Below, one piece after another: positions 1 through 64,000 of a stretch of 64,000 bases of DNA. The notes under the pieces were generated by a model, which was given only the letters and a program-made list of their open reading frames with translations, did not search any database and was not told where the DNA came from. Made by a program: the position numbers and the translations under genes. Source of the stretch: Candidatus Aenigmatarchaeota archaeon (GTDB taxonomy: Archaea > Aenigmatarchaeota > Aenigmatarchaeia > CG10238-14 > SpSt-28); assembly GCA_038997165.1 (NCBI GenBank), contig JAWBAK010000001.1, positions 61,926 to 125,925 on the forward strand. The letters are read 5' to 3'. Position 1 is the stretch's first letter. Each line of letters begins with the position of its first letter.

Positions 1-1
1 A

Positions 2-3000
2 CTAAATTTCCCATTATTTTTTGCTTGTGGTAATTTTTCAACTAAGTTACAAGTTTTTAATAAAGGTAATTTACCTGCTTATAACTTTAGAATAAATGAA
101 ACAAAAAGTGATATACTTAAAACTCATCCTGGAGATTTAATTTTCTACGGTTTTAATCCTTCTAATCCTTATTTAGAACAATCAAAACTAATTAGCTGGG
201 ATGGAGGAATAAATTTCATAGCTACAGGTAAAGATAATGCAATAAACTTTACTTATTCAATTTTTGTACCATATCAAACTAATGGTACTTTTAGTTTTCA
301 AGCCTTAGCACTTAATAATACCTTTAGCTTTTTCGACGAAGAATATATAATTTCAATTTCTTGTGGAGCTTCTTTAAGCATAGACCAAATTAGAATAAGA
401 AAAGGAGAATATCCAGAACCAACTATATATGTTAACGATATTTTTAACATTTCGGCAAACATTTATAATGATGGTCCAGGAAATGCAAGTAATGTAATAG
501 TTTGGATTAATTATACAAATGTAACTCAAATAAGAGGATTAGAAAATTTAAAAATTTATAATTCTAATGGAGAAGAAAGCAATATTATTTATTTAGGAAA
601 TATTTTACCAAAGGAAACAAAAATTGCCTTTAATGACTATTATTTTACAGTAAATACTTCAGGAGTTTCTCCAGGAATAATAAGATTTTGTATTAATGCA
701 AACGCTACTGAAAATTCTACAATAGTTTCTTCTTGCAGAGATATTACAATAAATGCTCCACCAGCATTAATTGAATTAGAAAATCCCATTGCTATTTCAA
801 AAGAAACAGGCTCATCTTTTGGCTCTTGGAGCTTTAATTTTACTTTTAACGTTTCTGTAAGAGTTTCGAATTCAGAAAATGATGTTCAAATATGTGCATG
901 GTTTAGCAAAACTGGAATGGAACCATTTAAACTAATTGGTTGTGATATTTATCCTGCTCCAGGAAATAATATCGGAAGTTGGAGAAATTATTCTTTTGAA
1001 TATTCTCCAAGCTGTGAAGATATTGGTAATCCTGTATTTATTAAGTTTAATGCAACAAACTTTGCAGGATCTTCTAATTCTACAACATTACCATTTACTA
1101 TCACTAAAAGTAAAATAGTATTCGATGAAATTTTAGGAAATAATACAGAAACTAGAAGAGGGAAAATGCCTACAATTCTTGGTGTTAGAGTAAAAGATAT
1201 AAATGGAACTTATATTTCTAACTTACCATTAAGATTTTACGTAAGTTTAAACGAAATTGTTTTTGATGCAGGTAATACAGTTTATACAAATGAAAGTGGT
1301 TATGCAAACTATAACTTTTTAGCAGTTTGTACTCCAAAATACTTAGTTGGATATCAAAAATGGAAAGCTGAATTAAAAGATAACGAATGTTATTTTGATA
1401 ATTCTACAGAAAATTATTTCGATTTAAGAGTTTTAGTAACTGGAGATATTTTACTATATATAGTTAGGCCAGATGGTAGTACAAACTATACTCAAGAAGA
1501 TACTATTACATTCTTAGGTTATGTAACAGATGATTGTGGAGATCCTTTAACGGCAAGCGTTATATTTTTTGCAAATCATAGCATAGAAAGCTTTGAATGT
1601 TCAGATGTAACTCAAGTAGGTTCTAATGCATATACTTGCGATTGGCATACAGAAATTACTACACCAATGGGTTGGTATAATGTTTCTATGTATGTAGAAA
1701 AAGAGTTTCATTATTCGAATTGGAGTATAAAAGCTAAAGATCCAGGACTATTCTATTTAGAACCTATTTATAAATTAGAAGATCCACAAGCATATCCAAT
1801 AAGAGAAGGATGGGGATATAAAAACTGGAATTTTAGTGTATTTGCATCTAGTGGAGATAGTGAAAATGAGTTTGACGTAAATATATATTTAGGAGATTTG
1901 TGGCCACCAGCAAAGCCTTGTGAAGAGTGTATAAATATTACTCCAAAAACATGCTTTAATTGTTATAAGCAATTGGTTGTATTTTTAAGAAATTTCACTG
2001 CATATGAAATAGGTACTTGGTACTATAGATTTTCCTTAGGACCAACATCAACTACTCAAGTTAAATATGTAATAGTTGAAAAAGATGACACAACAATGGA
2101 ATATGTTAGTGGAAATAATTCTATAGTAATAAGAAATTCTCAACCAGCATTACTTTCTGTTAGAGTTTTTGACTTAGATGCAAATACTTATGAATTAAAT
2201 CCGCCTGCATTAGTTACTTTTAAATTATACGATGAAAAATATCCAAATGGATATAAGGTTATTGGAAGTGTTTATACAAATTCTTCTGGATATGCAAATC
2301 TATTGCTAAACATAACAGAATGTACTGGTTGGCTTGAAGGAATTCAAAAATGGAGTGCAGAAATAGATGATAATGATAACTATTACAAAAAATCTTCCAT
2401 AGGAAACTTTACAATAGAAATTCAATTACCAGGATGCCAGCCGCAAGTATATATTTATTCGATAGAATTACCAAAAGAAGCATTTCAATATAAAAATTTC
2501 ACAATAGTAACATATGTTACTTCTTGGGTAGGAGATGCTGAAGGTGTTTATATAAATATTACTTTACCAGATGGTTGGTATACTGATGAGCAAACTAAAT
2601 ATTTGGGAAAAATATATGCTAACGAATTCAAAAAAATTTATTGGAATGTTTATGCTAGTACATTTGGAGAGGGAAAAGCAATTTTCTATATAAACTCAAG
2701 TAATGCTGGTTATAAAAGATTGGAAAGTAATAATATTGTCGTTTATAAATTTTCTCAATCAACAATAAACTCGATAATTAATATTAATAGTAATGATTTT
2801 GAAATTTTAGAATTTGATTGCGAAACTGGTAACTATAGAATTGCAAACTTAACAATAAAAATTTCAGAGAATTCAAATAATTCAACTCTAAAAATTGAAT
2901 CTTTTAACTCTTCTAACTGGATAAAAATTGAAAATAATTTAGAAGTTATTAGCAATAGCTTCTATTTTATTCCAATATTAGCTAATCAAATTTCAAGCAA

Positions 3001-6000
3001 TTCTGATGGAAAATGTTTAGTAAAAATAACAAATGTTGGAGATAAAAATGTAATTATAGAAAGTGCAACCCTTACTTCTTACTATAATGAAACTTTAAAA
3101 ATAGATGGTATAAAAGTTTTAGTTAATAATTTTGAAGTAGAAAGCATAGATAAAACAGAAAGTTCATTTAATATTTCTGTTAGAATAGGAAATTCCTTAG
3201 ATATAAATAAAGATGGTAATTTAACTTTAAAGATTTTGAAAGATGGAAAGGAAATTTATTCGAATTATAAAGAATTTACAATAAATGCAAATAGCTTTAC
3301 TTTTATTAATTTTACTGATATTCAAACAAGCAATTGGGAAGAAGGAATTTATGAAATAATTGCAATACTCAATTCTTCAAACGAAATTAAATTATTAAAA
3401 AGAGAAATAGTTTTTAGTGAAATAAAAATCGATATAACTTCTCCAAAATATCAATGTAATTCTTCAACAGAAAAAATTTATTTAGAAATTTATCAGCCAT
3501 TAGAAGATTATATTTCTTATAACATTTCTTTACAAATTCCAAATAATTGGGATTATAATCCTAAATACATATACTTAGAGCCAAAAGGTAAAGGATTTTA
3601 TTTTGCCGAATTTAATTTAACAGCATTTTCTGAAATTGAAGAAGATTATCAAATAATAATTGTAATTAATTACACTTACGCAAACAATACAAAAAGTTTA
3701 ATTAAACCTATAAACATAAAAGTTTCTCCAAACATTCCAATTTTAGAAATTATAAGAGAATTACCAAGTTTAGTTTCCACATCAATTGTTTTTAAGCCAA
3801 GAATAGTTATTCATAACAAAGGTTGTGGGATTGCTAATAATGTAACTATTAAAGAATATATTTCAGCCGGTTGGATAGGGGCAAACCCAAGCATTGCAAA
3901 GAACGAATATGCTAATGATCCAGAAGTTTCTGATAAAGATGTTGATTTAATTTATTCTGAAACGGACTTAATAAATAATATACTAACTTGGCAATTAAGC
4001 GATATTAAGCCAAATAAATATGCTGTACTAACATATCAAATAAAAGCTCCTCCAACATTATTTACAGCTGGTTACTTAAAGTATAATATAAGCTGGAATA
4101 ATGAATATTATATTGAAGAAAAAATACCATCAAAAGTTTATACATATAGATATCCAGAAGAATCTCATTTAGAATTTGATTTAATTGCTATTCAAACCTT
4201 AGAATATCCATGGCCAGAAGTAAGAAGCATTCAAGTTAATAGAGAATATAACTTTACTTTAAAAGTTACAAATATTGGAGATATAAATACTAATAATGAT
4301 TGGACTATTAAGCTTTATATTCCAAAAGAATGCGAAGTTATTAATGTAGAAAATGGAATATGGAATGAAAGTGAAAGAAAAATAGTTTGGAGTTTACCAA
4401 ATATTTCAACTTATCAAACATCATATTTTAACTTTACTTTGAAATGTAATGAAGAAAAACAATATGTTTTAATTGCTGAAGGAATAAGAGATACTAGAAG
4501 TAAAGTAAGCTTTGAAAATTCTACATCAATTTATTGCGAATCTTATTCAAAACCTGCATATTGTTATTCTAAATTAGATTATATCTTAGCAAAACCAACA
4601 AATGCTAGATATGAAAAATTATCCAATATAACTATTGAGTTTTTGAATAAATATTCTGGAAATAATTTAACAATTGGAAATTCTTACATAAAAATTTTTG
4701 ACGATTTGCTTAATGAGCATATAATATGGCAAGACTATTCTTTCGAAGAGAAAAATGAAATAAAAACAAAGCAGCTAATAATTTATGAAAATCAAGAAAA
4801 TTTTGTTAGTAATATAAAAACTTTTGAAATTAGCTCATATTCTGATGCAACAGAAAATACTTATACTAACATTTCAATACTTAAAATTTATTATACTTGG
4901 GATTTAGGAAAATTGTTTAATGAAACTCAAAACCTATTTATAAAATCTAAGGTTTATGATTATACACCTCTATTCAGAAACGCAAAGCTCTATATTAATG
5001 GTAACGATTCTATAAAAGTTGGAGGCTGGGGAGAAAAATTTGAATTTAGTGTAGAGGTTAGAGATAGATTTGGAAGAGATGTTATAGTTAGAATGTATCA
5101 TAGAAAAGTAGGTGGTGAGTGGAGTTTAGTAGATGAAAAAGTTTGCTATTCTTGCTTAGAATGGACTCAATTTAATTTTAGCTATGATTACGATTATACA
5201 GATATATCAAATTGGGAATTCAAATTTGAAGGAATAAATTCAGATGGTATTAGCGAATATTATGGATTTGTATATACTGTTGAAAAAGATGATGTTGAAT
5301 TAACACCAATTCAACCACAATGGAACGAAACTGTTTTAAGAGCTTATGGATATAACTTTACGATTTACGCTTTCGATATTGATAATAAAACTATTCCATA
5401 TGTTTTGGAAGATTATAAAGCTTTTGTTGCCTTAGGTCAATATGGAAATAACTTAACTTATAAAATATATACATTATCTCCATCAATTAATGAAAGTGGC
5501 TACATAATTTTAAAAGTTACTAATACAGAGTTTTGTAATCCAGCAAACAACTATTATTTAGGTCAAAACTACTGGTTTGGTGGAATTCAAGGATCTGCAT
5601 ATTATAAAGATGTTAATACAAGAATTCCACCATATAATGCATTACCATATGTATTAATAGGAAGCTTATATAATAACATAATTTATCCAATTAATGTTAA
5701 CTTTAGTTTCGAATTAGATACAATTACTTTAAGAGGAGTTGTTTACGACGATTGTGGAAATATAAGAGCTGATGAAGATATGTATGTATATTTCAATTTA
5801 ACTAATGGAGATTATAATTATCAATGCATAGCTACAAGAGTTGGAAATGAATTCCAATGTACATTTAATCCAAGAAGTTTAAATGCACCCTTAGGTTGGT
5901 ATAACATATCTATGTATTCTTCAAAGCCATTACATACAGATGGTATTTATAGTGTAAATAATGCATTCTTCTTAGCAAGCATACCAAAAATAATTAATAT

Positions 6001-9000
6001 ATCTATTAATCCTTTTGGCGGTCCTTGGGGTTTAAGTCCATTTAATTTTAGTGCATACATTATTGATGAAGATGGAAATTTTGTTAATATAACTCATTAT
6101 TTAAGAAAAGTTCCAGAACAATATTTTGTTGCTTATATTGATAATTGCACAAATTGTAATTATTATTTAACTTCTTTCCTTAGAAATTTTGTTTGTGATT
6201 ATGAAAATATTGAAGTTGGAGAATGGAGATATAAAATTGAAACTAAGGATGAAGCTGGTTTTTCAAATACATCTCAAGAAATTTCATTTACAATAGAAAA
6301 AGAACCAATTAATATATCGCTATTTGAAAGCGTTCCGTTAATTAACAGAAGTAATGTACCAAATTCGAAAGCATACAATTTATCGGTTACTATATTCGAT
6401 ACTATTTTAAATAGAAATGTAACAGAAATACCTTTTGTATATTTAAAATTAGAAGGTCCAGCAACTTTTACATATGAAATGGAAAAGGATGAAACTCAAG
6501 AAAAATATTATTATGAATTTCTTCCAGGTTGTAGTTATCCTGTAGGAGAATATAAATGGTATTCTTATGTTTTAAACGATTATTGCTATCAAAATGCAAG
6601 AAGTGAAAATTATACAATAAACATTTATGGAAGCCTTTCTGTTAACATAATTTCTCCAACAGATTATCAGATTATTCCAGAAGGACAAAGTGTAACTATA
6701 AGATCTAATATTATAGATGATTGTGGTGTTTCAATAACCAATGCTAATGTTTATTATATTTTAAGAAATGAAAGAACTCAAGAAGAATTTAGATGTCCAG
6801 AAAGTGGGTTTGCAAATTATGATGGAACTTCTTATGTTTGCAATTTTAATACTAGTGGCAAACCTGGAGGAAATTATACTATAATAGCTTACGCATCAAG
6901 AAATTATTATTGGGATTCCTTAGCTATAAAAGAAAATGCATTCTTTCTAGTAACTCCAGTAAGAATTATAAATGTTACTATGAATTATGAGCATGATGGT
7001 AGCTGGGGTGAAATTCATAATTTTACAGCTCTAATAGATCATTATAATGATGTTATTGTATGTTTATTAGAAAAACCAATAGATGCACAAGAATACCAAG
7101 TTACTGAATGTAAATATGTAGAAAATCCATCTGGAGGAAAAAAAGTAACATTTAATAGAAGATATACATGTTCAAATTTTGTTAGAAGTCAATTCTGGAA
7201 TTATAAAATTAATGCTACAGAGCCAGGAGTACCTTCTTCTTATAGCGAAAGTCAAGAATATCAACATATGCTACAAAAAAATGATTTATCGCTAATAATT
7301 TATTATAACGATTCTGAAGCAAAAAGATATGGAGATCAAAGGGCAAGATTAATAGTATATGCATATGATTTAGATCAAAAACAAGCTGCATATGTTAGTG
7401 CATATAATTCACCAAATATTAAATTTAATGTATATAATGGAAGTTCTTTTGTTTTTGTTGGTGCAAACTCAACAAATTCTTCTGGATATTCGACTCTATT
7501 TTTCAAACCTGATTGTAGCTTTGATGTAGGAATTAAGGAATGGTATGCTTATACAGAGGCTGATGCATGTTATAAAAATGTAATTTCTGATAGATCAAAT
7601 ATTACAATAGTTGGTCTGTTAAATCCATATTTAGTTTCTCCGATTAATGAAGAATATACAAGATATGCTGAACTATACATAAATCTTTCTGCAATTGTTA
7701 AAGATGAATGTAATTTAATTACATTTGAAAATGCCACTGTTACATTTATTGCAAAAAGTGTTGCTTTTGGAAGCGAATACTTATGTTCAGACGTTACTTA
7801 TTCTAATGGTTATTATAATTGTAGCTTAAATGCAACTTTAATAGAGGAAGGTTGGTATAATGTAAACGTTACAGCATCGAACGTTTTATATTATGATGAT
7901 TACTATTATCTTCAAACAAATTCCTTCAAAATAATTCATAGCTTAGTTCCTCCAGTATTAAGCAATGAGTATGCTTATCCTGAGCAAGATGGAGGTTGGG
8001 GAGAAAGATGGTATTTTAGAGTTAATGTTAGTGATTTGAATGGAGACGATGTAAATATTTATCTTTGGATTTCAAGAGATAGAAGCAATTGGGAACTAGT
8101 AAATCAAACTATTTGCTATAATTGTGGATATGAAAGAACCATAGAACTATCTTATAAAGGATTTACATGCGAAGATTATTTAAATCGGCCAATATACTTC
8201 AAATTCAATGCAACAGATGCTTATAATTCAACAGATAGAAATCCCATAGCTTTATATCTTGATAAAAATGATTTAAGAATTGAGTATTATAGTGGAAATG
8301 AAAGCAAAATAATAAGAAATGTTGGTGGAATATTACAAGCTAGAATTTATGATTTAGATTTTGGAGATTATGCAGATTCTCAAGTTGCTCTATACGTAAC
8401 TACTGATAGAAATAATTATAAGCTTGTAGCAATAAATAATTCATTAAATTCTATAGCTACATTATTCTTTAATCCAACATGCGAATTTGATGTTGGTTTG
8501 CAATATTGGAAAATAGGAAGTTATAATGATGCATGCTATAAAAATGTAAACTCAAGCGATTTCAATTTATATGTAATAGGAAATATCGATGCAAACATAA
8601 CTTATCCAAAAGGAGATAAATTCTTAAGAGGCTCTAATGTAACTTTAAATATTTCAATTTTTGATGAATGTTCAGAAAACATTCCACTAGAAAATACAAA
8701 AATAAATATAACGATGATAAGTAATAGAGATAAAAGCATAAGATATTGTACTGAAATAATTGAATTAGGAAATGGATTATACTCCTGTACATTTAATTCT
8801 TCTAACTTCACTCCAAATTATTATAACGTAACTCTAAATATTTCTAAAGAATTATATACGAATAAAACAAAAACATTTTCTAATGTATTTTGGATTGAAA
8901 CAAATCCAATACTATTTAATTTAAGAGCAATTCCAAATGTTTTAGGCTGGGGAGAAACTTTAACAATAAAAGTTAACTTTACTGATGAAGATTTAGATAC

Positions 9001-12000
9001 TCATACTATAAATGTTTATTTAATTAAAAGTGATTATTCAAGAGTAAGAACTAGAAATATTTTAAATGTTCAAGGAATAAATGTTGAAGCCTCTACACAA
9101 TTTACTTTCACATCTGCAGATATTGGAGATTGGTTTGTAATTGTTAATGTAACCGATGATTTTGGCATTGCTGAAATAAATACTTCAATTACAATTGAAA
9201 AAGACGATACTATTATTGAATATATTAGTGGAAATAATAGTATAGTTCATAGGATTCATAATACAACAACTTTTGAATTAAGAGCTATAGATATAGATAA
9301 TCCATCAAACAATATTTATTATCAGCCAGCTGGTTTTTGGGTTACTTCAGATTATGTTAATTATATTTATATTGGAACTGTATATACTGGAAATAATGGA
9401 TATTTTAATATAACTTTTGATCCTGATTGTAGATTTGAAACAGGAATTCAAAAATGGAAAGGAGGATTATTAGAAAATCCGAATTGGAAGACGTCGAATT
9501 CTTCAGAATATTTTGTTATAATAGTTTCTGATTTAAGTGGAAATATTATTCAGCCAGATGGAAACATTCTTTTAAGAGGCGTAGATTCTTTAAATATTAG
9601 AGCTACTGTTAGCGATGAATGTAAATATGTAAATGGTGCTGATGTTTACTTTGTTGTAGGAAATGAAAACATAAATATTACATGCGATAATGTTATAAAT
9701 GATAATCTAGGAAATTATACTTGTAGTTTATCTTCTAGTACACTTGAAATATTGCCATATGGTTGGAATAATATAACTATGTTTGCAAGGAAAGATTTTT
9801 ATGAAAATGAGTTAGTAATTACTAAACAAAACGCTTTCTACTTAGCAGATAAGCCAAAAATTGAAGATGTTTATGTAACTTCAGCAACTTGGAGATGGGG
9901 GACTGTTTTTGAATTCGTAGGTAAACTATATGATTTGGATCCAGATAATAAAACTGTTTATTTATGGATTAGTAGAGATGGTAGTAATTGGAGATTAATA
10001 AATCAAACAACATATTATGGCCCAACACCACCAGGAGGAGTAGATATTAAATTGAGTTTTATTCCTACTTGCAATGATGTAGGAAATTGGTACTTTAAAT
10101 TTAATGTTACCGATACTAGTGGATATTCGAGCGAAACATTTGGATATCAATTTGAAATACTCAAAAGACCAGCAGTTATAAGCGCTATAAGTGGATTAAA
10201 CAAAATAATTCAAAGAGAGGGTTCTGTTTCCACAACACTAAGAATAAAAGCTATAGATGCAATAGATGGAGCAAATATAAATAATGCAAAAATAAAATTT
10301 ATAACTATTAATAAAACTGGTCACGAAGTAACTTATGAAACTTGGACAAACCAATCTGGTATTGCATCTTACATTTTTGATCCAGATTGTTCTTACGGTG
10401 CTAATAAAACATATTGGAAAGCAATTCTATATAATAATTCATGTTATGAAGATACAGTTTCTCCAAATTTTGATATATACATTTATGGAAAATTGTATAA
10501 TAACCTTGTAGCTCCTTCACAAGGATCAACATTTCCATCTAGAACAACATTTAATATTTCTTATTATATAACTTCAGATTGTAGTGATGAAGGATTAATT
10601 GAGAACGCAAACGCAGAGATTAAAGTGTATGATCCGTTAAATCAAGAAATTATATGTACTCCAATAATTGAGGAAAACGGATATTATAATTGTACTTTTG
10701 ATACTACAGGCAAAAGAGCTGGTGTATATTCGATAACTCTAAACTCAACAAAACAATATTACTTCGGAAGTTATACTAATTATCCAAACTGGTTTAGCAT
10801 ATATAATTCTCCACCAACATATTCAAACATATCTGTCTCTCCATCTATTGCTCCATGGACATCAATACTAAACTTTAGTGTTTATGTTTCAGATGCTGAT
10901 AATGATGTAGTAAGATGTTCTCTAGAAATTAAAAAAGGTTACTCGTATATAGAAGTTGCAACTATGGAAATAAATGGAAATGGTCTTTGTAGTTTTTTGA
11001 TTAGCGATTTTAGCTGTGATGATATAGGAACTAATTACTTTAGATTCTCTTTAAGCGATGGATATAACGATATAGTCTATACAGAAGAGCAATCTTTTGA
11101 ATTAACTAAAAGTCCAGTAGTTCTTAATTTGATTAGTGGAAATGGAACAAGTGTAAGAAGAAATATAGCCTCGACAAACTTAAGAATTAGCGTTTTTGAT
11201 TTAGTTAAAAATTCATTAGTCGGAACTTCAATATTGCCAGAAGCATATGTGAAATTTAATATTACATTTGACAGCTTAAATTATATAAACTTAGATGAAG
11301 TTTCTACAACATCAGGATATGCAGAAGTTATGTTTTCTCCAGATTGTTCTTTCTCAGCCGGAACTCAATATTGGTATGCCTACATTAGTGAAAACGATGT
11401 TTGCTACGAATTCAATCAAACAAATAATTTTGAAGTATATGTAATAGGTAGTTTAAACCCATCTATCATTGAACCTACCAATTTATTTAAAGTATATAAA
11501 GGGAATAACGTAAGCATTAGAGCGAATATTCAAGATGATTGCAATGAAAATGTTAGCGTAGATTTTATACAAATTAATCCAATAAGCAGAATTACAGGTC
11601 AAATGTTTAATTGTATTGTTTCAGAAGAAAATATAGGAATCTATAACTGTAGTTTTGAAACTGTAGATAAACCAGCTGGAGCATACGATATTAGAGTAAA
11701 TGTTTCTAAACAATATCATGTCTCAGCAATATATACAGAAAGTAATGCGTTTTTCATAGAAACCTATCCTTCATTAACAAACCCATCTGTTACACCAATA
11801 GTTGAGGGTTGGGGTAAAACAAGAACATTTAGTATTACAGCAAGTGATGAAGATAGAGATGCTTTATATGTCTGCTTATATTATAGACCGAAAGGAAGTG
11901 AAGATTGGAGCTTAGCGTCTTGTAGAACGAAACCTTCTGGCATTGCTTCACAAACATTAACATTTTCTAGAACATTTAGCTGCGATAATTTATTAGGACA

Positions 12001-15000
12001 AGAAAGTATAGAATATGAATTTTTCTTTAATGTTACGGATGATGACAATAATATAGCGGAAAGTGAAATAAAAAACTTTACTCTTGAAAGAGATGATATT
12101 TCAGTCAGTTTAGCAGAGAGTTATGTAGAGTATAATAGAAGTAGTACAGAAAAGGCTTCTCTAATAATTTCAATAAGAGATTTAGATGCAAATTCCTATG
12201 CAACGAGAGCTGTTAATGCAACATTATATGTAACTAGAATTCCAGGAACAACAAACTACTTTATAGATAACGTTTACATAAATAGAAATCCTGTTCTAGG
12301 AAACATAACATTTTACTTTCCACAACAAAACAAATGTTTATATAAAGTAGGGCCACAAAAATGGTATGTAAGTATAAATTCAAGTTGCTATAAACCAGCG
12401 AATTCTCCAATAGGAACTCTTAATATCACGAGCTTGCCTCTAAATTCGACATTAATATATCCTATAGGAGAATATTTCCCACAAGGATATAATATACCAA
12501 TAACTGTAGAAGTTTATGATGATTGCGAAAAAGTTGATGGTGCATCTCTTTCAATAGAAGTTATAAATCCAAACAACGAAACTATTGAATGTTATCCTGT
12601 TTCGAATCTTGGAAATGGAGGCTATAGGTGCTCGTTTAGCGATACTTATTTATTGGGAAGCTACACAATTAAAACACAAGCAAATAAGCAATACTATCCT
12701 GAAGGGTATATTAATGAATTTCCAAACGCCTTTTTCATTACTTCAGCACCTTTCATAGATTCCACAGAAGTCTATGCAAGTAGAACATCAAGCGAAGAGG
12801 GTGGATGGGGAGACACATGGTTCTTTAAAATAAGAGTTTATGACGAAGATCAAAGTTTTATAGAGTTTGAAAAACTAAATATTAGTTTATACATAGATTT
12901 TGGTAATGGATACGAATACATATCTTCGCAAATATGTGAAGCTCCAGAATGTGCAAGTCTAAAAGAATTTGTTTTTACGCATACATTTGATTGTTCAAAG
13001 ATTGGTGATAATAAGAAATTTAAGTTTATAGTTAGAGATTTCTTCAATAATACTGTTGAATCTGCCGAAGGGTATTTTAACATATTACCAGATGAACCGC
13101 AAATAACAATTCTAAGAAAGCCAACAAGAATTAATAGAGAAGGGAATTTTGCTGATATGTTTAACATTTCTGTTATAGATGTAGATAGAGGAGTTCCAGC
13201 AAATGCTACTCTTACATTATTTATTACAACGGATTCTTCGAACTTTAATTTCTATGTTAATCTAAATTCCGTAAATGGAATTGCTACATATAGCTTTGAT
13301 CCTGATTGTAGATTTAGCGCTGGAATTCAATATTTCAAAGTAAGCACAAACGATTCTTGCTATAAGCTCAAAACTAGCGATATTGACGAATTCGAAATTA
13401 TAGGAAGTTTACAAAACTATATTATTTATCCATATAGAAATTCGGATATTTTAATAGAATTTGGAAAAATCGAAAATATAACTTTAAATGTTAAAGATGA
13501 GTGTGAAAATGATATTGAAAATGCTAATGTTAATCTAAATGCTATTTGGCCAAATAATTATATAGAAAATATTCCTGTTTATGAAGAAAATAGTGGAATT
13601 TATAATGCAACTTGGAATTTAAGTAGAAAAATTGGTGGATATTATTCTTTTGTTTTTAATTCTTCCAAGGAATATTATAATTCTAATTCAACATTATTCT
13701 TAAATTGGATTTATCTAAATAATACTCCACCAATAATTGAAAATATAAGTGTTAATCCATTAGTTGGTGGATGGGGAGAAACGTTTACATTTAGCGCAGA
13801 TGTTTTTGATATTCAAAGAGATGATGTTGTTTGTAAGCTATATGTTTATACAGGGAAAAATACTTGGTTATATAAAGGAAGTGTAACTATTAAAGATGGG
13901 GTTGGAAAGTGTATAATAAATGTTAGTGATTTTGATTGCTCAGATATTAATGTTACTTCTTTGAATATGTTTAAGTTTGAAATTTCTGATGTAAACAATG
14001 TTTTTAATACTACAGAAATTTTTGCACCAGCAATAGGTAAAAATGATGTTGAAATTTATTATGTATTTGGAAATAATAGTTTCGTTAATAGAGCGTATTA
14101 CAACACAACCTTATTATCTTTAAGGATATTTGATAAAATTAAGAATACATTTGTAGGTTCTAATGTTAGAGGTTTTGTAAAAGTTACTAAAGATGGAAGT
14201 AATTATGGAGAAGAAATTATAAACTATACCAATTCTTCTGGATATCTAAATGTTTATTTCGATCCAAGCGGAGATTATGAAGTAGGTATTCAAAAATGGC
14301 TTGGAGGAGTTTTGAACGATAATTGTTATTTAGATAAAAATAGTGAAGAGTATTATTTAACTATCTTAGGAGAAATAGCTCTTAGTTATTTTGGAATAGA
14401 TAGAGAAGATGCTCGATACCTTAAGCCAAAAGATGATATTACAATTACTATAGCGCTTCAAGATGATAGGGGCTCGTATATAAATGATGCAAACGTTAAT
14501 ATAACTTTAATAGATGAGTTTAATAATAAATATATTTGCCCTATAAGTAATCTTGGCGGTGGAACTTATCAATGTTCTATTAGCACATCTGTCTTAGCTG
14601 CTAGATGGTATAACGTTTCTATATTAGCTAAAAAAGAATATCATTTAGATCTAAATGTTACATTTTCCAACGTATTTTTCATAGAAACAGAGCCAAAAGT
14701 ATATAATATAAGTGCTATTAGCGAGGAAAACTCAAATATTGGTGGATGGGGAGAAACGTGGAAATTCGTTGCAATTTTTGAAGATGAAGATTTAGATAGA
14801 AATGAAATTTGGATTCAAATCAAGCCAGAAAACTCTGAAAATTGGTATACTGTCAATAGTACTATAATTTCTGGAATTAATAAGACAACTATTGAACTTA
14901 TAGTGAAAGATCCAGGATTACTACAACAATATTTAGGCATATGGAATGCTCAATTCTATTCAATCGATAATAGAGGATATATAAGTTATAGTGAAATTAT

Positions 15001-18000
15001 TAATTTCACTGTAGAGAAAAATGATGTAAGAATAGAATTAGTTGAAGGAAATAATTCAACTGTATGGCGAAATAATACAGAATCTGTAACTTTAAAAGTT
15101 AGAATTTACGATTTAGATCAAAAGATATATGTATCTTCTCCTTCAGCAAAAACATATTTCTTTATAACTTATGATGGAAATGTTTTTGATGAAGGAAGAG
15201 AAACTTATACAGATAATGAAGGTTATTCATACATTGATTTCGATCCAGATTGTAGATATAAGACAGGTGTTCAAAAATGGGTTGTGAAGATTATTAACGA
15301 TACTTATTATAAAGATTCTTCATCTCAAAACTTCACATTAAACATTTACTCTACTTTAATTCCGAATGTAACATTTCCAGATGGACATGCATTTTTAGTT
15401 GGGGAATTAGTACCTATAAATGTTAGCCTAAGAGATGAATGTGAATATGTAAATAAAGCAAGTGTAACAATAAGAGTTAGATATTTAGCAACTACATATA
15501 CTTGCACTCCAGTAAATAATATTGATAATGGAATTTATAACTGTGTTTGGGACTCTAGTGGAAAAGCATATGGAGGTTATGATGTAATAGCTATTGCTTC
15601 GAAATCTTTCTACGCATCTAATTCAACGACAAAACCTCTAGCATTTTATTTAGCATCAATACCACAGCTTTCTAACGCATCTGTTAATCCATTAGTTGGT
15701 GGATGGGGAGAAACGTTTACATTTAGCGTAAGATTAACTGATTTAGATAGAAATCAAAATAATGTTACCTTATGGAAAAGTTATGATAATCAAAGTTGGA
15801 TTTATGTAACAAGTAAATTAGTTACACCAACATATGCAGGATATTTAGTAAGTTTTGTTGTAACGTTTGATTGCGAAGATTTATTAAATGGTCCTCTAGT
15901 ATATTTCAAGTTTTCATCAAAAGATCAATTCGGTTATTATAATGAAAGTGGAATAATTAATGTTACATTTGAGCAAAACGATGCTTCATTAAGTATTATA
16001 GAATATAATTCAAGCGTTAGAAGGCTAGAAAACAATATATCGTATTTCTTACTTAGAGTTTACGATAGCGATAGAAAAGTTTATCCAAATAATACAGAAG
16101 TCACTTTATATATAACTGAAAATGGAAATGACTATACAATAGAAATTATTAATCAAACATATTTAGGAAATGTATCTTTCTATTACGATCCTACATGCTC
16201 TTCAAACGTAGGAATTCAAAAATGGTATGCGAAAATCACAGATGTTTGTTATAAAAATGTTAATACAACAGAAAGAGCTTTAACTGTTATTGGACAATTA
16301 TATATAGACATCTTGAATCCAAAAAACAATCAAATCTTAAACAGAAATACTACTTATTACTTTAATTCTAGCGTATATGATGAATGTAATTTAATAATCG
16401 ATAATGCAAATGTTAGCTGGTTCTTTGGAAATACAAGAATTGGTACTACGTATAACGTTACATATACCATTCCATTTAACTATAAGTTAGGATTAGAAAA
16501 TGTAAAAGCAAACACTTCTAGGATTTATTACGATCCAAATGAAAAGGTTATAAATGTTTATGTTTATGGATTTGCAGATTTAACAGAAATTTATCCACAA
16601 ACAAATTCAAAATTCTTAGCTGGAGAAATAGTAAATTTAGTTTGCAGAGTTATGGATAAAAATCTAAATGTACCAATCGAAGGATATACAGTATATTTCT
16701 ATAGAAACGATACATTAATAGGAAGCTCGCTAACAAATTCTAGTGGATATGCAACATTCAGCTGGTCAACAGTTAACGAATTAGCTGGATTTGTAGAGAT
16801 GAAATGTAGGATAACTAACGACGATATTAAATATTATAATGCATCTATTTCAGAAATTTCTTCTTTAATAAGAATTAGAAGACCTATAACAATAAGAGAG
16901 ATTTCTGTTACACCAAATGAAATTTATAGAAATGATACTTTTTCACCAAACATAGCTACTATAAAAGTGAGAACATATGATTCAATAATAGCGGCAACAA
17001 GTAATGCAATAGTTTATTTCTATAACGAAACAGATTTAATTGGAAACTGCACACCAGATTCTTTTGGCTATTGTTCGATAACATATAATCCACCCAACGA
17101 AACTAATGTTGGAATTAAATACATTTACATAAACGCAACACCAACGATAGAAGGTAGAGAAAACTCAGATACATATATCACATCTTTTATAGCAAAAGGT
17201 AAATTATATATTCAAATATTAGAACCTTCGAACTCTAGCATATTTGCAAAATCTTCAACAGTTAATATAAGAACTTATGTAACTAGTGAAAATGGCGAAA
17301 ATATTCCTGCATTATATCCAAATTCAAGAGTAAATATTACAAACTCTTCGAGCATAATTGGTTTCGCTTATCCAACAGGGGAGGCAAATATTTATGCTGG
17401 AAGCTTTAACTTATTAGATCAAAAAACTGGATGGTTAAATATATCTACTATAATAAACATTCCATATTATGATTCTGCAGTAGATTCTATATGGATATTA
17501 GTAACTGGTTTAGCTGGAGTAGAATTTACATTTCCAAGCAATAACCAAGAAATAACTTATCCTTCAACAATATATCCAACTTGCTTAGTTAAAGATTTAG
17601 ATAGTGAAATCGGAATAGAGAATTATCCTGTAGAATTCTATTATAAAACGTCAAGTAGCGATTGGATATATGTATCTACAGAAATAACGAATTCTAGTGG
17701 ATTAGCAAACATATCTTTTACAACCCCATCAAAGGGAGAGTTTTACTTTAAATGTGTTATTAGCGATAATGCAACTTTGGTATATTCTGCTATATATAAT
17801 GAAAGCATTGTTAGAATTTTAGTTAAAGATCTTACCCCACCAGAAATTTTAGAAACTTCAATAAGTCCGACATATGATATAGAGGCAAATAGAGATTTTG
17901 TAAATATTTCTGCAGTAGTATCTGATAACATAGGAATTAGTGAAGTCTGGGCAATGATTGGCTTGCCAAATGGTAGTTCAGTAAGAGTAAATATGAATAA

Positions 18001-21000
18001 AATATCTGGAAATTTAACATATGGATTTTATTCAGCCATTTATATTCCTCCAATAGGCGGAGAATATAATGTAACAGTATTTGCAAAAGATTTGCCACCA
18101 GAAGCAAATGTTAACTCATCTTTTGCAGGAATTTTCTACGTATTTGGAAAAACTAATCTTGAGCTTAACGTATTTCCAGAAAACATTATTGCAGATGGTA
18201 TTACAATATATAATGGCTATCCTTTTGAAATAATAATAAATGTTAGTAATTTAGGTCCCGCGACAGCATACGATTTAAACATAACACTATTTGATGACAG
18301 TGGAAGAATTGAATATTCAACTAATATTATTACTATTTCTAACATAAGCAGGTATATAAACATCTCGCAAATGATTATGGCAAGAGTAAAAGAAGCTACA
18401 CCAGCACAAACCATTAATATATTCGTTAACCTAAGCTGGAGAAATCCAGATTTAACATATAACTATACTGTTAAAAGAATATTCGTAATAGTTGCAGAAA
18501 ATCCAAAATTAGAAATTAAGCCAGAATATATCAATGAAGTTGTTGAACACGACACAATAAAGATTATAGGTAGTGTAAACATTACAAATATTGGAAACGT
18601 GCCAATTACCGAAATTTTACTCTCTACAGATTTAAACACTCCGTTTTATATGTATTGTTTGAATTGTTCCATATCACTATTTCCAACATATCAAGGATTC
18701 TTAGCAATGGGTCAAAGCTTTATTAGTGAAATTACTGTTAGTATTCCTGCGGGCCAAGATCCTGGAAGTTATTGGAGTAGGATATTAGTTTCTTCAAAAG
18801 AGGCAGCCACTGTTTATTCAATAATAAATATAACTGTACCTATAAATAATTCTTGGATTATTGATAAAGAGATTAGTGGAATAATTCTAGCTCCATTAGG
18901 AACTAAAAAAGAAATTGACAAAATTAACTTTTCGAATATTGGAAATGTTAATGTAACTATCTCTATATACTTAAGTGGAAGAGGTGCCGAATTAGTAAGA
19001 GTAGAAAATAGAAGTTCATTTTCTTTTGTATTACCAAAACAAAAAGAAAGATTAGTTTCATTTAGTTACGATATACCAAAAACTAAAAATGAAGGACTTT
19101 ATGATGTAAGAGTAGTAATGGTAAGTACAGATGGTTATCCGAATCTAAGAGAATTTATATTTACGTTAAATGTAACAGATATTCCACCAATAATAGAGAA
19201 TGTAACATTTTCAAAAACAGATTTTGAAATAAACGAAACTATAAATGTAACTGCAAAAATATATGATAACATTGAATTAGATAAAGCTTGGATAAACATA
19301 TCTTATCCAAACAATACTTATGAAATTAAATTGCTGAAGAAATTGCAAGACGATATATTCTACGAAAATATTTCATCTAGAATTGCTGGAGAAATTAAGA
19401 TATCAATCTGTGCAAACGATACTAAAGGTTTAACCAGTTGTACAGAAGAGTTTATAATTAGAGCTCATTCAAAAACTATTTTAGATGTTCTATCAGAAAA
19501 AATAGTTTTTGAAAACGTTACATTAAGAAATTCTCAAACAAAAACAGTTATACTAAACTTAACTAACTTAGGTTTTGCAAGAGCATTTAACGTTAGTATA
19601 AAAGGTGAAGATGAAATTTTTGATATTACTTTAACTAATGTATCATTAATTTTGGCTAGAGAAATAATTCCAGTAATTGTTAATATAACAGCATTAAATG
19701 GAACCTATAGTGGAAATTATTCTGCAAAAATAAATATAACTTGGATTAATTTAGATGGAAGCATTGAAAGTAAAATATCTTTAATTCCAATAGAAGTTTT
19801 GCCAGTTCATTTGATAGAAATAGAAAATAAAACAGAATATATTAAAAACAATGAAGAAAGAATTGTTAATATATCTTTATCTGCTGTAGGAAATGTTAAC
19901 GAAACTAATATAACATTAATTTGTTCTGCAAACTGCGAATTGTTTAAAATAGATCTAAACGAAACTATTGATAATATAGCACTTGGAGAAACCATAGAAA
20001 TTCCAATAAGAGTTTTTGTTCCTTCTGATTTAGAAAGTGGGGAATATATGGTTGAGTTAAAGGCTTATAATGAATTTACTTCAGCAACCGGATATCTAAA
20101 AATAATCGTTCCTATAAACATTTCTTGGGAAATTTATCCAATTTATGAAGAAATAGAAAGCGTACAGGGAGAAGAATTATTTAGAAATATAACAATAAGA
20201 AATACAGGAAATTTAAGATTGTTATTGAATTTGTCTTCAATAGCAATAAACGGATCTAACTTTATATATTTTGAAAATGATAAAAACTTTACTACAATAA
20301 GTTTAAGAGTTGGTGAAACAAAAATTATTCCAATAAAAATAGTTGTTCCTATAGTTTACGATTATTCCATTTTTGAAAACAGAATAGTTTCGCTTAACTT
20401 TACAACTCAATCTGGCTTAATAACTAAGAATTCTACATTTATACTTAAAATACATCCATTATTTGTAAAAATAATCGAACCTACAGAATCGAATCCACTA
20501 AAAAGAGTTGTTGCTGGTGATACTATTTATGCTAAGGTAAATGTAAGTTATGGAAATGAAACTTTAACATCTAATGTTAGTTTTCAAATATTTTTATCGA
20601 ATGAAACATATAGGCATGAAATAGAAAATTTCACAGCTCAATTCTTAGTAATTGAAAAATTATGGTTATTAACATTCATAGCTCCTAATTTAACAGAAGG
20701 AATAGGATATGATTTAATCGTTAATGCTACATATTTATTAAAAAATGTTTCAAAAATAGATGTAGAACCAAAATCAATAATTTATCTTGACACTATTCCG
20801 CCAGAAATTGAAATAATTATTCCGGCTAGAATTAGAGTTAATACATCAGCTATATTCTGGTTTAATATAACAGATTTAGGTGGAGTAGAAAGTGCTAATG
20901 CTATAATAATTAAACCAGATAGCAATATTAGTGAATATAATTTAACGTTTGTAAAAAGAATAGGAAGTACATATATATACAAATTAGAGTTTAATGAAAC

Positions 21001-23683
21001 AGATCAAATTGGAAGATATGTAATAAATGTAATTGCTTATGATAAAAGTGGTAACAAAGCTGAAAAATCTGCAATTTTTGATGTTAGGCCGCTAATTTTC
21101 TTTAGTGGTATTGCAAAAGATGAAGAAAGCATAGATTATGTTCCATTAAACGTTACTTTCGAATTATATCCAGCAGGAAGGTATGAAATGTTATACAGAA
21201 TAGTTCCTGACGAAGAAGGATATTATAATGAAACAATAGAAGCGATGTATTACGATATTGTATATAAATTCTTTAATGAAAGCTTAGTAATCTCTAATAT
21301 TGGATTGTTTGATGATGTATTTAATCCGATAGTATTAGGAATACCGAGAGAAGTTATTTTACCAAGAGAAGCAATTAAAGGTTATGTTTTAGATAGTATT
21401 CTTAAATCATCCTCTACCTTAATATTCGATATAAGCAATTTAGATGCTAGAAAGCATGATTTAAGATTATTAGGAATTTATCATTGCGCAAACTGGACAA
21501 GATATATTGGCTGCAATTCAACTTGGATTAGACTAAACTCTATAGTTTCTTTACAAAGCTTAAAAGTTTATGCAACAAACATAAGCGAAATTAAGGGTGC
21601 GTATATTTTAGCTCAATATGTTTGTGGAAATGGAATATGTGAAGATAGATTTGGTGAAAGTAATGCAATTTGTCCATTAGATTGTCCAGCTGCTGGAGCT
21701 CCAGGAATTCCAGCTCCAGGAATTGGAGCACCTGGAATAGGGGCTGGAGTAGGAATTCCTGCAGTTCCAGCTGCTCCTGGAGTAGGAATAGGAGTTGGTG
21801 CTGGTGCACCAACAATAACCATTCCACCCTATGAAATATTTACTAAGGAAATTAGTGTAACATTAAAGCCAAAAGAACATATAATTGTAAGTGTTGATAT
21901 AGGAAACAATAGAAATAAAGATATTAAAGTAAAGTTTAAGCCAGAAGGATTAATTTGGGAATTTGTTCAATTAGAAGCAAACGAAATTGAAATTAAAGCA
22001 AGTCAAAGAGGCACGATAAAAATGAAAATATTTGCTCCAGAAGAAAAAATGCCAGGAATCTATACAGGAGATTTGGTTGTTTATATTGAAAATGAAACAT
22101 ATAGAATTCCAGTAACAATTAAAATAGAGTTACCACCAGAACCTTTGCTTGACGTAATAATAAATGTATTAAGAAAAACAATAGAACCCAACGAAACTTT
22201 AAAGGTATTTGTTAGAGTAGTCAATATGGGTCAAACAGAAAAAGTAGAAGATATTGTTTTAACTTACATAATAAAAGATTTATTAACTGGAGAATTATAC
22301 AATGTTTATAAAGAAACTATAGCTGTAGAGACAGCAACTTCATTTACAAGAGAAATTACCTTACCAGAAGGAATTAAATTAGATAGAAAATATCTAATAG
22401 AGGTTAATGCAAGTTATTGGTATGGAAGAAAATATGCATATGCAGCAGATACTTTTGAAGTAGTTTCATTACCCATACCTTTAAAAATACTTAGAAGCCT
22501 ATTACTAAATCCAGTAACTTATATTGTTACTTTTGGAATTGCACCAACCGCTTATTTAGCTCAAAAAGCACTACAAGCCTATAAATTAAGAAAATTAAAA
22601 GAAAAGAGATATGCATTACCAATAGATTTTGATAAATTACCAAAAGCAGGTCCTAATAGTATTGAAGTTGGAAAAATTGCAGAAACGGATGTAAAGGCAT
22701 ATTTTGATATGAAGCAATTAATAATGCATACTATTGCAGCTGGTGGTACTGGAAGTGGTAAAACTATAAGTGCTATGGTTGTTGCAGAAGAATTATTAAA
22801 AAGAAATATTCCAGTAATAGTTTTTGATCCTACAGCACAATGGACTGGCTTCATAAAACCAAATAAAGATCCTACTATGCAAGCCTTTTATAAACAATTT
22901 GGATTAAAACCAGAAGATGCTAGAGGATTCAAAACAAATATAATTGTTGTAGAAGATGTGGATATGCCACTAGATATTAAAAAGTATATGAATCCAGGAG
23001 AAATAACTGTTTTTGTATTAAATAGATTAAAAGCAGATGAATTAGATAAATTTATTAGAAGAAGTATTGAAGCTGTTTTTGAAATGAAACCACCAGAATC
23101 GAAAGAACTCAAACTATTATTAATATACGATGAAATTCATAGAACTTTACCAAAATATGGAGGTAAAGGTGGTTATATAGCTATTGAAAGGGGAGCAAGA
23201 GAATTTAGAAAATGGGGAATTGGATTATTCTTAATATCTCAAGTATTGTTAGACTTTAAAGGAGCAATTAGAGCAAATGTTGCTACAGAAATTCAATTAA
23301 GAACAAAATATGAAGGAGATATAAATAGAGTAAAGCAAAAATATGGAACAGATTATGCAAGCAAAGTTACTAAATTGACAATTGGTACTGGAATTGTTCA
23401 AAATCCTGAATATAACAATGGTAAGCCTTGGATAATTCAATTTAGACCTATTTTACATTCAACTTTCGCATTATCAAAAGAAGAGCTAGATACTTATATG
23501 AATTTAAGAAAGAAGTTGGAAGCATTTGAAAAAGAAGTTGAAAATCTTAAGGCAAGAGGAATTGATACTTTCGATATAGAAAATGAAATAAAACTTGCTT
23601 GGGATAGATTGAAGCAAGGAATGTTTAGAATGGTTGAAACATATATTGAAAGTATTGAAACAAATCTCAAACGTTATAAATAA
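2..23683 (+). CDS. Giant surface (adhesin/S-layer-like) protein, 5'-partial because the ORF continues upstream of the window; single C-terminal TM helix and cytoplasmic HerA/FtsK-superfamily P-loop ATPase domain
   Basis: The frame containing the ATG at 917 has no stop codon from nt 2 to 917. Codons 2-916 were translated by hand and give a protein-like sequence with the CARDB-like motif NIYNDGPGNASNVIV, so the true start lies upstream of the window; the ORF track's 917 is only the first in-frame ATG. The ORF is uninterrupted for 23.7 kb in an AT-rich genome and ends at TAA 23681-23683. N-x-S/T sequons are extremely dense. Domain order is described in the sub-features. Confidence 0.85.
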   Translation, partial: LNFPLFFACGNFSTKLQVFNKGNLPAYNFRINETKSDILKTHPGDLIFYGFNPSNPYLEQSKLISWDGGINFIATGKDNAINFTYSIFVPYQTNGTFSFQALALNNTFSFFDEEYIISISCGASLSIDQIRIRKGEYPEPTIYVNDIFNISANIYNDGPGNASNVIVWINYTNVTQIRGLENLKIYNSNGEESNIIYLGNILPKETKIAFNDYYFTVNTSGVSPGIIRFCINANATENSTIVSSCRDITINAPPALIELENPIAISKETGSSFGSWSFNFTFNVSVRVSNSENDVQICAWFSKTGMEPFKLIGCDIYPAPGNNIGSWRNYSFEYSPSCEDIGNPVFIKFNATNFAGSSNSTTLPFTITKSKIVFDEILGNNTETRRGKMPTILGVRVKDINGTYISNLPLRFYVSLNEIVFDAGNTVYTNESGYANYNFLAVCTPKYLVGYQKWKAELKDNECYFDNSTENYFDLRVLVTGDILLYIVRPDGSTNYTQEDTITFLGYVTDDCGDPLTASVIFFANHSIESFECSDVTQVGSNAYTCDWHTEITTPMGWYNVSMYVEKEFHYSNWSIKAKDPGLFYLEPIYKLEDPQAYPIREGWGYKNWNFSVFASSGDSENEFDVNIYLGDLWPPAKPCEECINITPKTCFNCYKQLVVFLRNFTAYEIGTWYYRFSLGPTSTTQVKYVIVEKDDTTMEYVSGNNSIVIRNSQPALLSVRVFDLDANTYELNPPALVTFKLYDEKYPNGYKVIGSVYTNSSGYANLLLNITECTGWLEGIQKWSAEIDDNDNYYKKSSIGNFTIEIQLPGCQPQVYIYSIELPKEAFQYKNFTIVTYVTSWVGDAEGVYINITLPDGWYTDEQTKYLGKIYANEFKKIYWNVYASTFGEGKAIFYINSSNAGYKRLESNNIVVYKFSQSTINSIININSNDFEILEFDCETGNYRIANLTIKISENSNNSTLKIESFNSSNWIKIENNLEVISNSFYFIPILANQISSNSDGKCLVKITNVGDKNVIIESATLTSYYNETLKIDGIKVLVNNFEVESIDKTESSFNISVRIGNSLDINKDGNLTLKILKDGKEIYSNYKEFTINANSFTFINFTDIQTSNWEEGIYEIIAILNSSNEIKLLKREIVFSEIKIDITSPKYQCNSSTEKIYLEIYQPLEDYISYNISLQIPNNWDYNPKYIYLEPKGKGFYFAEFNLTAFSEIEEDYQIIIVINYTYANNTKSLIKPINIKVSPNIPILEIIRELPSLVSTSIVFKPRIVIHNKGCGIANNVTIKEYISAGWIGANPSIAKNEYANDPEVSDKDVDLIYSETDLINNILTWQLSDIKPNKYAVLTYQIKAPPTLFTAGYLKYNISWNNEYYIEEKIPSKVYTYRYPEESHLEFDLIAIQTLEYPWPEVRSIQVNREYNFTLKVTNIGDINTNNDWTIKLYIPKECEVINVENGIWNESERKIVWSLPNISTYQTSYFNFTLKCNEEKQYVLIAEGIRDTRSKVSFENSTSIYCESYSKPAYCYSKLDYILAKPTNARYEKLSNITIEFLNKYSGNNLTIGNSYIKIFDDLLNEHIIWQDYSFEEKNEIKTKQLIIYENQENFVSNIKTFEISSYSDATENTYTNISILKIYYTWDLGKLFNETQNLFIKSKVYDYTPLFRNAKLYINGNDSIKVGGWGEKFEFSVEVRDRFGRDVIVRMYHRKVGGEWSLVDEKVCYSCLEWTQFNFSYDYDYTDISNWEFKFEGINSDGISEYYGFVYTVEKDDVELTPIQPQWNETVLRAYGYNFTIYAFDIDNKTIPYVLEDYKAFVALGQYGNNLTYKIYTLSPSINESGYIILKVTNTEFCNPANNYYLGQNYWFGGIQGSAYYKDVNTRIPPYNALPYVLIGSLYNNIIYPINVNFSFELDTITLRGVVYDDCGNIRADEDMYVYFNLTNGDYNYQCIATRVGNEFQCTFNPRSLNAPLGWYNISMYSSKPLHTDGIYSVNNAFFLASIPKIINISINPFGGPWGLSPFNFSAYIIDEDGNFVNITHYLRKVPEQYFVAYIDNCTNCNYYLTSFLRNFVCDYENIEVGEWRYKIETKDEAGFSNTSQEISFTIEKEPINISLFESVPLINRSNVPNSKAYNLSVTIFDTILNRNVTEIPFVYLKLEGPATFTYEMEKDETQEKYYYEFLPGCSYPVGEYKWYSYVLNDYCYQNARSENYTINIYGSLSVNIISPTDYQIIPEGQSVTIRSNIIDDCGVSITNANVYYILRNERTQEEFRCPESGFANYDGTSYVCNFNTSGKPGGNYTIIAYASRNYYWDSLAIKENAFFLVTPVRIINVTMNYEHDGSWGEIHNFTALIDHYNDVIVCLLEKPIDAQEYQVTECKYVENPSGGKKVTFNRRYTCSNFVRSQFWNYKINATEPGVPSSYSESQEYQHMLQKNDLSLIIYYNDSEAKRYGDQRARLIVYAYDLDQKQAAYVSAYNSPNIKFNVYNGSSFVFVGANSTNSSGYSTLFFKPDCSFDVGIKEWYAYTEADACYKNVISDRSNITIVGLLNPYLVSPINEEYTRYAELYINLSAIVKDECNLITFENATVTFIAKSVAFGSEYLCSDVTYSNGYYNCSLNATLIEEGWYNVNVTASNVLYYDDYYYLQTNSFKIIHSLVPPVLSNEYAYPEQDGGWGERWYFRVNVSDLNGDDVNIYLWISRDRSNWELVNQTICYNCGYERTIELSYKGFTCEDYLNRPIYFKFNATDAYNSTDRNPIALYLDKNDLRIEYYSGNESKIIRNVGGILQARIYDLDFGDYADSQVALYVTTDRNNYKLVAINNSLNSIATLFFNPTCEFDVGLQYWKIGSYNDACYKNVNSSDFNLYVIGNIDANITYPKGDKFLRGSNVTLNISIFDECSENIPLENTKINITMISNRDKSIRYCTEIIELGNGLYSCTFNSSNFTPNYYNVTLNISKELYTNKTKTFSNVFWIETNPILFNLRAIPNVLGWGETLTIKVNFTDEDLDTHTINVYLIKSDYSRVRTRNILNVQGINVEASTQFTFTSADIGDWFVIVNVTDDFGIAEINTSITIEKDDTIIEYISGNNSIVHRIHNTTTFELRAIDIDNPSNNIYYQPAGFWVTSDYVNYIYIGTVYTGNNGYFNITFDPDCRFETGIQKWKGGLLENPNWKTSNSSEYFVIIVSDLSGNIIQPDGNILLRGVDSLNIRATVSDECKYVNGADVYFVVGNENINITCDNVINDNLGNYTCSLSSSTLEILPYGWNNITMFARKDFYENELVITKQNAFYLADKPKIEDVYVTSATWRWGTVFEFVGKLYDLDPDNKTVYLWISRDGSNWRLINQTTYYGPTPPGGVDIKLSFIPTCNDVGNWYFKFNVTDTSGYSSETFGYQFEILKRPAVISAISGLNKIIQREGSVSTTLRIKAIDAIDGANINNAKIKFITINKTGHEVTYETWTNQSGIASYIFDPDCSYGANKTYWKAILYNNSCYEDTVSPNFDIYIYGKLYNNLVAPSQGSTFPSRTTFNISYYITSDCSDEGLIENANAEIKVYDPLNQEIICTPIIEENGYYNCTFDTTGKRAGVYSITLNSTKQYYFGSYTNYPNWFSIYNSPPTYSNISVSPSIAPWTSILNFSVYVSDADNDVVRCSLEIKKGYSYIEVATMEINGNGLCSFLISDFSCDDIGTNYFRFSLSDGYNDIVYTEEQSFELTKSPVVLNLISGNGTSVRRNIASTNLRISVFDLVKNSLVGTSILPEAYVKFNITFDSLNYINLDEVSTTSGYAEVMFSPDCSFSAGTQYWYAYISENDVCYEFNQTNNFEVYVIGSLNPSIIEPTNLFKVYKGNNVSIRANIQDDCNENVSVDFIQINPISRITGQMFNCIVSEENIGIYNCSFETVDKPAGAYDIRVNVSKQYHVSAIYTESNAFFIETYPSLTNPSVTPIVEGWGKTRTFSITASDEDRDALYVCLYYRPKGSEDWSLASCRTKPSGIASQTLTFSRTFSCDNLLGQESIEYEFFFNVTDDDNNIAESEIKNFTLERDDISVSLAESYVEYNRSSTEKASLIISIRDLDANSYATRAVNATLYVTRIPGTTNYFIDNVYINRNPVLGNITFYFPQQNKCLYKVGPQKWYVSINSSCYKPANSPIGTLNITSLPLNSTLIYPIGEYFPQGYNIPITVEVYDDCEKVDGASLSIEVINPNNETIECYPVSNLGNGGYRCSFSDTYLLGSYTIKTQANKQYYPEGYINEFPNAFFITSAPFIDSTEVYASRTSSEEGGWGDTWFFKIRVYDEDQSFIEFEKLNISLYIDFGNGYEYISSQICEAPECASLKEFVFTHTFDCSKIGDNKKFKFIVRDFFNNTVESAEGYFNILPDEPQITILRKPTRINREGNFADMFNISVIDVDRGVPANATLTLFITTDSSNFNFYVNLNSVNGIATYSFDPDCRFSAGIQYFKVSTNDSCYKLKTSDIDEFEIIGSLQNYIIYPYRNSDILIEFGKIENITLNVKDECENDIENANVNLNAIWPNNYIENIPVYEENSGIYNATWNLSRKIGGYYSFVFNSSKEYYNSNSTLFLNWIYLNNTPPIIENISVNPLVGGWGETFTFSADVFDIQRDDVVCKLYVYTGKNTWLYKGSVTIKDGVGKCIINVSDFDCSDINVTSLNMFKFEISDVNNVFNTTEIFAPAIGKNDVEIYYVFGNNSFVNRAYYNTTLLSLRIFDKIKNTFVGSNVRGFVKVTKDGSNYGEEIINYTNSSGYLNVYFDPSGDYEVGIQKWLGGVLNDNCYLDKNSEEYYLTILGEIALSYFGIDREDARYLKPKDDITITIALQDDRGSYINDANVNITLIDEFNNKYICPISNLGGGTYQCSISTSVLAARWYNVSILAKKEYHLDLNVTFSNVFFIETEPKVYNISAISEENSNIGGWGETWKFVAIFEDEDLDRNEIWIQIKPENSENWYTVNSTIISGINKTTIELIVKDPGLLQQYLGIWNAQFYSIDNRGYISYSEIINFTVEKNDVRIELVEGNNSTVWRNNTESVTLKVRIYDLDQKIYVSSPSAKTYFFITYDGNVFDEGRETYTDNEGYSYIDFDPDCRYKTGVQKWVVKIINDTYYKDSSSQNFTLNIYSTLIPNVTFPDGHAFLVGELVPINVSLRDECEYVNKASVTIRVRYLATTYTCTPVNNIDNGIYNCVWDSSGKAYGGYDVIAIASKSFYASNSTTKPLAFYLASIPQLSNASVNPLVGGWGETFTFSVRLTDLDRNQNNVTLWKSYDNQSWIYVTSKLVTPTYAGYLVSFVVTFDCEDLLNGPLVYFKFSSKDQFGYYNESGIINVTFEQNDASLSIIEYNSSVRRLENNISYFLLRVYDSDRKVYPNNTEVTLYITENGNDYTIEIINQTYLGNVSFYYDPTCSSNVGIQKWYAKITDVCYKNVNTTERALTVIGQLYIDILNPKNNQILNRNTTYYFNSSVYDECNLIIDNANVSWFFGNTRIGTTYNVTYTIPFNYKLGLENVKANTSRIYYDPNEKVINVYVYGFADLTEIYPQTNSKFLAGEIVNLVCRVMDKNLNVPIEGYTVYFYRNDTLIGSSLTNSSGYATFSWSTVNELAGFVEMKCRITNDDIKYYNASISEISSLIRIRRPITIREISVTPNEIYRNDTFSPNIATIKVRTYDSIIAATSNAIVYFYNETDLIGNCTPDSFGYCSITYNPPNETNVGIKYIYINATPTIEGRENSDTYITSFIAKGKLYIQILEPSNSSIFAKSSTVNIRTYVTSENGENIPALYPNSRVNITNSSSIIGFAYPTGEANIYAGSFNLLDQKTGWLNISTIINIPYYDSAVDSIWILVTGLAGVEFTFPSNNQEITYPSTIYPTCLVKDLDSEIGIENYPVEFYYKTSSSDWIYVSTEITNSSGLANISFTTPSKGEFYFKCVISDNATLVYSAIYNESIVRILVKDLTPPEILETSISPTYDIEANRDFVNISAVVSDNIGISEVWAMIGLPNGSSVRVNMNKISGNLTYGFYSAIYIPPIGGEYNVTVFAKDLPPEANVNSSFAGIFYVFGKTNLELNVFPENIIADGITIYNGYPFEIIINVSNLGPATAYDLNITLFDDSGRIEYSTNIITISNISRYINISQMIMARVKEATPAQTINIFVNLSWRNPDLTYNYTVKRIFVIVAENPKLEIKPEYINEVVEHDTIKIIGSVNITNIGNVPITEILLSTDLNTPFYMYCLNCSISLFPTYQGFLAMGQSFISEITVSIPAGQDPGSYWSRILVSSKEAATVYSIINITVPINNSWIIDKEISGIILAPLGTKKEIDKINFSNIGNVNVTISIYLSGRGAELVRVENRSSFSFVLPKQKERLVSFSYDIPKTKNEGLYDVRVVMVSTDGYPNLREFIFTLNVTDIPPIIENVTFSKTDFEINETINVTAKIYDNIELDKAWINISYPNNTYEIKLLKKLQDDIFYENISSRIAGEIKISICANDTKGLTSCTEEFIIRAHSKTILDVLSEKIVFENVTLRNSQTKTVILNLTNLGFARAFNVSIKGEDEIFDITLTNVSLILAREIIPVIVNITALNGTYSGNYSAKINITWINLDGSIESKISLIPIEVLPVHLIEIENKTEYIKNNEERIVNISLSAVGNVNETNITLICSANCELFKIDLNETIDNIALGETIEIPIRVFVPSDLESGEYMVELKAYNEFTSATGYLKIIVPINISWEIYPIYEEIESVQGEELFRNITIRNTGNLRLLLNLSSIAINGSNFIYFENDKNFTTISLRVGETKIIPIKIVVPIVYDYSIFENRIVSLNFTTQSGLITKNSTFILKIHPLFVKIIEPTESNPLKRVVAGDTIYAKVNVSYGNETLTSNVSFQIFLSNETYRHEIENFTAQFLVIEKLWLLTFIAPNLTEGIGYDLIVNATYLLKNVSKIDVEPKSIIYLDTIPPEIEIIIPARIRVNTSAIFWFNITDLGGVESANAIIIKPDSNISEYNLTFVKRIGSTYIYKLEFNETDQIGRYVINVIAYDKSGNKAEKSAIFDVRPLIFFSGIAKDEESIDYVPLNVTFELYPAGRYEMLYRIVPDEEGYYNETIEAMYYDIVYKFFNESLVISNIGLFDDVFNPIVLGIPREVILPREAIKGYVLDSILKSSSTLIFDISNLDARKHDLRLLGIYHCANWTRYIGCNSTWIRLNSIVSLQSLKVYATNISEIKGAYILAQYVCGNGICEDRFGESNAICPLDCPAAGAPGIPAPGIGAPGIGAGVGIPAVPAAPGVGIGVGAGAPTITIPPYEIFTKEISVTLKPKEHIIVSVDIGNNRNKDIKVKFKPEGLIWEFVQLEANEIEIKASQRGTIKMKIFAPEEKMPGIYTGDLVVYIENETYRIPVTIKIELPPEPLLDVIINVLRKTIEPNETLKVFVRVVNMGQTEKVEDIVLTYIIKDLLTGELYNVYKETIAVETATSFTREITLPEGIKLDRKYLIEVNASYWYGRKYAYAADTFEVVSLPIPLKILRSLLLNPVTYIVTFGIAPTAYLAQKALQAYKLRKLKEKRYALPIDFDKLPKAGPNSIEVGKIAETDVKAYFDMKQLIMHTIAAGGTGSGKTISAMVVAEELLKRNIPVIVFDPTAQWTGFIKPNKDPTMQAFYKQFGLKPEDARGFKTNIIVVEDVDMPLDIKKYMNPGEITVFVLNRLKADELDKFIRRSIEAVFEMKPPESKELKLLLIYDEIHRTLPKYGGKGGYIAIERGAREFRKWGIGLFLISQVLLDFKGAIRANVATEIQLRTKYEGDINRVKQKYGTDYASKVTKLTIGTGIVQNPEYNNGKPWIIQFRPILHSTFALSKEELDTYMNLRKKLEAFEKEVENLKARGIDTFDIENEIKLAWDRLKQGMFRMVETYIESIETNLKRYK
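820..16300 (+). repeat. Tandem array of at least 14 copies of a ~320-aa (944-996 nt period) four-part module inside the giant CDS; a ~2.2 kb insertion of different N-rich/CARDB-like domains (about 2700-4950) splits copy 1 from copy 2
   Basis: The G-W-G-E/Y core recurs at nt ~820 (GSWSF variant), 1808, 5021, 6017, 6998, 7991, 8945, 9889, 10850, 11804, 12800, 13766, 14741 and 15698. Each module carries in order: (a) xGGWGE(T/K)(F/W)xF...D(E/L)D; (b) SGNNSIVxRN...(R/K)(I/V)(Y/F)DLD; (c) GYAxxxFDPDC(R/S)FxxG(I/T)QKWxA...CYK; (d) DDCG/DEC...NxGxYxC(S/T)F...GxY. Confidence 0.7.
16300..21600 (+). other. Stalk region of giant protein: about 3-4 bacterial-Ig-like (Big/invasin-like) domains (about 16550-17800), then about 8-10 CARDB-like beta-sandwich domains with NxGxxxA/T motifs
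   Basis: Ig-like examples: YTVYFYRNDTLIGSSLTNSSGYATFSWS and VEFYYKTSSSDWIYVSTEITNSSGLANISFT. CARDB-type motifs: VSNLGPATAYDLNITL, ITNIGNVPITEI, FSNIGNVNVTISIY, LTNLGFARAFNVSI, SAVGNVNETNIT, RNTGNLRLLLNL. Motif-level assignment only. Confidence 0.45.
21623..21685 (+). other. Small 4-Cys module CGNGICEDRFGESNAICPLDC inside giant protein
   Basis: Read directly: C-G-N-G-x-C-E ... C-P-x-D-C with four Cys in 21 residues, immediately before the Gly/Pro linker. It is the only Cys cluster in this part of the protein. Confidence 0.5.
21686..21808 (+). repeat. Elastin-like Gly/Pro/Ala/Val/Ile low-complexity linker (41 aa); local GC island inside the giant CDS
   Basis: Translates to PAAGAPGIPAPGIGAPGIGAGVGIPAVPAAPGVGIGVGAGAP. 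The nucleotides are GC-rich (cca gga / gct cca repeats) in an otherwise AT-rich gene. Both minus-strand frames stay open here by composition, which explains the spurious ORFs at 21591-21827. Confidence 0.85.
22499..22561 (+). other. Single transmembrane helix of giant protein (LLLNPVTYIVTFGIAPTAYLA) followed by a K/R-rich stretch
   Basis: A 21-residue hydrophobic segment followed by QKALQAYKLRKLKEKR (positive-inside rule), which gives an N-out/C-in type I topology. About 7,400 aa are extracellular and about 370 aa cytoplasmic. Confidence 0.7.
22650..23440 (+). other. Cytoplasmic HerA/VirB4/FtsK-superfamily P-loop ATPase domain (DUF87-like) at C-terminus of giant protein
   Basis: Walker A IAAGGTGSGKT (22736-22765). 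Walker B LLLIYDEIH (23114-23140), a DEAH-like DEIH. The downstream block EFRKWGIGLFLISQVLLDF...ANVATEIQLRT matches the HerA pattern (EGRKFGVGLxLxTQRPS...vlsqcnt.i.lRl). It ends in a short coiled coil. No NurA-like partner lies nearby. Confidence 0.75.
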
Positions 23684-23685
23684 TT

Positions 23686-24918
23686 ATGAAAGAAGAATTA
23701 TTAAAACAAAAAAAAGAGATTGAAGATTTATTAAATGAAATTGAAAATAGTTATAGAAAAGGTGAAATAAGTGAAGAATCCTACAAAGAAATTATTGAAG
23801 AAAATAAGAAAAAATTGGAAGAAATAGAAAAGAAATTAAAAGAAATAGGAGAAAAAAGAGAGGAGAAAAAAGAGAAAAAAAGTAGAATAGAAGAAATTAT
23901 TGAAAGAGTCTTTAAAGTAGAGAAAGAAGTTTCTTCAAAAGAAATTAAAAAGGTTCAAGAAGATTTATCAAAAGTTAGTGTAGAATTAGAAAAAACAAAA
24001 GCATTGATCGATACACTTAAAGAAATGAAACAAACAACAGATGAAAAAATTATAAGAATTACAGAAAATATTGGTGAGTTGAGATCTATGTTAGTTGCGA
24101 GAGAATCTAAGGTTAGAGAGTTAGAAGCTAATGTTGAAAGAATGAAAGAAGTTATAAAGGAAATTGAGCCTGAAAAGTATATGAAAGAATTGAATAAAAT
24201 AAGAAAAGAAATTGAGTTATTTAGAGCTAAGGTTGAAAAAGTTGAATATTTAAGTGGAGAAGCTGCGAAAGCTGTTAAAGAATTGCAAATGCAATTAAAG
24301 ATAATAGGAAATGTTGAAAATTTAGCAAAATTAAACAAAGAATTGCAAGATAAATTAAAAGAAATTCAACTGATCTCACAAAAAATCGAAAATATGTCGG
24401 CTAAAATCGAATCTATATTTGTTGAGCTTAACAAAAAAATGAGAGATATAGAAATTTTAAAGGATAAAGTCGACGTACTATTTCAAAATTACAATGAGCT
24501 TAGTAGAAATGTTAACGATGCAATTAATAAATTAGAGAATTTTGTTACAAAAAACGAATTTAATAGCTTTAGAGATTATGTAGGTAATTTAGAAAAGCAA
24601 ATAGTTGAAGCTGAAAAGAAAAAAGAGAAAAAAATAGAAGAGGAAGCAACAAAAAGAATTAAAGAAATTGAGGAAGAAATTGAGGGAATTAACTTATTAA
24701 TTCAAAGTTTAGAAGAAATGTTAAATGAAGGAAAAATTTCTAAAGAAGAATATGAAAGCTTAAAAAATACGCATATTCAAAAAATTAGAAAACTAGAAGA
24801 GGAAAAGGAAAAAATATTGAATGATAGAAAAATGAGCAAAATTGAAATGAAATTAAGAGAACTATATGAAAGAGGAATAATAAGTGAGGAGCTTTATAAA
24901 AAACTTACTAAAAAATGA
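23686..24918 (+). CDS. 410-aa K/E-rich coiled-coil protein with three SHOCT-like motifs
   Basis: ATG lies 2 nt after the giant gene's stop. Heptad-rich throughout, no TM. GxISxExY motifs: RKGEISEESYKEIIEENKKKL at the N-terminus, NEGKISKEEYESLKNTHIQKI in the middle, ERGIISEELYKKLTKK at the C-terminus. Its TGA stop overlaps the next start (ATGA at 24915). Confidence 0.8.
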   Translation: MKEELLKQKKEIEDLLNEIENSYRKGEISEESYKEIIEENKKKLEEIEKKLKEIGEKREEKKEKKSRIEEIIERVFKVEKEVSSKEIKKVQEDLSKVSVELEKTKALIDTLKEMKQTTDEKIIRITENIGELRSMLVARESKVRELEANVERMKEVIKEIEPEKYMKELNKIRKEIELFRAKVEKVEYLSGEAAKAVKELQMQLKIIGNVENLAKLNKELQDKLKEIQLISQKIENMSAKIESIFVELNKKMRDIEILKDKVDVLFQNYNELSRNVNDAINKLENFVTKNEFNSFRDYVGNLEKQIVEAEKKKEKKIEEEATKRIKEIEEEIEGINLLIQSLEEMLNEGKISKEEYESLKNTHIQKIRKLEEEKEKILNDRKMSKIEMKLRELYERGIISEELYKKLTKK

Positions 24919-27900
24919 AAAAAATATTAATAATAGCTATATTTTTGTTTTTTGGTTTATTAATATCCTTTTTTATTTCAAATTTCACAGGATTTTTTGT
25001 TTATAGATATGTAGAAGATAAATGGTGGAATTCTAGTTATAATTTTAGAATTAAAATAGAAATTGATAGTAGTGATTATGTTAGAACTAATTGGCCAATA
25101 GAGATTTTTATAAATTTTACCAAAAAGTTAGAAGAATTAAATATAAGCGGAAACTTAGATTTAAATTCTTTAAGATTAGTTGAATATGATAACAACGGCA
25201 ATCCAATAGGAATTATTCCATTTCAATTCGATATAGAAGAAAATTTTAACAAATCAAATAATGCAGTTGGAGAGCTAGTTTTCATTTTAAACGGAACAAA
25301 CAATGCAAAAAGAAAATTTTATTTATATTTTGACATAGAAGAAAATGGCTTAAAAGAAAGAGTAGAATTTCCAACAAATCTTTCTTATTCCATAGAAAAC
25401 AATTTAATTAAAATTAACACAACCGGATTTATTTTTACATTAGCAAATACATCTAATAAATTTGGTTTTGTAAATATTGAAAGAAAAGAAGAGTTTGGCG
25501 GCTTATATATATTTTATCCATCCGATATCCCTTTTGAATATTCAACAACATATAATCAATCCCATCAGTTTTTCTATATTCCATATGATTTAGAAATTAT
25601 TGAAGGTCCAATAAGATTGGGGATAAAAGTAAAAATGGTTGAAATAGATAATTTTGGAAATATAACTGGAATAAACTATACGAAGACATATTACTTCTAT
25701 AATTATGCTGGCCCCGGAAGTTTAGAAGATGTAGCTGCTAATTTAGTTAAGATTAAGCAAAAGTTCTTAGGTAATGCTATAAGGTTTTCAAACTATTCTT
25801 TTGGATTCGAAGTATCTAATTTATATGGAGATCCTCAAGTAAATATTGGATTTGATGTAAATCTAAACAATCCATACTCATATGCTTATGCATTTAGAGG
25901 TTCTTTTAGCGCCATGATAATTAACCTAAATTATTCTAATATAGAATTTTTTGCAAATAGCGATAGCGAAAGTTTTATAGGTTTTTACTTTAATGAAAAT
26001 GAAATAAATAATGCTGAGCATATTGGCTTAGCTTTTTTTGGTATATTATCTACACCAGAAGAACAAGAATATCCATATAAAATCTTAAATGGATTTTCAA
26101 ATCCAATAAGTATCAATATTTATAGTACTGAAAATAGAGAAGTTATATTTGGAGTTCATACTGAATTTGATATATATAATAGAGGGGAAAATGTAAAAAT
26201 TGTTGCATATAACATTTCAGATCCATACAATCTTGTATCTTATGTAATTGCAAGAATTGATAGAGGAACAGAAAATGAAAACGATGATATAATTTTAGAA
26301 TTATTCGATGATGGGCAACATAACGATAATTTACCAAATGATAAAATCTTTGGAAACAACTTTACTATTTTACCTATTGATGAAATTGGAATTTGGAAAA
26401 TAAAAATTTATGTTTTCGATTCTAATAATGTATTGCTAGCAACTAATGAAACTTATTTTAATGTTACAAATATTTTGCGCGTAGAAACCAATATAATTAA
26501 TAAACATGGAGATGTTAATAGAATTTTACAAGCTTTAGTTAATGTAAAGAATTTTAGAGAAGATGAAAACATAACAAATGCAGAAATAAAATGTTTTGAT
26601 AATGGAATTGAAAAAGAAATAGATGTATTAAATTTTAATAACGGAACTTATTTAATTTCTATTAATTCCTCTAGTAATCCAGGATATAATATTTTAAACT
26701 GTTCGGCATCATATTTAAATAATAGCGGATATGATTTCGATATATATGATTCCACAGATGTTATAACTTATCTTTCTATAGAAGCTATTCCAAATTCGTA
26801 TTTTGCTGAAAACATTACATTTTATTCTAGTGAAAGCTTCAAAGTAATTATAAATGTTACTAATTTACACATAGGTTACGCTTATGATGTTAACATAACA
26901 TTTAATACTTCAAATTCCATTGAAGTAATCCCAGAAATAGAATATTGTGATAATATTTACATCGAAGAATATTGTACAAAAGAATTTATAGTAATAATAA
27001 AAAATGCAACTTTACCTAACGTATATAATATAACTGCTATAGTAAATTGGAGAAATCATGACGAAAGCTATAGCTCTAACACAACAAATATAACTATTGA
27101 AGTAAAGAGTAATAAAATTTTAGAAATTTATCCAGATGAAATTTTTAGTGTGAATCCTCCTGGAAAGGAAACATACTTAGGCAAAATAATTCTTAATTCT
27201 ACTGGAAATGATTTTGTTTATAACATTTCTTTTTCTTCTAATATTACTGATTTAGAGTTTATATTTAATCCAAATATAAGTTATATAGAGCCTGGAAAAA
27301 TAGTTGAAATAAATGTTAATGTTAGTATTCCATTAGGATATCCTGCTGGAACTTATTATGGAATTATAAATGTTAGTAGTGAAATTGGATATAAAGAAAT
27401 TAATTTAACTTTAAAGGTTAGCGGAACAAATGCAACAATAGAAATTTATCCAAATTATTATTTTGCCGAAAATATTACAACTTTAACATCGGAAAGCTTT
27501 GAAGTTATAATAAATGTTACTAATATAGGAAATGTAGATGCCTTCTTTTCAAACATTTCTATAGAATTGCCAAATGACAATTTTTCTTCTAACATAACTT
27601 TTTTTGATTGTGGAAATCTATCTGCAAAAGAAAGTTGTATTATATTTGTAAAAATAAATATAAAGGAATTAACATTACCAAACATATATGAAATAATTTA
27701 TTTCTTCAATTGGACTGATATAGGTTTAGAAAGTAGAAGCATAAGTAATAAAACTATTGTTGAAGTAAAGAGTAATAAATTTTTAGAAATTTATCCAGAT
27801 GAATTTATAGTAAGTGCTAATCATAACGAAACTAAAAATATAGGCAAAATAATTCTTAATTCTACTGGAAATGATTTTGTTTATAACATTTCTTTTTCTT

Positions 27901-30641
27901 CTAATATTACTGATTTAGAGTTTATATTTAATCCAAATATAAGTTATATAGAGCCTGGAAAAATAGTTGAAATAAATGTTAATGTTAGTATTCCATTAGG
28001 ATATCCTGCTGGAACTTATTATGGAATTATAAATGTTAGTAGTGAAATTGGATATAAGGAAATATTGCTTAACATAACTATTTTGAGAGATGGGTTTTGG
28101 ATTATAGATAAGGATTATTGTGAAGCTACGTTTTATCCACCTATTGGAATAGTTTGTGAAATAAATATAGAAAATTTGGGAAATATACCATTAAACTTTA
28201 ATATTACACCAAAAGAAGTAAATTATACCTGGATTAATGTAACTGATTTTACTATTTATCCACAAACAAACTATAGTTTTGAAATTTATTATGATGTTAG
28301 AAATGCTCCATTAGAGTTTATTTATGCTACATATAATATAAGCGCTATAGAAGTGGATGCAATACCTAAGTTTAGATTAATAAACATAAGCTTAAGACCA
28401 TTTATTGGTGCAATAGCAAACCTAACTATTTTTCCAAATATAACTTCGCAATCCTCTAACATAACAATTAATGCTTCTGTATTCGATAGAAGTGGAATTG
28501 GTATGGATTATGTAATTGCAATAATACAAAAACCAGATGGTTTAACAGAGAATATAACATTAACTAAAATCTCGGAAATCAATAGAACTTCTGTTTGGAT
28601 AGGAAATTTTAGTAATACTACACTAAGCGGAAAATATTTTGTAATTTTGGAGATGAAGGATAATGCAAACATAACTACTTATGCCTATGGTAATTTTTCT
28701 GTATATAAAATTCTGTTTCCAAACATATACATTAATAAAGATGAATATGAAAGAGGGGAAAGCATTTCTATATATTTTAATTTAGTTGATTATGCCAATA
28801 TTGGTATTGATAATGCAAGCGTAAGATTAAGAGTATTTAATCCAAGCGGATACAAAATATTCGATGAAATATATGTAACTGAAAATGGGAAAATTCCTAT
28901 AGCAGTTATTAATATACCGACAGATGCAGAATTAGGTAGCTATTCTATTATTGCTAACATAAGCTATTACGACGAAATCAAAGAAGATTTTTCTTATTCG
29001 AGTGATTTAAAAAGTTTCTTAGTTGTTGAAAAACCAAAAATTTCTCTTTTTGCAGATTTAGAAACGAGTGTAGTATGGTATCCAGAAAATGTAATAAAAT
29101 TTGCAATGACTTTCTATGATAATAGAGGAAATCTTTTTGATCCAGATTATGCAGAGCTAAACGTTTTTGATCCCGCAGAAAACTTATATTTTTCAAAAAA
29201 TATAAGCGAATTTAAAAAAGAAAGCTTAGGTTTCTATACTTTAAAGTATGCAATGCATCCCTATACTGCTACAGGTGCATACTTAGCTATTTTGAATTTT
29301 AGTAAAATGAATATTTCTTCAATAAAAACAAAAATGTTTAGGGTAAGTGCTGGTGGACCTTTTGACTTAAAAGTTAATCTTCTAAAAAAAGAGGTAGAAA
29401 GAGGAGATTTGCTACCTTTTGAAATTACAATAATTAACATGGGTGAAGTTAGTATGGATGTTTTTATTGAATATTATGTAAGTGATAAAGATGGTGAAGT
29501 TTATTATTATTCTAGTGAATGGATTTATTCGCCAGCAGCATCAAATAAAACAATTTTAAGAAATGTTTATATATTTTCTAATCAGCCGCTAGGCTTACAT
29601 TATTTAAATGTTATTATGACTTATGATACTATAAAACCTCCACTAAAAGTTAATGAAAGTTTTATTGTAATTGAGAAAATTGAAAAACCTGCACCAATAC
29701 ATAAACCGGTTCAACCAACGATACCAATTGTTGAAATTGCTCCAATAACTCCAAATATAACTAAAAATTATAGTATCGAATTTTTATATATACCTAAAGA
29801 GGTAAGAGTTGCTGCTGGTGAAGAAAAAAGTTTTTTAGTTGTAATAAAAAATGATGGAAATCAACCATTAACTAATGTTGAAGTCAAATTATTAGGAATT
29901 GATACTAGCTGGTATAAAATAAAAAATGAATCATTAAAGTTTTTTGATGTAAATCAGACTATTATTTTTGAAATAATTTTACTAATTCCAAAAAATATAA
30001 AGCAACAAGAAATTAACGTTGTGTTTTATTTTAAATCTTTTGAATTTTTTACATCTAAAGAATTTATATTAAAAATATTTCCATCTTTAGAAGAAATGTT
30101 ACTAGATGAATTAAAAGAATTAAAATCAAAATTAATAGATTTAAAAATTAAAACTTATGAAGCAAAAATACAAAATAAAAATGTTAGTGAAGTAGAAAAA
30201 ATAATAACTAAATGCGAAGAATTAATTAAATTAATAGAAGATTTAATCAAATCTAAAGAATATACAGAAGCTAGTATAAAACTATATGAATTAAGAAGTT
30301 TAATAGATAAAGGTTATTATTTGCTAGAAATTGCTACATTTATAATAAAATTTGAATGGGAAAAATTTTTGTTCATCATTACTTTAATAACTATTATTTC
30401 TGGAATAATCTCAATAATTATACTCTATGTATTAAATACTAGAAAACTACAAAAAATAACTTATAAAGCTGTCGAAAGTACAATTCAAGAACTTAAAAAG
30501 ATAAAATTCGAAAATAAAAAAGAGGAAATAGAAAAAACTAAAAAAATTTTAGATATTCTAGAAAAAGAATATAAAGAAGGAATTATTTCAAAAGAAACTT
30601 ACGAAGAATTAAAAAAGAAATATGAAGAAAAATTGAAATAA
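24915..30641 (+). CDS. 1908-aa surface protein: N-terminal signal/anchor, CARDB-like beta-sandwich repeats, Pro-rich linker, C-terminal TM helix and a cytoplasmic coiled-coil tail ending in a SHOCT-like motif
   Basis: Starts MKKILIIAIFLFFGLLISFFISNF. Many NxS/T sequons. Motifs include VTNLHIGYAYDVNITF and VTNIGNVDAFFSNISI. Linker KPAPIHKPVQPTIPIVEIAPITP (about 29686-29755). TM FIITLITIISGIISIIILYVL (about 30366-30440). The tail ends ...KEYKEGIISKETYEELKKKYEEKLK. ATGA-coupled to the upstream gene. Confidence 0.85.
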   Translation: MKKILIIAIFLFFGLLISFFISNFTGFFVYRYVEDKWWNSSYNFRIKIEIDSSDYVRTNWPIEIFINFTKKLEELNISGNLDLNSLRLVEYDNNGNPIGIIPFQFDIEENFNKSNNAVGELVFILNGTNNAKRKFYLYFDIEENGLKERVEFPTNLSYSIENNLIKINTTGFIFTLANTSNKFGFVNIERKEEFGGLYIFYPSDIPFEYSTTYNQSHQFFYIPYDLEIIEGPIRLGIKVKMVEIDNFGNITGINYTKTYYFYNYAGPGSLEDVAANLVKIKQKFLGNAIRFSNYSFGFEVSNLYGDPQVNIGFDVNLNNPYSYAYAFRGSFSAMIINLNYSNIEFFANSDSESFIGFYFNENEINNAEHIGLAFFGILSTPEEQEYPYKILNGFSNPISINIYSTENREVIFGVHTEFDIYNRGENVKIVAYNISDPYNLVSYVIARIDRGTENENDDIILELFDDGQHNDNLPNDKIFGNNFTILPIDEIGIWKIKIYVFDSNNVLLATNETYFNVTNILRVETNIINKHGDVNRILQALVNVKNFREDENITNAEIKCFDNGIEKEIDVLNFNNGTYLISINSSSNPGYNILNCSASYLNNSGYDFDIYDSTDVITYLSIEAIPNSYFAENITFYSSESFKVIINVTNLHIGYAYDVNITFNTSNSIEVIPEIEYCDNIYIEEYCTKEFIVIIKNATLPNVYNITAIVNWRNHDESYSSNTTNITIEVKSNKILEIYPDEIFSVNPPGKETYLGKIILNSTGNDFVYNISFSSNITDLEFIFNPNISYIEPGKIVEINVNVSIPLGYPAGTYYGIINVSSEIGYKEINLTLKVSGTNATIEIYPNYYFAENITTLTSESFEVIINVTNIGNVDAFFSNISIELPNDNFSSNITFFDCGNLSAKESCIIFVKINIKELTLPNIYEIIYFFNWTDIGLESRSISNKTIVEVKSNKFLEIYPDEFIVSANHNETKNIGKIILNSTGNDFVYNISFSSNITDLEFIFNPNISYIEPGKIVEINVNVSIPLGYPAGTYYGIINVSSEIGYKEILLNITILRDGFWIIDKDYCEATFYPPIGIVCEINIENLGNIPLNFNITPKEVNYTWINVTDFTIYPQTNYSFEIYYDVRNAPLEFIYATYNISAIEVDAIPKFRLINISLRPFIGAIANLTIFPNITSQSSNITINASVFDRSGIGMDYVIAIIQKPDGLTENITLTKISEINRTSVWIGNFSNTTLSGKYFVILEMKDNANITTYAYGNFSVYKILFPNIYINKDEYERGESISIYFNLVDYANIGIDNASVRLRVFNPSGYKIFDEIYVTENGKIPIAVINIPTDAELGSYSIIANISYYDEIKEDFSYSSDLKSFLVVEKPKISLFADLETSVVWYPENVIKFAMTFYDNRGNLFDPDYAELNVFDPAENLYFSKNISEFKKESLGFYTLKYAMHPYTATGAYLAILNFSKMNISSIKTKMFRVSAGGPFDLKVNLLKKEVERGDLLPFEITIINMGEVSMDVFIEYYVSDKDGEVYYYSSEWIYSPAASNKTILRNVYIFSNQPLGLHYLNVIMTYDTIKPPLKVNESFIVIEKIEKPAPIHKPVQPTIPIVEIAPITPNITKNYSIEFLYIPKEVRVAAGEEKSFLVVIKNDGNQPLTNVEVKLLGIDTSWYKIKNESLKFFDVNQTIIFEIILLIPKNIKQQEINVVFYFKSFEFFTSKEFILKIFPSLEEMLLDELKELKSKLIDLKIKTYEAKIQNKNVSEVEKIITKCEELIKLIEDLIKSKEYTEASIKLYELRSLIDKGYYLLEIATFIIKFEWEKFLFIITLITIISGIISIIILYVLNTRKLQKITYKAVESTIQELKKIKFENKKEEIEKTKKILDILEKEYKEGIISKETYEELKKKYEEKLK
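27099..28063 (+). repeat. Internal tandem duplication (period 663 nt) in the 1908-aa gene: a two-domain unit repeated twice, with the second sub-domain nucleotide-identical between copies
   Basis: Block 27180-27395 equals 27843-28058 (216 nt identical, encoding GKIILNSTGNDFVYNISFSSNITDLEFIFNPNISYIEPGKIVEINVNVSIPLGYPAGTYYGIINVSSEIGYK). The 5' part of each unit (KSNK(I/F)LEIYPDE...) is near-identical for ~42 nt and then diverges. Confidence 0.9.
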
Positions 30642-30674
30642 ACCATATTTGTTATTTATAGTGATAAATTATTT

Positions 30675-31442
30675 ATGGCAGAAATTATAGCCTTTTTATC
30701 TGGAAAAGGTGGTGTTGGTAAGACTACTATTGCAATTAACATAGCAAACGTTTTGTCGACATATTTTAGAAGAAAAGTATTAATTGTCGATACAAATTTT
30801 ACAACCTCTCATTTGGGTTTAAGTTTAGGAATTTTTTATCCAGAAGGAAATTTAAATAAAGTATTAAGAGGAGAAATGAATGTTGAAGATGCTATACATA
30901 ATTATTCTTTAGGTCTTGACTTATTGCCGCTATCTTTATCTATTAGAGATTTAGAAGGGATTGATATATTAAAATTTCCAAGAGTTTTAGAAAGTGTTAA
31001 TTACCGATATGATTATATAATTTTAGATGCAGCTCCAGGACTCGGAAGAGAAGCTATTTTATCTATTAAAAATGCTAATAAAATAGTTTATATTGCTCTG
31101 CCTATAATGCAAAGTGTTGTAGATATAGTTAGAACTCAAGAAGTTGTAAGAGAGTTTGAAAAAAAAGAATTAGGAATTATATTAAACATGGTTAGAAACA
31201 AACCTTATGAAATGAGAGATAACGATATTGAAGGATTAACAAATTTAAAAATAATTGGAAAAATTCCATATGATGAAAGATTTTTAATTTCAAATGCACA
31301 TAAATTGCCCTATACAACCCTTTATCAAAATAACAAAACTTATGAAGAATTTCTAAAGATTTGTAGTATTTTAACAAATCAAAAAATAGAAATTAAAAAA
31401 AGTTTGTTTGGAAGAATATTAGAATTTTTATTTAAAAAATAA
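30675..31442 (+). CDS. MinD/ParA-family (SIMIBI) ATPase, 255 aa
   Basis: Deviant Walker A FLSGKGGVGKTTIAINIA. Blocks VDTNFTTSHLGLSL and IILDAAPG (Walker B-like). Size typical of MinD/ParA/Mrp. Confidence 0.85.
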   Translation: MAEIIAFLSGKGGVGKTTIAINIANVLSTYFRRKVLIVDTNFTTSHLGLSLGIFYPEGNLNKVLRGEMNVEDAIHNYSLGLDLLPLSLSIRDLEGIDILKFPRVLESVNYRYDYIILDAAPGLGREAILSIKNANKIVYIALPIMQSVVDIVRTQEVVREFEKKELGIILNMVRNKPYEMRDNDIEGLTNLKIIGKIPYDERFLISNAHKLPYTTLYQNNKTYEEFLKICSILTNQKIEIKKSLFGRILEFLFKK

Positions 31443-31454
31443 TATATATTAATT

Positions 31455-31682
31455 ATGGTTTACAATATAAGTTTAACATTAATATTAGCTATATTACTAA
31501 TTAGTATCTCTTTTTTATTTTTATTAATATATAAAAAAAGAAAGAAGAGTATAGATGAATTAATACAAGAAATTGAAAATAATCTATTAGATATTAAAAA
31601 AAATCTAGAAAATATTCGTTTAATTTTAAAAAAAGAGCAAAAAGAAATAAAGAGAAAACATGCCAGAAAGAGGAGCATTTGA
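31455..31682 (+). CDS. 75-aa single-TM protein with a basic/coiled-coil tail
   Basis: MVYNISLTLILAILLISISFLFLLIYKKRKK... The hydrophobic N-terminus is followed by KKRKK. It overlaps the next ORF start by 23 nt. Short, so the call is uncertain. Confidence 0.45.
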   Translation: MVYNISLTLILAILLISISFLFLLIYKKRKKSIDELIQEIENNLLDIKKNLENIRLILKKEQKEIKRKHARKRSI

Positions 31683-33561
31683 AGAATTATTAATAGAAGT
31701 TGCTACTAAAATAGCTGAATTAGAAAAAAAAATAAAGAGTGGAAGTTCTGAAGAAATAAAAAGAGTTGAAGAAAATCTTCAAAATCAAATAAATGAGCTA
31801 TCAAAAGTATTAAACGAAATTGCAAACGAAGTTAAGAAAAAAAGAAGAGAAAAAGATCAAACAATAGATTTAATTAGGTCAAATATTGAAGAAAAATTGA
31901 AATTATTCGAGGAAAAACTAAAAAATTTAGAAAGAATTGATTCTATAGAAAGCGAATTAAGAAAATTAAGAGAAGAAAGAGAAAAAAAAGATGATTTTTT
32001 TGGAGATTTGATTAGTGCTTATGAAAAAGAAAAACAATTAAAAATAAGTGATAAAATTGAAGAAATAGATAATAGATTAAAAAATTTAGAAGATGTAATA
32101 AAATTCGTTAAAGATGAAATCCATAAAATTAGAGAATTGGAAGAAATAAAAAAATCTAATTTAGAACATGAAAGAAGAATTTCATATTTAGAAAATTTTC
32201 TTAAACCAGATAAAATTATAAAATTTGAACAAATAGATAACTTTTTCAACAAGGAACTTCCAAAAAGATTAGATAAAGAATTTCAAATAAGAGCTGAAGT
32301 GCTAATAAAAGATATAAAAAATCTAGAAAACGAAATAAATAAATTAAAAAGTTTTTTATTGAGCAAGTCTGGAGAAATTGGATTTCTACTAAAAGAGGTT
32401 AAAAAAATTTCTGATATAGAAAATAAAATAGAAGAAATTTCAAAAAATACTTATAAACTAAATAATATATTAAAAGAATTAGAAAACGTAAATCTTATAA
32501 ATAAAAATGAAGTTGAAATATTAAAATTAAAAATTAATGAAATAGATAAATATGTAAATGAAAATTTAAAAATTTTTGAAAAAATTAAAAATAACATACA
32601 TCTATTTCAAAAGATTTTAGATGAACATGAAGATATAAAGAAAAATATTGAAAAAGTAAATGAAAAAATTATTGAATATGCAAACGAAATAAAAATATTT
32701 GAGGAAAAAATAGAAGAAATTAAAAAAAATCTAAAGAATTTAGTCAGTGAAGATTTATTAAAAGTTGAAATTGAAAAAAATGAAAACAATTTTAATGAAA
32801 TAAATAAAAATTTTGAAAAGCTCAAATTAGATTTAAGTTTGATTAAAAAAGAAATTGATAATTTAAAAACATTTTTTGAAATTAATAAAATACAAAACAT
32901 TGTAAATAATTTTAATGGAATTTTAAGAAATTTATCTTTAATAAATCAAAGAATTGCAAAACTCGAAAATATTATTAATTTAGAAAAAATAGAAGAAAAT
33001 GAAAAAAATTATAAAAAACTAGATAATAGAATTATAAATTGCGAATTAGAAATAGAAAATATTAAAGAAGCTTTTCTAAATATTGAGAAATATTATAAAG
33101 AAAATATATCTTTTTTAGAGAATGTTAATATAAATTTAAATGCTTTGAAAAAAATATTAGCTGAAACAACCGAAAAAATAAGAAACTTTGAAAATTTTGT
33201 AAATACTAATAATCAAAAATCCAACCAAATTTTAAGTGAATCAGTAAAAATTTTAAAGATTATAAAATCTATTGAAAAAGAAATAAATGAAAAATTGTTT
33301 GAAATAACGAGTATAGAAAATAAAATTAAATCGCTTGAAAATTTAAAAAGAGATGTTGAAGAAATGAAAAAAGTTTATAGCAATTTTGATGCCAAAAAAA
33401 TTGAGGAAAAAATATCTAGTATTATCGAAAAAATTAGATATATACAAGAGTTTGATAAAAACGAAATTGAAAGAATAAAATTAGATGTAATAAATTTAGA
33501 AAAAGAAATAAAAGCACTAGAAAAAAAATATTTAGAAATTATTCAATTTCTTAAAGAATGA
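31660..33561 (+). CDS. 633-aa K/E/I/N-rich coiled-coil protein, no nucleotide-binding motifs
   Basis: Continuous heptad-like sequence (ELEKKIKS..., LKNLENEINKLK...). No Walker A/B or SMC signature, no TM. ATGA-coupled to the next gene at 33558. Confidence 0.75.
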   Translation: MPERGAFEELLIEVATKIAELEKKIKSGSSEEIKRVEENLQNQINELSKVLNEIANEVKKKRREKDQTIDLIRSNIEEKLKLFEEKLKNLERIDSIESELRKLREEREKKDDFFGDLISAYEKEKQLKISDKIEEIDNRLKNLEDVIKFVKDEIHKIRELEEIKKSNLEHERRISYLENFLKPDKIIKFEQIDNFFNKELPKRLDKEFQIRAEVLIKDIKNLENEINKLKSFLLSKSGEIGFLLKEVKKISDIENKIEEISKNTYKLNNILKELENVNLINKNEVEILKLKINEIDKYVNENLKIFEKIKNNIHLFQKILDEHEDIKKNIEKVNEKIIEYANEIKIFEEKIEEIKKNLKNLVSEDLLKVEIEKNENNFNEINKNFEKLKLDLSLIKKEIDNLKTFFEINKIQNIVNNFNGILRNLSLINQRIAKLENIINLEKIEENEKNYKKLDNRIINCELEIENIKEAFLNIEKYYKENISFLENVNINLNALKKILAETTEKIRNFENFVNTNNQKSNQILSESVKILKIIKSIEKEINEKLFEITSIENKIKSLENLKRDVEEMKKVYSNFDAKKIEEKISSIIEKIRYIQEFDKNEIERIKLDVINLEKEIKALEKKYLEIIQFLKE

Positions 33562-34214
33562 GTGAAATTCTCGAAATATTGAAAAAGAAAAAAGAATATG
33601 AAAAAATTAGAGAAGAAATTAAGAATGTATCAAACAAATTAAGTCAATTAGAAAATAATTTTATTTATTTAAATAGAGAATTTAATAATCTAAAAGAGGA
33701 ATTTAATAAACTTAAAGAATTAGATCCTATACTTTCAAAATTATTAGAAACTATAAAAAAAATTGAGGAATTTGAAACAAATATAAAAGAAATTAAAGAT
33801 TTAAAAGAGAAATTGAAAATAGATTTAGAGAAAAAAACAAAAAAGAAAATAATTAAACTAATAGAAAAATTAAACTTAAAAGAAAATATTAAAAAAGATA
33901 TAGAAAAAGAAATGAATAAAATTTTAAATGAAAAAATTAATGAAATTGAGAAAAAATATTGGAAGGATTTATCTGAAATAAAGGAATTGAGAAAAAACAT
34001 TGAAAATTTAAAAATTGAAAAGAATAGATTGAATGAAAAAATTTTTGAGTTTGGAAAAATTGAAAATTATTTAAATGAAAAGATTAGAAGAATCGAAAAT
34101 GAAATTGAAAGAATTAAAGGAAAGGTAGAGGAATATGTTAATGAAGTTATAAAAGAAGTAGAGGAATATGTTAATAATTCAATTAAAAAAATTGTTAAGA
34201 ATAGGGGGGTTTAA
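33558..34214 (+). CDS. 218-aa coiled-coil protein
   Basis: K/E/I-rich heptads. Ends ...KNRGV with a G6 tract in the last codons (34204-34209). Confidence 0.7.
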   Translation: MSEILEILKKKKEYEKIREEIKNVSNKLSQLENNFIYLNREFNNLKEEFNKLKELDPILSKLLETIKKIEEFETNIKEIKDLKEKLKIDLEKKTKKKIIKLIEKLNLKENIKKDIEKEMNKILNEKINEIEKKYWKDLSEIKELRKNIENLKIEKNRLNEKIFEFGKIENYLNEKIRRIENEIERIKGKVEEYVNEVIKEVEEYVNNSIKKIVKNRGV

Positions 34215-34340
34215 TATTTTAAAGTTAAAAATATTAATATTAAACTAAGTAATATTACTATGGTACAATTATTTTACTCTTTTTTCATTTTAAAAAACAT
34301 GAAAGAAAATGATACAGCTACTCTCGATGGGAAGGGGGGG
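34204..34340. repeat. Two G homopolymer tracts (G6 at 34204-34209, G7 at 34334-34340) each immediately followed by TAA, flanking a 130-nt AT-rich spacer that holds a 14-codon uORF (34300-34344, MKENDTATLDGKGG)
   Basis: Seen directly: ...aagaataggggggtttaa... and ...gatgggaagggggggtaaaaATG. The G7 sits 5 nt upstream of the ATG at 34346, in Shine-Dalgarno position. G runs of 6 or more are otherwise almost absent from this window. Confidence 0.6.
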
Positions 34341-34345
34341 TAAAA

Positions 34346-34957
34346 ATGAAAGAATTACTAAAATCAAAAGTTTTTTGGTTCATATGGTTAAATTGTGCTT
34401 CAAAAGAGATTAGTTTATTCGAAATTCAAAAAAGATGGAAAATAACCTCTAACTTTTTATATCATAAACATAAAACACTAAAAAAAACCTTTTTGGAATT
34501 AATGTTAGAAGGAAATTATATAGAAAAAATTAATAAAAAAGTTAAGGCAAAATTTGAATGGATAGAAGAGTATATAAAGGAATATTATAAGGGTACAATA
34601 TTAGAAAGGTATAGTAATGTAATATCTAAGTTCTGTATAAAATATAACGAAATTTTCTTTGATTTTAACAATTTAAAAATTCTTTTTAGAGATGAAGAAA
34701 ATTGGAAAATTTTTGGAAATGAAATATTTAGATTTATATTTTTTACTCTTATATATAAAGATATCGAAAGATTTCTAAAGGAGCATAGAGCAGAAAATGT
34801 TAAGATGTTAATTGATATTATTAGTTATATTTCTACTCCATTAAATATTTTGGACTACTCAAAAAGAGTTTCTGAAAAAATTATTGAACACGCCAATATA
34901 ATTTCTACGAAAAAAGATGTTGAAGAATTTTTCAATTTGTTAAATCTGAATAAATAA
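34346..34957 (+). CDS. 203-aa hypothetical cytoplasmic protein, possibly a wHTH-like N-terminus
   Basis: ORF with the G-rich element just upstream. No TM, no obvious catalytic motif. The N-terminal ~60 aa (ISLFEIQKRWKITSNFLYHKHKTLKKTFLELMLEG) is weakly wHTH-like. Confidence 0.6.
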   Translation: MKELLKSKVFWFIWLNCASKEISLFEIQKRWKITSNFLYHKHKTLKKTFLELMLEGNYIEKINKKVKAKFEWIEEYIKEYYKGTILERYSNVISKFCIKYNEIFFDFNNLKILFRDEENWKIFGNEIFRFIFFTLIYKDIERFLKEHRAENVKMLIDIISYISTPLNILDYSKRVSEKIIEHANIISTKKDVEEFFNLLNLNK

Positions 34958-34962
34958 TTATT

Positions 34963-37900
34963 ATGCAAGAAAATAGAGTTGATATTGAAAGTTTAAAAAC
35001 TAAAGTTGATGTACTTACAAAATTAATAACTAGAATAAGGGAAGATATTGAGAAAGATTTTAGCTCTTTAAAAGAAGAAGCAAAAAAAGAGCTAACTTCT
35101 ATGATAGAGAATAAAGTAAAAGAATTTGATAAAGAGTTTGAAGAAGTTATTAAAAAATTTGAAGAAATTTATAAAAGTGATGTAGAAAAATTAAAATCAA
35201 AAATTCAGGATTTAGAAGCATATTCAAAGATATCATTAAATACCAAACTAGACAAAATTGATATAGAAATTAAAAAAGTAGAAGACCTATATAATTCTTT
35301 AGAAAGTGAAATAAAAAAGATAAAAAATTTTATAATTTCTTTAGAAGAGGAAAAAACAAAATTTGAAAATAAATTTAATATTATTAATTCTTTGAAAATT
35401 CAAGTTTCTAGTTTAATAGAAAAGATATCCTCACTAGATAATTTATTATCAAAAATTTCTGTTCTTACTTCTGAAATAAAAACTTTAGAAAGTGAAGTAA
35501 AAATATTGAAAGATTTTCAAAACTTAGAAGTTGCAAAATCTAAAGAAAACATTATTAGAATTCTTAAAGAATTAGAAAAATTTGAAGAATTTATTAGGAA
35601 TTTAAAAAATGAAAATGCGTCTTTAAAACTTTTTGCTGATCAATTAAATAGTATTATTGAAAATAATATTGAAAATTTTGAAAAATATAAAATAGAAATT
35701 AATGAAAAATTTGAAAATATAAAAAACTTTTTTGATTCTCAAATAAAAAGTATAAAAGAAGAAAATTTTTTAACTATAAATAATTTAGTAAAAAAAATCG
35801 AGGAAATCGAAAATAAAATAATAGAATTTGAAAAGGAAAAAACTAATGAAATTAATACAAAAGTAAATGAAGCCTTTGAAAAATTAAATTCAATAAATAA
35901 TTATTTTGAAAATTCAATTAAGGAAATCTATAAAAATATAGATTCTCTTAAAAATGAAGCCCAAAATAAACTAAATGTTTTAGAAAATAAACTAAAAGAA
36001 ATTAATGAAAAATTAGAAGAATTTAAGACAAAAGAAGTTGAAGAAAAAATAAAAACTATTAGAAACGAGTTAGAAGAAGTTAAAATAAATATAGAAAATC
36101 AAAAAAAATTTATAAATGAATTATTAAAAGAAAATTTACAGTTATTCGAAAATAAATTAAAAGAGTTTGAAGAAAAGAAAATAAATGAGAAAATTAACTT
36201 AATAAACATTAGTTTAGAAAATAAAATTAGAAATTTTGAAGAGAAATTACAAAAAATTGATAATAATTTAATACAAATTAAAAGTAATTTAGAAAATAGA
36301 TTGATAGAATTAGAAGAAAAAGAAAAAATCAATAACATAGAAAAAGGAAAAGAAATAAGTAAATTAAAAAAATTAATCGAAAATATTATTTTGAAAATGA
36401 ATAGTTTTGAAGAAGAAACCAAAAATAGTATAAATATATTAAAAAATGAATTAGAAGAAACAAAATTAAAAAATAAAGAAATTAGAGATAATTTTTTACA
36501 AAACGTTGAAAATGTAAATAAAATGTTTAGAAATATTTCTGAAAAGGTAGAAAAAATTCAGAAATTTTTTACTGAATACGATAAAATAATAAAAGATTTT
36601 TATTCGAAAATAGAAATTCTTAATAAAAAAATAGAAGAAAACAAAATTTTTGCTAAAAATATAGAGGAATTTAAAAATGAAATGAATCTTATAAAAGAAA
36701 ATTTATCTAATGTCTATGAAAATTTAAATAATAAATTTTTAGAAGTTGAAAATAAAATAAACGAAAATGAAAATAAACTCAAAACTTTTAATAAAAATAT
36801 TGAAAGAATATGGTTGGAAATTGAAAATATTAAAAAAAATTTAAACAAATTTTCTATTTTTGAAAACGAAATAAAAAGAAAAATTAACGATAATTTACAA
36901 AATATTATTAATCAATTAAAAAATGAAGTAAAAGAACTTGAAGAGAAAAAAACCTTAGAAATTGATGAAAAAATTAAAAGAATTGAAAACAACCTTTCTT
37001 TAATAATTAATAATACGCAAAACATGATTGAAAAACTTAGTGAAACATACGAAAATAAAATAAAAAAATTAGAAGAAAATCTAAAAATAATTGAAATAAA
37101 TATTGAAAATAAACTATCAAATATTAATAATCTTTCTGATAACATAAAGAACGAATTTAATGAAAAGATAAAAAATTTAAAATCTGAATTAGATCTTATT
37201 AATAACGCTATTAATAATATAAAAGCGGAAATTAATAAAACTATCTCTGAAAACTTAAATTTCCTTAGAGAAGAAGTAAATAATAAGCTGAAAGAAGTTG
37301 AAGAAAAAGAAATCATGGAAACTAAAATTAAACTTGAAGAACTCTCTAAACTCTTTTCTTTAACTCAAGAAAATCTTAATAAAACTAAGGAGAATTTAAA
37401 TAATATAAAAAATGAAATTGATCAAAAAATAAATGAGCATTTTGAAAAATTAAATTCAATAAATAATTATTTTGAAAATTCAATTAAGGAAATCTATAAA
37501 AATATAGATTCTCTTAAAAATGAAGCCCAAAATAAACTAAATGTTTTAGAAAATAAACTAAAAGAAATTAATGAAAAATTAGAAGAATTTAAGACAAAAG
37601 AAGTTGAAGAAAAAGTAATTACTATAGAAAATGAAATAAAAAATATTATTAAAAATTTTGAACTTTTAAAAAATATAAGTGATGAAAATACAAAAAAAAT
37701 AGAAGATTTAAAAAATAAATTTGAGGATAATATAAAAAAGGAAGCAAACATGATTAAAAGTGATATAGAAGAGAAAATTAACAAAATATCGAATAATTTA
37801 GAAAAAAAGATAGAAAATATTGAATCTCTTATTTCATTTTTATCCGAAAAAACTAATAATATAGATAACGAACTCAAAACATTTAATAAAAAAGAATTTG

Positions 37901-38100
37901 TAGAAAAATACGAATTAGAAAATCTTAAAAATGAAATAAAAATTATAAAAGAAAAAATTGAAAATCAAGAAAAATTAATTAAGAATTTGGAAGAAAAAAT
38001 TACATTAATAAAAGAGGGACTACCAAAAGAGATAAAGGATATAGAGGATATAATAATTTCTTTTAAAAATCTTGAAAATGAGTTTAGAATTATAGAATAA
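34963..38100 (+). CDS. 1045-aa K/E/N/I-rich coiled-coil protein with an internal nucleotide-identical repeat
   Basis: Heptad periodicity across the whole length. No P-loop, no TM. Repeats at 35875-36048 and 37441-37614. TAA at 38098-38100 directly abuts the stop of the convergent gene. Confidence 0.8.
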   Translation: MQENRVDIESLKTKVDVLTKLITRIREDIEKDFSSLKEEAKKELTSMIENKVKEFDKEFEEVIKKFEEIYKSDVEKLKSKIQDLEAYSKISLNTKLDKIDIEIKKVEDLYNSLESEIKKIKNFIISLEEEKTKFENKFNIINSLKIQVSSLIEKISSLDNLLSKISVLTSEIKTLESEVKILKDFQNLEVAKSKENIIRILKELEKFEEFIRNLKNENASLKLFADQLNSIIENNIENFEKYKIEINEKFENIKNFFDSQIKSIKEENFLTINNLVKKIEEIENKIIEFEKEKTNEINTKVNEAFEKLNSINNYFENSIKEIYKNIDSLKNEAQNKLNVLENKLKEINEKLEEFKTKEVEEKIKTIRNELEEVKINIENQKKFINELLKENLQLFENKLKEFEEKKINEKINLINISLENKIRNFEEKLQKIDNNLIQIKSNLENRLIELEEKEKINNIEKGKEISKLKKLIENIILKMNSFEEETKNSINILKNELEETKLKNKEIRDNFLQNVENVNKMFRNISEKVEKIQKFFTEYDKIIKDFYSKIEILNKKIEENKIFAKNIEEFKNEMNLIKENLSNVYENLNNKFLEVENKINENENKLKTFNKNIERIWLEIENIKKNLNKFSIFENEIKRKINDNLQNIINQLKNEVKELEEKKTLEIDEKIKRIENNLSLIINNTQNMIEKLSETYENKIKKLEENLKIIEINIENKLSNINNLSDNIKNEFNEKIKNLKSELDLINNAINNIKAEINKTISENLNFLREEVNNKLKEVEEKEIMETKIKLEELSKLFSLTQENLNKTKENLNNIKNEIDQKINEHFEKLNSINNYFENSIKEIYKNIDSLKNEAQNKLNVLENKLKEINEKLEEFKTKEVEEKVITIENEIKNIIKNFELLKNISDENTKKIEDLKNKFEDNIKKEANMIKSDIEEKINKISNNLEKKIENIESLISFLSEKTNNIDNELKTFNKKEFVEKYELENLKNEIKIIKEKIENQEKLIKNLEEKITLIKEGLPKEIKDIEDIIISFKNLENEFRIIE
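35875..36048 (+). repeat. Copy 1 of a 174-nt exact repeat inside the 1045-aa gene (partner 37441-37614)
   Basis: Encodes FEKLNSINNYFENSIKEIYKNIDSLKNEAQNKLNVLENKLKEINEKLEEFKTKEVEEK. Nucleotide-identical to the partner, offset 1566 nt. Confidence 0.9.
37441..37614 (+). repeat. Copy 2 of the 174-nt exact repeat inside the 1045-aa gene
   Basis: Identical to 35875-36048. Confidence 0.9.
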
Positions 38101-38484
38101 TTAACCTGGTATAAAATAATATTTCTTTTTACCTTCTCTTACACTTCTTACTTCACCACTTTCTTCCATTTCAACCAAATATTCAGAGCATCTCGTTCTT
38201 GATAAGTTTAATAAATTTGCCAAATCTTGAGCAGTTAGTTTTCCATGTTTTTTTAGTAAAATTTTTATTAGTTCTTTTGTTTTTCTTGTTAAAGGAGTTC
38301 CAACGTCTTCAATTTTCATATTTCTTTTTATTATTGATATTTCTGCTTCTAAGCTCTTTATTTTTTCTTCTAATTCCAAAATTTTGTCATAAACTTTAGT
38401 TAAAAAATTATATAAATTATCAAGTTTCTGATTAATTATTCCAACAATCAATTGATTTTCATCTTTTTTTTGCTTAAAAATCAT
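38101..38484 (-). CDS. 127-aa transcription regulator: N-terminal coiled coil plus C-terminal winged helix-turn-helix (TrmB/MarR/ArsR-like)
   Basis: C-terminus ELIKILLKKHGKLTAQDLANLLNLSRTRCSEYLVEMEESGEVRSVREGKKKYYF has a wHTH pattern (helix, turn, recognition helix, wing). Confidence 0.7.
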   Translation of the reverse strand: MIFKQKKDENQLIVGIINQKLDNLYNFLTKVYDKILELEEKIKSLEAEISIIKRNMKIEDVGTPLTRKTKELIKILLKKHGKLTAQDLANLLNLSRTRCSEYLVEMEESGEVRSVREGKKKYYFIPG

Positions 38485-38501
38485 AAATAAATTATCGAAG
38501 T

Positions 38502-38684
38502 TTATTTTAATTTCTTTAACATTGGTACACCATTTTTTGCCTCTATAACTATATATCCTGGAGGTATTGCTTCTAAAGCATCTATAGGATCTTTACTAAA
38601 ATAAAAAATTAGATTTTTTCCTCTACCTATTTTCATATGTAAATACCAAATTTCCCCTTTTTTGTTTTTATATTTATATGGCAT
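38502..38684 (-). CDS. 60-aa basic hypothetical protein
   Basis: MPYKYKNKKGEIWYLHMKIGRGKNLIFYFSKDPIDALEAIPPGYIVIEAKNGVPMLKKLK. Not low-complexity. Packed tightly between operon neighbours with 3 nt and 17 nt gaps. Confidence 0.5.
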   Translation of the reverse strand: MPYKYKNKKGEIWYLHMKIGRGKNLIFYFSKDPIDALEAIPPGYIVIEAKNGVPMLKKLK

Positions 38685-38686
38685 AA

Positions 38687-40807
38687 TTAGCTAAACTTTC
38701 TTTTTATAAAAGTTTTACCTATAACTTTTTCGTTATTTTTTCTTTTTCTTGAAATGAATATAGATAATGTTATTATAATGATAGATACTAAAATGGATAT
38801 ATAAGTATTGTTATCTAATATTAATACAAATTTTCCTGTTAGATAGTTATTTGATTTTAACTCTTTTTGATTAGTTATATAAAAAACAGGTATATCAAAA
38901 TAAAATTCACTAATATTGTTTTTTAGCTTTAACTTTATAATTTCTGGATTAGATTTTCTAGTAAAATTAAAAAGTTTTATTTTTATAGATTCTCCAACCA
39001 TAATTCTATCGATTTTTATTGTATCTACTTCGCAACCTTCAGAAAATAAATATATGTTTTCTAAATCTTTTTGACCAGAATTTTTTATTTCTATAATTTT
39101 TTCATTTTCAAAATCAGAAAGTTCTATTGATGTATTTAATAAAGTTAATTCTATTTTTGCTTCTGTAACTATATTAATAGCTTCTCTAAAATTTACAAAA
39201 AAATCGCTTTCTGAAAAAAGTAATAAAGTATAGTTTCCTTCGATAGATGGTGAAGATAAAATTAATTCAAATCTACCATTTTGAGTTTGTATAGTATAAA
39301 CTCTTCCATTAAATGAAGCTTTAAAATTTATATCTTGAGGTTTACCTGTGCTATCTATAACTATTCCTCTTAATAGTATTTGCTCGTTTAAATAATATTT
39401 TGGTTTATTAAGTGAATATTGAATTTTTAAGCTTAATTTTTCAAAAATTCCAAAGTAACTTTTATCAAATATTTCAAATTCTATATAATTTGCTATTGTA
39501 TTTTTAGTAAACAATCTAACTTCAAATTTTTTACAAGATTTATCTTTTAAAGAAATTTCTTTACAAAAAATTGGATAAACCATTTCTTCGGAATCAATTT
39601 TTCTTTCATCGTAATATATCCTTGTAATTATTTTTTCAAATTCTAAATCTGTTTCGAAAACAAAAAAATCTAAAATTTTTAAATTTTTTTCGTTAAGAGT
39701 TATAGGATAAAATCTTATTGAGTTATCAAAATATTTTAAATTAACGTTAATCATTCTTATTTCTGCGTTTTTATATTTTATAGTTATATTTCTTTTTCCG
39801 GGTAAAAATAAAAATGTTTGATTTCCAGATAAAGAATATTGAAGATCATCTATTTTTAATGTTATAGTTATTGGATTATTATCATAATCAAAAAAATTAC
39901 AAACTCCAAGCTTTCCTATATTTACTGTTTTTTTAACATCTATCCAATGCATATTATATCTTACTCTAAATTTTATTGTTGAAGCCTCTGCAGGCAAAGT
40001 TATATTAATACATATTCTATTATTACAATCAAAAAAGTTGTTTAACTTAGCATTTTCAACTTCAATACTTATGTTATTTGAACTTAATTTATTTCCCTTA
40101 AATGAAACATCCATAGCAGCAACTACAGAACTTTCTGGATAATAAATTTTATCTTCTAAATCTACATTAGCTTGAAGAGGATTATTAATAACTAAATTTA
40201 AATTCTTAGAAAAAGTTCTAGAAAAATTTCTTAAAAAAATTGAAATCGTTTCTATTTTGTTTATCTCTTTCGATGGAACAAACTTCAAATAATAATAGTA
40301 TCCAATTCTATCCAATTTAAAATTATCTGTAAAAGAGAATTTTATATCAAATTCTGAAGGATCCATAACTCTCGGCTTATTACTCCAACTCTCTTTTAAA
40401 TTAAGAATAAACTTTATTGAAGTCTCTTCGTTTAAATAATTATTTGAAATTTCCAGTATATCAAAATTTAGTACATGCAAGCTTATTCTTATGGTTTTTG
40501 ATATATTAATATTTTGAATTTCATTAAAACAAATAGCTGTTACATTAAAATCTTGAGATAAATAATCTTCATATTTTAATGTTAATTGATTCTTAGGATT
40601 TATAAAAATTCTTTGCAAACCATTATCTATAGATATTACTATTTTATCTAAAATATAATCAGTAGGACAACTAACACTTATGTTAATATTATCACCTAAA
40701 AAAGCATCGGTAGGAAAAAAATCTATGTTTATAGATTCTTGAGAAAAAGTAAGCAATAAAAATAAAATTGAGATTAAAAAACTTTTTGTTATATAAAACT
40801 TAGCCAT
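38687..40807 (-). CDS. 706-aa secreted surface protein with C-terminal TM anchor and K/R tail
   Basis: N-terminal signal MAKFYITKSFLISILFLLLTFSQ. NxS/T-rich beta-sandwich-like body. C-terminus ISILVSIIIITLSIFISRKRKNNEK. The start overlaps the upstream MinD stop by 19 nt. Confidence 0.8.
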   Translation of the reverse strand: MAKFYITKSFLISILFLLLTFSQESINIDFFPTDAFLGDNINISVSCPTDYILDKIVISIDNGLQRIFINPKNQLTLKYEDYLSQDFNVTAICFNEIQNINISKTIRISLHVLNFDILEISNNYLNEETSIKFILNLKESWSNKPRVMDPSEFDIKFSFTDNFKLDRIGYYYYLKFVPSKEINKIETISIFLRNFSRTFSKNLNLVINNPLQANVDLEDKIYYPESSVVAAMDVSFKGNKLSSNNISIEVENAKLNNFFDCNNRICINITLPAEASTIKFRVRYNMHWIDVKKTVNIGKLGVCNFFDYDNNPITITLKIDDLQYSLSGNQTFLFLPGKRNITIKYKNAEIRMINVNLKYFDNSIRFYPITLNEKNLKILDFFVFETDLEFEKIITRIYYDERKIDSEEMVYPIFCKEISLKDKSCKKFEVRLFTKNTIANYIEFEIFDKSYFGIFEKLSLKIQYSLNKPKYYLNEQILLRGIVIDSTGKPQDINFKASFNGRVYTIQTQNGRFELILSSPSIEGNYTLLLFSESDFFVNFREAINIVTEAKIELTLLNTSIELSDFENEKIIEIKNSGQKDLENIYLFSEGCEVDTIKIDRIMVGESIKIKLFNFTRKSNPEIIKLKLKNNISEFYFDIPVFYITNQKELKSNNYLTGKFVLILDNNTYISILVSIIIITLSIFISRKRKNNEKVIGKTFIKRKFS

Positions 40808-41514
40808 TTTTTTAGAAATAAGAAGCTTGGTTTTTTATAAGGAATACCTAAAAAATTGCTAGCAAAACTTTTAATTTCTATTGTAAATGAAGAATAAGGA
40901 TTATAAAACACATAGGGTATTCCTTTGTTTAAACTCTCCTTTATTTTTGTATCTTCTGGTAAAACAGCTAAAATAGGTATTCCTGAAATATCAAAAATTT
41001 CGTTTGGACTAATTGATTTTTTTGTATATCTATTAACTATTATTCCAGTAATTTTTATATTTTCCTTTTCAAACTCTTTTATTATTCTCATTAAGGCATA
41101 TATCGAAGTTGTTTCTGGTAAAGTTAGTAAAAATATTTCGTCACATATTTTCGCTATTTCCAAATTTTTTTCAGATATTCCTGGTTCTGTATCTATAACT
41201 AAAAAATCAAAACTCCCTTCTAAATCATTTAATATGTTTATGTTCTTATAGTTTAGATTAGAATCTCCGGTTGGTAAAACTCTTAACCCAAAAGGGGTTA
41301 AATATATTGCATTATTTATCGGTATTTCAAAATTTAAAGCTCGCGAAAGATTTAAATTATAGTTTATTAGACCTAAGGAAATAGATAAAGAATTGTTAAG
41401 ATCTGTATCTATTAATAATGGATTTTTTTCAAAACATAATAAAGAGCTTGCAAAATTTATTGCAAATGTTGTTTTTCCTACACCACCCTTAGCTGAAAAA
41501 ATCCCTATTTTCAT
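40789..41514 (-). CDS. MinD/ParA-family ATPase paralog, 241 aa
   Basis: MKIGIFSAKGGVGKTTFAINFASSL (deviant Walker A). LIDTDLNNSLSISLGL. LVIDTEPGIS (Walker B-like). Confidence 0.8.
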   Translation of the reverse strand: MKIGIFSAKGGVGKTTFAINFASSLLCFEKNPLLIDTDLNNSLSISLGLINYNLNLSRALNFEIPINNAIYLTPFGLRVLPTGDSNLNYKNINILNDLEGSFDFLVIDTEPGISEKNLEIAKICDEIFLLTLPETTSIYALMRIIKEFEKENIKITGIIVNRYTKKSISPNEIFDISGIPILAVLPEDTKIKESLNKGIPYVFYNPYSSFTIEIKSFASNFLGIPYKKPSFLFLKKWLSFI

Positions 41515-41543
41515 AAAAAAATAAAATAAAGGAAAAAATATTA

Positions 41544-42461
41544 TTATACTGAAGCCACTATGAAGAGCTTTCCGCTTACTGTGCCCATTGGAACTCCATA
41601 TGGAATTCTTACTTGAACTCTAAAATTCACAAACTCTGCTGGATTTAACTGAGTTGATCTTAAATAATTTGTTGGAAGATTTACTTTATCAGTAATATTA
41701 TAATCCCAATATCCAAAATATGCTTCTGTTCCATCGGAATTTATGACAAAATATCCTTCTAACATATTATTATTTCCTATTGTATGAGCTACATAACCAT
41801 ATTCGTTAACTGCTGTTAAAGATTTTTCGTCATATTGGCTTGCGTCAGAAAAGCTTAAAATACCTGAAGAAGTTGCTGTTTTTGGAGATTTGGCAAATCT
41901 TACTTTAACATCTGATGTATTGAATTTTTTATTACTATCAGAAATTGCTAGAATAAACCAATCCTCTCCTTCATTTGTCACAACTTTTGCTGTTCTAAAT
42001 AAGAAAAGTTTACATTTTGTGGAATCAAAATTATCGTTATTCATACATTCTGCTGGAAATGTCATGTATTTTGGTGGGTTATCTATTGAGAATAATCTCT
42101 GAGCTACATATTTAATATTTGATGATTCATCCTCTACCAAAACGAATTCTCCGCTTTTATGTAAGTTTGGATTGTTACTTCCCCATGGGTTTTGTGATGG
42201 CAACTCAACACTGATTTTTATGTTACTTATTGGTACGCTACCTAAGTTATAAATTGTTATGTAAGCAGAATTTGGATTTGCTATATCTCCTGGCATACCC
42301 GAGAAACTTATTGCATCTGGAGTTACATCTATTATTACGGCTTGCTGTACTGTAACATCTACAATTACCTCGCTAGGATAGTCTTCAGAAAAAGAAACAT
42401 AAAAACCTATTACTATAAAAGCTACTAGTATTGCTAGTATTACATTGCTTTTTTCTTTCAT
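41544..42461 (-). CDS. 305-aa secreted/anchored protein, less Asn-biased than its neighbours
   Basis: N-terminal hydrophobic anchor MKEKSNVILAILVAFIVIGFYV. Contains NLGSVPISNI (CARDB-like). First gene of the minus-strand operon. Confidence 0.7.
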   Translation of the reverse strand: MKEKSNVILAILVAFIVIGFYVSFSEDYPSEVIVDVTVQQAVIIDVTPDAISFSGMPGDIANPNSAYITIYNLGSVPISNIKISVELPSQNPWGSNNPNLHKSGEFVLVEDESSNIKYVAQRLFSIDNPPKYMTFPAECMNNDNFDSTKCKLFLFRTAKVVTNEGEDWFILAISDSNKKFNTSDVKVRFAKSPKTATSSGILSFSDASQYDEKSLTAVNEYGYVAHTIGNNNMLEGYFVINSDGTEAYFGYWDYNITDKVNLPTNYLRSTQLNPAEFVNFRVQVRIPYGVPMGTVSGKLFIVASV

Positions 42462-42520
42462 AATAAATATTAATGTTAAAAATTGATATATATACTTTTC
42501 GCTTGCCCTTCCTATAAATT
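42462..42520. promoter_or_regulatory. 59-nt divergent intergenic region (probable bidirectional promoter)
   Basis: Divergent start codons at 42461 (minus) and 42521 (plus). AT-rich with several TATA-like runs. No specific element can be pinned down in this composition. Confidence 0.3.
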
Positions 42521-43393
42521 TTGATAGTTTTGAAATTTATTATGAAGTCTTATATAGCTATGCTATTGACTCTATTTTTTGCCATTTTTTATATTTCTTT
42601 CTCTCAAGTTGGTATAATGTTGTCGAGTGGAAACATAACATTAACAAATTATGAAACTTTTAGTAGCTTGAGAATCTATGGAAGTAATAAAAGTTATATT
42701 GAAATAACACATAGAGAGGCCAATATACTTGATGTCTTATCAAACTTTAAAGGAATTATACAAAATTTCTCTGAACAAAAAGATTGCATTAAAATAGAGT
42801 TATATAATAATTTTGTTAAAATAGAAAGTTCAAATGATAAAATTTCGTTTATAGATATTCCATTTGTTATAAAAAGATGTAAAGAAGCAGAGCCTGGATA
42901 TAGAATTTTTTATATAAGTGCTAGAGAAATAAAAGATATAAAAGGAGAAAAAGATTATTCTGTAGCGATAATACCATCTGTAGAAATACCTATATTAATG
43001 TTAGTTGAAGGTAATGCAATAAGAAAGATTAGTATATTAGATTTGAATGTGATATATGAAGAAAAACCTAAAATAAGCGTGTTGGTTAGAAATGACGGAA
43101 CTGTAACTACTTCATTTAAAACTACTCTTAATATCTCTAATTATTCCTTTAGCTCGTTTGGTATATTAAAACCAAAAGAGGTTTCTATTATAAAATTTCC
43201 AATAAGTCTTGTTGGAAAATATAATGTTACTGCTAAAGTCGATTATTATAGCGATTTTTCCTTAGAAGAAAAGGAATTAGAAATTAAAGAGTTTTATATT
43301 AGTTTTGAAGAGATTTTTGTTAACGTCTTGCCATATGTAATAGTTATTGCATCTGTTATAATTGCTATTATTTTAGTTTTAAAAAGGGTATGA
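42521..43393 (+). CDS. 290-aa membrane-anchored surface protein (N-terminal and C-terminal hydrophobic segments)
   Basis: N-terminus SYIAMLLTLFFAIFYISF. CARDB-like VRNDGTVTTSF. C-terminal TM VLPYVIVIASVIIAIILVLKRV. Confidence 0.7.
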   Translation: MIVLKFIMKSYIAMLLTLFFAIFYISFSQVGIMLSSGNITLTNYETFSSLRIYGSNKSYIEITHREANILDVLSNFKGIIQNFSEQKDCIKIELYNNFVKIESSNDKISFIDIPFVIKRCKEAEPGYRIFYISAREIKDIKGEKDYSVAIIPSVEIPILMLVEGNAIRKISILDLNVIYEEKPKISVLVRNDGTVTTSFKTTLNISNYSFSSFGILKPKEVSIIKFPISLVGKYNVTAKVDYYSDFSLEEKELEIKEFYISFEEIFVNVLPYVIVIASVIIAIILVLKRV

Positions 43394-43908
43394 AAAAAAT
43401 TGTTTTAGCAATAATACTCTTTTTTATTGTTTTGTTTTTTTCTATTTATTTAACAAATCTTAAAATTAGTAGATTCACTTCAGAAAAAGAGTATGAAATA
43501 ATAGATTCCTTAATGTATATTTTGGAAATAAAAAAAATAAAAACAAATGTGACATATATTGAAAAAACAAATGAGAGCTATTTTTTAGGGATTGAAGTAC
43601 ATAAAGATAATTTACTTACCTTTGGAATTATTCCTATAAACTCTCCTATAGAAAGGGTTAGAAGAATTATTACTTTAAATAATTTAGAGAATTCCGTAGT
43701 TGGAGTAAAAATTTTCTGCGATGGAAATATTTGCGACTTTATAAATATTTCAAAACCTTATTTTATTTTAAAACCAAAAGAAAATAGAGAAATAGAAATA
43801 GCTGTCGAAAACAAAAATATTACTGGATATTATGAGGGATACATATATATTAACGTTTTAAAGCCAAAAAACAAAATATGGGAAGTTATTTTATACTTTT
43901 TGTATTAA
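43390..43908 (+). CDS. 172-aa secreted/anchored hypothetical protein
   Basis: ATGA-coupled start. N-terminus MKKIVLAIILFFIVLFFSIYL. Confidence 0.6.
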   Translation: MKKIVLAIILFFIVLFFSIYLTNLKISRFTSEKEYEIIDSLMYILEIKKIKTNVTYIEKTNESYFLGIEVHKDNLLTFGIIPINSPIERVRRIITLNNLENSVVGVKIFCDGNICDFINISKPYFILKPKENREIEIAVENKNITGYYEGYIYINVLKPKNKIWEVILYFLY

Positions 43909-44546
43909 TAAGTCTATTTTTTCTAAATTTAGCTTTATCTCAAAAAATAGTGGTTAATGTTTTAGAAAGCTTAAATTTTTCGATAGTTAACTATACTAAG
44001 TTAGAAAATAAAAATTTTTTTAGTTACAATGCATATGTTTATAATACTGGTTCCAAAAGTTTTAAAGCTAAATTATTTTTAGAAAGTGACTGCTGCAAAA
44101 TATATTCCGAAGAAAATATATTAAATCCATCTGAAGAAAAGTTTTTTTCAATATATTATTTGTCGTTAAGGAATGAAAGTATTAACATCTCTTTAATTGT
44201 TGATGATTTAAATATTCCTATAGGAAGGTTTTTGTTTAATTTTTCAGAGATTCTAAATGTTACTGAAAAAAATTTAGATTATATATTTGAAAACGGTAAA
44301 TTAAAAATCTTAGGAAACTTAGACAATTATCATTTTTTTATACTAAATCATTCTACAACGCAAAAAAAATTAAATAAAAACTATAATGAAATTGAAATAA
44401 AAAATTTTCAATTAGAGAAAATAGATGTTTTGTTTTTTAATGAAACTGAATTCTTTATCAAAAGTTTTGAATTAAAAAATCCAAATATATTTAAAAAAGT
44501 TTTATTTGAAATTAAGAAGATCTTAACTTTAGCCTTTTCAATTTAA
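43878..44546 (+). CDS. 222-aa secreted hypothetical protein
   Basis: Signal-like N-terminus FILFVLISLFFLNLALS. Overlaps the previous ORF by 31 nt. Confidence 0.6.
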   Translation: MGSYFILFVLISLFFLNLALSQKIVVNVLESLNFSIVNYTKLENKNFFSYNAYVYNTGSKSFKAKLFLESDCCKIYSEENILNPSEEKFFSIYYLSLRNESINISLIVDDLNIPIGRFLFNFSEILNVTEKNLDYIFENGKLKILGNLDNYHFFILNHSTTQKKLNKNYNEIEIKNFQLEKIDVLFFNETEFFIKSFELKNPNIFKKVLFEIKKILTLAFSI

Positions 44547-45738
44547 AGGAGTATAAGCTTCTGTATTTGATATAATCTCTGATTTTTTTGACTAGTATAA
44601 ATATTAAAAATACTGTAAATGCTATTAATAAGATGTAAATAATTAAGTTTATTGGTATTGCATAATAAACTTTTCTTTCTGTTATCGGTATTGTTTCTAA
44701 GTAAAGTTTTGAAATTTCTATTATAGTTAAATTAATATACCTTCTTACATTCTCTAATTCTTTTAAACTTTCTTCAAAAAGTTTGAATCTAAAGAAATTT
44801 TTTGAAAATAATAAATGAGAAGACGCATTTTCTAAATAATTTTTTGCTAAATGAATATTTTTTCCTTGAAGTTCTAAATTAGTTATTTCCATGTTTAAAT
44901 CCCTTATGAGTTTTTCGTAAAAATCTATTAACTTTTCTAATTTTTCTATAATTTCTGCTTTACTTACGTTTATTTCTATATCGAAACATTTTTCAATTTC
45001 CTTTGAAATTAAACAAAACGATGCTAAATAATTTTTTGGTGTAATTTCATAACTAACGTTAAGCTCTACTAAAAAAACTGCTGTTTCGTTAAAAAATAGC
45101 TTAGTTATTAATAATGGGTATTTTATTTTAAGGTTTAGCTCTGAAGAAATATTAAGTTTTAAATCATTCAATGTATCTCCCTTGTTTATAACTTTAATAA
45201 AAAAGTTTATTACATCTCCTTGAGAAATGTTAATAACTTTTGGATAAAAAATTTCAAGCTCATATTTCTTTTGGAGTTCTGGAGGTAATGTTGGTATTGA
45301 AGGTATTGTTATTGAAGGTACTATTTGTAATGGTTTAGGATTAACTTCGATATAACCTTGGCTTTCTTTATATTTTGTTTGAGAAAAACATTTTATAGAA
45401 ACGTTATAAATCCCTTTTGGTAAAGAAACCTTTGTTGAGAATTCTAAATACTGAGATGGTTCTAGAAAATATATGTTTGAAATAATTCTTCTCAAAAAAT
45501 TATTGTTGTATATAAGTATTTCGGCATAGTACTCTGAACTAATACTTCCGCAATTCTCACATCTGACAAGCATATCAAAAATTTCGTTTTCATAAACTAC
45601 CGTTGGATAAAAAGCATTAATACAAATTATTTCTTTCTGATTTATTTGAAGTGATAATTGAAAAAATGCTGTATAGGAGAAAAAAAATAAAAGCAGTATT
45701 AGAAAAATCAAAAGTGTAATGTAAAATTTTATTCCCAT
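44512..45738 (-). CDS. 408-aa surface protein: signal, CARDB-like domain, coiled coil, C-terminal TM and basic tail
   Basis: MGIKFYITLLIFLILLLFFFS. CARDB-like VINKGDTLNDLKLNISS. TM YILLIAFTVFLIFILVKKIRDY. Confidence 0.7.
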   Translation of the reverse strand: MGIKFYITLLIFLILLLFFFSYTAFFQLSLQINQKEIICINAFYPTVVYENEIFDMLVRCENCGSISSEYYAEILIYNNNFLRRIISNIYFLEPSQYLEFSTKVSLPKGIYNVSIKCFSQTKYKESQGYIEVNPKPLQIVPSITIPSIPTLPPELQKKYELEIFYPKVINISQGDVINFFIKVINKGDTLNDLKLNISSELNLKIKYPLLITKLFFNETAVFLVELNVSYEITPKNYLASFCLISKEIEKCFDIEINVSKAEIIEKLEKLIDFYEKLIRDLNMEITNLELQGKNIHLAKNYLENASSHLLFSKNFFRFKLFEESLKELENVRRYINLTIIEISKLYLETIPITERKVYYAIPINLIIYILLIAFTVFLIFILVKKIRDYIKYRSLYSFKLKRLKLRSS

Positions 45739-45800
45739 TATAAAATATCTCGTTTAAAAAAGAAATAATTAAATATAATATTAAACAATAATATTTAATA
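45739..45800. promoter_or_regulatory. 62-nt divergent intergenic region (probable bidirectional promoter)
   Basis: Lies between the minus-strand start at 45738 and the plus-strand start at 45801. Confidence 0.3.
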
Positions 45801-48800
45801 ATGGAGTTAAAAGAAATTGTTTTGGTTTTTTTGGTATTTCTAACATTTTTTAGCTTTTTTTCTTTTTCCCAAATTGAAACTCAAAGATTTAATCAATCGG
45901 AAAGTTCTGTAATAATAGGAAGTGCATCTACATTAAATCAAGCTGTTATAGATTCTCTTCTTAATATAGATTCTGATGGATTGACTTGGAATATAGCAAA
46001 ATCTCAAGTACCGCATAGGAAAATTAAAACTGTTGAATACTTCATTTATCAAGATATGACACAAATGGCAGCAAATACTGAAAAATCTGGAAGCTTTACT
46101 GTTTACATTCCAGAAAAAAATCCAATAATAAGAAGCGCTATAATAGAAATAAGAAACTTAATATACAATGCTCAAATAACAGCGGGTCAAACTGTTATTT
46201 TATCCAATGGAACTACAAACATAACACTATTAATCACTCAAGCAGGTCCAGCAGCTACTGGAGAAAATATGTATTATACATTTTTAATTAATGCAACAGA
46301 TGCCTTAAGAAATTTTATTTCTGGAAGTGGTACTTATACTTTTACTTTATACGTTAAATTAAATGCTATTAGACAAGGAGAAAATGCAAAATTAATTTTG
46401 ACGTATGAATATGATAGCGATTCTCCTAGAGAAATTAAAACAATTAGATTTTTTGTTGGTCAAATAAATTCAACCTTAGCTGTAGGTTCATCTACTAATT
46501 TTACAATTCCACCATTAAATCTACCAGAAAAAAATGTAATTATAAGGGATGCTTTTTTTGAAACATATATTCACTTACAGCCAGGAGGTACTGTAGATCA
46601 AGGTATATCAATAGATTTAGATGGTGTAAACGCAATTTCTGGAACACCTATAGATAATGCTGGTGTAACCACAATAGATTATGTTTTTTTATATAGAAAC
46701 ATTTTTGATACATCAACATCGCATACTTTCAATTTTAAACCAACTGCTGGTTATGCTTTACATGCAGTTGGTACTGAATTAGTATTAACTTACGAATATG
46801 ATAGCGATTCTGAATTGCAATTAAAAACTGTAAGGTATTTAATTGGTCAAGATGGTGGATTATACACTACACCACACACAGCAACATTTTCAAGAACTAT
46901 TATTATTCCAGAAGATGTTAAAAGTATTATAAGCGCTTATAATAGAGTAACTTTTTCCATAGCTTATGGTACAGGAGCCGGAACAACAACATATACAACA
47001 ACAATTGGTGTAAATTCATCTGTTTCTGGAGAATCTCAACCTAGAGTTGATTATATATTGGGTTTAAGAGATGAGCAAGTAAGTCATTCAATGATTTTAT
47101 ATAATGCAACTGGTTTATACAGTATAACAAATGGTACAACTATAGTCTGCTCTGTTTATAGCTCAGCAGCTTCCACAAGCTATTATACTGGAAGTAAAGG
47201 TTGCGAATTAATATTAACTTATGTTTATAATGCCTCTAATTCAACTTCATTTGTAAATAGCGTAGAATATTTTGTAGGTAGTAGTTATCATTTAGCTTTA
47301 GCATCTTCAATTAACTTTCCTTTTAGTTTTGTAATATCTGAACCAAATTATTTAATTAGAGATGCCTATTTAAATGTATATGGATTTACTGGATCTTCTA
47401 CAGCAGCTACAAATACCTTAGTTTCTTATGTTGACGTTCCAGGATATGTTTCTCAAACATGTAATTTCAGAAATACTGGAGAAGCGAGGTCTGATTTCTG
47501 TTGGGATTACGTTGGAGATAATATAACTGTTGCAAACAGTTATACTGTAGTTTTATCTTCTAGTGTAACAAGATGGTTTGCATCAAAACTAATAGTAACT
47601 TATTCTTATATGCCATTTTATAAAGTTGAAGTTGAACATAATGCATCGATATTTTTTGAAGGTCTTCTAAGAAATATTAGCATAATGATTAACTTCACTT
47701 CTTCTACTCAAAGCACTTTTTCTATGCATATATATGATTTCAAAAACAATCAATGGAATAGTACTATTTGTCAGAATTTATTAGCAAACCCAAACCAATT
47801 CTATGTTTATTGGTGTAATATAAGCAATTCAGAAGTTAATAATTTTGTTTCTAATGATAATAAAGTTAGGGTTAGATTTTTTTCTAACGAAGATTTTAAT
47901 CAAGGAGTTTTAATGGAAGAATATGTACAGTTTTTCGTTACTTATGAATTCATTAACTATGCACCAATTTTGTTTGATAACATCGAAATTCCTAACTCAC
48001 CAACTACATATTTAAAAAATAGAGCATATATTTTTAAAGTTAAAGTAACTGATCTTAATGGAGAAAATGATATAGATAGTGTTATATTTGAGTTTAATGG
48101 AATTAATCAAACTGTAAATAATTACGTTACAATAAATTCTACTACTAGAGAATATTCTATAGAAATTTATGATTTGGCTGCAAATCCATATGGATATATT
48201 TTTAGATGGTACGCTAAGGATAAAAGAAATTCTTGGTCAAATGTTGTTGAAGGAATGTATGTAATTAACAAAGCTATTCCAGAAATAAACTTAGAATTAT
48301 CTAATAGTATAGTAGATTATCCTAACGAAACAAATGCTACTTGCTATTTAATTTTAGGCGACGAAGAAAATAACCTAAAACTCTATAGAAATAATACTCT
48401 TGTTAATAGCAATAAAGATAGAGTTTCAGAAATTGCTATATTAGGCGCTGGAGTTTATGAATATTCATGTTATTATGAAGAAACTCAGAACTTTACTTCA
48501 TATTTAGTTGAAAATTTTATATTAACTATAAATAAGGGCATTCCAAAAGTATTCTTAGAAATTAATGGAATGCAAGATGATTACATAACTTATTATCCAG
48601 AAGAGATAAACATTACAGCTTGGATGGAAAACTTATATGAAGAGGGAGAAATAAAATTATATAAAAATGGGAACTTAATCTTTTCTGGAAAAAGATTTTC
48701 TGAAGTTTCTGTTTTAGCAGCTGGAGAATATTATTTTGATTTAATTTTTGAAGAAACACAAAACTATACTTATTATGAAATTAGAAACAAATATCTAAGA

Positions 48801-51800
48801 ATAAATAAAGGAATTTCTTCAGCTCAGCTAATTATATATCCAGAGTCTCCAATAACATATGGAACAGAAACTACTGCAATATGTATAGCTACAAATCCAG
48901 AAGCTGAAGCAAAATTATGGAGAAATGGAACAGATGTTACTAGTGAAAACGGAACAGCTATAATATTGCCGGCAGGAATTTGGTATTATGAATGTAATGT
49001 TACAGAAACACAAAATTACACAAGTGCCTCTGATTCTAAAATATATATAGTTAATAAAGCGTTTGTTGAAGTGAAACTGTTTTTAAATGGAACAGAAGAA
49101 GATAGAGTTTATACTTATGGAGATTTTGCAAACATAACTGCAACTATTAATGTTTCTGATAAAGTTATTTATATAGAGGCTAATTTTAGCGGATATCCGG
49201 AAATTATAGCATATGGAAAAGATGTTGTTACTATAATAACTAATAATTTTGGTGCTGGTATCTATAATATAACTGCTTATTTTTCTGGGGATCAAAATTA
49301 TACAAGTAGTTTTAAGAGTTTATTGATGATAGTGAATAAAAAACCAACAAACATATATCTGTGGATAAATGGAACAAGAGAAAATAAGGTTTATTATGAT
49401 AATGCAACAATTAATTTTACTGTTGAATTGCTAGAAAATAACGATATAGTTCGGTTATTAAGTAACTATAGCGATGGTAATTATAAAATTATTTCAAGTG
49501 GAGTTTCTCCGTTAATAACTATTCTTAACTTAGATGTTGGGGGTATATTTAATTTTACAGGTTATTATCCTGGAAACCTTAACTATACTGAAAGTTCTGA
49601 AAGTTGGATAGTAACCATAGGAAAAATGAATGTAAATGTAGAGATTTTACCAGCACAAAAAATAGGAATAAACGATGTTTTTAATATAAAGGGAGTTTGT
49701 AGTTGTATGTATGTGAATTGTAGTAATGTTAATGTTGAGTTGTTAGTAGACAATGAAAGAATTTCAAACGAATCATTATCTTTACAATTAGTAGATGGGG
49801 ATAATCCATATTATTTGGAAGGAAGTTTTGATTACATAGAAGTTTTTTGGAATGTTTCAGCAAATATAATAGGGAATTATTCTATAAAGGTTAAGTGTAA
49901 CTCCTCTGAATTTTATGATAAGTTTTCTGAAGAAAAAACTATAGAAATTATAGATAATAAAGCACCTAAGTGGTTTTTAAACAGAAGCTTTCCTGAGATA
50001 GCTTATTATTCTCCGAATGCTAATTATAGATTTAGCATTGTTTGGATAGATGAAAGCGAAATAGAAGAAGTTTTAATAGAGCATAACTTTACTTCCATAG
50101 TTAAAAACGATAGTATGATAAAAAATGGTAATGAATTCTATTTTGAAATATATGATTTGCCAGCGGGAACTTATTATTGGAAAAGCTATGCTAAGGATAT
50201 ATATGGAAATTGGAATGTTAGCCACGATTTTATTTACGTTGTAAATAAAGCGCCTGTTGAAATAAAAATATATTTTAATGGAAGTGAAGAGCAAAATGTT
50301 TTTGATGTTTATGATATAATAAACGTTACAGCTATAATAAATGTAAGCAATAAAATAATTTATTTGAATTCGAATCTTCCAAATTGGGATATAGTTGAAA
50401 ATAATACAATAATAGATATTTTAGTTAACCTTAATAAAAAAGGTAAGTTTATATTTAGCTCATATTTCTTGGGAGATCAAAATTATTCCTCGTATTATAT
50501 CGAAAAAGAAATTGAAGTAGTTGATAGAATTCCGCCAAAAATTGTTTTTATTGGACAAAATAGAAGTTGGATTGGAGTAGGAGAAAGTTTGCTTATTTTT
50601 GGTAAATGGGATGACAACTATGATTTAGATTACGCTTGGTTGGAAACTAATGAAAATGGTTCTTGGGAAAATGTCTCTTATGTTAAATTGAATTTAGAAG
50701 ATAATTTAATTTGGTCCAATTTTACTTGGAGAAATCCAGAAGTAATCGCTGGTAGTTGGATTAGTTGGAGAATATGTGCTAATGATACATCTAATAATAT
50801 AAAGTGTTCTCAAATATATAGTTTTTTTGTTAATGCGAGTAAGCTATGGAACATTACTTTGAATGAAAGAATTTTTTCTTCTCCTTCAATAGGAGATGTT
50901 AATGGAGATGGAGAAATTAATGTTGTTATTGCAAGTTTTAATGGAACATTATACGCTATAAGAGCTGTTAATGGAGAAATTCTTTGGATAATCAACTTAC
51001 CTGGAAGAATTGTTGGAAGTCCCTCTCTTTCGCAGCTAGAAAATGAAAATTATTTGAGAATTTTCATTGGTAGTTATGATTATAATTTATATGCTATAAA
51101 TGGTAGTGATGGAAGTAAAATATGGAATTTTTCTGCTAGTGGAAGAATTGTCTCTTCAGCAGCTATAGGAGATGTTAATGGAGATAATGTTATAGATATA
51201 GTTTTTGGTTCGGAAGATGGAAAGGTCTATTGCATAGATATTCTTAATGGAAATTTAATATGGAGTTTTCAAACTAATGGAAGAATAGTTTCTTCGCCAT
51301 CAATAAAGAAAATTGGAGATGAAACATATGTTTTCATTGGCAGTTATGATTATAATTTATATGCTATAAATGGTAGTGATGGAAGTAAAATATGGAATTT
51401 TTCTGCTAAGGATAAAATTGAAAGTACTCCATTAATAGATGATTTCGATAATGACGGAAAATATGAAGTTGTTTTTGGATCTTATGATAGAAATGTTTAT
51501 GTTTTAGATGCTCAAACAGGAAATTTGCTATGGAACTATACAACCAATAATTGGATAACTTCTTCTCCAATAACTTTAAGAGTTGGAAATGATAAAAAAA
51601 TTATAATTACGTCACATGATTCGAAGGTTTACTCTTTTAATCCAGATGGCACAATTAACTGGACTTTTACAATTCCTACAGGTGGAAGGGTTCCATATTT
51701 ACCTTCTGCTTTCGATGCAAATAAAGACGGTATTCAAGATGTTATAGTTGGTGCTACAGACGGAAGAATTTATGTAATTAATGGATTAAATGGAACTCTA

Positions 51801-53429
51801 ATTTGGTTTTATAATATTGGAAACTACATTTATACTTCTCCCGCAATTGCAGATCTAAATAGAGATGGAAAATTAGATGTTTCTTTTGGAGGCTTAGATA
51901 GAAATGTATATGCACTAGATCCTCCATCTTGGAATATGTTTGGTGGAAACGAAAGAAGTACAAGAATTTATGATATCGTTCCGCCAAAGCTTATTCATTA
52001 TGAAAAAGAAATAGATGGTTGTAATATTAATATTGTTTCTAAATGGAAAGATTTATCTAATCTTGAATTTGCAGAAGTATTTATAGAGAGTGAAAATTTA
52101 AAAGAAAAGTACAAAATTAAATTATTTGGCCCAGAAGATTGGGTTAATATTACATTTAAATCTTGCAATAATTCTATTGTAAATATAAAAGTCTTGGATG
52201 AATATGGAAATGTAGAAAAGCTAGAAGATTATATAGAGATTAAAGTTTACGATAATAAACCAAAAATAATAGAAGTTAAAACTATTCCAAACACAAGTTT
52301 TTATAACAAAAATCAAGTTTATGAGATATTGGCAAAAATAGAAGATGATTATGAAATTTCGAATGTTTTGATTGAAAATGATTTTAAAGGTTATTTATCT
52401 AACGAAAGTATGTATTTAGAAAACAATTATTTTGTTTATCACATTTCTAGCTTGGAAGCCAATACTTATAAATTTAGGATACATGCATGTGATTTATCAA
52501 ATAATTGCGAAAGTTCTGAATGGAATGAAATAATAATTCTTAAAGCTCCTCAAAATGTTACGCTTAAATTAGATAAAGAAACTTACAAATATGGAGAGTT
52601 TATTAAAATTAATTGCACAGCCGCTAAAGACGAAATTTCAAAAATAAAAATACTTATAAACGACAGTTTAATAAAAGAAGAAATAAGTAATGAAATAAAC
52701 ATCTCATTAAAGTTGCAGAGTGGTTATTGGAAAATTAAATGCATTGCAGAAGAATCTAAAAATTATTTAGAAGGTTTTGATGAAAAAACAATTGTAGTTG
52801 AAAAAAGAATTCCAAAAACTAAGCTAAAAATTAATTATAATGAAAGTGATGTAGTATTAGAATGTCCGGCTAAAATAAGAATTGATGCATATTCTTTAGA
52901 AGAAGATGAGGATGTCGAATATTATTTATTCCTATCTTCAGAAGAATACAATGAATTTTTAGGTTATGGAAAAAATATAAGCTTAGAATTAATTTTTGAA
53001 AATGCGAGAAACTTTAAAGTTATATATAACAATAGCGGGGGAAAAAATATTTTTTCACATCAAATAGTTAGAAATGTTTTTATTATCGATAATAAAAGTC
53101 CTAAAAATATATTTTATAAAAAAAGCCTTAATAGAGATGATTTAATTATTACTTCTAAATGGATGGATAATTGTAGTGAGATAGTAAGAGCTATAATTAC
53201 TGAAAATAGCAATGGAAATAAAGAAATTGTAGTAAAACCTGTTAATGGTTGGGTTAACTATACAATATCTAGAACAGATTTATTCTCTACATATGGATGT
53301 AAATGGATATTAGGAAGAATATGCATAAAGGAAGTAAGTTTTGAAATAAAGGTTTTTGATTCTTTCAATAATTTCGCTATTAAAAAAGATAAAGTTAAAC
53401 TAATTTTTTTAAGTTCTAGAAAAATATAG
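45801..53429 (+). CDS. 2542-aa secreted giant surface protein: four ~135-aa N-terminal repeats, Ig-like repeats, internal beta-propeller, further beta-sandwich domains
   Basis: Signal VLVFLVFLTFFSFFSFSQ. Four repeats end in (L/I)(I/V)LTYEYDSDS, LVLTYEYDSDS, LILTYVYNASNS and LIVTYSYMP (about 46000-47620). Three or more Ig-like repeats of the form KLYRNNTLVNS...ETQNFTSY...INKG lie at about 48250-49350. No TM at the C-terminus. Confidence 0.85.
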   Translation: MELKEIVLVFLVFLTFFSFFSFSQIETQRFNQSESSVIIGSASTLNQAVIDSLLNIDSDGLTWNIAKSQVPHRKIKTVEYFIYQDMTQMAANTEKSGSFTVYIPEKNPIIRSAIIEIRNLIYNAQITAGQTVILSNGTTNITLLITQAGPAATGENMYYTFLINATDALRNFISGSGTYTFTLYVKLNAIRQGENAKLILTYEYDSDSPREIKTIRFFVGQINSTLAVGSSTNFTIPPLNLPEKNVIIRDAFFETYIHLQPGGTVDQGISIDLDGVNAISGTPIDNAGVTTIDYVFLYRNIFDTSTSHTFNFKPTAGYALHAVGTELVLTYEYDSDSELQLKTVRYLIGQDGGLYTTPHTATFSRTIIIPEDVKSIISAYNRVTFSIAYGTGAGTTTYTTTIGVNSSVSGESQPRVDYILGLRDEQVSHSMILYNATGLYSITNGTTIVCSVYSSAASTSYYTGSKGCELILTYVYNASNSTSFVNSVEYFVGSSYHLALASSINFPFSFVISEPNYLIRDAYLNVYGFTGSSTAATNTLVSYVDVPGYVSQTCNFRNTGEARSDFCWDYVGDNITVANSYTVVLSSSVTRWFASKLIVTYSYMPFYKVEVEHNASIFFEGLLRNISIMINFTSSTQSTFSMHIYDFKNNQWNSTICQNLLANPNQFYVYWCNISNSEVNNFVSNDNKVRVRFFSNEDFNQGVLMEEYVQFFVTYEFINYAPILFDNIEIPNSPTTYLKNRAYIFKVKVTDLNGENDIDSVIFEFNGINQTVNNYVTINSTTREYSIEIYDLAANPYGYIFRWYAKDKRNSWSNVVEGMYVINKAIPEINLELSNSIVDYPNETNATCYLILGDEENNLKLYRNNTLVNSNKDRVSEIAILGAGVYEYSCYYEETQNFTSYLVENFILTINKGIPKVFLEINGMQDDYITYYPEEINITAWMENLYEEGEIKLYKNGNLIFSGKRFSEVSVLAAGEYYFDLIFEETQNYTYYEIRNKYLRINKGISSAQLIIYPESPITYGTETTAICIATNPEAEAKLWRNGTDVTSENGTAIILPAGIWYYECNVTETQNYTSASDSKIYIVNKAFVEVKLFLNGTEEDRVYTYGDFANITATINVSDKVIYIEANFSGYPEIIAYGKDVVTIITNNFGAGIYNITAYFSGDQNYTSSFKSLLMIVNKKPTNIYLWINGTRENKVYYDNATINFTVELLENNDIVRLLSNYSDGNYKIISSGVSPLITILNLDVGGIFNFTGYYPGNLNYTESSESWIVTIGKMNVNVEILPAQKIGINDVFNIKGVCSCMYVNCSNVNVELLVDNERISNESLSLQLVDGDNPYYLEGSFDYIEVFWNVSANIIGNYSIKVKCNSSEFYDKFSEEKTIEIIDNKAPKWFLNRSFPEIAYYSPNANYRFSIVWIDESEIEEVLIEHNFTSIVKNDSMIKNGNEFYFEIYDLPAGTYYWKSYAKDIYGNWNVSHDFIYVVNKAPVEIKIYFNGSEEQNVFDVYDIINVTAIINVSNKIIYLNSNLPNWDIVENNTIIDILVNLNKKGKFIFSSYFLGDQNYSSYYIEKEIEVVDRIPPKIVFIGQNRSWIGVGESLLIFGKWDDNYDLDYAWLETNENGSWENVSYVKLNLEDNLIWSNFTWRNPEVIAGSWISWRICANDTSNNIKCSQIYSFFVNASKLWNITLNERIFSSPSIGDVNGDGEINVVIASFNGTLYAIRAVNGEILWIINLPGRIVGSPSLSQLENENYLRIFIGSYDYNLYAINGSDGSKIWNFSASGRIVSSAAIGDVNGDNVIDIVFGSEDGKVYCIDILNGNLIWSFQTNGRIVSSPSIKKIGDETYVFIGSYDYNLYAINGSDGSKIWNFSAKDKIESTPLIDDFDNDGKYEVVFGSYDRNVYVLDAQTGNLLWNYTTNNWITSSPITLRVGNDKKIIITSHDSKVYSFNPDGTINWTFTIPTGGRVPYLPSAFDANKDGIQDVIVGATDGRIYVINGLNGTLIWFYNIGNYIYTSPAIADLNRDGKLDVSFGGLDRNVYALDPPSWNMFGGNERSTRIYDIVPPKLIHYEKEIDGCNINIVSKWKDLSNLEFAEVFIESENLKEKYKIKLFGPEDWVNITFKSCNNSIVNIKVLDEYGNVEKLEDYIEIKVYDNKPKIIEVKTIPNTSFYNKNQVYEILAKIEDDYEISNVLIENDFKGYLSNESMYLENNYFVYHISSLEANTYKFRIHACDLSNNCESSEWNEIIILKAPQNVTLKLDKETYKYGEFIKINCTAAKDEISKIKILINDSLIKEEISNEINISLKLQSGYWKIKCIAEESKNYLEGFDEKTIVVEKRIPKTKLKINYNESDVVLECPAKIRIDAYSLEEDEDVEYYLFLSSEEYNEFLGYGKNISLELIFENARNFKVIYNNSGGKNIFSHQIVRNVFIIDNKSPKNIFYKKSLNRDDLIITSKWMDNCSEIVRAIITENSNGNKEIVVKPVNGWVNYTISRTDLFSTYGCKWILGRICIKEVSFEIKVFDSFNNFAIKKDKVKLIFLSSRKI
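51061..51138 (+). repeat. 78-nt near-exact repeat, copy 1 (partner 51331-51408), two propeller blades apart
   Basis: Both copies read ttttcattgg[t/c]agttatgattataatttatatgctataaatggtagtgatggaagtaaaatatggaatttttctgcta, with 1 mismatch. Encodes FIGSYDYNLYAINGSDGSKIWNFSA. Confidence 0.9.
51331..51408 (+). repeat. 78-nt near-exact repeat, copy 2
   Basis: Matches 51061-51138 with 1 mismatch. Confidence 0.9.
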
Positions 53430-53432
53430 GTT

Positions 53433-53954
53433 ATGAAAAAGAGTTATTTAGTAGCACTAATTATTTTAATTTTCTTTATCTTTTTATTTTTTAACTTTTT
53501 TATTATAGAAGAAGAAATAATATTATTTCCAAAATTTGGTAAAGATAGTGATGGTAGTTTAAGCGATGAAATAGTTGAAAATATTAAAAAAGGTTATGAA
53601 AGAGTAATTCTAAAATTTTATCCATATGGTTTTTTAGAGGTTTGGGGTTGGGAAAATCAGTTTTTTGTTAAAAAAATTTTTGCAGTAGTAGAATGGAGAG
53701 CCGATGAAGATTTAGGAGCTGGAAATATATTTATTGGTTATTCGTTAGATGGAAAAAATTACTATGAAATTGGCCCATTCAATGCATCTAATAATTATAC
53801 GAAAACAATAATAGAAATTCCTATTAAAACATTCTCTAACATAGAAAATATAAAGATTAGGTTTAGAGGAGAGGATTTGGATTATGCAATAGATGCATAT
53901 GCAGAAGTTAAAATTTATCTAAAAGTTATAAGGTATAAATTTAGATTATATTAA
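53433..53954 (+). CDS. 173-aa secreted protein that is a single copy of a new ~140-aa domain
   Basis: N-terminal TM/signal LVALIILIFFIFLFFNFFI. Domain landmarks FYPYGFLEVWGW...EDLGAGNIFIGYSLDGKNYYEIGPF...IRFRGEDLDYAIDAYAEVKIY are shared with both domains of the next gene. Confidence 0.7.
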   Translation: MKKSYLVALIILIFFIFLFFNFFIIEEEIILFPKFGKDSDGSLSDEIVENIKKGYERVILKFYPYGFLEVWGWENQFFVKKIFAVVEWRADEDLGAGNIFIGYSLDGKNYYEIGPFNASNNYTKTIIEIPIKTFSNIENIKIRFRGEDLDYAIDAYAEVKIYLKVIRYKFRLY

Positions 53955-56023
53955 TGAGAAAGTTATATAATTCGCTTTTTTTCTTTTTTATCGTAGTTAT
54001 TATAGCAAATATTATACACTCTCCATTATCTGAATTCTTTCCTATGAATTGTATTGATAGTGATGGAGATTGTAATGCAGAAAGAATAAAGTATTTAGAT
54101 AATGAATATGAAACGATTGATTTATTGTATTATCCTTTTGGATATTTAATTGCTAGGGATTTTGAAATAGAAATACCAGACGAAAACGAAATAGATTATG
54201 TAAATATTAGTGTTTTCTGGTATACTGATGTAGGTGAAGGTGCTGGAAATATCTATATAGAATATTCTTTTGATGGAACAAATTGGTATTATTGTTCTGG
54301 ACCATATAGTGAAAGTTCTGAAATAGTTCATTCTTATTGTAGCTTAAGCTCAATATCTAAGGAACAATTGCAAAATCTAATGGTTAGGTTTAGAGGAGAG
54401 GATTTAGATGGATTTCCAATGGCATTTGCTTATATAGATCAAATAAGCCTATATGTACATCATTCTTCTGCTCCAAAATTAAGAAATCAAACTACAAATA
54501 CTACAAATGATTTTATTTACTTTGATCAAGCAATTGAGCTATCTATAGAAGTATTTAGCGATAATGGAATTTCTTGTGTATGGTTATCTACGAACGAGAG
54601 CGGTAATTGGATTAATTATACCGACGGAACATATAATTCTCCAATATGTTTAGATGGTATTTCAAATACTTGGGTAAAGGTTAACTTTACTTGGAAAAAT
54701 TCCTCTGCGATAGGATATGTTGGATGGAAAATTTATGTAAATGACACACTTGGAAAAATAAACGTAAGTGATGAAAAAACTTTTTTTGTTCAATATAGAG
54801 TTTTTCCTATGAATTGTATTGATAGTGATGGAGATTGTAATGTAGAAAGAATAAAGTATTTAGATAATGAATATGAAATGATTGATTTATTGTATTATCC
54901 TTTTGGATATTTAATTGCTAGGGATTTTGAAATAAATTTAAAGGGAAACATTCTTATAAGAGATGCTAGTATTCATGTTTTCTGGTATACTGATGTAGGT
55001 GAAGGTGCTGGAAATATTTATATAGAATATTCTTTTGATGGAACAAATTGGTATTATTGTTCTGGACCATATAGTGAAAGTTCTGAAATAGTTCATTCTT
55101 ATTGTAGCTTAAGCTCAATATCTAAGGAACAATTGCAAAATCTAATGGTTAGGTTTAGAGGAGAGGATTTAGATGGATTTCCGATGGCATTTGCTTATAT
55201 AGATCAAATTTTTGTATCATTTAATTTTTCATACGTTTATTCTTATCTAGAAGTTATTTTAACTTCTCCAAAAACAAACGTAATAAATAATATATTCCAA
55301 AACTCTACATTTTTTGTTAATGTTTCGATTTTTTGTAGAAATGGAAATTGTACTGATGTAAAAGCTGTTATAAGATATAATGAATCGTCTCCATATCCAA
55401 ATACTCCAATTAATGAAACGTATGGAGCAAAGCCGTTTTTCATAGATGAAGAAAATCCTAATTCAATTAAATATTGTGGCAATATGAGTATGGATGAAAA
55501 ATGCGATTTATATTGGATAATAAATGCTAGCGGAAACGTAAAAAGCATTTGGAAAATAGGTGTTTTAGTTTTTTCTTCCGATGGAATTTATAATCATACT
55601 GAAAACGCGACAATAAAAATTATAGGTTGCGTAATAGATGTTACTCTAACTTTTGATAAAATAAGTTTTGGTGATGTTTTACCTAACGTTATTGGAAATC
55701 CTGCCGAAGGGAATAATAATGAAGAGTATAAAATAATAGTAAATCCAGGAAGTTGCTCAATAGATGCATATATTAAAGGTTATGATTTGTACAATGATAC
55801 ATACAATTCTAAAATTCCTGTACAAAATATAAAAGTTAGTAATCAAAGCAATGATTACAGCAGTTCATTTAGTTTGGATTATGAGTTTAAATTATTAATA
55901 AAAAGTTTAGCTCAAAATTCGATTAAGCCAATATTTTTTTGGTTAGATGTACCACCAGTTTTTGCTGGAATTTACTATGGAACCATTACAATAAAAATAG
56001 TTGAAGAAGATGAATTGCCTTAA
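53954..56023 (+). CDS. 689-aa secreted protein: two tandem copies of the same new domain plus a C-terminal Cys-containing beta-rich region
   Basis: Start overlaps the previous stop (taATGa). Domain copies at aa ~30-165 and ~285-420 share (Y/F)YPFGYLIARDFEI...WYTDVGEGAGNIYIEYSFDGTNWYYCSGPY...MVRFRGEDLDGFPMAFAYIDQI. Confidence 0.8.
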   Translation: MRKLYNSLFFFFIVVIIANIIHSPLSEFFPMNCIDSDGDCNAERIKYLDNEYETIDLLYYPFGYLIARDFEIEIPDENEIDYVNISVFWYTDVGEGAGNIYIEYSFDGTNWYYCSGPYSESSEIVHSYCSLSSISKEQLQNLMVRFRGEDLDGFPMAFAYIDQISLYVHHSSAPKLRNQTTNTTNDFIYFDQAIELSIEVFSDNGISCVWLSTNESGNWINYTDGTYNSPICLDGISNTWVKVNFTWKNSSAIGYVGWKIYVNDTLGKINVSDEKTFFVQYRVFPMNCIDSDGDCNVERIKYLDNEYEMIDLLYYPFGYLIARDFEINLKGNILIRDASIHVFWYTDVGEGAGNIYIEYSFDGTNWYYCSGPYSESSEIVHSYCSLSSISKEQLQNLMVRFRGEDLDGFPMAFAYIDQIFVSFNFSYVYSYLEVILTSPKTNVINNIFQNSTFFVNVSIFCRNGNCTDVKAVIRYNESSPYPNTPINETYGAKPFFIDEENPNSIKYCGNMSMDEKCDLYWIINASGNVKSIWKIGVLVFSSDGIYNHTENATIKIIGCVIDVTLTFDKISFGDVLPNVIGNPAEGNNNEEYKIIVNPGSCSIDAYIKGYDLYNDTYNSKIPVQNIKVSNQSNDYSSSFSLDYEFKLLIKSLAQNSIKPIFFWLDVPPVFAGIYYGTITIKIVEEDELP
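54038..54444 (+). repeat. About 407-nt repeat, copy 1 (partner 54803-55209): two near-identical blocks around a ~45-nt divergent core
   Basis: The two copies align nucleotide-for-nucleotide with about 4 mismatches, except for a replaced ~45-nt segment (about 54168-54213 versus 54933-54978). Confidence 0.9.
54803..55209 (+). repeat. About 407-nt repeat, copy 2
   Basis: See copy 1. The offset is 765 nt. Confidence 0.9.
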
Positions 56024-56624
56024 TAAAAAATTGTTTTTTATAATATTTTCTATAATACTGGAGTTTAATATTATATTTTCTCAAATTAATTTCGGAAGTT
56101 ATCAATATGAAAAAATATTAGAAGTTAAAAACGAAACTCTATTAACTTCAAAAATTTTGATTTGGAATTCTGGTAAAAATGATATTGAAGTTGTTTTTGA
56201 AATAATTGAAAAACCGAAAAATGTTGAAGTGTATTTAGATAAAAAAGAGATTATATTAAGCTCTGAGCTAAAAAACGATTACGAAATTTTAATAATAAAT
56301 AATAGAGAGATAAAAGTGCTTCCAGTAAATGTATATTTTTACATTTTAAGTAAAGATGCTAGTGGATATGTTAAAATAAGAGCTTACGCAAAAAGTTTAG
56401 AAAATGCAGAAATACCTATAAGACAAGAAAGAGAATTCCTATTTATAATAAATAAGGTTGAAGATAGTAAAAAAGAAAAAGTAGAAACCAAACTTACTGA
56501 AAAAATAATAGAAAGTGTATCGAATTCTATAAGGGAAAATCCTACAAATATTTTGCCAGTAATAATAATAGTAATTTCTGTTTTAGCTTCGTTAATAATA
56601 CTTAAAAGAAAAAATTCTGAATGA
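56001..56624 (+). CDS. 207-aa secreted protein with C-terminal TM anchor
   Basis: Signal LFFIIFSIILEFNIIFSQ. C-terminus ILPVIIIVISVLASLIILKRKNSE. The start overlaps the upstream gene; an alternative ATG at 56010 is possible. Confidence 0.65.
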   Translation: MKKMNCLNKKLFFIIFSIILEFNIIFSQINFGSYQYEKILEVKNETLLTSKILIWNSGKNDIEVVFEIIEKPKNVEVYLDKKEIILSSELKNDYEILIINNREIKVLPVNVYFYILSKDASGYVKIRAYAKSLENAEIPIRQEREFLFIINKVEDSKKEKVETKLTEKIIESVSNSIRENPTNILPVIIIVISVLASLIILKRKNSE

Positions 56625-56645
56625 TTTACTTAAGTAAATAAATTT

Positions 56646-59315
56646 ATGATAGAAATAATTAAAGCAAAAGATATAAAGAATGATAAAGAAATTCTAAATT
56701 TACTTACTCCTTATTTTAAAAAATGGTTCGAAAAAAAGTTTAAAGGAAAATTAACGTTGCCACAAAAATATTCAATACCATTAATAAAAGAAGGAAAAAA
56801 TGTTCTAATTACTTCTCCAACAGGAAGTGGAAAAACATTAGCATGTTTTGCATCTATATTAGATTATTTATTTAGATTGGCCGAAAAAAATGAATTAGAA
56901 GATAAAGTTTATTGTATTTATGTTTCTCCTTTAAGAGCTTTAGATAATGATATAAAAAAAAATTTAGAAATTCCTTTAAAAGAAGTAAGAGAAATTGCGG
57001 AAAAAGAATTTGGAATAAATTTACAAGAAATAAGAATTTCGATTAGAACTGGAGATACAAAAGCTAGCGAAAAACAAAAGCAATTAAAATATCCGCCACA
57101 TATTCTAATAACTACTCCAGAAACACTAGCAATAATTTTAAACTCTTTAAAATTTAAAGAAAAGCTTAAAGATGTAAAATTTGTAATAGTTGATGAAATT
57201 CACGAATTAGCAAATAATAAGAGAGGTGTTCATTTATCAATAAGCTTAGAAAGATTAGAAAATTTTGTAGGAAAGAAAATTCAGAGAATTGGAATTGGAG
57301 CTACGTTAGAGCCATTAGAAGAGGCAGCGAAATTCTTAGTTGGAAATAATAGAGAATGTATTGTAATAGATGCAAGATTCGTTAAAAATAGCGACATTAA
57401 AGTTTTAATTCCTTCTAAAAATTTAATTTTCGAAAATGCGGAAGAAATAAATAAAAAAATGTATAAATTAATAGATGAATTAGTTGAAAAGCATAGAACT
57501 ACTTTAATATTTACAAATACAAGAAGTGGAGCAGAAAGAGTTCACTTTCATTTAAAACAATTATTTCCATCTAAATATTTAGATGAAATTACTGGAGTAC
57601 ATCATTCTAGTATAAGCAGAGATATAAGATTTGAAGTTGAAGAAAAATTAAAAAATGGAAAATTAAAAGTAGTGGTTTCTAGTACTAGCTTAGAATTGGG
57701 AATTGATATTGGATATATCGATTTAGTAATTCAAATAGGAAGTGCTAAAAGTGTTTCAAGATTAATGCAAAGAATAGGAAGAGCTGGTCATAGCTTGCAT
57801 GCAATTTCAAAAGGAAGAGTTATATGTTTAGATAGAGATGATTTAGTCGAAAATGTTGTAATGGTTGCAATGAGTAAAAAATATTGGTTAGATAAGTTTC
57901 ATATGCCAAAAAATTGTTTAGATGTTTTAGCTCAGCATTTAGTTGGAATGGCTTGCGAAAAAAAGTGGAATATAAACGAAGCATATGAATTAATAAAGAA
58001 AGCATATCCTTTTAAAGATTTAAGTTTTGAAGACTTTATAAATACTTTGAAATATTTAGCTGGTTATTATCATACTTTAGAAGATTATAAAGTTTATGGA
58101 AAAATTTGGCTAGATTTAAATGAAAATAAATTTGGAAGAAAAAAAGCTGCAAGAGTTATATATACATTAAATATAGGAACTATTCCAGAGGAAGTAAAAA
58201 TAAAAGTTAAAACTTTAGATGGAAAATTTTGTGGATATATTGAAGAAGGATTTTTAGAAAGATTAAATGTTGGAGATATATTTGTTTTAGGTGGAAAAAC
58301 TTACGAATTTATTAAAGCTATTAGAGATGTTGCATATGTAAAAGAAGTAAAAGAAAAGAAACCAACAATTCCTAGTTGGTTTAGCGAACAATTACCACTA
58401 AATTTTGATTTAGCAATAGAAATTGGAAAGTTCAGAGAAAAAATGTTTAAAATGTTAGATAAAAAAATTAGTAAGAAAAAAATAATTGAATTCTTAAAAA
58501 AAGAATATTTTTGTGAAGAAGATGTTGCAAATGAAATTTATGATTATTTTGAGTTAGAATATAAATTTCTTAAAAAACATGGAGTAAAAAACTTTCCTTC
58601 ACACAAAGTTATTCTTGTAGAAAGTTTTTTTGATGAAAAAGGTCAAAATATAGTATTTCATACATTGTATGGAAGAAGAGTAAACGATGCACTAAGTAGA
58701 GCATATGCGTATGCACTCTCAAAATATTTAAATAAAAGTATTAAAGTATCTATAAGCGATAATGGATTTATATTAACTATACCTTTTGAAAAATTAGAAA
58801 ATAAATGGTATAAATTATTTGAAATTAAAAAAATTAGAAATGAAAAAGTTAGTTTTGAAGAAATTATTAATTTGGTAAATTCTAAAAATTTAGAAAAATT
58901 AGTAAAAGATTCTTTAAAAAATACTGAATTAATAAAAAGAAAATTTAGGCATGTAGCTTCTAGAAGTTTTATGATTTTAAGAAATTATAAAGGATATGAA
59001 ATTAGCTTAGAAAAACAACAAATGAGTGCAGAAAGATTAATTAAGATTGTACACGAATTAGGTAATGAATTTCCAGTATTAAAAGAAACTTATAGAGAAA
59101 TATTAGAGGATTATATGGATTTACCAAAAGCAAAAGAAATTTTAGAAAAAATAGAAAGTGGAGAAATAGAATTTGAATTTATAGAAAGCGAAGTTCCATC
59201 ACCTTTTGCTCATAATTTAATTGCAATAAGTGAAAGCGATGTAGTTTTGATGGAAGATAGAAGAAAATTAATATTAAAATTATATAAAAAAGTTTTAGAG
59301 AGAATTGGAAGTTAA
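56646..59315 (+). CDS. lhr: Lhr-type (Lhr-core) superfamily-2 DEAH-box helicase, 889 aa
   Basis: Motif I TSPTGSGKTLACF. Motif II VIVDEIHEL (DEIH). FTNTRSGAERV. Motif VI QRIGRAGHS. About 400-aa C-terminal extension with winged-helix-like segments, as in Lhr-core proteins. Non-biased composition compared with its neighbours. Confidence 0.85.
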   Translation: MIEIIKAKDIKNDKEILNLLTPYFKKWFEKKFKGKLTLPQKYSIPLIKEGKNVLITSPTGSGKTLACFASILDYLFRLAEKNELEDKVYCIYVSPLRALDNDIKKNLEIPLKEVREIAEKEFGINLQEIRISIRTGDTKASEKQKQLKYPPHILITTPETLAIILNSLKFKEKLKDVKFVIVDEIHELANNKRGVHLSISLERLENFVGKKIQRIGIGATLEPLEEAAKFLVGNNRECIVIDARFVKNSDIKVLIPSKNLIFENAEEINKKMYKLIDELVEKHRTTLIFTNTRSGAERVHFHLKQLFPSKYLDEITGVHHSSISRDIRFEVEEKLKNGKLKVVVSSTSLELGIDIGYIDLVIQIGSAKSVSRLMQRIGRAGHSLHAISKGRVICLDRDDLVENVVMVAMSKKYWLDKFHMPKNCLDVLAQHLVGMACEKKWNINEAYELIKKAYPFKDLSFEDFINTLKYLAGYYHTLEDYKVYGKIWLDLNENKFGRKKAARVIYTLNIGTIPEEVKIKVKTLDGKFCGYIEEGFLERLNVGDIFVLGGKTYEFIKAIRDVAYVKEVKEKKPTIPSWFSEQLPLNFDLAIEIGKFREKMFKMLDKKISKKKIIEFLKKEYFCEEDVANEIYDYFELEYKFLKKHGVKNFPSHKVILVESFFDEKGQNIVFHTLYGRRVNDALSRAYAYALSKYLNKSIKVSISDNGFILTIPFEKLENKWYKLFEIKKIRNEKVSFEEIINLVNSKNLEKLVKDSLKNTELIKRKFRHVASRSFMILRNYKGYEISLEKQQMSAERLIKIVHELGNEFPVLKETYREILEDYMDLPKAKEILEKIESGEIEFEFIESEVPSPFAHNLIAISESDVVLMEDRRKLILKLYKKVLERIGS

Positions 59316-59344
59316 AAATAAATAAATTTTTTTGAATTTAGTTT

Positions 59345-60502
59345 ATGAAAGGAAAAAAATTGAGTATAATAGTAACTATTCTACTAATTTTTTTAGTATT
59401 TTCAGTAGTTTTAATAACTAATGCTGAAGAGAGAGAAAGAATAAGAAAAATAATAGAAATAAAGGAAATTAAAGAAATTGCTAAAGAAATAAGAAAGGAA
59501 TGTAAAATAGATGCTGATTGTATTGATATATTTTGTCCACAAGCAATAGGAATAGATACACCAAGATGTATAGAAAATAGATGTATTTGTGGTCCAAATC
59601 CAGCTTTGAACTTAACAAAAATAAATGAAACAACAATAAGTTTATGCATTAAATTAAGATTAGAACTAAGAGAAAAAATAAAGGAAATAATTGAAAAAAT
59701 AAAATCTAATAATCTTACTAAAGAGGAAATTGAAAATTTAAATGAAGAAGTAAATAAAATAAGAGAAAGATATAAAGAATGCTTACCTCAACCAATGCCA
59801 ATAAAAGAAGAAGTAATTGGAGCTAAAGTTAGACAAATTGTTCAAAAATATTCTCAAGAAAAAAGAAATTTAACAGAAAGTTTTGTTGAGTCAATTAAAA
59901 ATTTAAATGAAATAAAAATTGATTTAATTTTAAGTGGAAATCTTAGTGGAAAAGAATTAGCAGAAAAAATTAAAGAAATCAATGAAGAAAGAAAAAAAAT
60001 AGTAAAAGATTATGTTGAAAAATTACACGAATTAAATTTAGCTAGAAAAGAAGAATTAAAAGAAGTTATTAAACAAGTTAAAGTTGAAAAAAATGTTAAA
60101 GTTGAAAACGAAATAATAAATGTTAGTAGAGTTATTGTTAAAGTAAACAATAAAGAAATTGAAATTAGACCTGGAGATAACGTTACTATAATTGTAGAAG
60201 GAGTAATAGTAAAATCTAAAGTTCCAATAAGATATGAAAATGAAAGCATTAAAGATGATGAAACAAACAAAACAATAAATGTTACTCCAGAAAAAATTAG
60301 AGAAAAAGTAAGAGAGAGAATAAGAGAAATGCTATTAGAAAGAAAAGGAAATTTAATAATATATAATGTTAATGCAGAAAAAAGTGGAAGAATTTTAGGA
60401 ATATTTCCAGTAAATTTCGAAGTTAGATATGAAATATCAGCAGAAGATGGAAGAGAGATTTCTATAAAAAAGCCTTGGTGGAGCTTTCTAGTAATTGGAT
60501 AA
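59345..60502 (+). CDS. 385-aa membrane-anchored protein: N-terminal TM, small Cys-rich knot, long coiled coil, C-terminal beta-rich domain
   Basis: LSIIVTILLIFLVFSVVLI. The Cys module CKIDADCIDIFCPQAIGIDTPRCIENRCICGP has 7 Cys in 31 aa. K/E-rich heptads at aa ~90-260. Confidence 0.7.
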   Translation: MKGKKLSIIVTILLIFLVFSVVLITNAEERERIRKIIEIKEIKEIAKEIRKECKIDADCIDIFCPQAIGIDTPRCIENRCICGPNPALNLTKINETTISLCIKLRLELREKIKEIIEKIKSNNLTKEEIENLNEEVNKIRERYKECLPQPMPIKEEVIGAKVRQIVQKYSQEKRNLTESFVESIKNLNEIKIDLILSGNLSGKELAEKIKEINEERKKIVKDYVEKLHELNLARKEELKEVIKQVKVEKNVKVENEIINVSRVIVKVNNKEIEIRPGDNVTIIVEGVIVKSKVPIRYENESIKDDETNKTINVTPEKIREKVRERIREMLLERKGNLIIYNVNAEKSGRILGIFPVNFEVRYEISAEDGREISIKKPWWSFLVIG

Positions 60503-60527
60503 ATTTCTTTCAATTTTTTATTTTTTT
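60503..60527 (+). terminator. Oligo-T tracts (T6 and T7) after the stop of the 385-aa gene, archaeal-type intrinsic terminator candidate
   Basis: The sequence aaatttctttcaattttttatttttttATG has two T runs within 25 nt. In this AT-rich genome such runs also occur by chance. Confidence 0.2.
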
Positions 60528-60584
60528 ATGAAAAGTTCATTGCAAAAAATTTTTTTTATCAATTCTACTTTTTGGACTAATTAG
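60528..60584 (+). other. Short frame-0 ORF MKSSLQKIFFINSTFWTN that looks like the true N-terminus of the downstream MFS transporter, cut off by a frameshift in the A6T8 tract at 60544-60557
   Basis: Removing one T from the T8 run (60550-60557) joins MKSSLQKIFF to LSILLFGLISLFGDLIYESARSINGQYLLLLGATASIIGFFIGLGEFLSNF..., which is a proper TM1-TM2 MFS start. The main frame has no ATG, GTG or TTG between the stop at 60529 and the TTG at 60685. Confidence 0.45.
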
Positions 60585-60684
60585 CTTATTTGGAGATTTA
60601 ATATATGAAAGTGCAAGAAGTATTAATGGCCAATATCTTTTACTCTTAGGTGCAACAGCCTCTATAATAGGTTTTTTTATTGGT

Positions 60685-61722
60685 TTGGGAGAATTTTTAA
60701 GCAACTTTCTTAGATTTGTTTTTGGGTTTTTAGCAGATAGAATTAAAAATTATTGGCTCTTTATTTTTATAGGTTATTTTTTCTTAATTTTTGTTCCACT
60801 AATGTTTTTTGCTAATAGTTGGCAAATAGCAATTTTATTTATAATATTTGAAAGAATAGGAAAAGCTATTAGAAATCCTGCAAGAGATACTATTGTATCT
60901 ATAATTTCGGAAAGAACAAAAAGTATTGGCTTTAATTTCGGAATTATTGAATTTCTCGATCAAATAGGAGCATTAATAGGTCCTATAATTATTGCTATAT
61001 TTTTTCTTTTATATGTAGAAAATGTTATTGATAAATATAAAATAGTATATTTATTTTTGTTTATTCCATTTTTAGTTTTAATTTTTTTACTTTTAGTTAC
61101 ATATTCAAAAACAAAAAATTTAAAAATTAATATTAAAAAATTGAAAGACAAAAATATTCCAAAAATTTTTTGGTATTATAATTTATTTATATTTTTAACT
61201 TCATTGGGATTTATACATTTTGCAATTTTAGGATATCATTTTAAATCAAAAAATATAGCTGAAGATCATCTTATTGTTTTTCTTTATTCTATAGCAATGA
61301 TATTTGATGCAATAATTTCTCCAATTATTGGAAAAATTTATGATAAAATGAAGGAAAAGAAAAAATCTTTTTTTGACTTATTTTTTATTATTCCAATACT
61401 TAGCATTTCTATACCTTTTTTAGTTTTTATTAATAAAATTGAAACAATAGTTCTTAGCATGATATTTTATGGTTTTGTTTTAGGAATGCAAGAAACTATA
61501 ATGAGAGCTGCAATTGCAGATATTACTTCGATTTCAAAAAGAGGCTCTGCATATGGAATTTTTTCATTTGTTCTTGGTATTTCAGCATTTTTTGGTTCGA
61601 CAATAATAGGAATTCTTTATGAAATATCTCTTTTATATCTGTTTATTTTTATTATAACTTCTCAAGTTTTAGCCTTAATGATGCTAATAGCAATTAGAAA
61701 TAGGTTTAAGAATTATTTTTAA
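60685..61722 (+). CDS. MFS-type transporter (intact C-terminal part; annotated start is TTG, N-terminus probably frameshifted)
   Basis: MFS motif A GFLADRIKNYW lies after TM2. About 10 further hydrophobic helices follow. As annotated, the protein would begin inside TM2. Confidence 0.7.
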   Translation: MGEFLSNFLRFVFGFLADRIKNYWLFIFIGYFFLIFVPLMFFANSWQIAILFIIFERIGKAIRNPARDTIVSIISERTKSIGFNFGIIEFLDQIGALIGPIIIAIFFLLYVENVIDKYKIVYLFLFIPFLVLIFLLLVTYSKTKNLKINIKKLKDKNIPKIFWYYNLFIFLTSLGFIHFAILGYHFKSKNIAEDHLIVFLYSIAMIFDAIISPIIGKIYDKMKEKKKSFFDLFFIIPILSISIPFLVFINKIETIVLSMIFYGFVLGMQETIMRAAIADITSISKRGSAYGIFSFVLGISAFFGSTIIGILYEISLLYLFIFIITSQVLALMMLIAIRNRFKNYF

Positions 61723-64000
61723 TATTTTCAAGAAAATTTTTTAAATCATTTTTAACTTTATATAATTTTTCTTTAAGTTTTTCACAATTTCCTTCAAAGA
61801 ATTCATAATAATTTCCATCTTTTATTTTTATCTCTAAATATCCATAAGGTGTTTTCAATTTTTCTATTTCTTCTGAAAAACTATTTATTTTTTGATATTC
61901 AAAATCTATCCCTCTAAAATAAATATTTGAATTTTCAATTTTTAATTCAAATATTGGTGTTTCTAAGGAATAAATTTTAATAGAAGAATTTATAAATTCT
62001 TTTTCTTTTTTGAAATAATTTTCAAATATTTTTAAAATAAAGTTTGAAGAAGAAATTATTCTTTGAATAATAGGAATTTCAAAAATAAATTTTGGTTTAG
62101 TAATATTTATTTCTTTTTCATATTCAATTTCAAAATATTTAATTTTAACTAAATAATTACCTTCTTCTAATTTATAAGAAATTCTTGAAAAACCAAAAAC
62201 CTCTTTTACATCTTTTAATACAGTAAAATTATTTTTTAAGATTTCTATAGAAACATTTCTTGGAAAATCCGAAAAAATTTCTATGTATAAATTAGTATTT
62301 TGAGAATATAAATTTCTTATTTCAAAAGAATTGTCATATTTAATTTCAATTTCAAAATCCTTTAGTAAAATTGTTTTATTATTAATAAATCTTGCCGGAT
62401 ATAAGTTTATATAAATATCTTGAATATCATTAGAATTATTAACTAAAACAATATCATAAAATTTGGAAATGTTTGTTAAAGGAAAATATTCATTAATTTC
62501 TATAATTGAATAATTTATAGAATAATTTTTTAAAGATTTGAATTGAGGTAAGTTAATTTTTTCTTGTAATATATAAAGTAAAGAAATATTATTGTACATA
62601 TTTAAAGTATAAACATCTGTATAGTTACAAACAAAAGTTGTATAATTTGTATTATTAATTTTTAAATTTACTATTGAACATATATCTTTGAAAACTAATT
62701 TAATTTTTGGATTTGAATGAATTAAGTAATTATAATATTCTTTCTTTGACTTATTAATTATTTGAAATGTTTCTCCAATAAAAATTATTGAATTTAACCA
62801 GTCTTCACTATATTTTTTATACTCTTCAGAAAAAATATAAATTAAATGTGCTGGAGTTATTCCAAAAAATTCCGAAATTTTTGAATTCCTTGCTTCTTTT
62901 AGAGATTTTGAAAGAGTAAAATTATAATCTAAAATTTTAGAAAAAATATCTAATGCGTGAGCTGAAGAAATTAAATTTGTATGATTTTTATATCCTAATT
63001 TAGTAAAAGCTTTTAAATATGGTAAAGAGTTTTCAAAATTGTTTAGACTTGCATCAAAAACTATTTCTATAAATTGCAAGTTTGAAATATTAACCTCTTC
63101 TCTATAAGTTTTATTAGTAGGTAATATGTATTTTTCTTTTTCTGTTAAAGTAATAATAAAAAGAATAGAAGTATTATCTAAATATTTTAAAAAATTTGAT
63201 AAATTTAATATTTCTAATACTCTTATTGGATTTGTCTCTATTTCAAAAAGAAGTCTTGATATTAAATTTGAAAATTGAAATAAATTTTTTAAAAATTTTA
63301 TAGCTTCAGAAAAACTTATTTCTTCGTTGGTAGAAATAATTTCCTTAAATATTTCTATTAATTCTTGAATATTTTCATTAGTAAGTCTTTTTTCAGTTAG
63401 TCTTTCTACATTGTATTTATTATACTTTAATTTATCTCTTATTTCTGCTATAAATGGCATAAAGCCTCCCTTAAAGAAAAATTCCTTTATATCACTTTCG
63501 TTTATTATATCTAAATATGTTTGAACAATTAATGCGTTTTTTGTCAAGTTAGCAAGTTTTTTTGCTTCTATTTGTAAACTTATTTCTTCTAATGAGCAGC
63601 AAAGTCTTCTTATAGGAAGATCTTGAAATTTATCATCGTTTAAATCTGCATAAGGATAATCGCTATAAATAATAAGATCTTCTGTAATTTTTATTGGATA
63701 AGAAGGAACTTTAGAAAAATCTCCAACAATTACAATTTCCGGTTCTAATGTTGATAAAAGATTGAGAGATCTTAATTTATCATAAGTTTGTTTAATAATT
63801 GTTTTAATTTCAAATGGGTTCGATGTATTAAGAAATATTGGAAAACAATTATATCTAGAAGAATATGTAATTATCTTTTTCTCTATGTTTGTTTTATCAT
63901 TAAAATTCTTTTCTGATATCAACATACAATCATAGAAATTACGAACATTTGTCTTTACAGTTGTATTTAATATTACTAGATTTCCACCTCTTCCGACATA
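61706..64000 (-). CDS. 739+-aa protein, 5'-partial (minus-strand frame open to the window edge); N-terminal region has a gingipain (peptidase C25)-like motif; no signal peptide seen
   Basis: The ORF track's Met is at 63925, but codons 63926-64000 on the minus strand have no stop (YVGRGGNLVILNTTVKTNVRNFYDC-MLISEK...). Motif PEIVIVGDFSKVPSYPIKITEDLIIYSDYPYADLNDDKFQDLPIRRL resembles the C25 strand-loop, GD...P...SD..Y..D.D...P.GR(l). Catalytic His/Cys could not be placed with confidence. Confidence 0.6.
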   Translation of the reverse strand, partial: YVGRGGNLVILNTTVKTNVRNFYDCMLISEKNFNDKTNIEKKIITYSSRYNCFPIFLNTSNPFEIKTIIKQTYDKLRSLNLLSTLEPEIVIVGDFSKVPSYPIKITEDLIIYSDYPYADLNDDKFQDLPIRRLCCSLEEISLQIEAKKLANLTKNALIVQTYLDIINESDIKEFFFKGGFMPFIAEIRDKLKYNKYNVERLTEKRLTNENIQELIEIFKEIISTNEEISFSEAIKFLKNLFQFSNLISRLLFEIETNPIRVLEILNLSNFLKYLDNTSILFIITLTEKEKYILPTNKTYREEVNISNLQFIEIVFDASLNNFENSLPYLKAFTKLGYKNHTNLISSAHALDIFSKILDYNFTLSKSLKEARNSKISEFFGITPAHLIYIFSEEYKKYSEDWLNSIIFIGETFQIINKSKKEYYNYLIHSNPKIKLVFKDICSIVNLKINNTNYTTFVCNYTDVYTLNMYNNISLLYILQEKINLPQFKSLKNYSINYSIIEINEYFPLTNISKFYDIVLVNNSNDIQDIYINLYPARFINNKTILLKDFEIEIKYDNSFEIRNLYSQNTNLYIEIFSDFPRNVSIEILKNNFTVLKDVKEVFGFSRISYKLEEGNYLVKIKYFEIEYEKEINITKPKFIFEIPIIQRIISSSNFILKIFENYFKKEKEFINSSIKIYSLETPIFELKIENSNIYFRGIDFEYQKINSFSEEIEKLKTPYGYLEIKIKDGNYYEFFEGNCEKLKEKLYKVKNDLKNFLENIKNNS

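Follow-up and report, generated by a model that had tools for sequence, protein, structure and literature searches.

According to our analysis, the four genes at positions 2 to 31442 of the window represent, in this organism, a cell-envelope module that is conserved among DPANN archaea and organized around a giant protein of the SPEARE type, a reading whose probability we put at roughly 0.6. The window is a 64,000-nt stretch of contig JAWBAK010000001.1 (Candidatus Aenigmatarchaeota archaeon), which comes from an Aenigmatarchaeota-like, low-GC DPANN genome; all coordinates are positions in it, 1 being its first letter, and all features given below lie on the + strand. Judging from the gene content of related loci, the universal core consists of the giant with its HerA-type ATPase domain and of a 410-aa protein, cc410, while a large surface protein of the kind of S1908 (1,908 aa) and a MinD-type ATPase are frequent accessories. 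The original prediction had proposed that the four genes form a system, an idea which our comparison supports, and we infer for it a mechanism based on a translocase ring, a scaffold and a positioning ATPase.

The tight packing described earlier for these genes is exact in every detail. The TAA of the giant open reading frame (ORF) (23681-23683) is followed by a 2-nt gap, TT (23684-23685), and by the ATG of the 410-aa gene at 23686; the start codon of the 1,908-aa gene (ATG, 24915-24917) runs into the stop codon of the 410-aa gene (TGA, 24916-24918), forming an ATGA overlap; and a 33-nt spacer separates the TAA of the 1,908-aa gene (30639-30641) from the ATG of the 255-aa MinD gene at 30675. 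The giant ORF (2..23683) is stop-free from nt 2 to 23680, i.e., over 7,893 codons, and runs out of the left edge of the window, so that its 5' end lies outside and the protein has at least 7,893 aa. Since the locus DNA has a GC content of only about 27%, an open frame of 23.7 kb cannot be due to chance. Base composition is uniform over the locus. A promoter and terminator scan of the region from 21 to 39 kb returned counts equal to the shuffled expectation, although with bacterial models, which are uninformative for an archaeon, and a tRNA scan found no tRNA. Stoichiometric assembly, which had been deduced from translational coupling, does not follow, since a start/stop overlap does not imply it. 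Cotranscription of all four genes could hold at most for the window's lineage, because several relatives have the module genes on opposite strands or with other genes in between.

The sequence of the giant predicts a heavily N-glycosylated, non-repetitive ectodomain joined by one transmembrane (TM) helix to a cytoplasmic HerA-type ATPase. N-X-S/T sequons number 283 (37.7 per 1000 aa) over the 7,499 aa that precede the TM-like helix, whereas the 369 aa that follow contain none, and the density switches at the helix itself. The ectodomain (2..21688) is a glycosylation-rich array of apparently divergent beta-sandwich modules, with weak matches to the Ig-like Pfam families Big_7, Big_1, DUF11 and NEW3. 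BLASTP at E<1e-4 detected no internal repeats, and Pfam gave no sign of a laminin-G, protease or toxin domain in the part of the protein inside the window (7,893 aa), the N terminus lying beyond it. When we sought the full length of the giant through its neighbor, the exact cc410 protein was found only on a 7.2-kb Logan contig (SRR27215044); among related loci, the homologous giant ORF exceeds the 10-kb flank in 71 of 82. A Cys-rich motif, CGNGICE..CPLDCP, directly precedes a Gly/Pro/Ala-rich linker (21689..21826), where the giant extension gives way to a "minimal" module of about 730 aa. Stand-alone 728-aa homologues (e.g., P0040) start at the point equivalent to this linker and consist, in order, of a signal peptide, a Cys/Pro-rich linker, two Ig-like domains, a TM helix and HerA; split versions also occur, in which such a stand-alone 728-aa HerA has a separate giant gene upstream. 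The membrane-proximal pair of Ig-like domains (21827..22486), common to the giant and to the 728-aa homologues, gives weak NEW3 and WxLIP_PGBD matches and is supported by the alignment consensus. The single TM helix (22487..22564) is followed by KLRKLKEKRY, in agreement with the positive-inside rule, and AlphaFold places helices at residues 59-69 and 71-101 of the query in this region. This helix is only moderately hydrophobic, ranking second in hydrophobicity among the 19-mers of the protein (KD 1.48), a property that counts against the overall reading. The topology first described for the giant and for the 1,908-aa protein fits these data, as all sequons lie on the ectodomain side of the TM helices.

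The ATPase core (22610..23476) is a P-loop domain of the HerA/FtsK superfamily, assigned by Pfam, PDB profile, AlphaFold2 (AF2) and Foldseek. The Pfam DUF87/HerA match at the C terminus of the giant (1.4e-10) is above the Pfam cutoff, and the domain harbors a Walker A motif GGTGSGKT (22742-22765), a Walker B DE (23129-23134) and a REFRKWG motif (23198-23218). None of the 21 aligned sequences deviates at the Walker A, Walker B or Arg residues; since the catalytic motifs are strictly conserved, ATP turnover is under selection. A PDB profile search with the domain returned HerA only (top match 4d2i, 7e-11), and the AF2 model of the region (pLDDT 87.9) retrieved HerA 4d2i first in Foldseek (2e-12), followed by TcpA, FtsK and VirB4. 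We therefore place the domain nearest to HerA, as judged by sequence and predicted fold. With the HerA repair and defense helicases (PDB 4d2i; Sir2-HerA), its closest solved relatives, it has in common the RecA-type core, the same Walker A and B motifs, the REFRKWG motif and a C-terminal helical extension, here a three-helix tip (23477..23680; AF2 helices 393-418, 424-438 and 442-459) that aligns with the SPEARE C terminus. Unlike them, it is membrane anchored, fused to an extracellular giant and devoid of a HAS-barrel, with only about 20 residues between the TM helix and the ATPase core in the AF2 model; neither the scanned window ORFs nor the conserved neighbors include a NurA, Sir2 or DUF4297 partner. 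The NCBIfam HerA models score 24 to 31 bits, below their cutoffs of 800 to 970.

The top partial NCBIfam matches of the domain are CedD, HerA, TraD, CedB and TraB, with CedD first (2.3e-11), although CedD (43.1 bits versus 600) and CedB (20.6 versus 700) remain below their equivalog cutoffs. In the Ced DNA import system of Sulfolobales (PMC11868833), CedB and CedD are TM-anchored HerA-clade ATPases that act at cell-cell contacts. The ATPase of the window is likewise archaeal, membrane anchored and of the HerA clade; however, its TM helix is N-terminal to the ATPase domain but comes after a giant ectodomain, and neither a VirB4-like N-terminal domain nor genes for a CedA-type channel or a pilin were found.

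Some secretion machines come with ATPases of the ParA/MinD type, a generality that would fit a type IV secretion system (T4SS)-like exporter, whose fiber binds the host and whose VirB4/TraG-like ATPase drives effectors or DNA from the symbiont into the host cell. Export of this kind has been proposed for the nanohaloarchaeal giants (Reva 2023, PMC10266531), Foldseek returns VirB4 and the coupling protein TcpA besides HerA, and there are weak T4SS-DNA_transf, TraD and TraB matches. However, in the sequence comparison as well as in the fold comparison HerA comes out ahead of VirB4 and VirD4; the VirB4 N-terminal domain (PF03135) gives no match, and T4SS-DNA_transf (PF02534) scores 16.8 bits against a cutoff of 20.1. 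Moreover, no VirB6-, VirB3- or VirB8-like protein, pilin or relaxase appears among the conserved neighbor families or in the Pfam scans of the window, and the gene downstream of the giant encodes a coiled-coil protein rather than a second VirB4-like ATPase as in nanohaloarchaea (PMC10266531). We consider such an exporter rather improbable.

The protein encoded downstream of the ATPase, cc410 (23686..24918), is deemed a cytoplasmic, all-helical partner on the basis of its linkage, its AF2 model and its conserved residues. It has no TM helix and a single sequon, and its conserved core (23962-24585) features the invariant residues E120, G130, E131, R133 and P162 in the homologue alignment. The model is all-helical with breaks at G-x-I-S turns. 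Three SHOCT-like turns (approximately 23761-23787, 24730-24765 and 24871-24906) are copies of the motif found in the tails of S1908-type proteins. SHOCT (PF09851) reaches significance in two of the 15 aligned family sequences, which comprise the window protein and 14 homologues (best 1.3e-11). Member by member, the Pfam scan yields only SHOCT and GvpG, each in few members, and profile comparison of the family with the PDB gives only chance coiled-coil matches (E of 0.014 or higher). Three features of the window's own protein count against the overall reading: its SHOCT score of 21.5 bits falls below the 27-bit Pfam cutoff, the pTM of its model is low (0.31), and Foldseek finds no match to the model with E below 0.6.

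S1908 (24915..30641), delineated by Pfam, topology and homologues, is a predicted glycosylated surface protein with an N-terminal signal or anchor (24924-24980), a NEW3 domain (about 29811-30044), a coiled-coil stalk (about 30078-30344), a TM helix (30369-30425) and a cytoplasmic tail (30426-30638) that carries a SHOCT-like motif (30579-30617). It gives Ig-like NEW3/MG2 Pfam matches, and 82 sequons fall in its ectodomain and none in its 68-aa tail. Each of the 33 complete homologues ends in a TM helix followed by a SHOCT-like cytoplasmic tail of 71 to 91 aa, the motif being recognized in 26 by regular expression and in seven near-variants by eye, compared with 7 of 362 controls. The SHOCT-like motif is also present in ~100-aa neighbor proteins and in the 325-aa proteins of "minimal" loci, which match the C-terminal module of S1908 (best E 6e-14). 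Most Aenigmatarchaeota-type loci thus encode, as far as can be predicted from sequence, a second surface protein composed of an Ig-like domain, a coiled-coil stalk, a TM helix and a tail of about 80 aa with a SHOCT-like end. Of 16 selected loci (Micrarchaeota-type and others), most of them without an S1908 homologue, only L075 and L076 proved to encode motif-bearing proteins when we looked for TM proteins with a SHOCT tail; the Micrarchaeota-type loci that we checked contain none within 10 kb, which counts against the overall reading.

SlaB and tetrabrachion are stalk proteins of S-layers, and S1908 and its 325-aa mini-versions resemble them in having one or more Ig-like domains, a coiled-coil stalk and, at the C terminus, a TM anchor; no sequence match to them was found, and further differences are the conserved SHOCT-like tail of the S1908 type and its genetic link to an ATPase. 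This layout, which is like that described for DPANN surface proteins, would suit a module that anchors or patterns the surface coat with no transport at all, S1908 being S-layer-stalk-like, the giant an adhesin, and the ATPase ring, cc410 and MinD a cytoplasmic plaque which clusters, tensions or positions the surface proteins. A single TM helix per ATPase subunit speaks against a wide channel, and the neighborhood offers no conserved channel partner. On the other hand, neither S1908 nor the giant matches an S-layer family in Pfam, the catalytic motifs of the ATPase are strictly conserved, and, to our knowledge, every characterized member of the HerA/FtsK family is a polymer translocase. We regard a purely structural role as unlikely, yet deserving of consideration.

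The fourth gene (30675..31442) encodes a 255-aa MinD/ParA-type ATPase with AAA_31, CbiA and ParA matches that are all above the Pfam cutoff, a deviant Walker A motif SGKGGVGKT (30699-30725) and a C-terminal helix, KKSLFGRILEFLFKK (31395-31439), which by eye appears amphipathic. Against the archaeal MinD subfamily TIGR01969 (minD_arch), it scores 151.8 bits (1.8e-44), below the cutoff of 201.75. Linked MinD homologues in related loci contain KGGVGKT in nearly all cases, and most end in a hydrophobic and basic tail that also looks amphipathic by eye. Positioning ATPases of the MinD/ParA type include TadZ/CpaE of Tad pili, FlhG of flagella and MinD4 of the haloarchaeal archaellum and chemosensory arrays. 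The protein of the window resembles them in being a small deviant-Walker-A ATPase with a putative membrane-binding amphipathic C terminus, encoded beside a large envelope complex, but differs in its subfamily score and in its absence from roughly half of the related loci.

The right-hand limit of the cluster at 31442 is probably set too early, because packed genes on the same strand run on to 38100, so that its true end probably lies near 38,100. What looked like a 217-nt gap after MinD holds a 75-aa ORF with a TM helix and a coiled coil (31455..31682), and a similar TM protein of about 90 aa follows MinD in five related loci (L034, L036, L039, L040 and L044); this ORF is a probable part of the module. 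The same holds for p203 (34346..34957), an uncharacterized 203-aa protein with no match in Pfam, NCBIfam, PADLOC or the PDB, whose homologues adjoin MinD in 12 related loci. The tightly packed genes for proteins of 633, 218 and 1,045 aa around p203 (31660..38100) give generic coiled-coil matches only, and for the 633-aa gene a conserved counterpart is seen only in the closest relative (L005); the run is possibly a lineage-specific extension of the cluster.

Conservation of the neighborhood was the central prediction made for this locus, and it is strongly borne out across DPANN lineages. The ATPase has at least 578 matches in species-representative genomes. A cc410 homologue lies downstream of HerA in all 75 related genome loci, within 100 nt in 59 of them, and reciprocally HerA lies upstream of the cc410 homologue in 48 of 50 metagenome loci, chosen by their cc410 homologue. 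A cc410-family protein is therefore encoded essentially always beside the SPEARE-type ATPase in the loci compared. The other two genes are linked unequally: among the 49 related loci with enough flank, an S1908-type protein of about 1,950 aa is present in 34, MinD in 23 and both in 19. About half of the loci thus have an extra MinD-type ATPase with a predicted membrane-binding amphipathic C terminus. The four-gene linkage originally envisaged consequently stands as universal for cc410 and as partial for S1908 and MinD; the absence of MinD and of the S1908-type protein from many loci counts against the overall reading. A further point against it is that the related loci have no conserved neighbor that is a nuclease, a pilin or a channel protein. 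The component assignments made at the outset also hold, namely a giant with ectodomain, TM helix and HerA domain, a SHOCT-like coiled-coil protein, a tailed surface protein and MinD.

These data bear as well on whether the genes form a functional unit at all, rather than merely reflecting synteny among close relatives or belonging to a mobile or defense element (an anti-phage HerA system or a ParA-carrying conjugative one). HerA is known in defense systems and gives PADLOC matches here, and ParA-type genes are common on plasmids. Nonetheless, the linkage persists over 51 to 89% ATPase identity, several phylum labels, at least four gene orders and strand flips, while the other neighbors vary; homologues unlinked in relatives were looked for as a refutation, and linkage was found instead. 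We rejected a defense system, as the PADLOC HerA matches are weak and partial and effector genes are absent; no integrase or relaxase occurs among the scanned window ORFs either. A plasmid or phage origin was likewise rejected, since plasmids give only distant DUF87 matches of about 27% identity on haloarchaeal megaplasmids and phages give none, and the uniform base composition also argues against a mobile element. These possibilities are disfavored and seem very improbable to us.

As a protein type, the giant is not new, since its sequence identifies it as SPEARE-type. The SPEARE family was described in Nanohaloarchaeota (Hamm 2019 PNAS, PMC6642349) and re-analyzed by Reva 2023 (PMC10266531), who described its terminal coiled coil and disputed the serine-protease and toxin-like ectodomains reported in PMC6642349; the latter work had already pointed out that Aenigmarchaeota, Micrarchaeota, Woesearchaeota and Altiarchaeales possess related cytoplasmic domains. 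With the C terminus of the Ca. Nha. antarcticus SPEARE printed in SI Fig. S18 of Hamm 2019 as reference, BLASTP aligns the cytoplasmic domain to our ATPase with 39% identity over 379 aa (E 2e-103). Both proteins are mostly an extracellular, adhesin-like chain of thousands of amino acids, with one TM helix near the C terminus, a cytoplasmic P-loop ATPase and a helical tip. In contrast to published loci, where a second VirB4-like ATPase is located downstream (PMC10266531), the window and the loci analyzed here have a cc410-family protein, and the conserved partners are this family, the SHOCT-tailed surface protein of about 1,950 aa and MinD. The original statement that no such system is described accordingly fails for the giant-ATPase fusion and appears to stand for the partner genes: our literature search on DPANN HerA, giant and VirB4-type proteins found only the SPEARE papers and no account of them, and the conserved neighborhood appears to be undescribed.

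For the envelope module that we favor, the ATPase domains would form a hexameric ring under the membrane, as in all solved relatives, and the ring may bundle six giant chains into a long surface fiber that reaches and binds the host cell. cc410 would be the cytoplasmic scaffold around the ring, and SHOCT-SHOCT contacts could tie in the S1908 tail to yield one trans-envelope complex, which ATP-bound MinD on the membrane may place or stabilize at a single site. At host contact, the ring would spend ATP on moving a polymer across or at the membrane, both direction and substrate being putative; our best guess is nucleic acid from the host, because the nearest characterized relatives (HerA, CedB/CedD, TraB and FtsK) all move DNA. 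Six single TM helices would make too narrow a pore for DNA, which counts against a channel; to let DNA pass, further TM proteins would have to take part, and the neighborhood yielded no such partner.

The means by which DPANN archaea bind to their hosts and obtain material from them are a major open question, and SPEARE proteins, among the candidates proposed for host contact, have so far been treated as stand-alone giants. Our analysis gives the SPEARE-type ATPase domain a near-obligate cytoplasmic partner in the cc410 family, a second surface protein with a putative docking motif in common with cc410, and an often linked MinD-type ATPase, thereby turning a single curious protein into a defined multiprotein module in hundreds of species. 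It also places nearest to HerA an ATPase that was previously annotated as a restriction enzyme and as VirB4/TraG-like. The conserved neighbors point to one membrane-spanning host-contact machine. More speculatively, and with a good deal of doubt, the SPEARE-type ATPase, cc410, the SHOCT-tailed protein and MinD might constitute an unrecognized DPANN-wide nanomachine, in which a HerA-type hexamer holds a six-chain fiber or conduit hundreds of nanometers long at the host contact; the symbiont would then pull in host nucleic acid or other polymers through it, which would supply the molecular explanation of DPANN "feeding" that has long been sought.

The giant frame is open on the + strand from nt 2 to the TAA at 23681 to 23683 (7,893 codons), its true start lying beyond the window edge. 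Three further genes follow on the same strand: the gene for the 410-aa coiled-coil protein cc410 (23686 to 24918) starts two bases after the giant's stop, the gene for the 1,908-aa surface protein S1908 (24915 to 30641) overlaps it in an ATGA, and the gene for the 255-aa MinD/ParA-type ATPase (30675 to 31442) lies behind a 33-nt spacer. All coordinates given for these four packed genes in the original prediction proved correct when the 2-base, ATGA, and 33-nt junctions were re-read in the sequence. The 217 nt behind the fourth gene are not empty but hold an unannotated-looking ORF (31455 to 31682, +), which occupies what looks like a gap after MinD and shares its last 23 nt with the beginning of the next gene. 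Its 75-aa product has a TM helix and a coiled-coil tail, and five related loci have a similar TM protein of ~90 aa behind MinD. Genes of 633, 218, 203, and 1,045 aa run on along the + strand to 38100, and the strand first switches at 38101. Those of 633, 218, and 1,045 aa (31660 to 38100, +) encode Asn/Lys/Glu/Ile-rich coiled coil and have the lowest GC content of the window (17 to 20%; window, ~25%). The 633-aa gene is kept in the closest relative only, and the 1,045-aa gene contains a 300-nt internal repeat (35812 to 36111 versus 37378 to 37677, 84% identical). No tRNA genes were found in a scan of the window.

The topology of the giant and of S1908 was deduced from the distribution of N-glycosylation sequons. 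A moderately hydrophobic helix of the giant (nt 22487 to 22564; next residues, KLRKLKEKRY) separates 7,499 preceding residues with 283 sequons from 369 subsequent residues that lack any. In S1908, the 68-aa tail is likewise free of sequons and 82 lie outside, and clear TM helices are at residues 4 to 22 and 1819 to 1837. According to Pfam, the C terminus of the giant is DUF87/HerA, while the rest of its visible part has weak Ig-like matches alone (Big_7, Big_1, DUF11, and NEW3). Giant adhesins are normally assembled from recently duplicated modules. BLASTP at E < 1e-4 detected no internal repeats in the visible part of this giant (ectodomain of 7,200 aa, 2 to 21688, +), and a repeat-free ectodomain is unusual among giant adhesins.

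A PDB profile search with 21 homologs of the ATPase domain returned HerA-type chains only, with Sulfolobus HerA (4d2i, 7e-11) at the top. In the AlphaFold model (pLDDT 87.9), from which the HAS-barrel is absent, a long TM helix is followed ~20 residues on by a RecA-type core, and there are three C-terminal helices; Foldseek ranked HerA first (2e-12), next defense-type HerAs, and then TcpA, FtsK, and VirB4. NCBIfam yielded partial matches only, far under the cutoffs, the best being the DNA-import ATPase CedD. The Walker A (G148 to T155), Walker B (D277 and E278), and REFRKWG motifs are invariant throughout the alignment. Together, these sequence and model data place this active-looking domain in the HerA/FtsK superfamily, closest to HerA and within none of the named families.

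Giant SPEARE proteins were described in Nanohaloarchaeota by Hamm et al. 2019 (PMC6642349); in these, a C-terminal TM helix links a long ectodomain to a cytoplasmic domain that is conserved and was interpreted there as a restriction enzyme. The authors also recognized relatives of that domain in Aenigmarchaeota, Micrarchaeota, Woesearchaeota, and Altiarchaeales. In the re-analysis by Reva et al. 2023 (PMC10266531), the same domain is interpreted as a VirB4/TraG-like ATPase that ends in a coiled coil, and its proposed role is type IV-like secretion; this study also reported that another VirB4-like ATPase is encoded downstream. That secretion role is weakened as a reading of our locus, since HerA ranks first and no other type IV secretion component was found in the window scans or among the conserved neighbors. 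When compared with the Ca. Nha. antarcticus SPEARE as printed in the supplement of Hamm et al., the C terminus of the window giant shows 39% identity over 379 residues (E 2e-103), and the DPTAQW, YDEVHR, and GAREFRKWG motifs of the window ATPase are also seen in that sequence. This identity and these common motifs place the giant in the SPEARE family as a new member. The claim of a completely novel system is not supported, because its centerpiece is a SPEARE protein, a type already known. Neither the partner set nor the common SHOCT-like motif was found described in the searchable literature.

Relatives of the ATPase domain number in the hundreds and are mostly labeled Aenigmatarchaeota. A scan of one genome per species gave at least 578 matches, and the 80 loci kept (51 to 89% identity) include Micrarchaeota, Nanoarchaeia, Woesearchaeota, Altiarchaeota, and Haiyanarchaeum, the closest being L005, from an Aenigmatarchaeota hot-spring MAG (89%). 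Neighborhood counts are based on 82 non-redundant loci with 10-kb flanks. The HerA-bearing ORF exceeds the flank in 71 of the 82, and at least 3,000 aa of it are visible in 44. A same-strand cc410 homolog lies downstream of HerA in all 75 loci having at least 1.8 kb of downstream sequence, at most 100 nt from the ATPase gene in 59 of them. Where at least 9 kb is available downstream (n = 49), an S1908 homolog (~1,950 aa) is present in 34 loci, MinD in 23, both in 19, and neither in 11. In type A loci, to which the window belongs, the order is giant, cc410 homolog, S1908 homolog, optionally the 203-aa protein p203, and MinD; in type B, giant, cc410 homolog, MinD, opposite-strand genes, and S1908 homolog; in type C, giant, cc410 homolog, two ~100-aa genes, a 154-aa HExxH membrane protein, and S1908 homolog; and in type D, a stand-alone 728-aa HerA, cc410 homolog, a 325-aa protein, and MinD, with a separate giant gene upstream. 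The remaining neighbors vary between loci. Reciprocally, metagenome loci were picked via the cc410-family motif; 50 of them extend far enough upstream, and in 48 of these a HerA domain directly precedes the cc410 homolog. When 1.84 billion cluster representatives were searched exhaustively, 367 reached E ≤ 1e-30, and many of these are giants (up to 7,665 aa) whose ATPase domain lies at or near the C terminus. The idea of a four-gene system, for which neighborhood conservation in related genomes had been proposed as the test, is thus supported. Readings as defense, plasmid, phage, or chance synteny are disfavored.

Recurrent neighbors among loci L001, L002, L008, L012, L013, L014, L017 to L021, L024, and L033 include a 154-aa multi-TM protein with HELGH beside the S1908 homolog, possibly a membrane metalloprotease; SHOCT-like proteins of ~100 aa that occur in pairs; and a small GTPase-like protein with a TM anchor. 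Some of the loci also have a histidine kinase and a response regulator encoded right behind the cc410 homolog.

The window's cc410 has a Pfam SHOCT match below threshold. A specific conserved core of ~200 aa, in which E120, G130, E131, R133, and P162 are invariant, characterizes its family. The core is bordered by charged linkers of variable sequence and by G-x-I-S-x-x-x-Y-type motifs, and these motifs are significant as Pfam SHOCT in two aligned homologs. S1908 itself shows weak NEW3/MG2 Ig-like matches in Pfam. All 33 complete S1908-type proteins have a C-terminal TM helix and a 71- to 91-aa tail ending in the same motif as cc410, e.g., EYKEGIISKETYEELKKK (26 by regex and 7 near-variants by eye; control ORFs, 7/362). 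The C-terminal module of S1908, made up of NEW3 domain, stalk, TM, and tail, has matches in the 325-aa proteins of type D loci (best E 6e-14), and the ~100-aa neighbors in type C loci also bear the SHOCT-like motif. The S1908 gene contains a perfect 223-nt direct repeat (27178 to 27400 and 27841 to 28063, +; 663 nt apart); either a module of ~221 aa was duplicated internally very recently, or this may be a point where the assembly collapsed or expanded. The 255-aa protein falls in MinD/ParA-type families in Pfam; KGGVGKT is present in nearly all linked MinDs, most of whose tails look amphipathic. Searches of Pfam, NCBIfam, PADLOC, and PDB with the protein p203 (34346 to 34957, +) gave no match. 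It is probably a further module component or regulator, since its homologs adjoin MinD in 12 related loci.

A second MinD-centered operon (38687 to 42461, −) has genes for a 305-aa protein whose TM helix is at the N terminus, for MinD2 (241 aa), and for a secreted, sequon-bearing 706-aa protein with a C-terminal TM anchor, whose gene overlaps that of MinD2 by 19 nt. Both MinD paralogs are therefore encoded beside membrane or surface protein genes. A further surface-protein cluster (45801 to 56624, +) encodes a 2,542-aa protein that carries 84 sequons as well as beta-propeller/PQQ/FG-GAP domains and, behind it, three membrane or secreted proteins of small or medium size (173, 689, and 207 aa) without a family match. 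Downstream of these clusters, an Lhr-type large helicase (56646 to 59315, +; DEAD, Helicase_C, WH_Lhr, and DEAD_assoc) looks like ordinary housekeeping.

One envelope-spanning module is supported by the way the genes stay linked, by the existence of fused as well as split forms, and by the common cytoplasmic motif. The SPEARE-type ATPase and the cc410-family protein are its core, the SHOCT-tailed surface protein and MinD frequently accompany them as accessories, and p203 and the small TM protein probably belong to it as well. Judging from family knowledge, the ATPase would form a ring and six giant chains would be bundled, cc410 may serve as a scaffold, the S1908 tail would dock through SHOCT, and MinD may provide positioning. 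A polymer would be translocated, and nucleic-acid import is the best guess because the nearest characterized relatives move DNA. With one TM helix per subunit, a wide channel is less likely, and for this reason a role that is purely mechanical or organizing stays a serious rival to translocation. The module proposed here makes the DPANN host-interaction apparatus experimentally tractable.

Follow-up and report, generated by a model that had tools for sequence, protein, structure and literature searches.

The four-cysteine module and the Gly/Pro hinge behind it are a real pair, conserved across the protein family, and our verdict is that they form a conserved disulfide cap with a flexible hinge, real and fairly ordinary. 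Both the GC spike and the resemblance to elastin come about as by-products of amino-acid composition. The window, a 64-kb stretch of DNA, comes from a tiny symbiotic archaeon, and the pair lies in a giant open reading frame whose product is a DPANN (Nanopusillaceae) surface protein that crosses the membrane by one transmembrane (TM) helix and carries a HerA-type ATPase on the cytoplasmic side. Because the frame is open through the left edge, this product exceeds 7,890 aa, with its N-terminus beyond the window. Its 269 N-x-S/T sequons are all N-terminal of the TM helix, with none after it.

2-23683, + strand: giant ORF (listed as 917-23683, 7,588 aa; without a stop from nt 2 to 917)
21152-21616, + strand: last distal beta-rich domain (aa ~6746-6900; AF2 model residues 107-261, pLDDT mostly 80-88)
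21623-21685, + strand: four-Cys mini-domain CGNGICEDRFGESNAICPLDC (aa 6903-6923; C-x4-C-x10-C-x3-C; conserved G2, G11-E12 and D20)
21686-21820, + strand: uncharged disordered Gly/Pro/Ala/Ile/Val linker (aa 6924-6964, disorder to about 6968-6971; coincident with the GC island)

Coordinates, frame and sequence of the module are as the first-pass annotation gave them, nt 21623 being the first base of Cys6903. The strand GAYILAQYV, conserved in homologues, closes the preceding beta-rich domain and leads into the module, which is modelled by AF2 at pLDDT ~65. The linker was also placed exactly and in the right frame, its printed string having 42 letters rather than 41: nt 21686-21808 encode 41 residues, exclusively G, P, A, I or V, and nt 21808 is the last base of codon 6964. 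These five residues make up 30.9% of the giant protein, giving such a run a chance of 0.309^41, or ~1e-21, per position. With all six frames of the window considered, the four-Cys pattern is seen a single time, and so is a G/P/A-rich run. The predicted flexibility of the linker is supported by the AF2 model, in which pLDDT falls to 30-36 exactly over it (<50 at model residues 287-329), between confident domains; fully stretched, it would span only ~15 nm at most, at ~0.38 nm per residue, and its suggested role as an elastic spring, rather than a hinge or spacer, is hypothetical.

Across the family, the module is found at the corresponding position in 72 of 83 diverse members, and its spacing is unchanged in 18/18 close homologues. 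The 40 residues after it are 66% G/P/A/S/T, their sequence itself being without conservation. The composition is indeed elastin-like here (2P+G = 0.70; three [A]PG[IV]G units), and yet the idea that this sequence itself is the selected feature is not borne out: at least two PGxG-type units occur in only 5 of the 72 module-bearing members (plus L075), whereas 35 carry polyG runs, the most frequent linker type, and 11 are Pro-rich. PGxG linkers are restricted to a few lineages.

The GC spike is present in the local profile. At 56.8% GC, nt 21686-21810 exceed every other 125-nt window (the runner-up has 41.6%; the mean is 25.5%, with an sd of 5.2%). As had been proposed, the spike arises from codon choice for Gly, Pro and Ala. 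GC at the three codon positions of the linker is 0.88/0.78/0.024. The island is passive: GC3 is 2.4%, and amino-acid composition with the ORF's own codon usage already predicts 57.9%. The mini-repeat within it is genuine, though weak.

21694-21738, + strand: three copies of a 15-nt unit in tandem, coding for (A)PGI(P/G) units (consensus TGGAGCTCCAGGAAT; 80% matches and a score of 62 in Tandem Repeats Finder)
21689-21694, + strand: GCT GCT (Ala-Ala), one GCT unit of which is absent from relative L121

A MAFFT alignment and blastn against L121 (98.8% identical) gave one gap opening and 3 gap positions; the sole indel in 5,614 aligned nt is this GCT unit inside the linker, which supports the view that the repeat is indel-prone.

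The cassette was also said to sit just outside the membrane, which does not hold: ~220 residues separate linker and TM helix, folded in the AF2 model as two beta-sandwich domains.

21830-22126, + strand: membrane-proximal beta-sandwich domain 1 (aa ~6972-7070; model residues 333-431, pLDDT 85-92)
22148-22462, + strand: membrane-proximal beta-sandwich domain 2 (aa ~7078-7182; model residues 439-543, pLDDT 84-91)
22475-22603, + strand: single TM helix with Lys/Arg-rich cytoplasmic continuation (aa ~7187-7229; AF2 helix, model residues 548-590)
22634-23683, + strand: cytoplasmic HerA/FtsK-type P-loop ATPase domain (Pfam DUF87, 41.2 bits, cut-off 23.2)
23686-31442, + strand: three conserved downstream partner genes (Pfam and NCBIfam)
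23686-24918, + strand: 410-aa coiled-coil protein
24915-30641, + strand: 1,908-aa Ig/MG-rich protein
30675-31442, + strand: ParA/MinD-type ATPase

The hydrophobic core of the helix is LLLNPVTYIVTFGIAPTAYLAQ, followed by KALQAYKLRKLKEKRY, with a local hydropathy maximum at aa 7182-7209. The three-gene set also adjoins the distant homologues in L123 and L124, and it is present beside L121 and L122 as well.

Beyond the family, the C-x4-C-x10-C-x3-C module is a widespread mini-domain: it is present in Myxococcota, DPANN, Methanosarcinales and Patescibacteria, and Pfam and NCBIfam have no model for it. Among GTDB genomes, its strict pattern matches at least 120 loci. A mobile module-plus-linker cassette shared with other surface proteins is not what we found, as the linker follows 2 of 175 module instances, both family members; outside the family such a linker almost never follows. 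As for known folds, beta-sandwich domain 1 gives a weak Pfam WxLIP_PGBD match and generic Ig/MG-like fold matches, and the ATPase domain, with Walker A GGTGSGKT at nt 22742-22765, weakly matches CedD and HerA in NCBIfam and has matches to HerA and DNA helicases in the PDB at 3.5e-7 to 1.7e-5.

The 186 nt at 21623-21808 lie within a giant ORF on the + strand (listed as 917-23683, 7,588 aa), and we consider it probable, at roughly 70%, that they encode two adjoining parts of a juxtamembrane joint, a disulfide-held cysteine cap and a disordered hinge or spacer. The first-pass annotation had described here a four-cysteine module and an elastin-like tether. This observation is borne out, with exact coordinates for the module (nt 21623-21685) and the linker (nt 21686-21808) in the frame of the giant ORF, and its interpretation is supported in part. 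The frame contains no stop codon from nt 2 to 917; the ORF therefore continues past the left edge of the window, so that the protein exceeds 7,890 aa, against the 7,588 aa listed, and its N-terminus and export signal lie outside the window. The protein is rich in Ile, Asn, Ser and Tyr, and over most of its length Pfam gave Ig-like matches only (Big_7, Big_1, DUF11, MG2). About 14 tandem repeats of ~320 aa each, with 30-35% mutual identity and a recurring 5-Cys pattern, occupy aa 1257-5681 (window ~4685-17960) and make up most of the stalk. The C-terminal part was modeled with AlphaFold2 over aa 6640-7230 from 27 family sequences (mean pLDDT 80.7), which gave, together with the translation of the ORF, the following features.

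Features of the C-terminal part of the giant protein (aa numbers follow the listed ORF)
Before the module, + strand: distal beta-rich domains, up to the strand GAYILAQYV; confident in AlphaFold2
nt 21623-21685, aa 6903-6923, + strand: 4-Cys module CGNGICEDRFGESNAICPLDC, from the translation of the giant ORF; AlphaFold2 pLDDT ~65 (moderate)
nt 21686-21808, aa 6924-6964, + strand: linker PAAGAPGIPAPGIGAPGIGAGVGIPAVPAAPGVGIGVGAGA, from the translation of the giant ORF
aa 6926-6968 (model residues 287-329), + strand: disordered linker; pLDDT 30-36
aa ~6972-7070 and ~7078-7182, + strand: two beta-sandwich domains; AlphaFold2 pLDDT 85-92
aa ~7187-7229, + strand: long helix with a hydrophobic core (TM ~7187-7212), then KALQAYKLRKLKEKRY; AlphaFold2
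C-terminal of the helix, + strand: DUF87/HerA-type P-loop ATPase; Walker A GGTGSGKT, Walker B LLLIYDEIH

A disorder prediction had been called for, and AlphaFold agrees with a flexible linker, since its low pLDDT values stand between flanking domains at 85-92, and values below 50 are confined to this segment and a 3-residue loop at model residues 100-102. The topology is also clear. Every one of the 269 N-x-S/T sequons precedes the TM helix (nt 917-22470), and none falls in the ATPase tail of ~380 aa (nt 22600-23683), where ~14 would be expected at equal density, and the helix is followed by a positively charged segment. This split at the TM helix is a clean compositional signature of topology, and since all sequons are N-terminal of the helix, module and linker are placed outside the cell. 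The tether had been located just outside the membrane, which does not hold: ~220 residues, forming the two beta-sandwich domains, separate the cassette (module plus linker) from it. On the other side of the helix, the ATPase domain scores 41.2 bits with Pfam DUF87 (cut-off 23.2) and matches solved HerA structures in the PDB; its NCBIfam CedD and HerA matches are weak, far under the equivalog cut-off (40 bits vs 600 for CedD). As a member of this family, the domain might form a hexameric ring and carry out ATP-driven translocation. A Foldseek search of the 591-aa model against the PDB returned only generic multi-beta-sandwich matches (complement C3 MG domains, WxLIP, RbmA), which are uninformative for the module.

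Translated in all six frames, the window contains the module pattern once and a G/P/A-rich run once. The linker is built from G, P, A, I and V only, with neither Lys nor any charged residue, and Ser and Thr are absent from the 41-residue run, appearing first in TITIPP at its end. Relaxed elastin-type units are present (APGIG twice, APGVG and APGIP once each) and Tandem Repeats Finder detected a 15-nt unit in 3 copies with 80% match at 21694-21738; strict VPGXG or VGVAPG repeats were not found in the linker, from which VPG is absent altogether.

The arrangement is shared by a large family of DPANN homologues. The closest database protein, the family representative P0001 from a Nanopusillaceae MAG, is 99% identical, and other homologues come from Aenigmatarchaeota and Nanohaloarchaea MAGs. 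All close homologues reaching the site (18/18) carry C-x4-C-x10-C-x3-C and then a low-complexity run of 30-64 aa, and in every homologue long enough the site reads ...G[AV]Y[IVA]LA[EQ][FY][IV]-CG[ND]xxC-x10-CxxDC before the low-complexity run. An exhaustive search with aa 6850-7230 (ATPase excluded, E<=1e-3) yielded 1,208 representatives, many of them 4,000-7,665 aa long, and conservation was counted in the 83 representatives (50% identity clusters) whose alignment spans the site. A strict module was present in 60 of these 83, and any 4-Cys module in 72. The 40 residues after the module average 26% Gly, 13% Pro, 10% Ala and 17% Ser+Thr; compared with the whole proteins they are rich in G/P/A/S/T (66% vs 34%) and poor in charged (11% vs 20%) and aromatic (2% vs 10%) residues. 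Their flavour differs among the 72 module carriers (polyG in 35, Pro-rich in 11, mixed in 26), with polyG, GGGGSA repeats and Pro/Thr-rich runs as other solutions, and members devoid of the module still carry a polyG linker. Two or more elastin-like PGxG or GxGxG units were found only in P0001-3, P0009 and P0037 (5/72), plus the locus L075. The family maintains, at a fixed place, a disordered spacer that is a few dozen residues long, uncharged and non-aromatic; an elastin-like sequence as such is not maintained. In all members a fixed ~220 aa, the two beta-sandwich domains, separate the cassette from the membrane, and the cassette is a reliable landmark for the 1,208 representatives, as Walker A follows the module by 348-399 aa in nearly all members showing both (one outlier at 419).

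Variants of the joint were also seen. Four representatives (P0047, P0051, P0058 and P0045) have two modules at this place, either as a module, a polyG linker and a shorter CGNxxCExGEN(Y)xNCP(Q/E)DC module (P0047, P0051, P0058) or as a tandem pair ahead of the linker. In a distant subfamily (P0061-P0076, P0113, P0126) the polyG linker is followed, instead of directly by a beta-sandwich, by a conserved and probably helical segment, ...LSASDLxKIEELIKSFxNVGGxxxxTTSIYKELFAGD....

The module itself reaches far beyond this family. One genome per GTDB species was scanned with the back-translated strict pattern C-G-[ND]-x2-C-x4-G-E-x4-C-x2-D-C, which gave at least 202 matches in at least 120 loci, against ~0.3 matches expected by chance under an assumed uniform base composition. 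Among the matches listed (80 titles), about 34 belong to Myxococcota or 'Deltaproteobacteria', where tandem arrays are frequent and reach 30 copies (L030), 22 to archaea (Woese-, Pace-, Aenigmat-, Nano-, Alti- and Iainarchaeota, Methanosarcinales), 3 to Patescibacteria and 21 to other bacteria. The longest array, on the - strand of the Polyangiaceae MAG locus L030 (~1650-4380), comprises 30 head-to-tail modules over ~900 aa; each has 6 Cys, the extra ones being Cys10 and Cys ~25, and neither Pfam nor NCBIfam gave a match. In other DPANN proteins the module often stands directly ahead of a C-terminal TM anchor (L051, L094, L043, L090, L082, L083, L104). The same module-plus-linker cassette had been anticipated in other surface proteins, an expectation that failed: a long P/G linker follows the module in only 2/175 instances in other loci (L075 and L097), both of which are family members. 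The idea of a reusable cassette was thus rejected, and the linker is specific to the family.

Pfam and NCBIfam scans of the single module and of arrays from other organisms assigned no family and gave sub-threshold RET_CRD and chance matches only. The RET cysteine-rich domain (PF22540, gathering 26 bits) scored 12.7 to 15.1 bits on single modules or short arrays and 24.8 bits on the family representative P0134, all under the cut-off. DUF4215 (Pfam PF13948) gave no match at E<=1 on the module alone or on arrays; it does match neighbouring repeats of another type in the locus L069 (43.9 bits, best stretch residues 84-111). A profile of 50 module instances found nothing significant among PDB sequences (best DPH3, E = 2.3, and the disintegrin-like region of ADAMTS-1, E = 4.4), and a literature search with the module motif strings found no paper. 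The CG[ND]GxC...GE...CPxDC module therefore has neither a Pfam/NCBIfam model nor a detectable PDB sequence relative, and yet spans Myxococcota, DPANN, Altiarchaeota, Methanosarcinales and Patescibacteria. Defining it as a family would improve the annotation of many 'hypothetical' surface proteins.

Taken as a joint, the 186 nt would work as follows in this giant, N-glycosylated surface protein of a Nanopusillaceae (DPANN) archaeon. The 21-residue four-cysteine mini-domain would cap the C-terminal end of the distal stalk as a small cross-linked knob, held most likely by two disulfides, C1-C3 and C2-C4. The uncharged Gly/Pro/Ala/Ile/Val segment of ~41-47 residues may then serve as a flexible hinge or spacer that gives rotational and bending freedom, joining the distal stalk (beta-sandwich repeats, about 6,900 aa of which fall inside the window) to a fixed pedestal composed of the two beta-sandwich domains, the single TM helix and the cytoplasmic HerA-type ATPase. 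From polymer dimensions, the linker would have a contour length of at most ~15 nm and measure about 4-5 nm as a coil. Selection would bear on the presence, place, rough length and uncharged, non-aromatic character of the linker rather than on its sequence, and the elastin-like PGxG flavour would be the solution of a single lineage. A hinge or spacer role is, to be sure, what would be proposed by default for any disordered linker.

The alternatives concern the DNA, the cysteines and the role of the linker. A GC spike had been noted over the linker and the local GC profile confirmed it: the 125-nt peak at 21686-21810 reaches 56.8% GC, the maximum of the 64 kb and about 6 sd over the mean (mean 25.5%, sd 5.2%, second best 41.6%). 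So strong an outlier might suggest a feature of the DNA or RNA, such as foreign DNA, a structured RNA or a recombination signal, and not a coding by-product. However, the GC content at the three codon positions is 0.88/0.78/0.024 in the linker and 0.36/0.35/0.14 in the whole ORF, i.e. third positions at 2.4% are below the ORF average of 14%. As these third positions are maximally AT-rich, the spike carries no information beyond the encoding of Gly, Pro and Ala, and the codon usage of the ORF predicts 57.9% GC for the same amino acids where 56.1% is observed, a match within 2 points. Moreover, the Rfam search of the whole 64-kb window revealed no RNA family (tRNA, rRNA or other) at the gathering threshold, the opposite strand over the module and linker holds no ORF of 80 aa or more, and homologues in genomes of differing GC retain the feature in the protein and not in the DNA. 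An element at the nucleic acid level is thus extremely improbable, and a foreign-DNA or RNA-element origin is effectively refuted by the third positions, the codon-usage prediction and the Rfam result; the island arises passively from the use of GGN, CCN and GCN codons for Gly, Pro and Ala in a genome of 25% GC. The mini-repeat had also been called prone to slippage, in keeping with what the comparisons revealed. L121, the contig of P0001, aligns with the window over 5,614 nt at 98.8% identity, and the alignment contains just one indel, a GCT unit of CCA GCT GCT GGA where the linker begins; since the 123 nt of the linker represent 2.2% of the aligned length, its placement there by chance is unlikely. 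Several linker indels separate the window from the locus L122 (82% protein identity), while the flanks are gap-free. The repeat renders the linker prone to in-frame indels. As for the module, its cysteines are even in number, invariant, fixed in spacing and extracellular, a sequence pattern that makes disulfides likely. The four Cys, together with a conserved Asp and Glu, could instead bind a metal as a Zn or Fe knuckle: they stand as close pairs (C-x4-C, C-x3-C) alongside the invariant E12 and D20, many of the host organisms are anaerobes, and zinc-binding DPH3 gave the weak, chance-level PDB match at E = 2.3. Anoxic conditions, under which many DPANN live, do make extracellular disulfides less certain. 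Against a metal site speak the extracellular topology, the lack of a match to Pfam zinc-finger models and the occurrence of the same module in long tandem arrays of Myxococcota proteins. Myxococcota are largely aerobic. In P0053 (module VGDGVCDSSYGESVGNSPIDC) C1 and C3 are missing, and in P0110 (module CGNEKNEQGYGETNENCPVDV) C2 and C4; these paired losses, known from two sequences only, leave two cysteines each, as C1-C3 and C2-C4 disulfides predict, and are hard to square with a tetrahedral site of four ligands. Bacterial variants frequently carry an additional Cys14, whose presence is associated with that of another additional Cys at +23 to +25, a short way past C4 (odds ratio 2.6, p = 0.002, confounded by tandem arrays). 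We regard metal binding as distinctly improbable.

For the linker, the first-pass annotation had proposed an elastin-like entropic spring, in which PGxG repeats give reversible, rubber-like stretch and recoil of the stalk under load. The purely G, P, A, I and V composition, the three [A]PG[IV]G units with their 15-nt periodicity and a 2P+G value of 0.70 are in line with this; a boundary of ~0.6 reportedly divides elastomeric from amyloid-prone sequences. Family linkers range from 0.39 to 1.07, and the relatives P0003 and L075 are more elastin-like still (PGVGPGVGVGAPGVPGVPGVP). Nevertheless, elastin-type units recur in just the five of 72 members and L075, and polyG and Pro-rich linkers take their place elsewhere, which indicates that elastin-type elasticity is not the conserved property. 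The linker also has neither a strict VPGXG unit nor a Lys/Ala cross-linking segment, it is not adjacent to the membrane, and the extension available to 41 aa would be small compared with a stalk of thousands of residues. A spring is thus unlikely in our opinion. Less likely again is a site of processing or passage, whether as a thin segment passing through the S-layer, as a stalk bearing glycans or as a neck at which proteases cut the distal stalk free. The fixed height above the membrane and the near-constant distance to Walker A would suit such a role, as the ~220 aa could match a pseudo-periplasmic space; the lack of charge is conserved, and linkers rich in Pro/Thr or Ser/Thr, as O-glycosylated stalks typically are, occur in several homologues. 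However, the absence of Ser and Thr from the linker of the window before TITIPP means that O-glycosylation is not general, and no conserved cleavage motif is present. The hinge or spacer reading remains our preferred one.

The genes around the giant ORF may give this joint a wider context. Directly downstream lie a 410-aa coiled-coil protein, a 1,908-aa Ig/MG-rich protein and a ParA/MinD ATPase, with overlapping or abutting start and stop codons (23683/23686, 24915-24918) that suggest an operon. The same set follows the giant ATPase-fusion gene across neighbourhoods (window 23686-33561; coiled-coil protein of 410-712 aa, ParA/MinD-type ATPase, Ig/MG-rich protein of ~1,900 aa), beside close homologues (L121, L122) as well as distant ones (L123 3624-12407; L124 12931-17796), and this recurrence points to a conserved multi-gene surface system. 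A literature search on DPANN giant proteins, HerA or DUF87, including cultivated Nanobdellota, found no description of the family or of the gene system. The window (25.5% GC) consists nearly entirely of large surface, coiled-coil and ATPase genes, with two separate ParA/MinD-type ATPase genes (40789-41514 on the - strand and 30675-31442 on the + strand) and several long coiled-coil proteins of no specific family, including 31660-33561 and 34963-38100. A second very large ORF (45801-53429, 2,542 aa) has strong beta-propeller matches (Beta-prop_ACSF4 224 bits, PQQ_2, FG-GAP) and no Cys module, and is probably another surface protein.

A broader reading, which we put forward very tentatively and hold to be rather unlikely, is that the Cys cap and uncharged hinge serve as the conserved mechanical joint in a so far undescribed surface machine found throughout DPANN, and that the module represents a new, very widespread, unnamed family of extracellular mini-domains. 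If this were the case, giant Ig-repeat stalks (up to more than 7,600 aa) would be tied through a single TM helix to a HerA-type ATPase in the cytoplasm, presumably a hexamer, and co-encoded with coiled-coil proteins, a ParA/MinD ATPase and an Ig-rich partner of ~1,900 aa. The hinge would then uncouple the distal stalk, which contacts the host, from a pedestal driven by ATP, or pass pulling on to it. The host-attachment apparatus of DPANN symbionts is poorly understood, and the giant ATPase-fusion proteins are candidates for it. The joint alone is conserved but conceptually ordinary: the cassette exemplifies well two familiar kinds of element, a small cap rich in Cys and a hinge of low complexity, and the elastin look and the GC spike are lineage-specific or passive, the latter illustrating how amino-acid composition alone yields a striking GC peak in an AT-rich genome. 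Its added value is modest and consists of an uncatalogued, widespread Cys module and of a landmark for a giant-protein/ATPase family in DPANN archaea.

Compared with known systems, the linker resembles the hydrophobic domains of elastin and ELPs, (VPGXG)n, in its G/P/A/V/I composition, its PG[IV]G units at roughly pentapeptide spacing, its predicted disorder and its high 2P+G. It differs from them in having no strict VPGXG, about 3 units in 41 aa and no Lys/Ala cross-linking domains, and in being a single short insert between folded domains whose flavour is swapped for polyG or PT-rich sequence within the family. With the PEVK/N2B springs of titin it shares the form of a short, disordered, Pro-rich segment that acts as a compliant point in a very long chain of Ig-like beta-sandwiches; PEVK is, however, highly charged, hundreds to thousands of residues long, intracellular and eukaryotic, whereas the linker is uncharged, ~40 aa long and extracellular, and there is no homology. 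For the module, the DUF4215 repeat of Myxococcus (TIGR02232, myxo_disulf_rpt) is comparable as a short, Cys-rich extracellular repeat that starts with CG[ND]G, is abundant in Myxococcota and adjoins the module in L069, but its Cys spacing and consensus (...GEeCDDGN...GDGC...C) are different. The C-terminal domain of the host agrees with HerA/FtsK ATPases (DUF87; archaeal CedD/HerA) in its score over the Pfam cut-off, its Walker A and B motifs and its HerA structure matches, and departs from them in its fusion, by way of a single TM helix, to an extracellular part of more than 7,000 residues. Linkers of this general kind are also known from secreted microbial proteins, among them cellulases with their PT linkers and the Halobacterium S-layer glycoprotein with its Thr-rich stalk close to the membrane. 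Like Pro/Thr- or Gly-rich interdomain linkers, the segment studied here is a low-complexity, fast-evolving, length-variable extracellular spacer near the cell surface, and several family members are truly PT-rich; unlike them, the 41-residue run of the window has no Ser or Thr and is not an O-glycosylation stalk, and the 4-Cys module always precedes it. With low pLDDT between folded domains, conserved place and composition, variable sequence and length, and a tendency to indels, it fits the type of a disordered interdomain linker.

Follow-up and report, generated by a model that had tools for sequence, protein, structure and literature searches.

SHOCT and related, SHOCT-like modules occur widely; in model organisms, the domain is rare. 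[quoted passage not shown] The founding paper proposed a role in oligomerisation; in its single experiment, a SHOCT fusion analysed by size-exclusion chromatography behaved as a monomer and showed no self-association (PMC3581485). A later comparative study predicts that SHOCT-like domains anchor to the inner leaflet (PMC11237479). Neither PMC3581485 nor PMC11237479 demonstrates a molecular function for SHOCT. An earlier note on this DNA described SHOCT as thought to be an oligomerisation module; this goes too far, oligomerisation having been a proposal, the chromatography having given a monomer and anchoring having been predicted instead.

SPEARE-type giants are the foremost candidates for the means by which DPANN symbionts attach to their hosts and exploit them. 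These giant membrane-anchored proteins were described in Nanohaloarchaeota (Hamm et al. 2019, PMC6642349; La Cono et al. 2023, PMC10266531), and their cytoplasmic P-loop ATPase is termed VirB4/TraG-like in the available passages of PMC10266531. The available passages of these two papers mention no downstream coiled-coil gene, no second surface protein with a SHOCT tail and no SHOCT-like module. Furthermore, our literature searches on DPANN or Aenigmarchaeota giant cassettes retrieved descriptions of neither the adaptor nor the SHOCT-tailed partner considered here. Another family to be compared is GvpG, which works through heterotypic protein-protein contacts in gas-vesicle assembly (PMC11445434).

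The locus studied here belongs to a 64-kb stretch of DNA, the whole of which is called the window below, and includes four genes of the same orientation (Table 1). The first encodes a giant protein whose huge, adhesin-like ectodomain is followed by a TM helix near the C-terminus, a cytoplasmic P-loop ATPase and a helical tip beyond this domain; it is assigned to the SPEARE type on the architecture given in the available passages of PMC6642349 and PMC10266531. Its ATPase matches DUF87 (42 bits) and HerA_C (23.4 bits) above the Pfam cutoffs, and matches to CedD/HerA in NCBIfam are far below cutoff. The second gene encodes a coiled-coil protein, hereafter CC, for which AlphaFold2 (AF2) gives an all-helical model (mean pLDDT 78.9). 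CC consists, in this order, of module 1, a linker, a conserved helical core, module 2 and module 3. Alignments of its homologues, which come from Aenigmatarchaeota and other DPANN, show invariant E120, G130, E131, R133, P162 and E184 in the core.

The third gene encodes a 1908-aa protein with an N-terminal signal/anchor, a beta-sandwich ectodomain bearing 82 N-x-S/T sequons, a C-terminal TM helix and a 68-aa cytoplasmic tail. It matches NPCBM_assoc above the Pfam cutoff (30.2 bits) and MG2 (24.8 bits), and its homologues are P0020-P0024 and neighbours of 1941-1999 aa in related loci. The fourth gene encodes a MinD-like ATPase that scores 151.8 bits with the NCBIfam model minD_arch (cutoff 201.75). 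The CC start codon lies 2 nt past the stop codon of the giant gene, and the CC stop codon and the ATG of the 1908-aa gene overlap in ATGA, which indicates co-expression. CC and the tail of the 1908-aa protein are on the same, cytoplasmic, side of the membrane.

Table 1. Genes, domains and modules of the cassette, with nucleotide positions in the window
Feature	Position	Strand	Evidence
Gene of the 7588-aa SPEARE-type giant surface protein	917..23683	+	ORF
Cytoplasmic HerA/VirB4-like P-loop ATPase domain of the giant, with TM helix and C-terminal helical tip	22499..23680	+	Pfam matches
TM helix of the 7588-aa giant	about 22499-22561 (about aa 7195-7215)	+	
Walker A GGTGSGKT of the giant's ATPase	nt 22742 (aa 7276)	+	
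Gene of the 410-aa cytoplasmic coiled-coil protein, putative adaptor (CC)	23686..24918	+	ORF
Module 1 of CC, N-terminal class, aa 11-49, EIEDLLNEIENSYRKGEISEESYKEIIEENKKKLEEIEK	23716..23832	+	motif scan, module HMM
Module 2 of CC, post-core class, aa 334-372, GINLLIQSLEEMLNEGKISKEEYESLKNTHIQKIRKLEE	24685..24801	+	Pfam, module HMM
Module 3 of CC, extreme C-terminus, aa 382-410, KMSKIEMKLRELYERGIISEELYKKLTKK	24829..24915	+	Pfam, AF2
Gene of the 1908-aa surface protein	24915..30641	+	ORF
C-terminal TM helix of the 1908-aa protein, aa 1818-1840, followed by NTRKLQK	30366..30434	+	sequence, positive-inside rule
Tail module of the 1908-aa protein, C-terminus, aa 1874-1908, KTKKILDILEKEYKEGIISKETYEELKKKYEEKLK	30534..30638	+	module HMM, AF2
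Gene of the archaeal MinD-like ATPase, 255 aa, C-terminal amphipathic helix KKSLFGRILEFLFKK	30675..31442	+	Pfam AAA_31, CbiA, ParA

A six-frame scan of the window for G.I[ST].E.[YF] retrieved the G-x-I-S-x-E-x-Y motif three times in CC (nt 23761-23784, 24730-24753 and 24874-24897) and once in the 1908-aa protein (nt 30579-30602), at its C-terminus, and the peptides first quoted for these sites are correct. The sole further match in the listed ORFs, CGSISSEYY (45549-45526) in a 408-aa minus-strand ORF, has a context unlike that of the other four. Shuffling of residues gives about 0.00065 motifs expected per protein, at least three motifs were never reached in 20,000 shuffles, and the motif was not found in the four other K/E-rich window proteins checked (633, 218, 1045 and 385 aa; 2,281 aa). 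The earlier observation is confirmed. Across all six reading frames of the window, an HMM of the 30-39-aa module recognises these four sites and no others, with 32.8-42 bits for module 1, 41-45 bits for module 2 and 38 bits for the tail. The four copies share 44-62% of their nucleotides and 31-58% of third positions, an identity that shows no recent duplication or gene conversion. The helical tip of the giant (…LKARGIDTFDIENEI…) was also considered as a further module and rejected, being out of register with the motif and without a match to the module HMM.

In the AF2 models, the motif corresponds at all four sites to a 5-residue break between two helices. This break covers residues 25-29 for module 1 (helices 2-24 and 30-64, pLDDT 87-93), 348-352 for module 2 (helices 289-347 and 353-382) and 396-400 for module 3 (helices 385-395 and 401-409). 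In the 241-aa C-terminal fragment of the 1908-aa protein, it covers residues 221-225, between a helix at 148-220, comprising the TM segment and a stalk, and another at 226-240. The tail module forms the last 35 aa of the protein. It is therefore C-terminal, as first described, but not directly after the TM helix: its Gly lies 48 residues beyond, and a single unbroken helix is modelled from the TM segment through helix 1 of the module. An alignment of 27 module sequences has no gaps through the core. The consensus of the module reads xIxxLLxxLExeY for helix 1, xxG/AxIS for the turn, in which Gly/Ala C-caps helix 1 and Ser/Thr N-caps helix 2, and xxxYxxxKxx(N/Y)xxKLxxI for helix 2. The hydrophobic positions form a heptad stripe along both helices.

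The Pfam gathering cutoff of SHOCT (PF09851) is 27 bits and all window copies fall below it. CC as a whole scores 21.5 bits (E=1.9e-4), isolated module 2 scores 19.5 bits (18.1 bits with SHOCT_2, also below cutoff), module 3 22.3 bits (E=1.1e-4) and the tail module 14.6-16.1 bits. Module 1 has no SHOCT match in Pfam and only weak ones to CdvA (21.9 bits) and GvpG (19 bits). Checked directly against SHOCT, the segments reach 14.6-22.3 bits where 27 are needed, module 1 giving no match. SHOCT is nevertheless the best Pfam family for modules 2, 3 and the tail. Furthermore, P0006, an orthologue of CC (31% identity over 84% of its length), exceeds the cutoff with three matched copies (44.3 bits), its C-terminal copy, orthologous to module 3, does so alone (28.6 bits), and it also passes SHOCT_2 (33.2 bits, cutoff 24). 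The proposed fit to SHOCT therefore holds as a kinship of the segments with each other and with the family, not as membership of the window copies.

Among 27 module instances searched against Pfam at E<=0.01, 12 matched SHOCT, 10 GvpG and five SHOCT_2. The module profile retrieved 403 matches at E<=0.001 among 1.84 billion representative proteins, mostly from the CC family, which points to a narrow subfamily. Among the matches listed, 118 of 146 newly retrieved proteins have the CC core, and others include TM-plus-tail fragments and tandem-module proteins. Some non-CC matches exceed the cutoffs of SHOCT, DUF1707 or GvpG; P0108 (45.8 bits) and P0154 (27.4 bits) pass that of SHOCT. With P0006 above cutoff and SHOCT, SHOCT_2, DUF1707 and GvpG matches retrieved by the profile, the four segments are assigned, on profile similarity, to a divergent SHOCT-like subfamily and not to noise. 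Against PDB sequences, the module profile gave chance-level matches only (a botulinum-like toxin, a xylosidase), with no solved SHOCT relative, and the CC family profile gave only generic coiled coils and designed bundles. In NCBIfam, CC has only far sub-cutoff matches to the coiled-coil models SMC, Rad50 and SpiroCoCo, and the tail has none. Kinship with CdvA (PF18822; PDB 9s9g) was rejected: this weak match recurs and is never significant, and the module profile does not retrieve CdvA.

The segments form the turn of a helix-turn-helix module of about 35-39 aa that is conserved in orthologues and under selection. Module 1 reads LEdEYRkAnISEkxY in orthologues. The post-core class, to which module 2 belongs, is the most widely conserved one. 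No other part of the tail is as well conserved, even in homologues only 27% identical: E-G-x-I-S...E-L-K does not vary over the range of 27-73% identity, and the module is found in 12 of 12 complete C-termini of 1908-like homologues. Conserved polar or charged positions are E10, S19 and K27, plus N30 in the post-core class. Each of the four window copies has the turn Gly. Among the orthologues, the N-terminal class mostly has Ala here (consensus YRkAnIS). In the post-core class, Gly is the commonest residue without reaching a majority, about one third of the copies having Lys, Asn or His, and four of the 12 tails carry Lys (once Gln) instead.

The scan for related loci was seeded with CC alignment A4, alignment A2 being too divergent. 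In 34 of 37 DPANN loci, CC directly follows the end of an ORF for a homologous HerA-type ATPase. The giant ORFs of 34 DPANN loci, among them nanohaloarchaeal ones, have ends homologous to the window ATPase (E=1e-111 to 1e-190). This obligate neighbour of CC, which the earlier note passed over, is decisive for the interpretation. Among the loci that extend at least 5 kb downstream, a 1908-like neighbour occurs in 18 of the 19 whose CC has modules versus none of the five with a module-less CC (Fisher p=1.4e-4, not corrected for phylogeny). L023 has three CC modules and yet no 1908-like gene within 9 kb. The 1908-aa protein is a co-conserved second surface protein of the cassette. In 14 related loci, the 1908-like gene or CC has a MinD homologue as neighbour, those named being L007-L009, L011-L014, L018, L024, L028 and L029. 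The last two are minimal systems that comprise MinD, a CC, an ATPase protein (about 730 aa) and a TM protein of 345 aa whose tail carries a module. Each partner keeps exactly one module there, which in CC is the post-core one.

The modules are real, SHOCT-like and under selection; they share one side of the membrane and are distributed together over genomes, and the window very probably carries genuine SHOCT-like modules in a SPEARE-associated cassette. This cassette has four parts: the SPEARE-type giant, whose cytoplasmic end is a HerA/VirB4-like ATPase; CC, the translationally coupled putative adaptor in the cytoplasm; the 1908-aa protein, in which a SPEARE-like membrane-proximal ectodomain and a TM helix are followed by the one-module 68-aa helical tail in place of the ATPase; and usually the MinD-like ATPase. 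In the mechanism proposed here, the conserved core of the adaptor would bind the giant at its ATPase end. The two or three modules of the adaptor would be docking hairpins that pair like with like with the tail module, forming small helical bundles on the stalk that the 1908-aa tail resembles. Two ectodomain proteins would thereby be tied to one cytoplasmic ATPase and scaffold.

The best explanation overall, which we rate as somewhat short of probable, is that docking hairpins couple the 1908-aa tail to an ATPase-associated coiled-coil adaptor, the binding partners being those that we infer from the cassette. Direct docking of adaptor modules on the tail module is in itself a realistic, tentatively held possibility. 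The more specific proposal that the hairpins are heterotypic connectors, coupling the HerA/VirB4-like motor of the giant to the tail of the second surface protein, appears rather unlikely. The lattice of cross-linked tails beneath the membrane that the earlier note envisaged is speculative and finds no support in these results. Several observations count against docking: the published SHOCT test gave no self-association (PMC3581485), the co-occurrence could merely be a common feature of one clade, L023 departs from it, and comparison by eye of the tail and CC modules of 12 genomes at the variable core position 30 revealed no apparent co-variation.

Alternatively, the modules may dock onto a shared third partner that recruits adaptor and tail in parallel, the candidates being the MinD-like ATPase, the helical tip past the giant's ATPase and the 98-110-aa 'GKISKEVY' proteins of some loci. 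Several data are consistent with such a partner. P0154 is a MinD/ParA-like protein with two C-terminal modules, i.e. a fusion of the Rosetta-stone type, and the MinD gene recurs in the cassette. In L002, L025 and L041, small soluble proteins adjoining CC bear a module-like element, and GvpG, whose C-terminal half is module-like, works by heterotypic contacts (PMC11445434). However, P0154 has an unrelated genomic context, loci of the L001/L002 type keep the CC modules with MinD absent within 10 kb, and the MinD of the window has no module and possesses its own amphipathic membrane helix. We consider this alternative rather improbable.

The modules could also be membrane-proximal anchors, amphipathic Lys-rich hairpins that would hold the adaptor beside the ATPase on the inner leaflet, and likewise the end of the tail. 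An adaptor devoid of TM helix must act at the membrane and has modules at its ends, and the tail has more basic than acidic residues (K+R 20 versus D+E 15). On the other hand, the tail protein is already anchored by its TM helix, and the continuous AF2 helix would keep the turn away from the bilayer by about 48 residues, or roughly 7 nm for a straight helix. Moreover, the conserved hydrophobic residues form a narrow heptad (a/d) stripe, of the helix-helix packing type, and not a broad lipid-binding face, and CC is net acidic overall (K+R 93 versus D+E 96). We consider anchoring quite unlikely. Equally doubtful is a purely structural role within one chain, where helix-capping hairpins related by common descent or domain shuffling would recognise no partner. 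The module also ends the free C-terminus of an unrelated membrane protein, is the one element recognised in small proteins and forms tandem arrays, and therefore behaves as an autonomous module. In addition, the conserved E10, S19, K27 and post-core N30 need not be buried, and the modules co-distribute with the 1908-like gene. Finally, K/E-rich coiled-coil noise, which could be suspected from the sub-cutoff scores of the four copies, the absence of a SHOCT match for module 1 and the plentiful weak matches to unrelated coiled-coil families, is refuted, with next to no probability left, by the three and one motifs seen against about 0.0006 expected per protein, their absence from the 2,281 aa of other K/E-rich window proteins checked, the position-specific conservation over dozens of orthologues and the above-cutoff score of P0006.

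Whatever the partner, a module present on two co-encoded and co-conserved proteins that face one compartment turns the question of what SHOCT binds into a concrete two-protein question. The cassette is hence a good natural system for learning the function of the SHOCT module. Furthermore, an adaptor behind the ATPase end in 34 of 37 loci, together with a SHOCT-tailed partner, suggests a larger machine than the lone giant discussed so far; this large second surface protein, whose tail matches, is found in Aenigmatarchaeota and relatives. If the coupling of motor and tail by docking hairpins were true, specific hairpin-hairpin docking would be the first demonstrated function in the SHOCT superfamily, and ATP-driven changes inside the cell could be passed to, or coordinated with, host-contacting structures. 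The SPEARE protein, the adaptor, the SHOCT-tailed partner and MinD would then constitute a previously unrecognised core of the DPANN host-interaction apparatus.

Compared with known families, the window modules resemble SHOCT, SHOCT_2 (PF20612) and the 'SHOCT-like' DUF1707 (PF08044) in having two amphipathic helices joined at a Gly. As in SHOCT, this Gly is followed by a hydrophobic residue, S/T, three variable residues and an aromatic one, without indels. SHOCT domains are also often found at the very end of a protein and behind TM segments; here, the tail copy, as the last 35 aa, and module 3, as the last 29 aa, lie within 50 aa of the C-terminus. In contrast to most SHOCT domains, module 1 is N-terminal and module 2 internal. 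The unit also differs in its length of about 39 conserved columns, with a helix 2 that extends into the coiled coil, and in the strongly conserved Gly, which is often Ala, Lys, Asn or Ser in orthologues. Position 19 of the SHOCT profile is presumably a strongly conserved Glu just before the aromatic residue, judging from the alignment coordinates and the HMM consensus. In the window, unlike SHOCT, only module 2 has this Glu (KEEY), the corresponding residue being Ser in module 1, Leu in module 3 and Thr in the tail, and among orthologues it is restricted to the post-core class.

The likeness to GvpG (PF05120) concerns its C-terminal half, since 10 of the 27 module instances match positions ~30-66 of the 67 of its profile, and tandem-module proteins retrieved by the module profile exceed its cutoff (57.4 and 50.4 bits). 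However, the window copies score 11.5-19 bits versus a cutoff of 30.6, the N-terminal half of GvpG is unmatched, and no gas-vesicle (gvp) genes were seen among the ORFs of the window. As for the SPEARE systems, homologous ATPase ends occur in the nanohaloarchaeal loci L038 and L039, and the nanohaloarchaeal CC homologues, unlike the CC of the window, have no modules. The genomic context is new: a conserved DPANN cassette that joins CC, a SHOCT-tailed surface protein and a SPEARE-type giant.

The 410-aa coiled-coil protein (hereafter the adaptor) and the cytoplasmic tail of the 1908-aa surface protein share a SHOCT-like helix-turn-helix module, built around G-x-I-S-x-E-x-Y, that occurs three times in the former and once in the latter. 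A six-frame scan of the window for G.I[ST].E.[YF] recovered the peptides and coordinates that the earlier note had assigned to these four motifs; the sole further match in a listed ORF, CGSISSEYY in a 408-aa minus-strand ORF, has a different surrounding sequence. The note had also argued against K/E-rich noise, and this argument holds: residue shuffles of each protein give an expectation of ~0.00065 motifs per protein, with at least three never seen in 20,000 shuffles, the motif is absent from the four other K/E-rich window proteins checked (633, 218, 1045 and 385 aa), and an HMM of the aligned 30-39-aa segments matches these four sites only in the six-frame translation of the whole window. 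Furthermore, the likeness reaches well past the 8-residue motif (consensus xIxxLLxxLExxYxxGxISxExYEExKxxxxxKL, ungapped across 27 instances). Compared at the DNA level, the four copies in the window gave no sign of recent duplication. The tail motif had been placed directly after the TM helix; the module is in fact formed by the last 35 residues of the protein, with its Gly 48 residues past the TM.

In AlphaFold2 predictions, each of the four motifs sits in a 5-residue break separating two helices. The adaptor modules fall into three position-specific classes with one consensus apiece. Within the cytoplasmic tail, the module is the best-conserved part, E-G-x-I-S…E-L-K being unchanged across six homologues with overall identities of 27-73%. 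Both module proteins face the cytoplasm, since the tail fits the positive-inside pattern, the 82 N-x-S/T sequons of the 1908-aa protein are restricted to its ectodomain and the adaptor has neither signal peptide nor TM segment. The feature is real and conserved: two co-encoded, cytoplasm-facing proteins bear autonomous helix-turn-helix units of SHOCT-like type that are under selection. The two genes overlap on the plus strand (the ATG of the second overlaps the stop of the first as ATGA), and 2 nt separate the stop codon of the giant SPEARE-type gene from the start of the adaptor gene. The 1908-aa gene also contains two 100% identical 223-nt copies, 663 nt apart (27178-27400 and 27841-28063, plus strand) and flanked by a 90-nt pair at 76% identity; the arrangement resembles the outcome of a very recent duplication, in tandem, of an ectodomain unit of ~221 aa, unless it is an artefact of the assembly.

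Features of the window, predicted module structures and module-bearing proteins of related loci
Feature	Position	Strand	Remarks
7588-aa SPEARE-type giant surface protein gene	917-23683	+	single ORF, 36% of window, upstream of 410-aa gene
TM helix of giant	about 22499-22561	+	
Walker A of giant	22742	+	cytoplasmic HerA/VirB4-like ATPase
410-aa K/E-rich protein gene	23686-24918	+	ORF; no TM segment
Motif in 410-aa protein	23761, 24730, 24874	+	six-frame scan
1908-aa protein gene	24915-30641	+	ORF; N-terminal signal/anchor, long ectodomain, C-terminal TM helix aa 1818-1840, 68-aa tail
Motif in 1908-aa tail	30579	+	six-frame scan
MinD/ParA-like ATPase gene 1	30675-31442	+	minD_arch 151.8 bits; C-terminal amphipathic helix KKSLFGRILEFLFKK; cassette member
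203-aa protein	34346-34957	+	among coiled-coil genes
127-aa protein	38101-38484	-	N-terminal coiled coil, TrmB/MarR-type winged helix (TrmB 29.7 bits)
706-aa surface-protein gene	38687-40807	-	part of a distinct gene cluster for TM and surface proteins, 38687-45738
MinD/ParA-like ATPase gene 2	40789-41514	-	overlaps start of 706-aa gene
2542-aa protein	45801-53429	+	second very large protein; repeated beta-propeller-like 'YAINGSDGSKIWNF' units; unrelated to module finding
Adaptor copy 1	aa 2-24, 25-29, 30-64		helix 1, break, helix 2 (AlphaFold2)
Adaptor copy 2	aa 289-347, 348-352, 353-382		helix 1, break, helix 2 (AlphaFold2)
Adaptor copy 3	aa 385-395, 396-400, 401-409		helix 1, break, helix 2 (AlphaFold2)
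Tail	aa 148-220, 221-225, 226-240 (241-aa fragment numbering)		helix 1, break, helix 2 (AlphaFold2)
N-terminal class			consensus LEdEYRkAnISEkxYxElkeky
Post-core class			consensus dIxlfLxSLEeQxxxgkIskeEYExxKxxNxkkL
C-terminal class			consensus LedlfkkGlISeeaYektk
P0154	L042 84-1259		MinD/ParA-like ATPase, two C-terminal modules
P0110			Ig-like ectodomain, TM helix, five cytoplasmic SHOCT-like (DUF1707) repeats
P0044 / P0134			hydrophobic N-terminal segment, four tandem modules; GvpG 57.4 bits, over cutoff
Small soluble proteins, 98-110 aa	L002 11704-12329, L025 11251-11553, L041 11866-12183	-	directly after adaptor gene, opposite strand

The assignment to SHOCT proposed in the earlier note stands through homologues rather than through the window copies. 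All of the latter remain under the Pfam SHOCT cutoff of 27 bits (whole adaptor 21.5 bits, E=1.9e-4; isolated copy 2, 19.5; copy 3, 22.3; tail, 14.6-16.1), and copy 1 alone has no SHOCT match in Pfam, only weak CdvA and GvpG matches; control coiled-coil proteins (633, 218 and 1045 aa) are without any Pfam SHOCT match. In contrast, the adaptor orthologue P0006 (31% identical across 84% of the query) reaches 44.3 bits with each of its three copies matched, 28.6 bits with its C-terminal copy by itself, and 33.2 bits against SHOCT_2 (cutoff 24). At E<=0.01, SHOCT is matched by 12 of 27 family module instances, the C-terminal half of GvpG by 10/27 and SHOCT_2 by 5/27. Moreover, a search of 1.84 billion representative proteins with the module profile (E<=0.001) gave 403 matches. 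Among those listed, 118 of the 146 newly found have the adaptor core. The others comprise fragments, proteins with a TM and tail, and proteins with modules in tandem; several of these non-core matches score over the curated cutoff of SHOCT, of DUF1707 ("SHOCT-like") or of GvpG. Because these homologues reach SHOCT-type families, the SHOCT affinity is settled, and we conclude that the four segments are a divergent subfamily of the SHOCT-like superfamily.

The C-terminal end of the giant consists of a TM helix, then a HerA/VirB4-like P-loop domain, which scores over cutoff for DUF87 (42 bits) and HerA_C (23.4 bits), and lastly a helical tip; the top NCBIfam match of the giant, the DNA-translocating ATPase CedD, is far under cutoff at 42.6 bits. 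We fetched 41 related loci (38 distinct); they belong to Aenigmatarchaeota and to MAGs that carry the labels Pace-, Nanohalo- or Micrarchaeota or Nanobdellati. Of the 37 loci with upstream sequence, 34 have the end of a homologous ATPase ORF directly before the adaptor gene. The 1908-like protein encoded near the adaptor gene has 1941-1999 aa, or 344-348 aa in the minimal systems L028 and L029, and carries the module on 12/12 complete C-termini; a MinD-like ATPase is often the fourth cassette member. The more distant homologues of the adaptor, in L006 and L030-L040 (Nanohaloarchaea among them), lack modules at any score and are without a 1908-like neighbour. In loci whose downstream sequence spans 5 kb or more, this neighbour occurs in 18/19 with adaptor modules and 0/5 without (Fisher p=1.4e-4, uncorrected for phylogeny). 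The membrane-proximal part of the 1908-aa protein is similar to the ends of the giants (E=1e-11 to 1e-31), so that this protein looks like a SPEARE-type protein with a SHOCT-like tail instead of an ATPase. In one Aenigmatarchaeota group (L001, L002 and L004), ~8 kb of genes separate the 1946/1957-aa gene from the adaptor gene and take the place of MinD; their products are two sensor histidine kinases (dCache/HAMP/HisKA and HisKA_7TM/PAS), a response regulator, a periplasmic binding protein and a small Arf/NOG1-like GTPase. These insert genes suggest that the apparatus is under signal-transduction control.

The adaptor core, between modules 1 and 2, has six invariant residues (E120, G130, E131, R133, P162 and E184); structure-based searches with it were uninformative. 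Since the adjacency of adaptor and ATPase persists where modules are absent, we infer that the core would serve the ATPase end of the giant. The modules would be an acquisition of the lineage in which the SHOCT-tailed partner is likewise present, and would dock that partner. Minimal systems retain one module per partner. AlphaFold2 predicts the tail as a single continuous helix from the TM through helix 1, and the hairpin would then lie about 7 nm beneath the membrane; protein docking is therefore favoured over lipid binding. Direct module-module docking between adaptor and tail is our tentative preference, at somewhat less than an even chance. The cross-linked lattice of the earlier note is speculative, although two or three modules on each adaptor would permit it. 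It is unlikely that adaptor and tail instead dock onto a common third partner, a reading in favour of which stand the MinD-module fusion P0154 and the small module-bearing proteins of some loci. The small 98-110-aa proteins bear a module-like element (…SGKISKEMYEEN…, …AGKISKEVYKKN…), and no counterpart was found in the window; P0044, with its hydrophobic N-terminal segment, is possibly secreted. Anchoring to the inner leaflet, as predicted for SHOCT-like domains (PMC11237479), is rather improbable given the predicted depth of the tail hairpin, and we would hold a role as purely structural hairpins to be improbable too. Coiled-coil noise as the source of the likeness is excluded by the shuffles, the K/E-rich controls and the homologue matches.

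Downstream of the first MinD gene, the plus strand (31455-38100) encodes a 75-aa single-TM protein and, in a region with a GC content of 17-22%, coiled-coil proteins of 633, 218 and 1045 aa; the module is absent from all proteins of this interval. Locus L007 repeats the gene order, with MinD, a 71-aa protein and a long protein without Pfam match. The cassette may extend to this larger set of cytoplasmic scaffold proteins. The 127-aa winged-helix protein is a possible local regulator; its gene lies where the coiled-coil genes of the plus strand meet the surface-protein cluster of the minus strand. The 2542-aa gene is followed by genes for paralogous secreted proteins of 173 and 689 aa, the latter seeming by eye paralogous to the neighbouring 173-aa ORF (53433-53954). 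Direct repeats are found in the 689-aa gene (54038-54444 / 54803-55209, 247 nt and 132 nt at 97-98% identity) and in the 1045-aa gene (35812-36111 / 37378-37677, 300 nt at 84%). Surface and scaffold genes of this locus appear to evolve via segmental duplication.

As described in two papers (PMC6642349, PMC10266531), SPEARE and other giant surface proteins of Nanohaloarchaeota have the same architecture as the giant of the window, with the ATPase located in the cytoplasm; according to Hamm et al., relatives also occur in Aenigmarchaeota, Woesearchaeota, Micrarchaeota and Altiarchaeales (PMC6642349). In the passages of the two papers retrieved by term search, neither the adaptor nor the SHOCT-tailed partner nor the module is mentioned, and a literature search for this cassette found nothing. 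In some distant loci (L031 1-8943, L037 3-9522), two successive HerA-like ATPase ORFs precede the adaptor gene; they match the second VirB4/TraG-like ATPase encoded directly downstream of the giant gene in cultured nanohaloarchaea, as described in PMC10266531. The earlier note had treated SHOCT as an oligomerisation module; this is only a proposal of Eberhardt et al., whose SHOCT fusion behaved as a monomer (PMC3581485). The finding overturns nothing, but the parts list of the DPANN surface machine grows, and SHOCT function, a long-standing question, becomes directly testable. Within the known SHOCT-like type, the module forms a narrow subfamily of extended length, in an architectural and genomic setting with SPEARE-type giants that was not described before. 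Compared with canonical SHOCT, the window copies score under the Pfam cutoff, the conserved unit is longer, the Gly is often substituted in orthologues (Ala in the N-terminal class) and the Glu preceding the aromatic residue is kept in the post-core class only.
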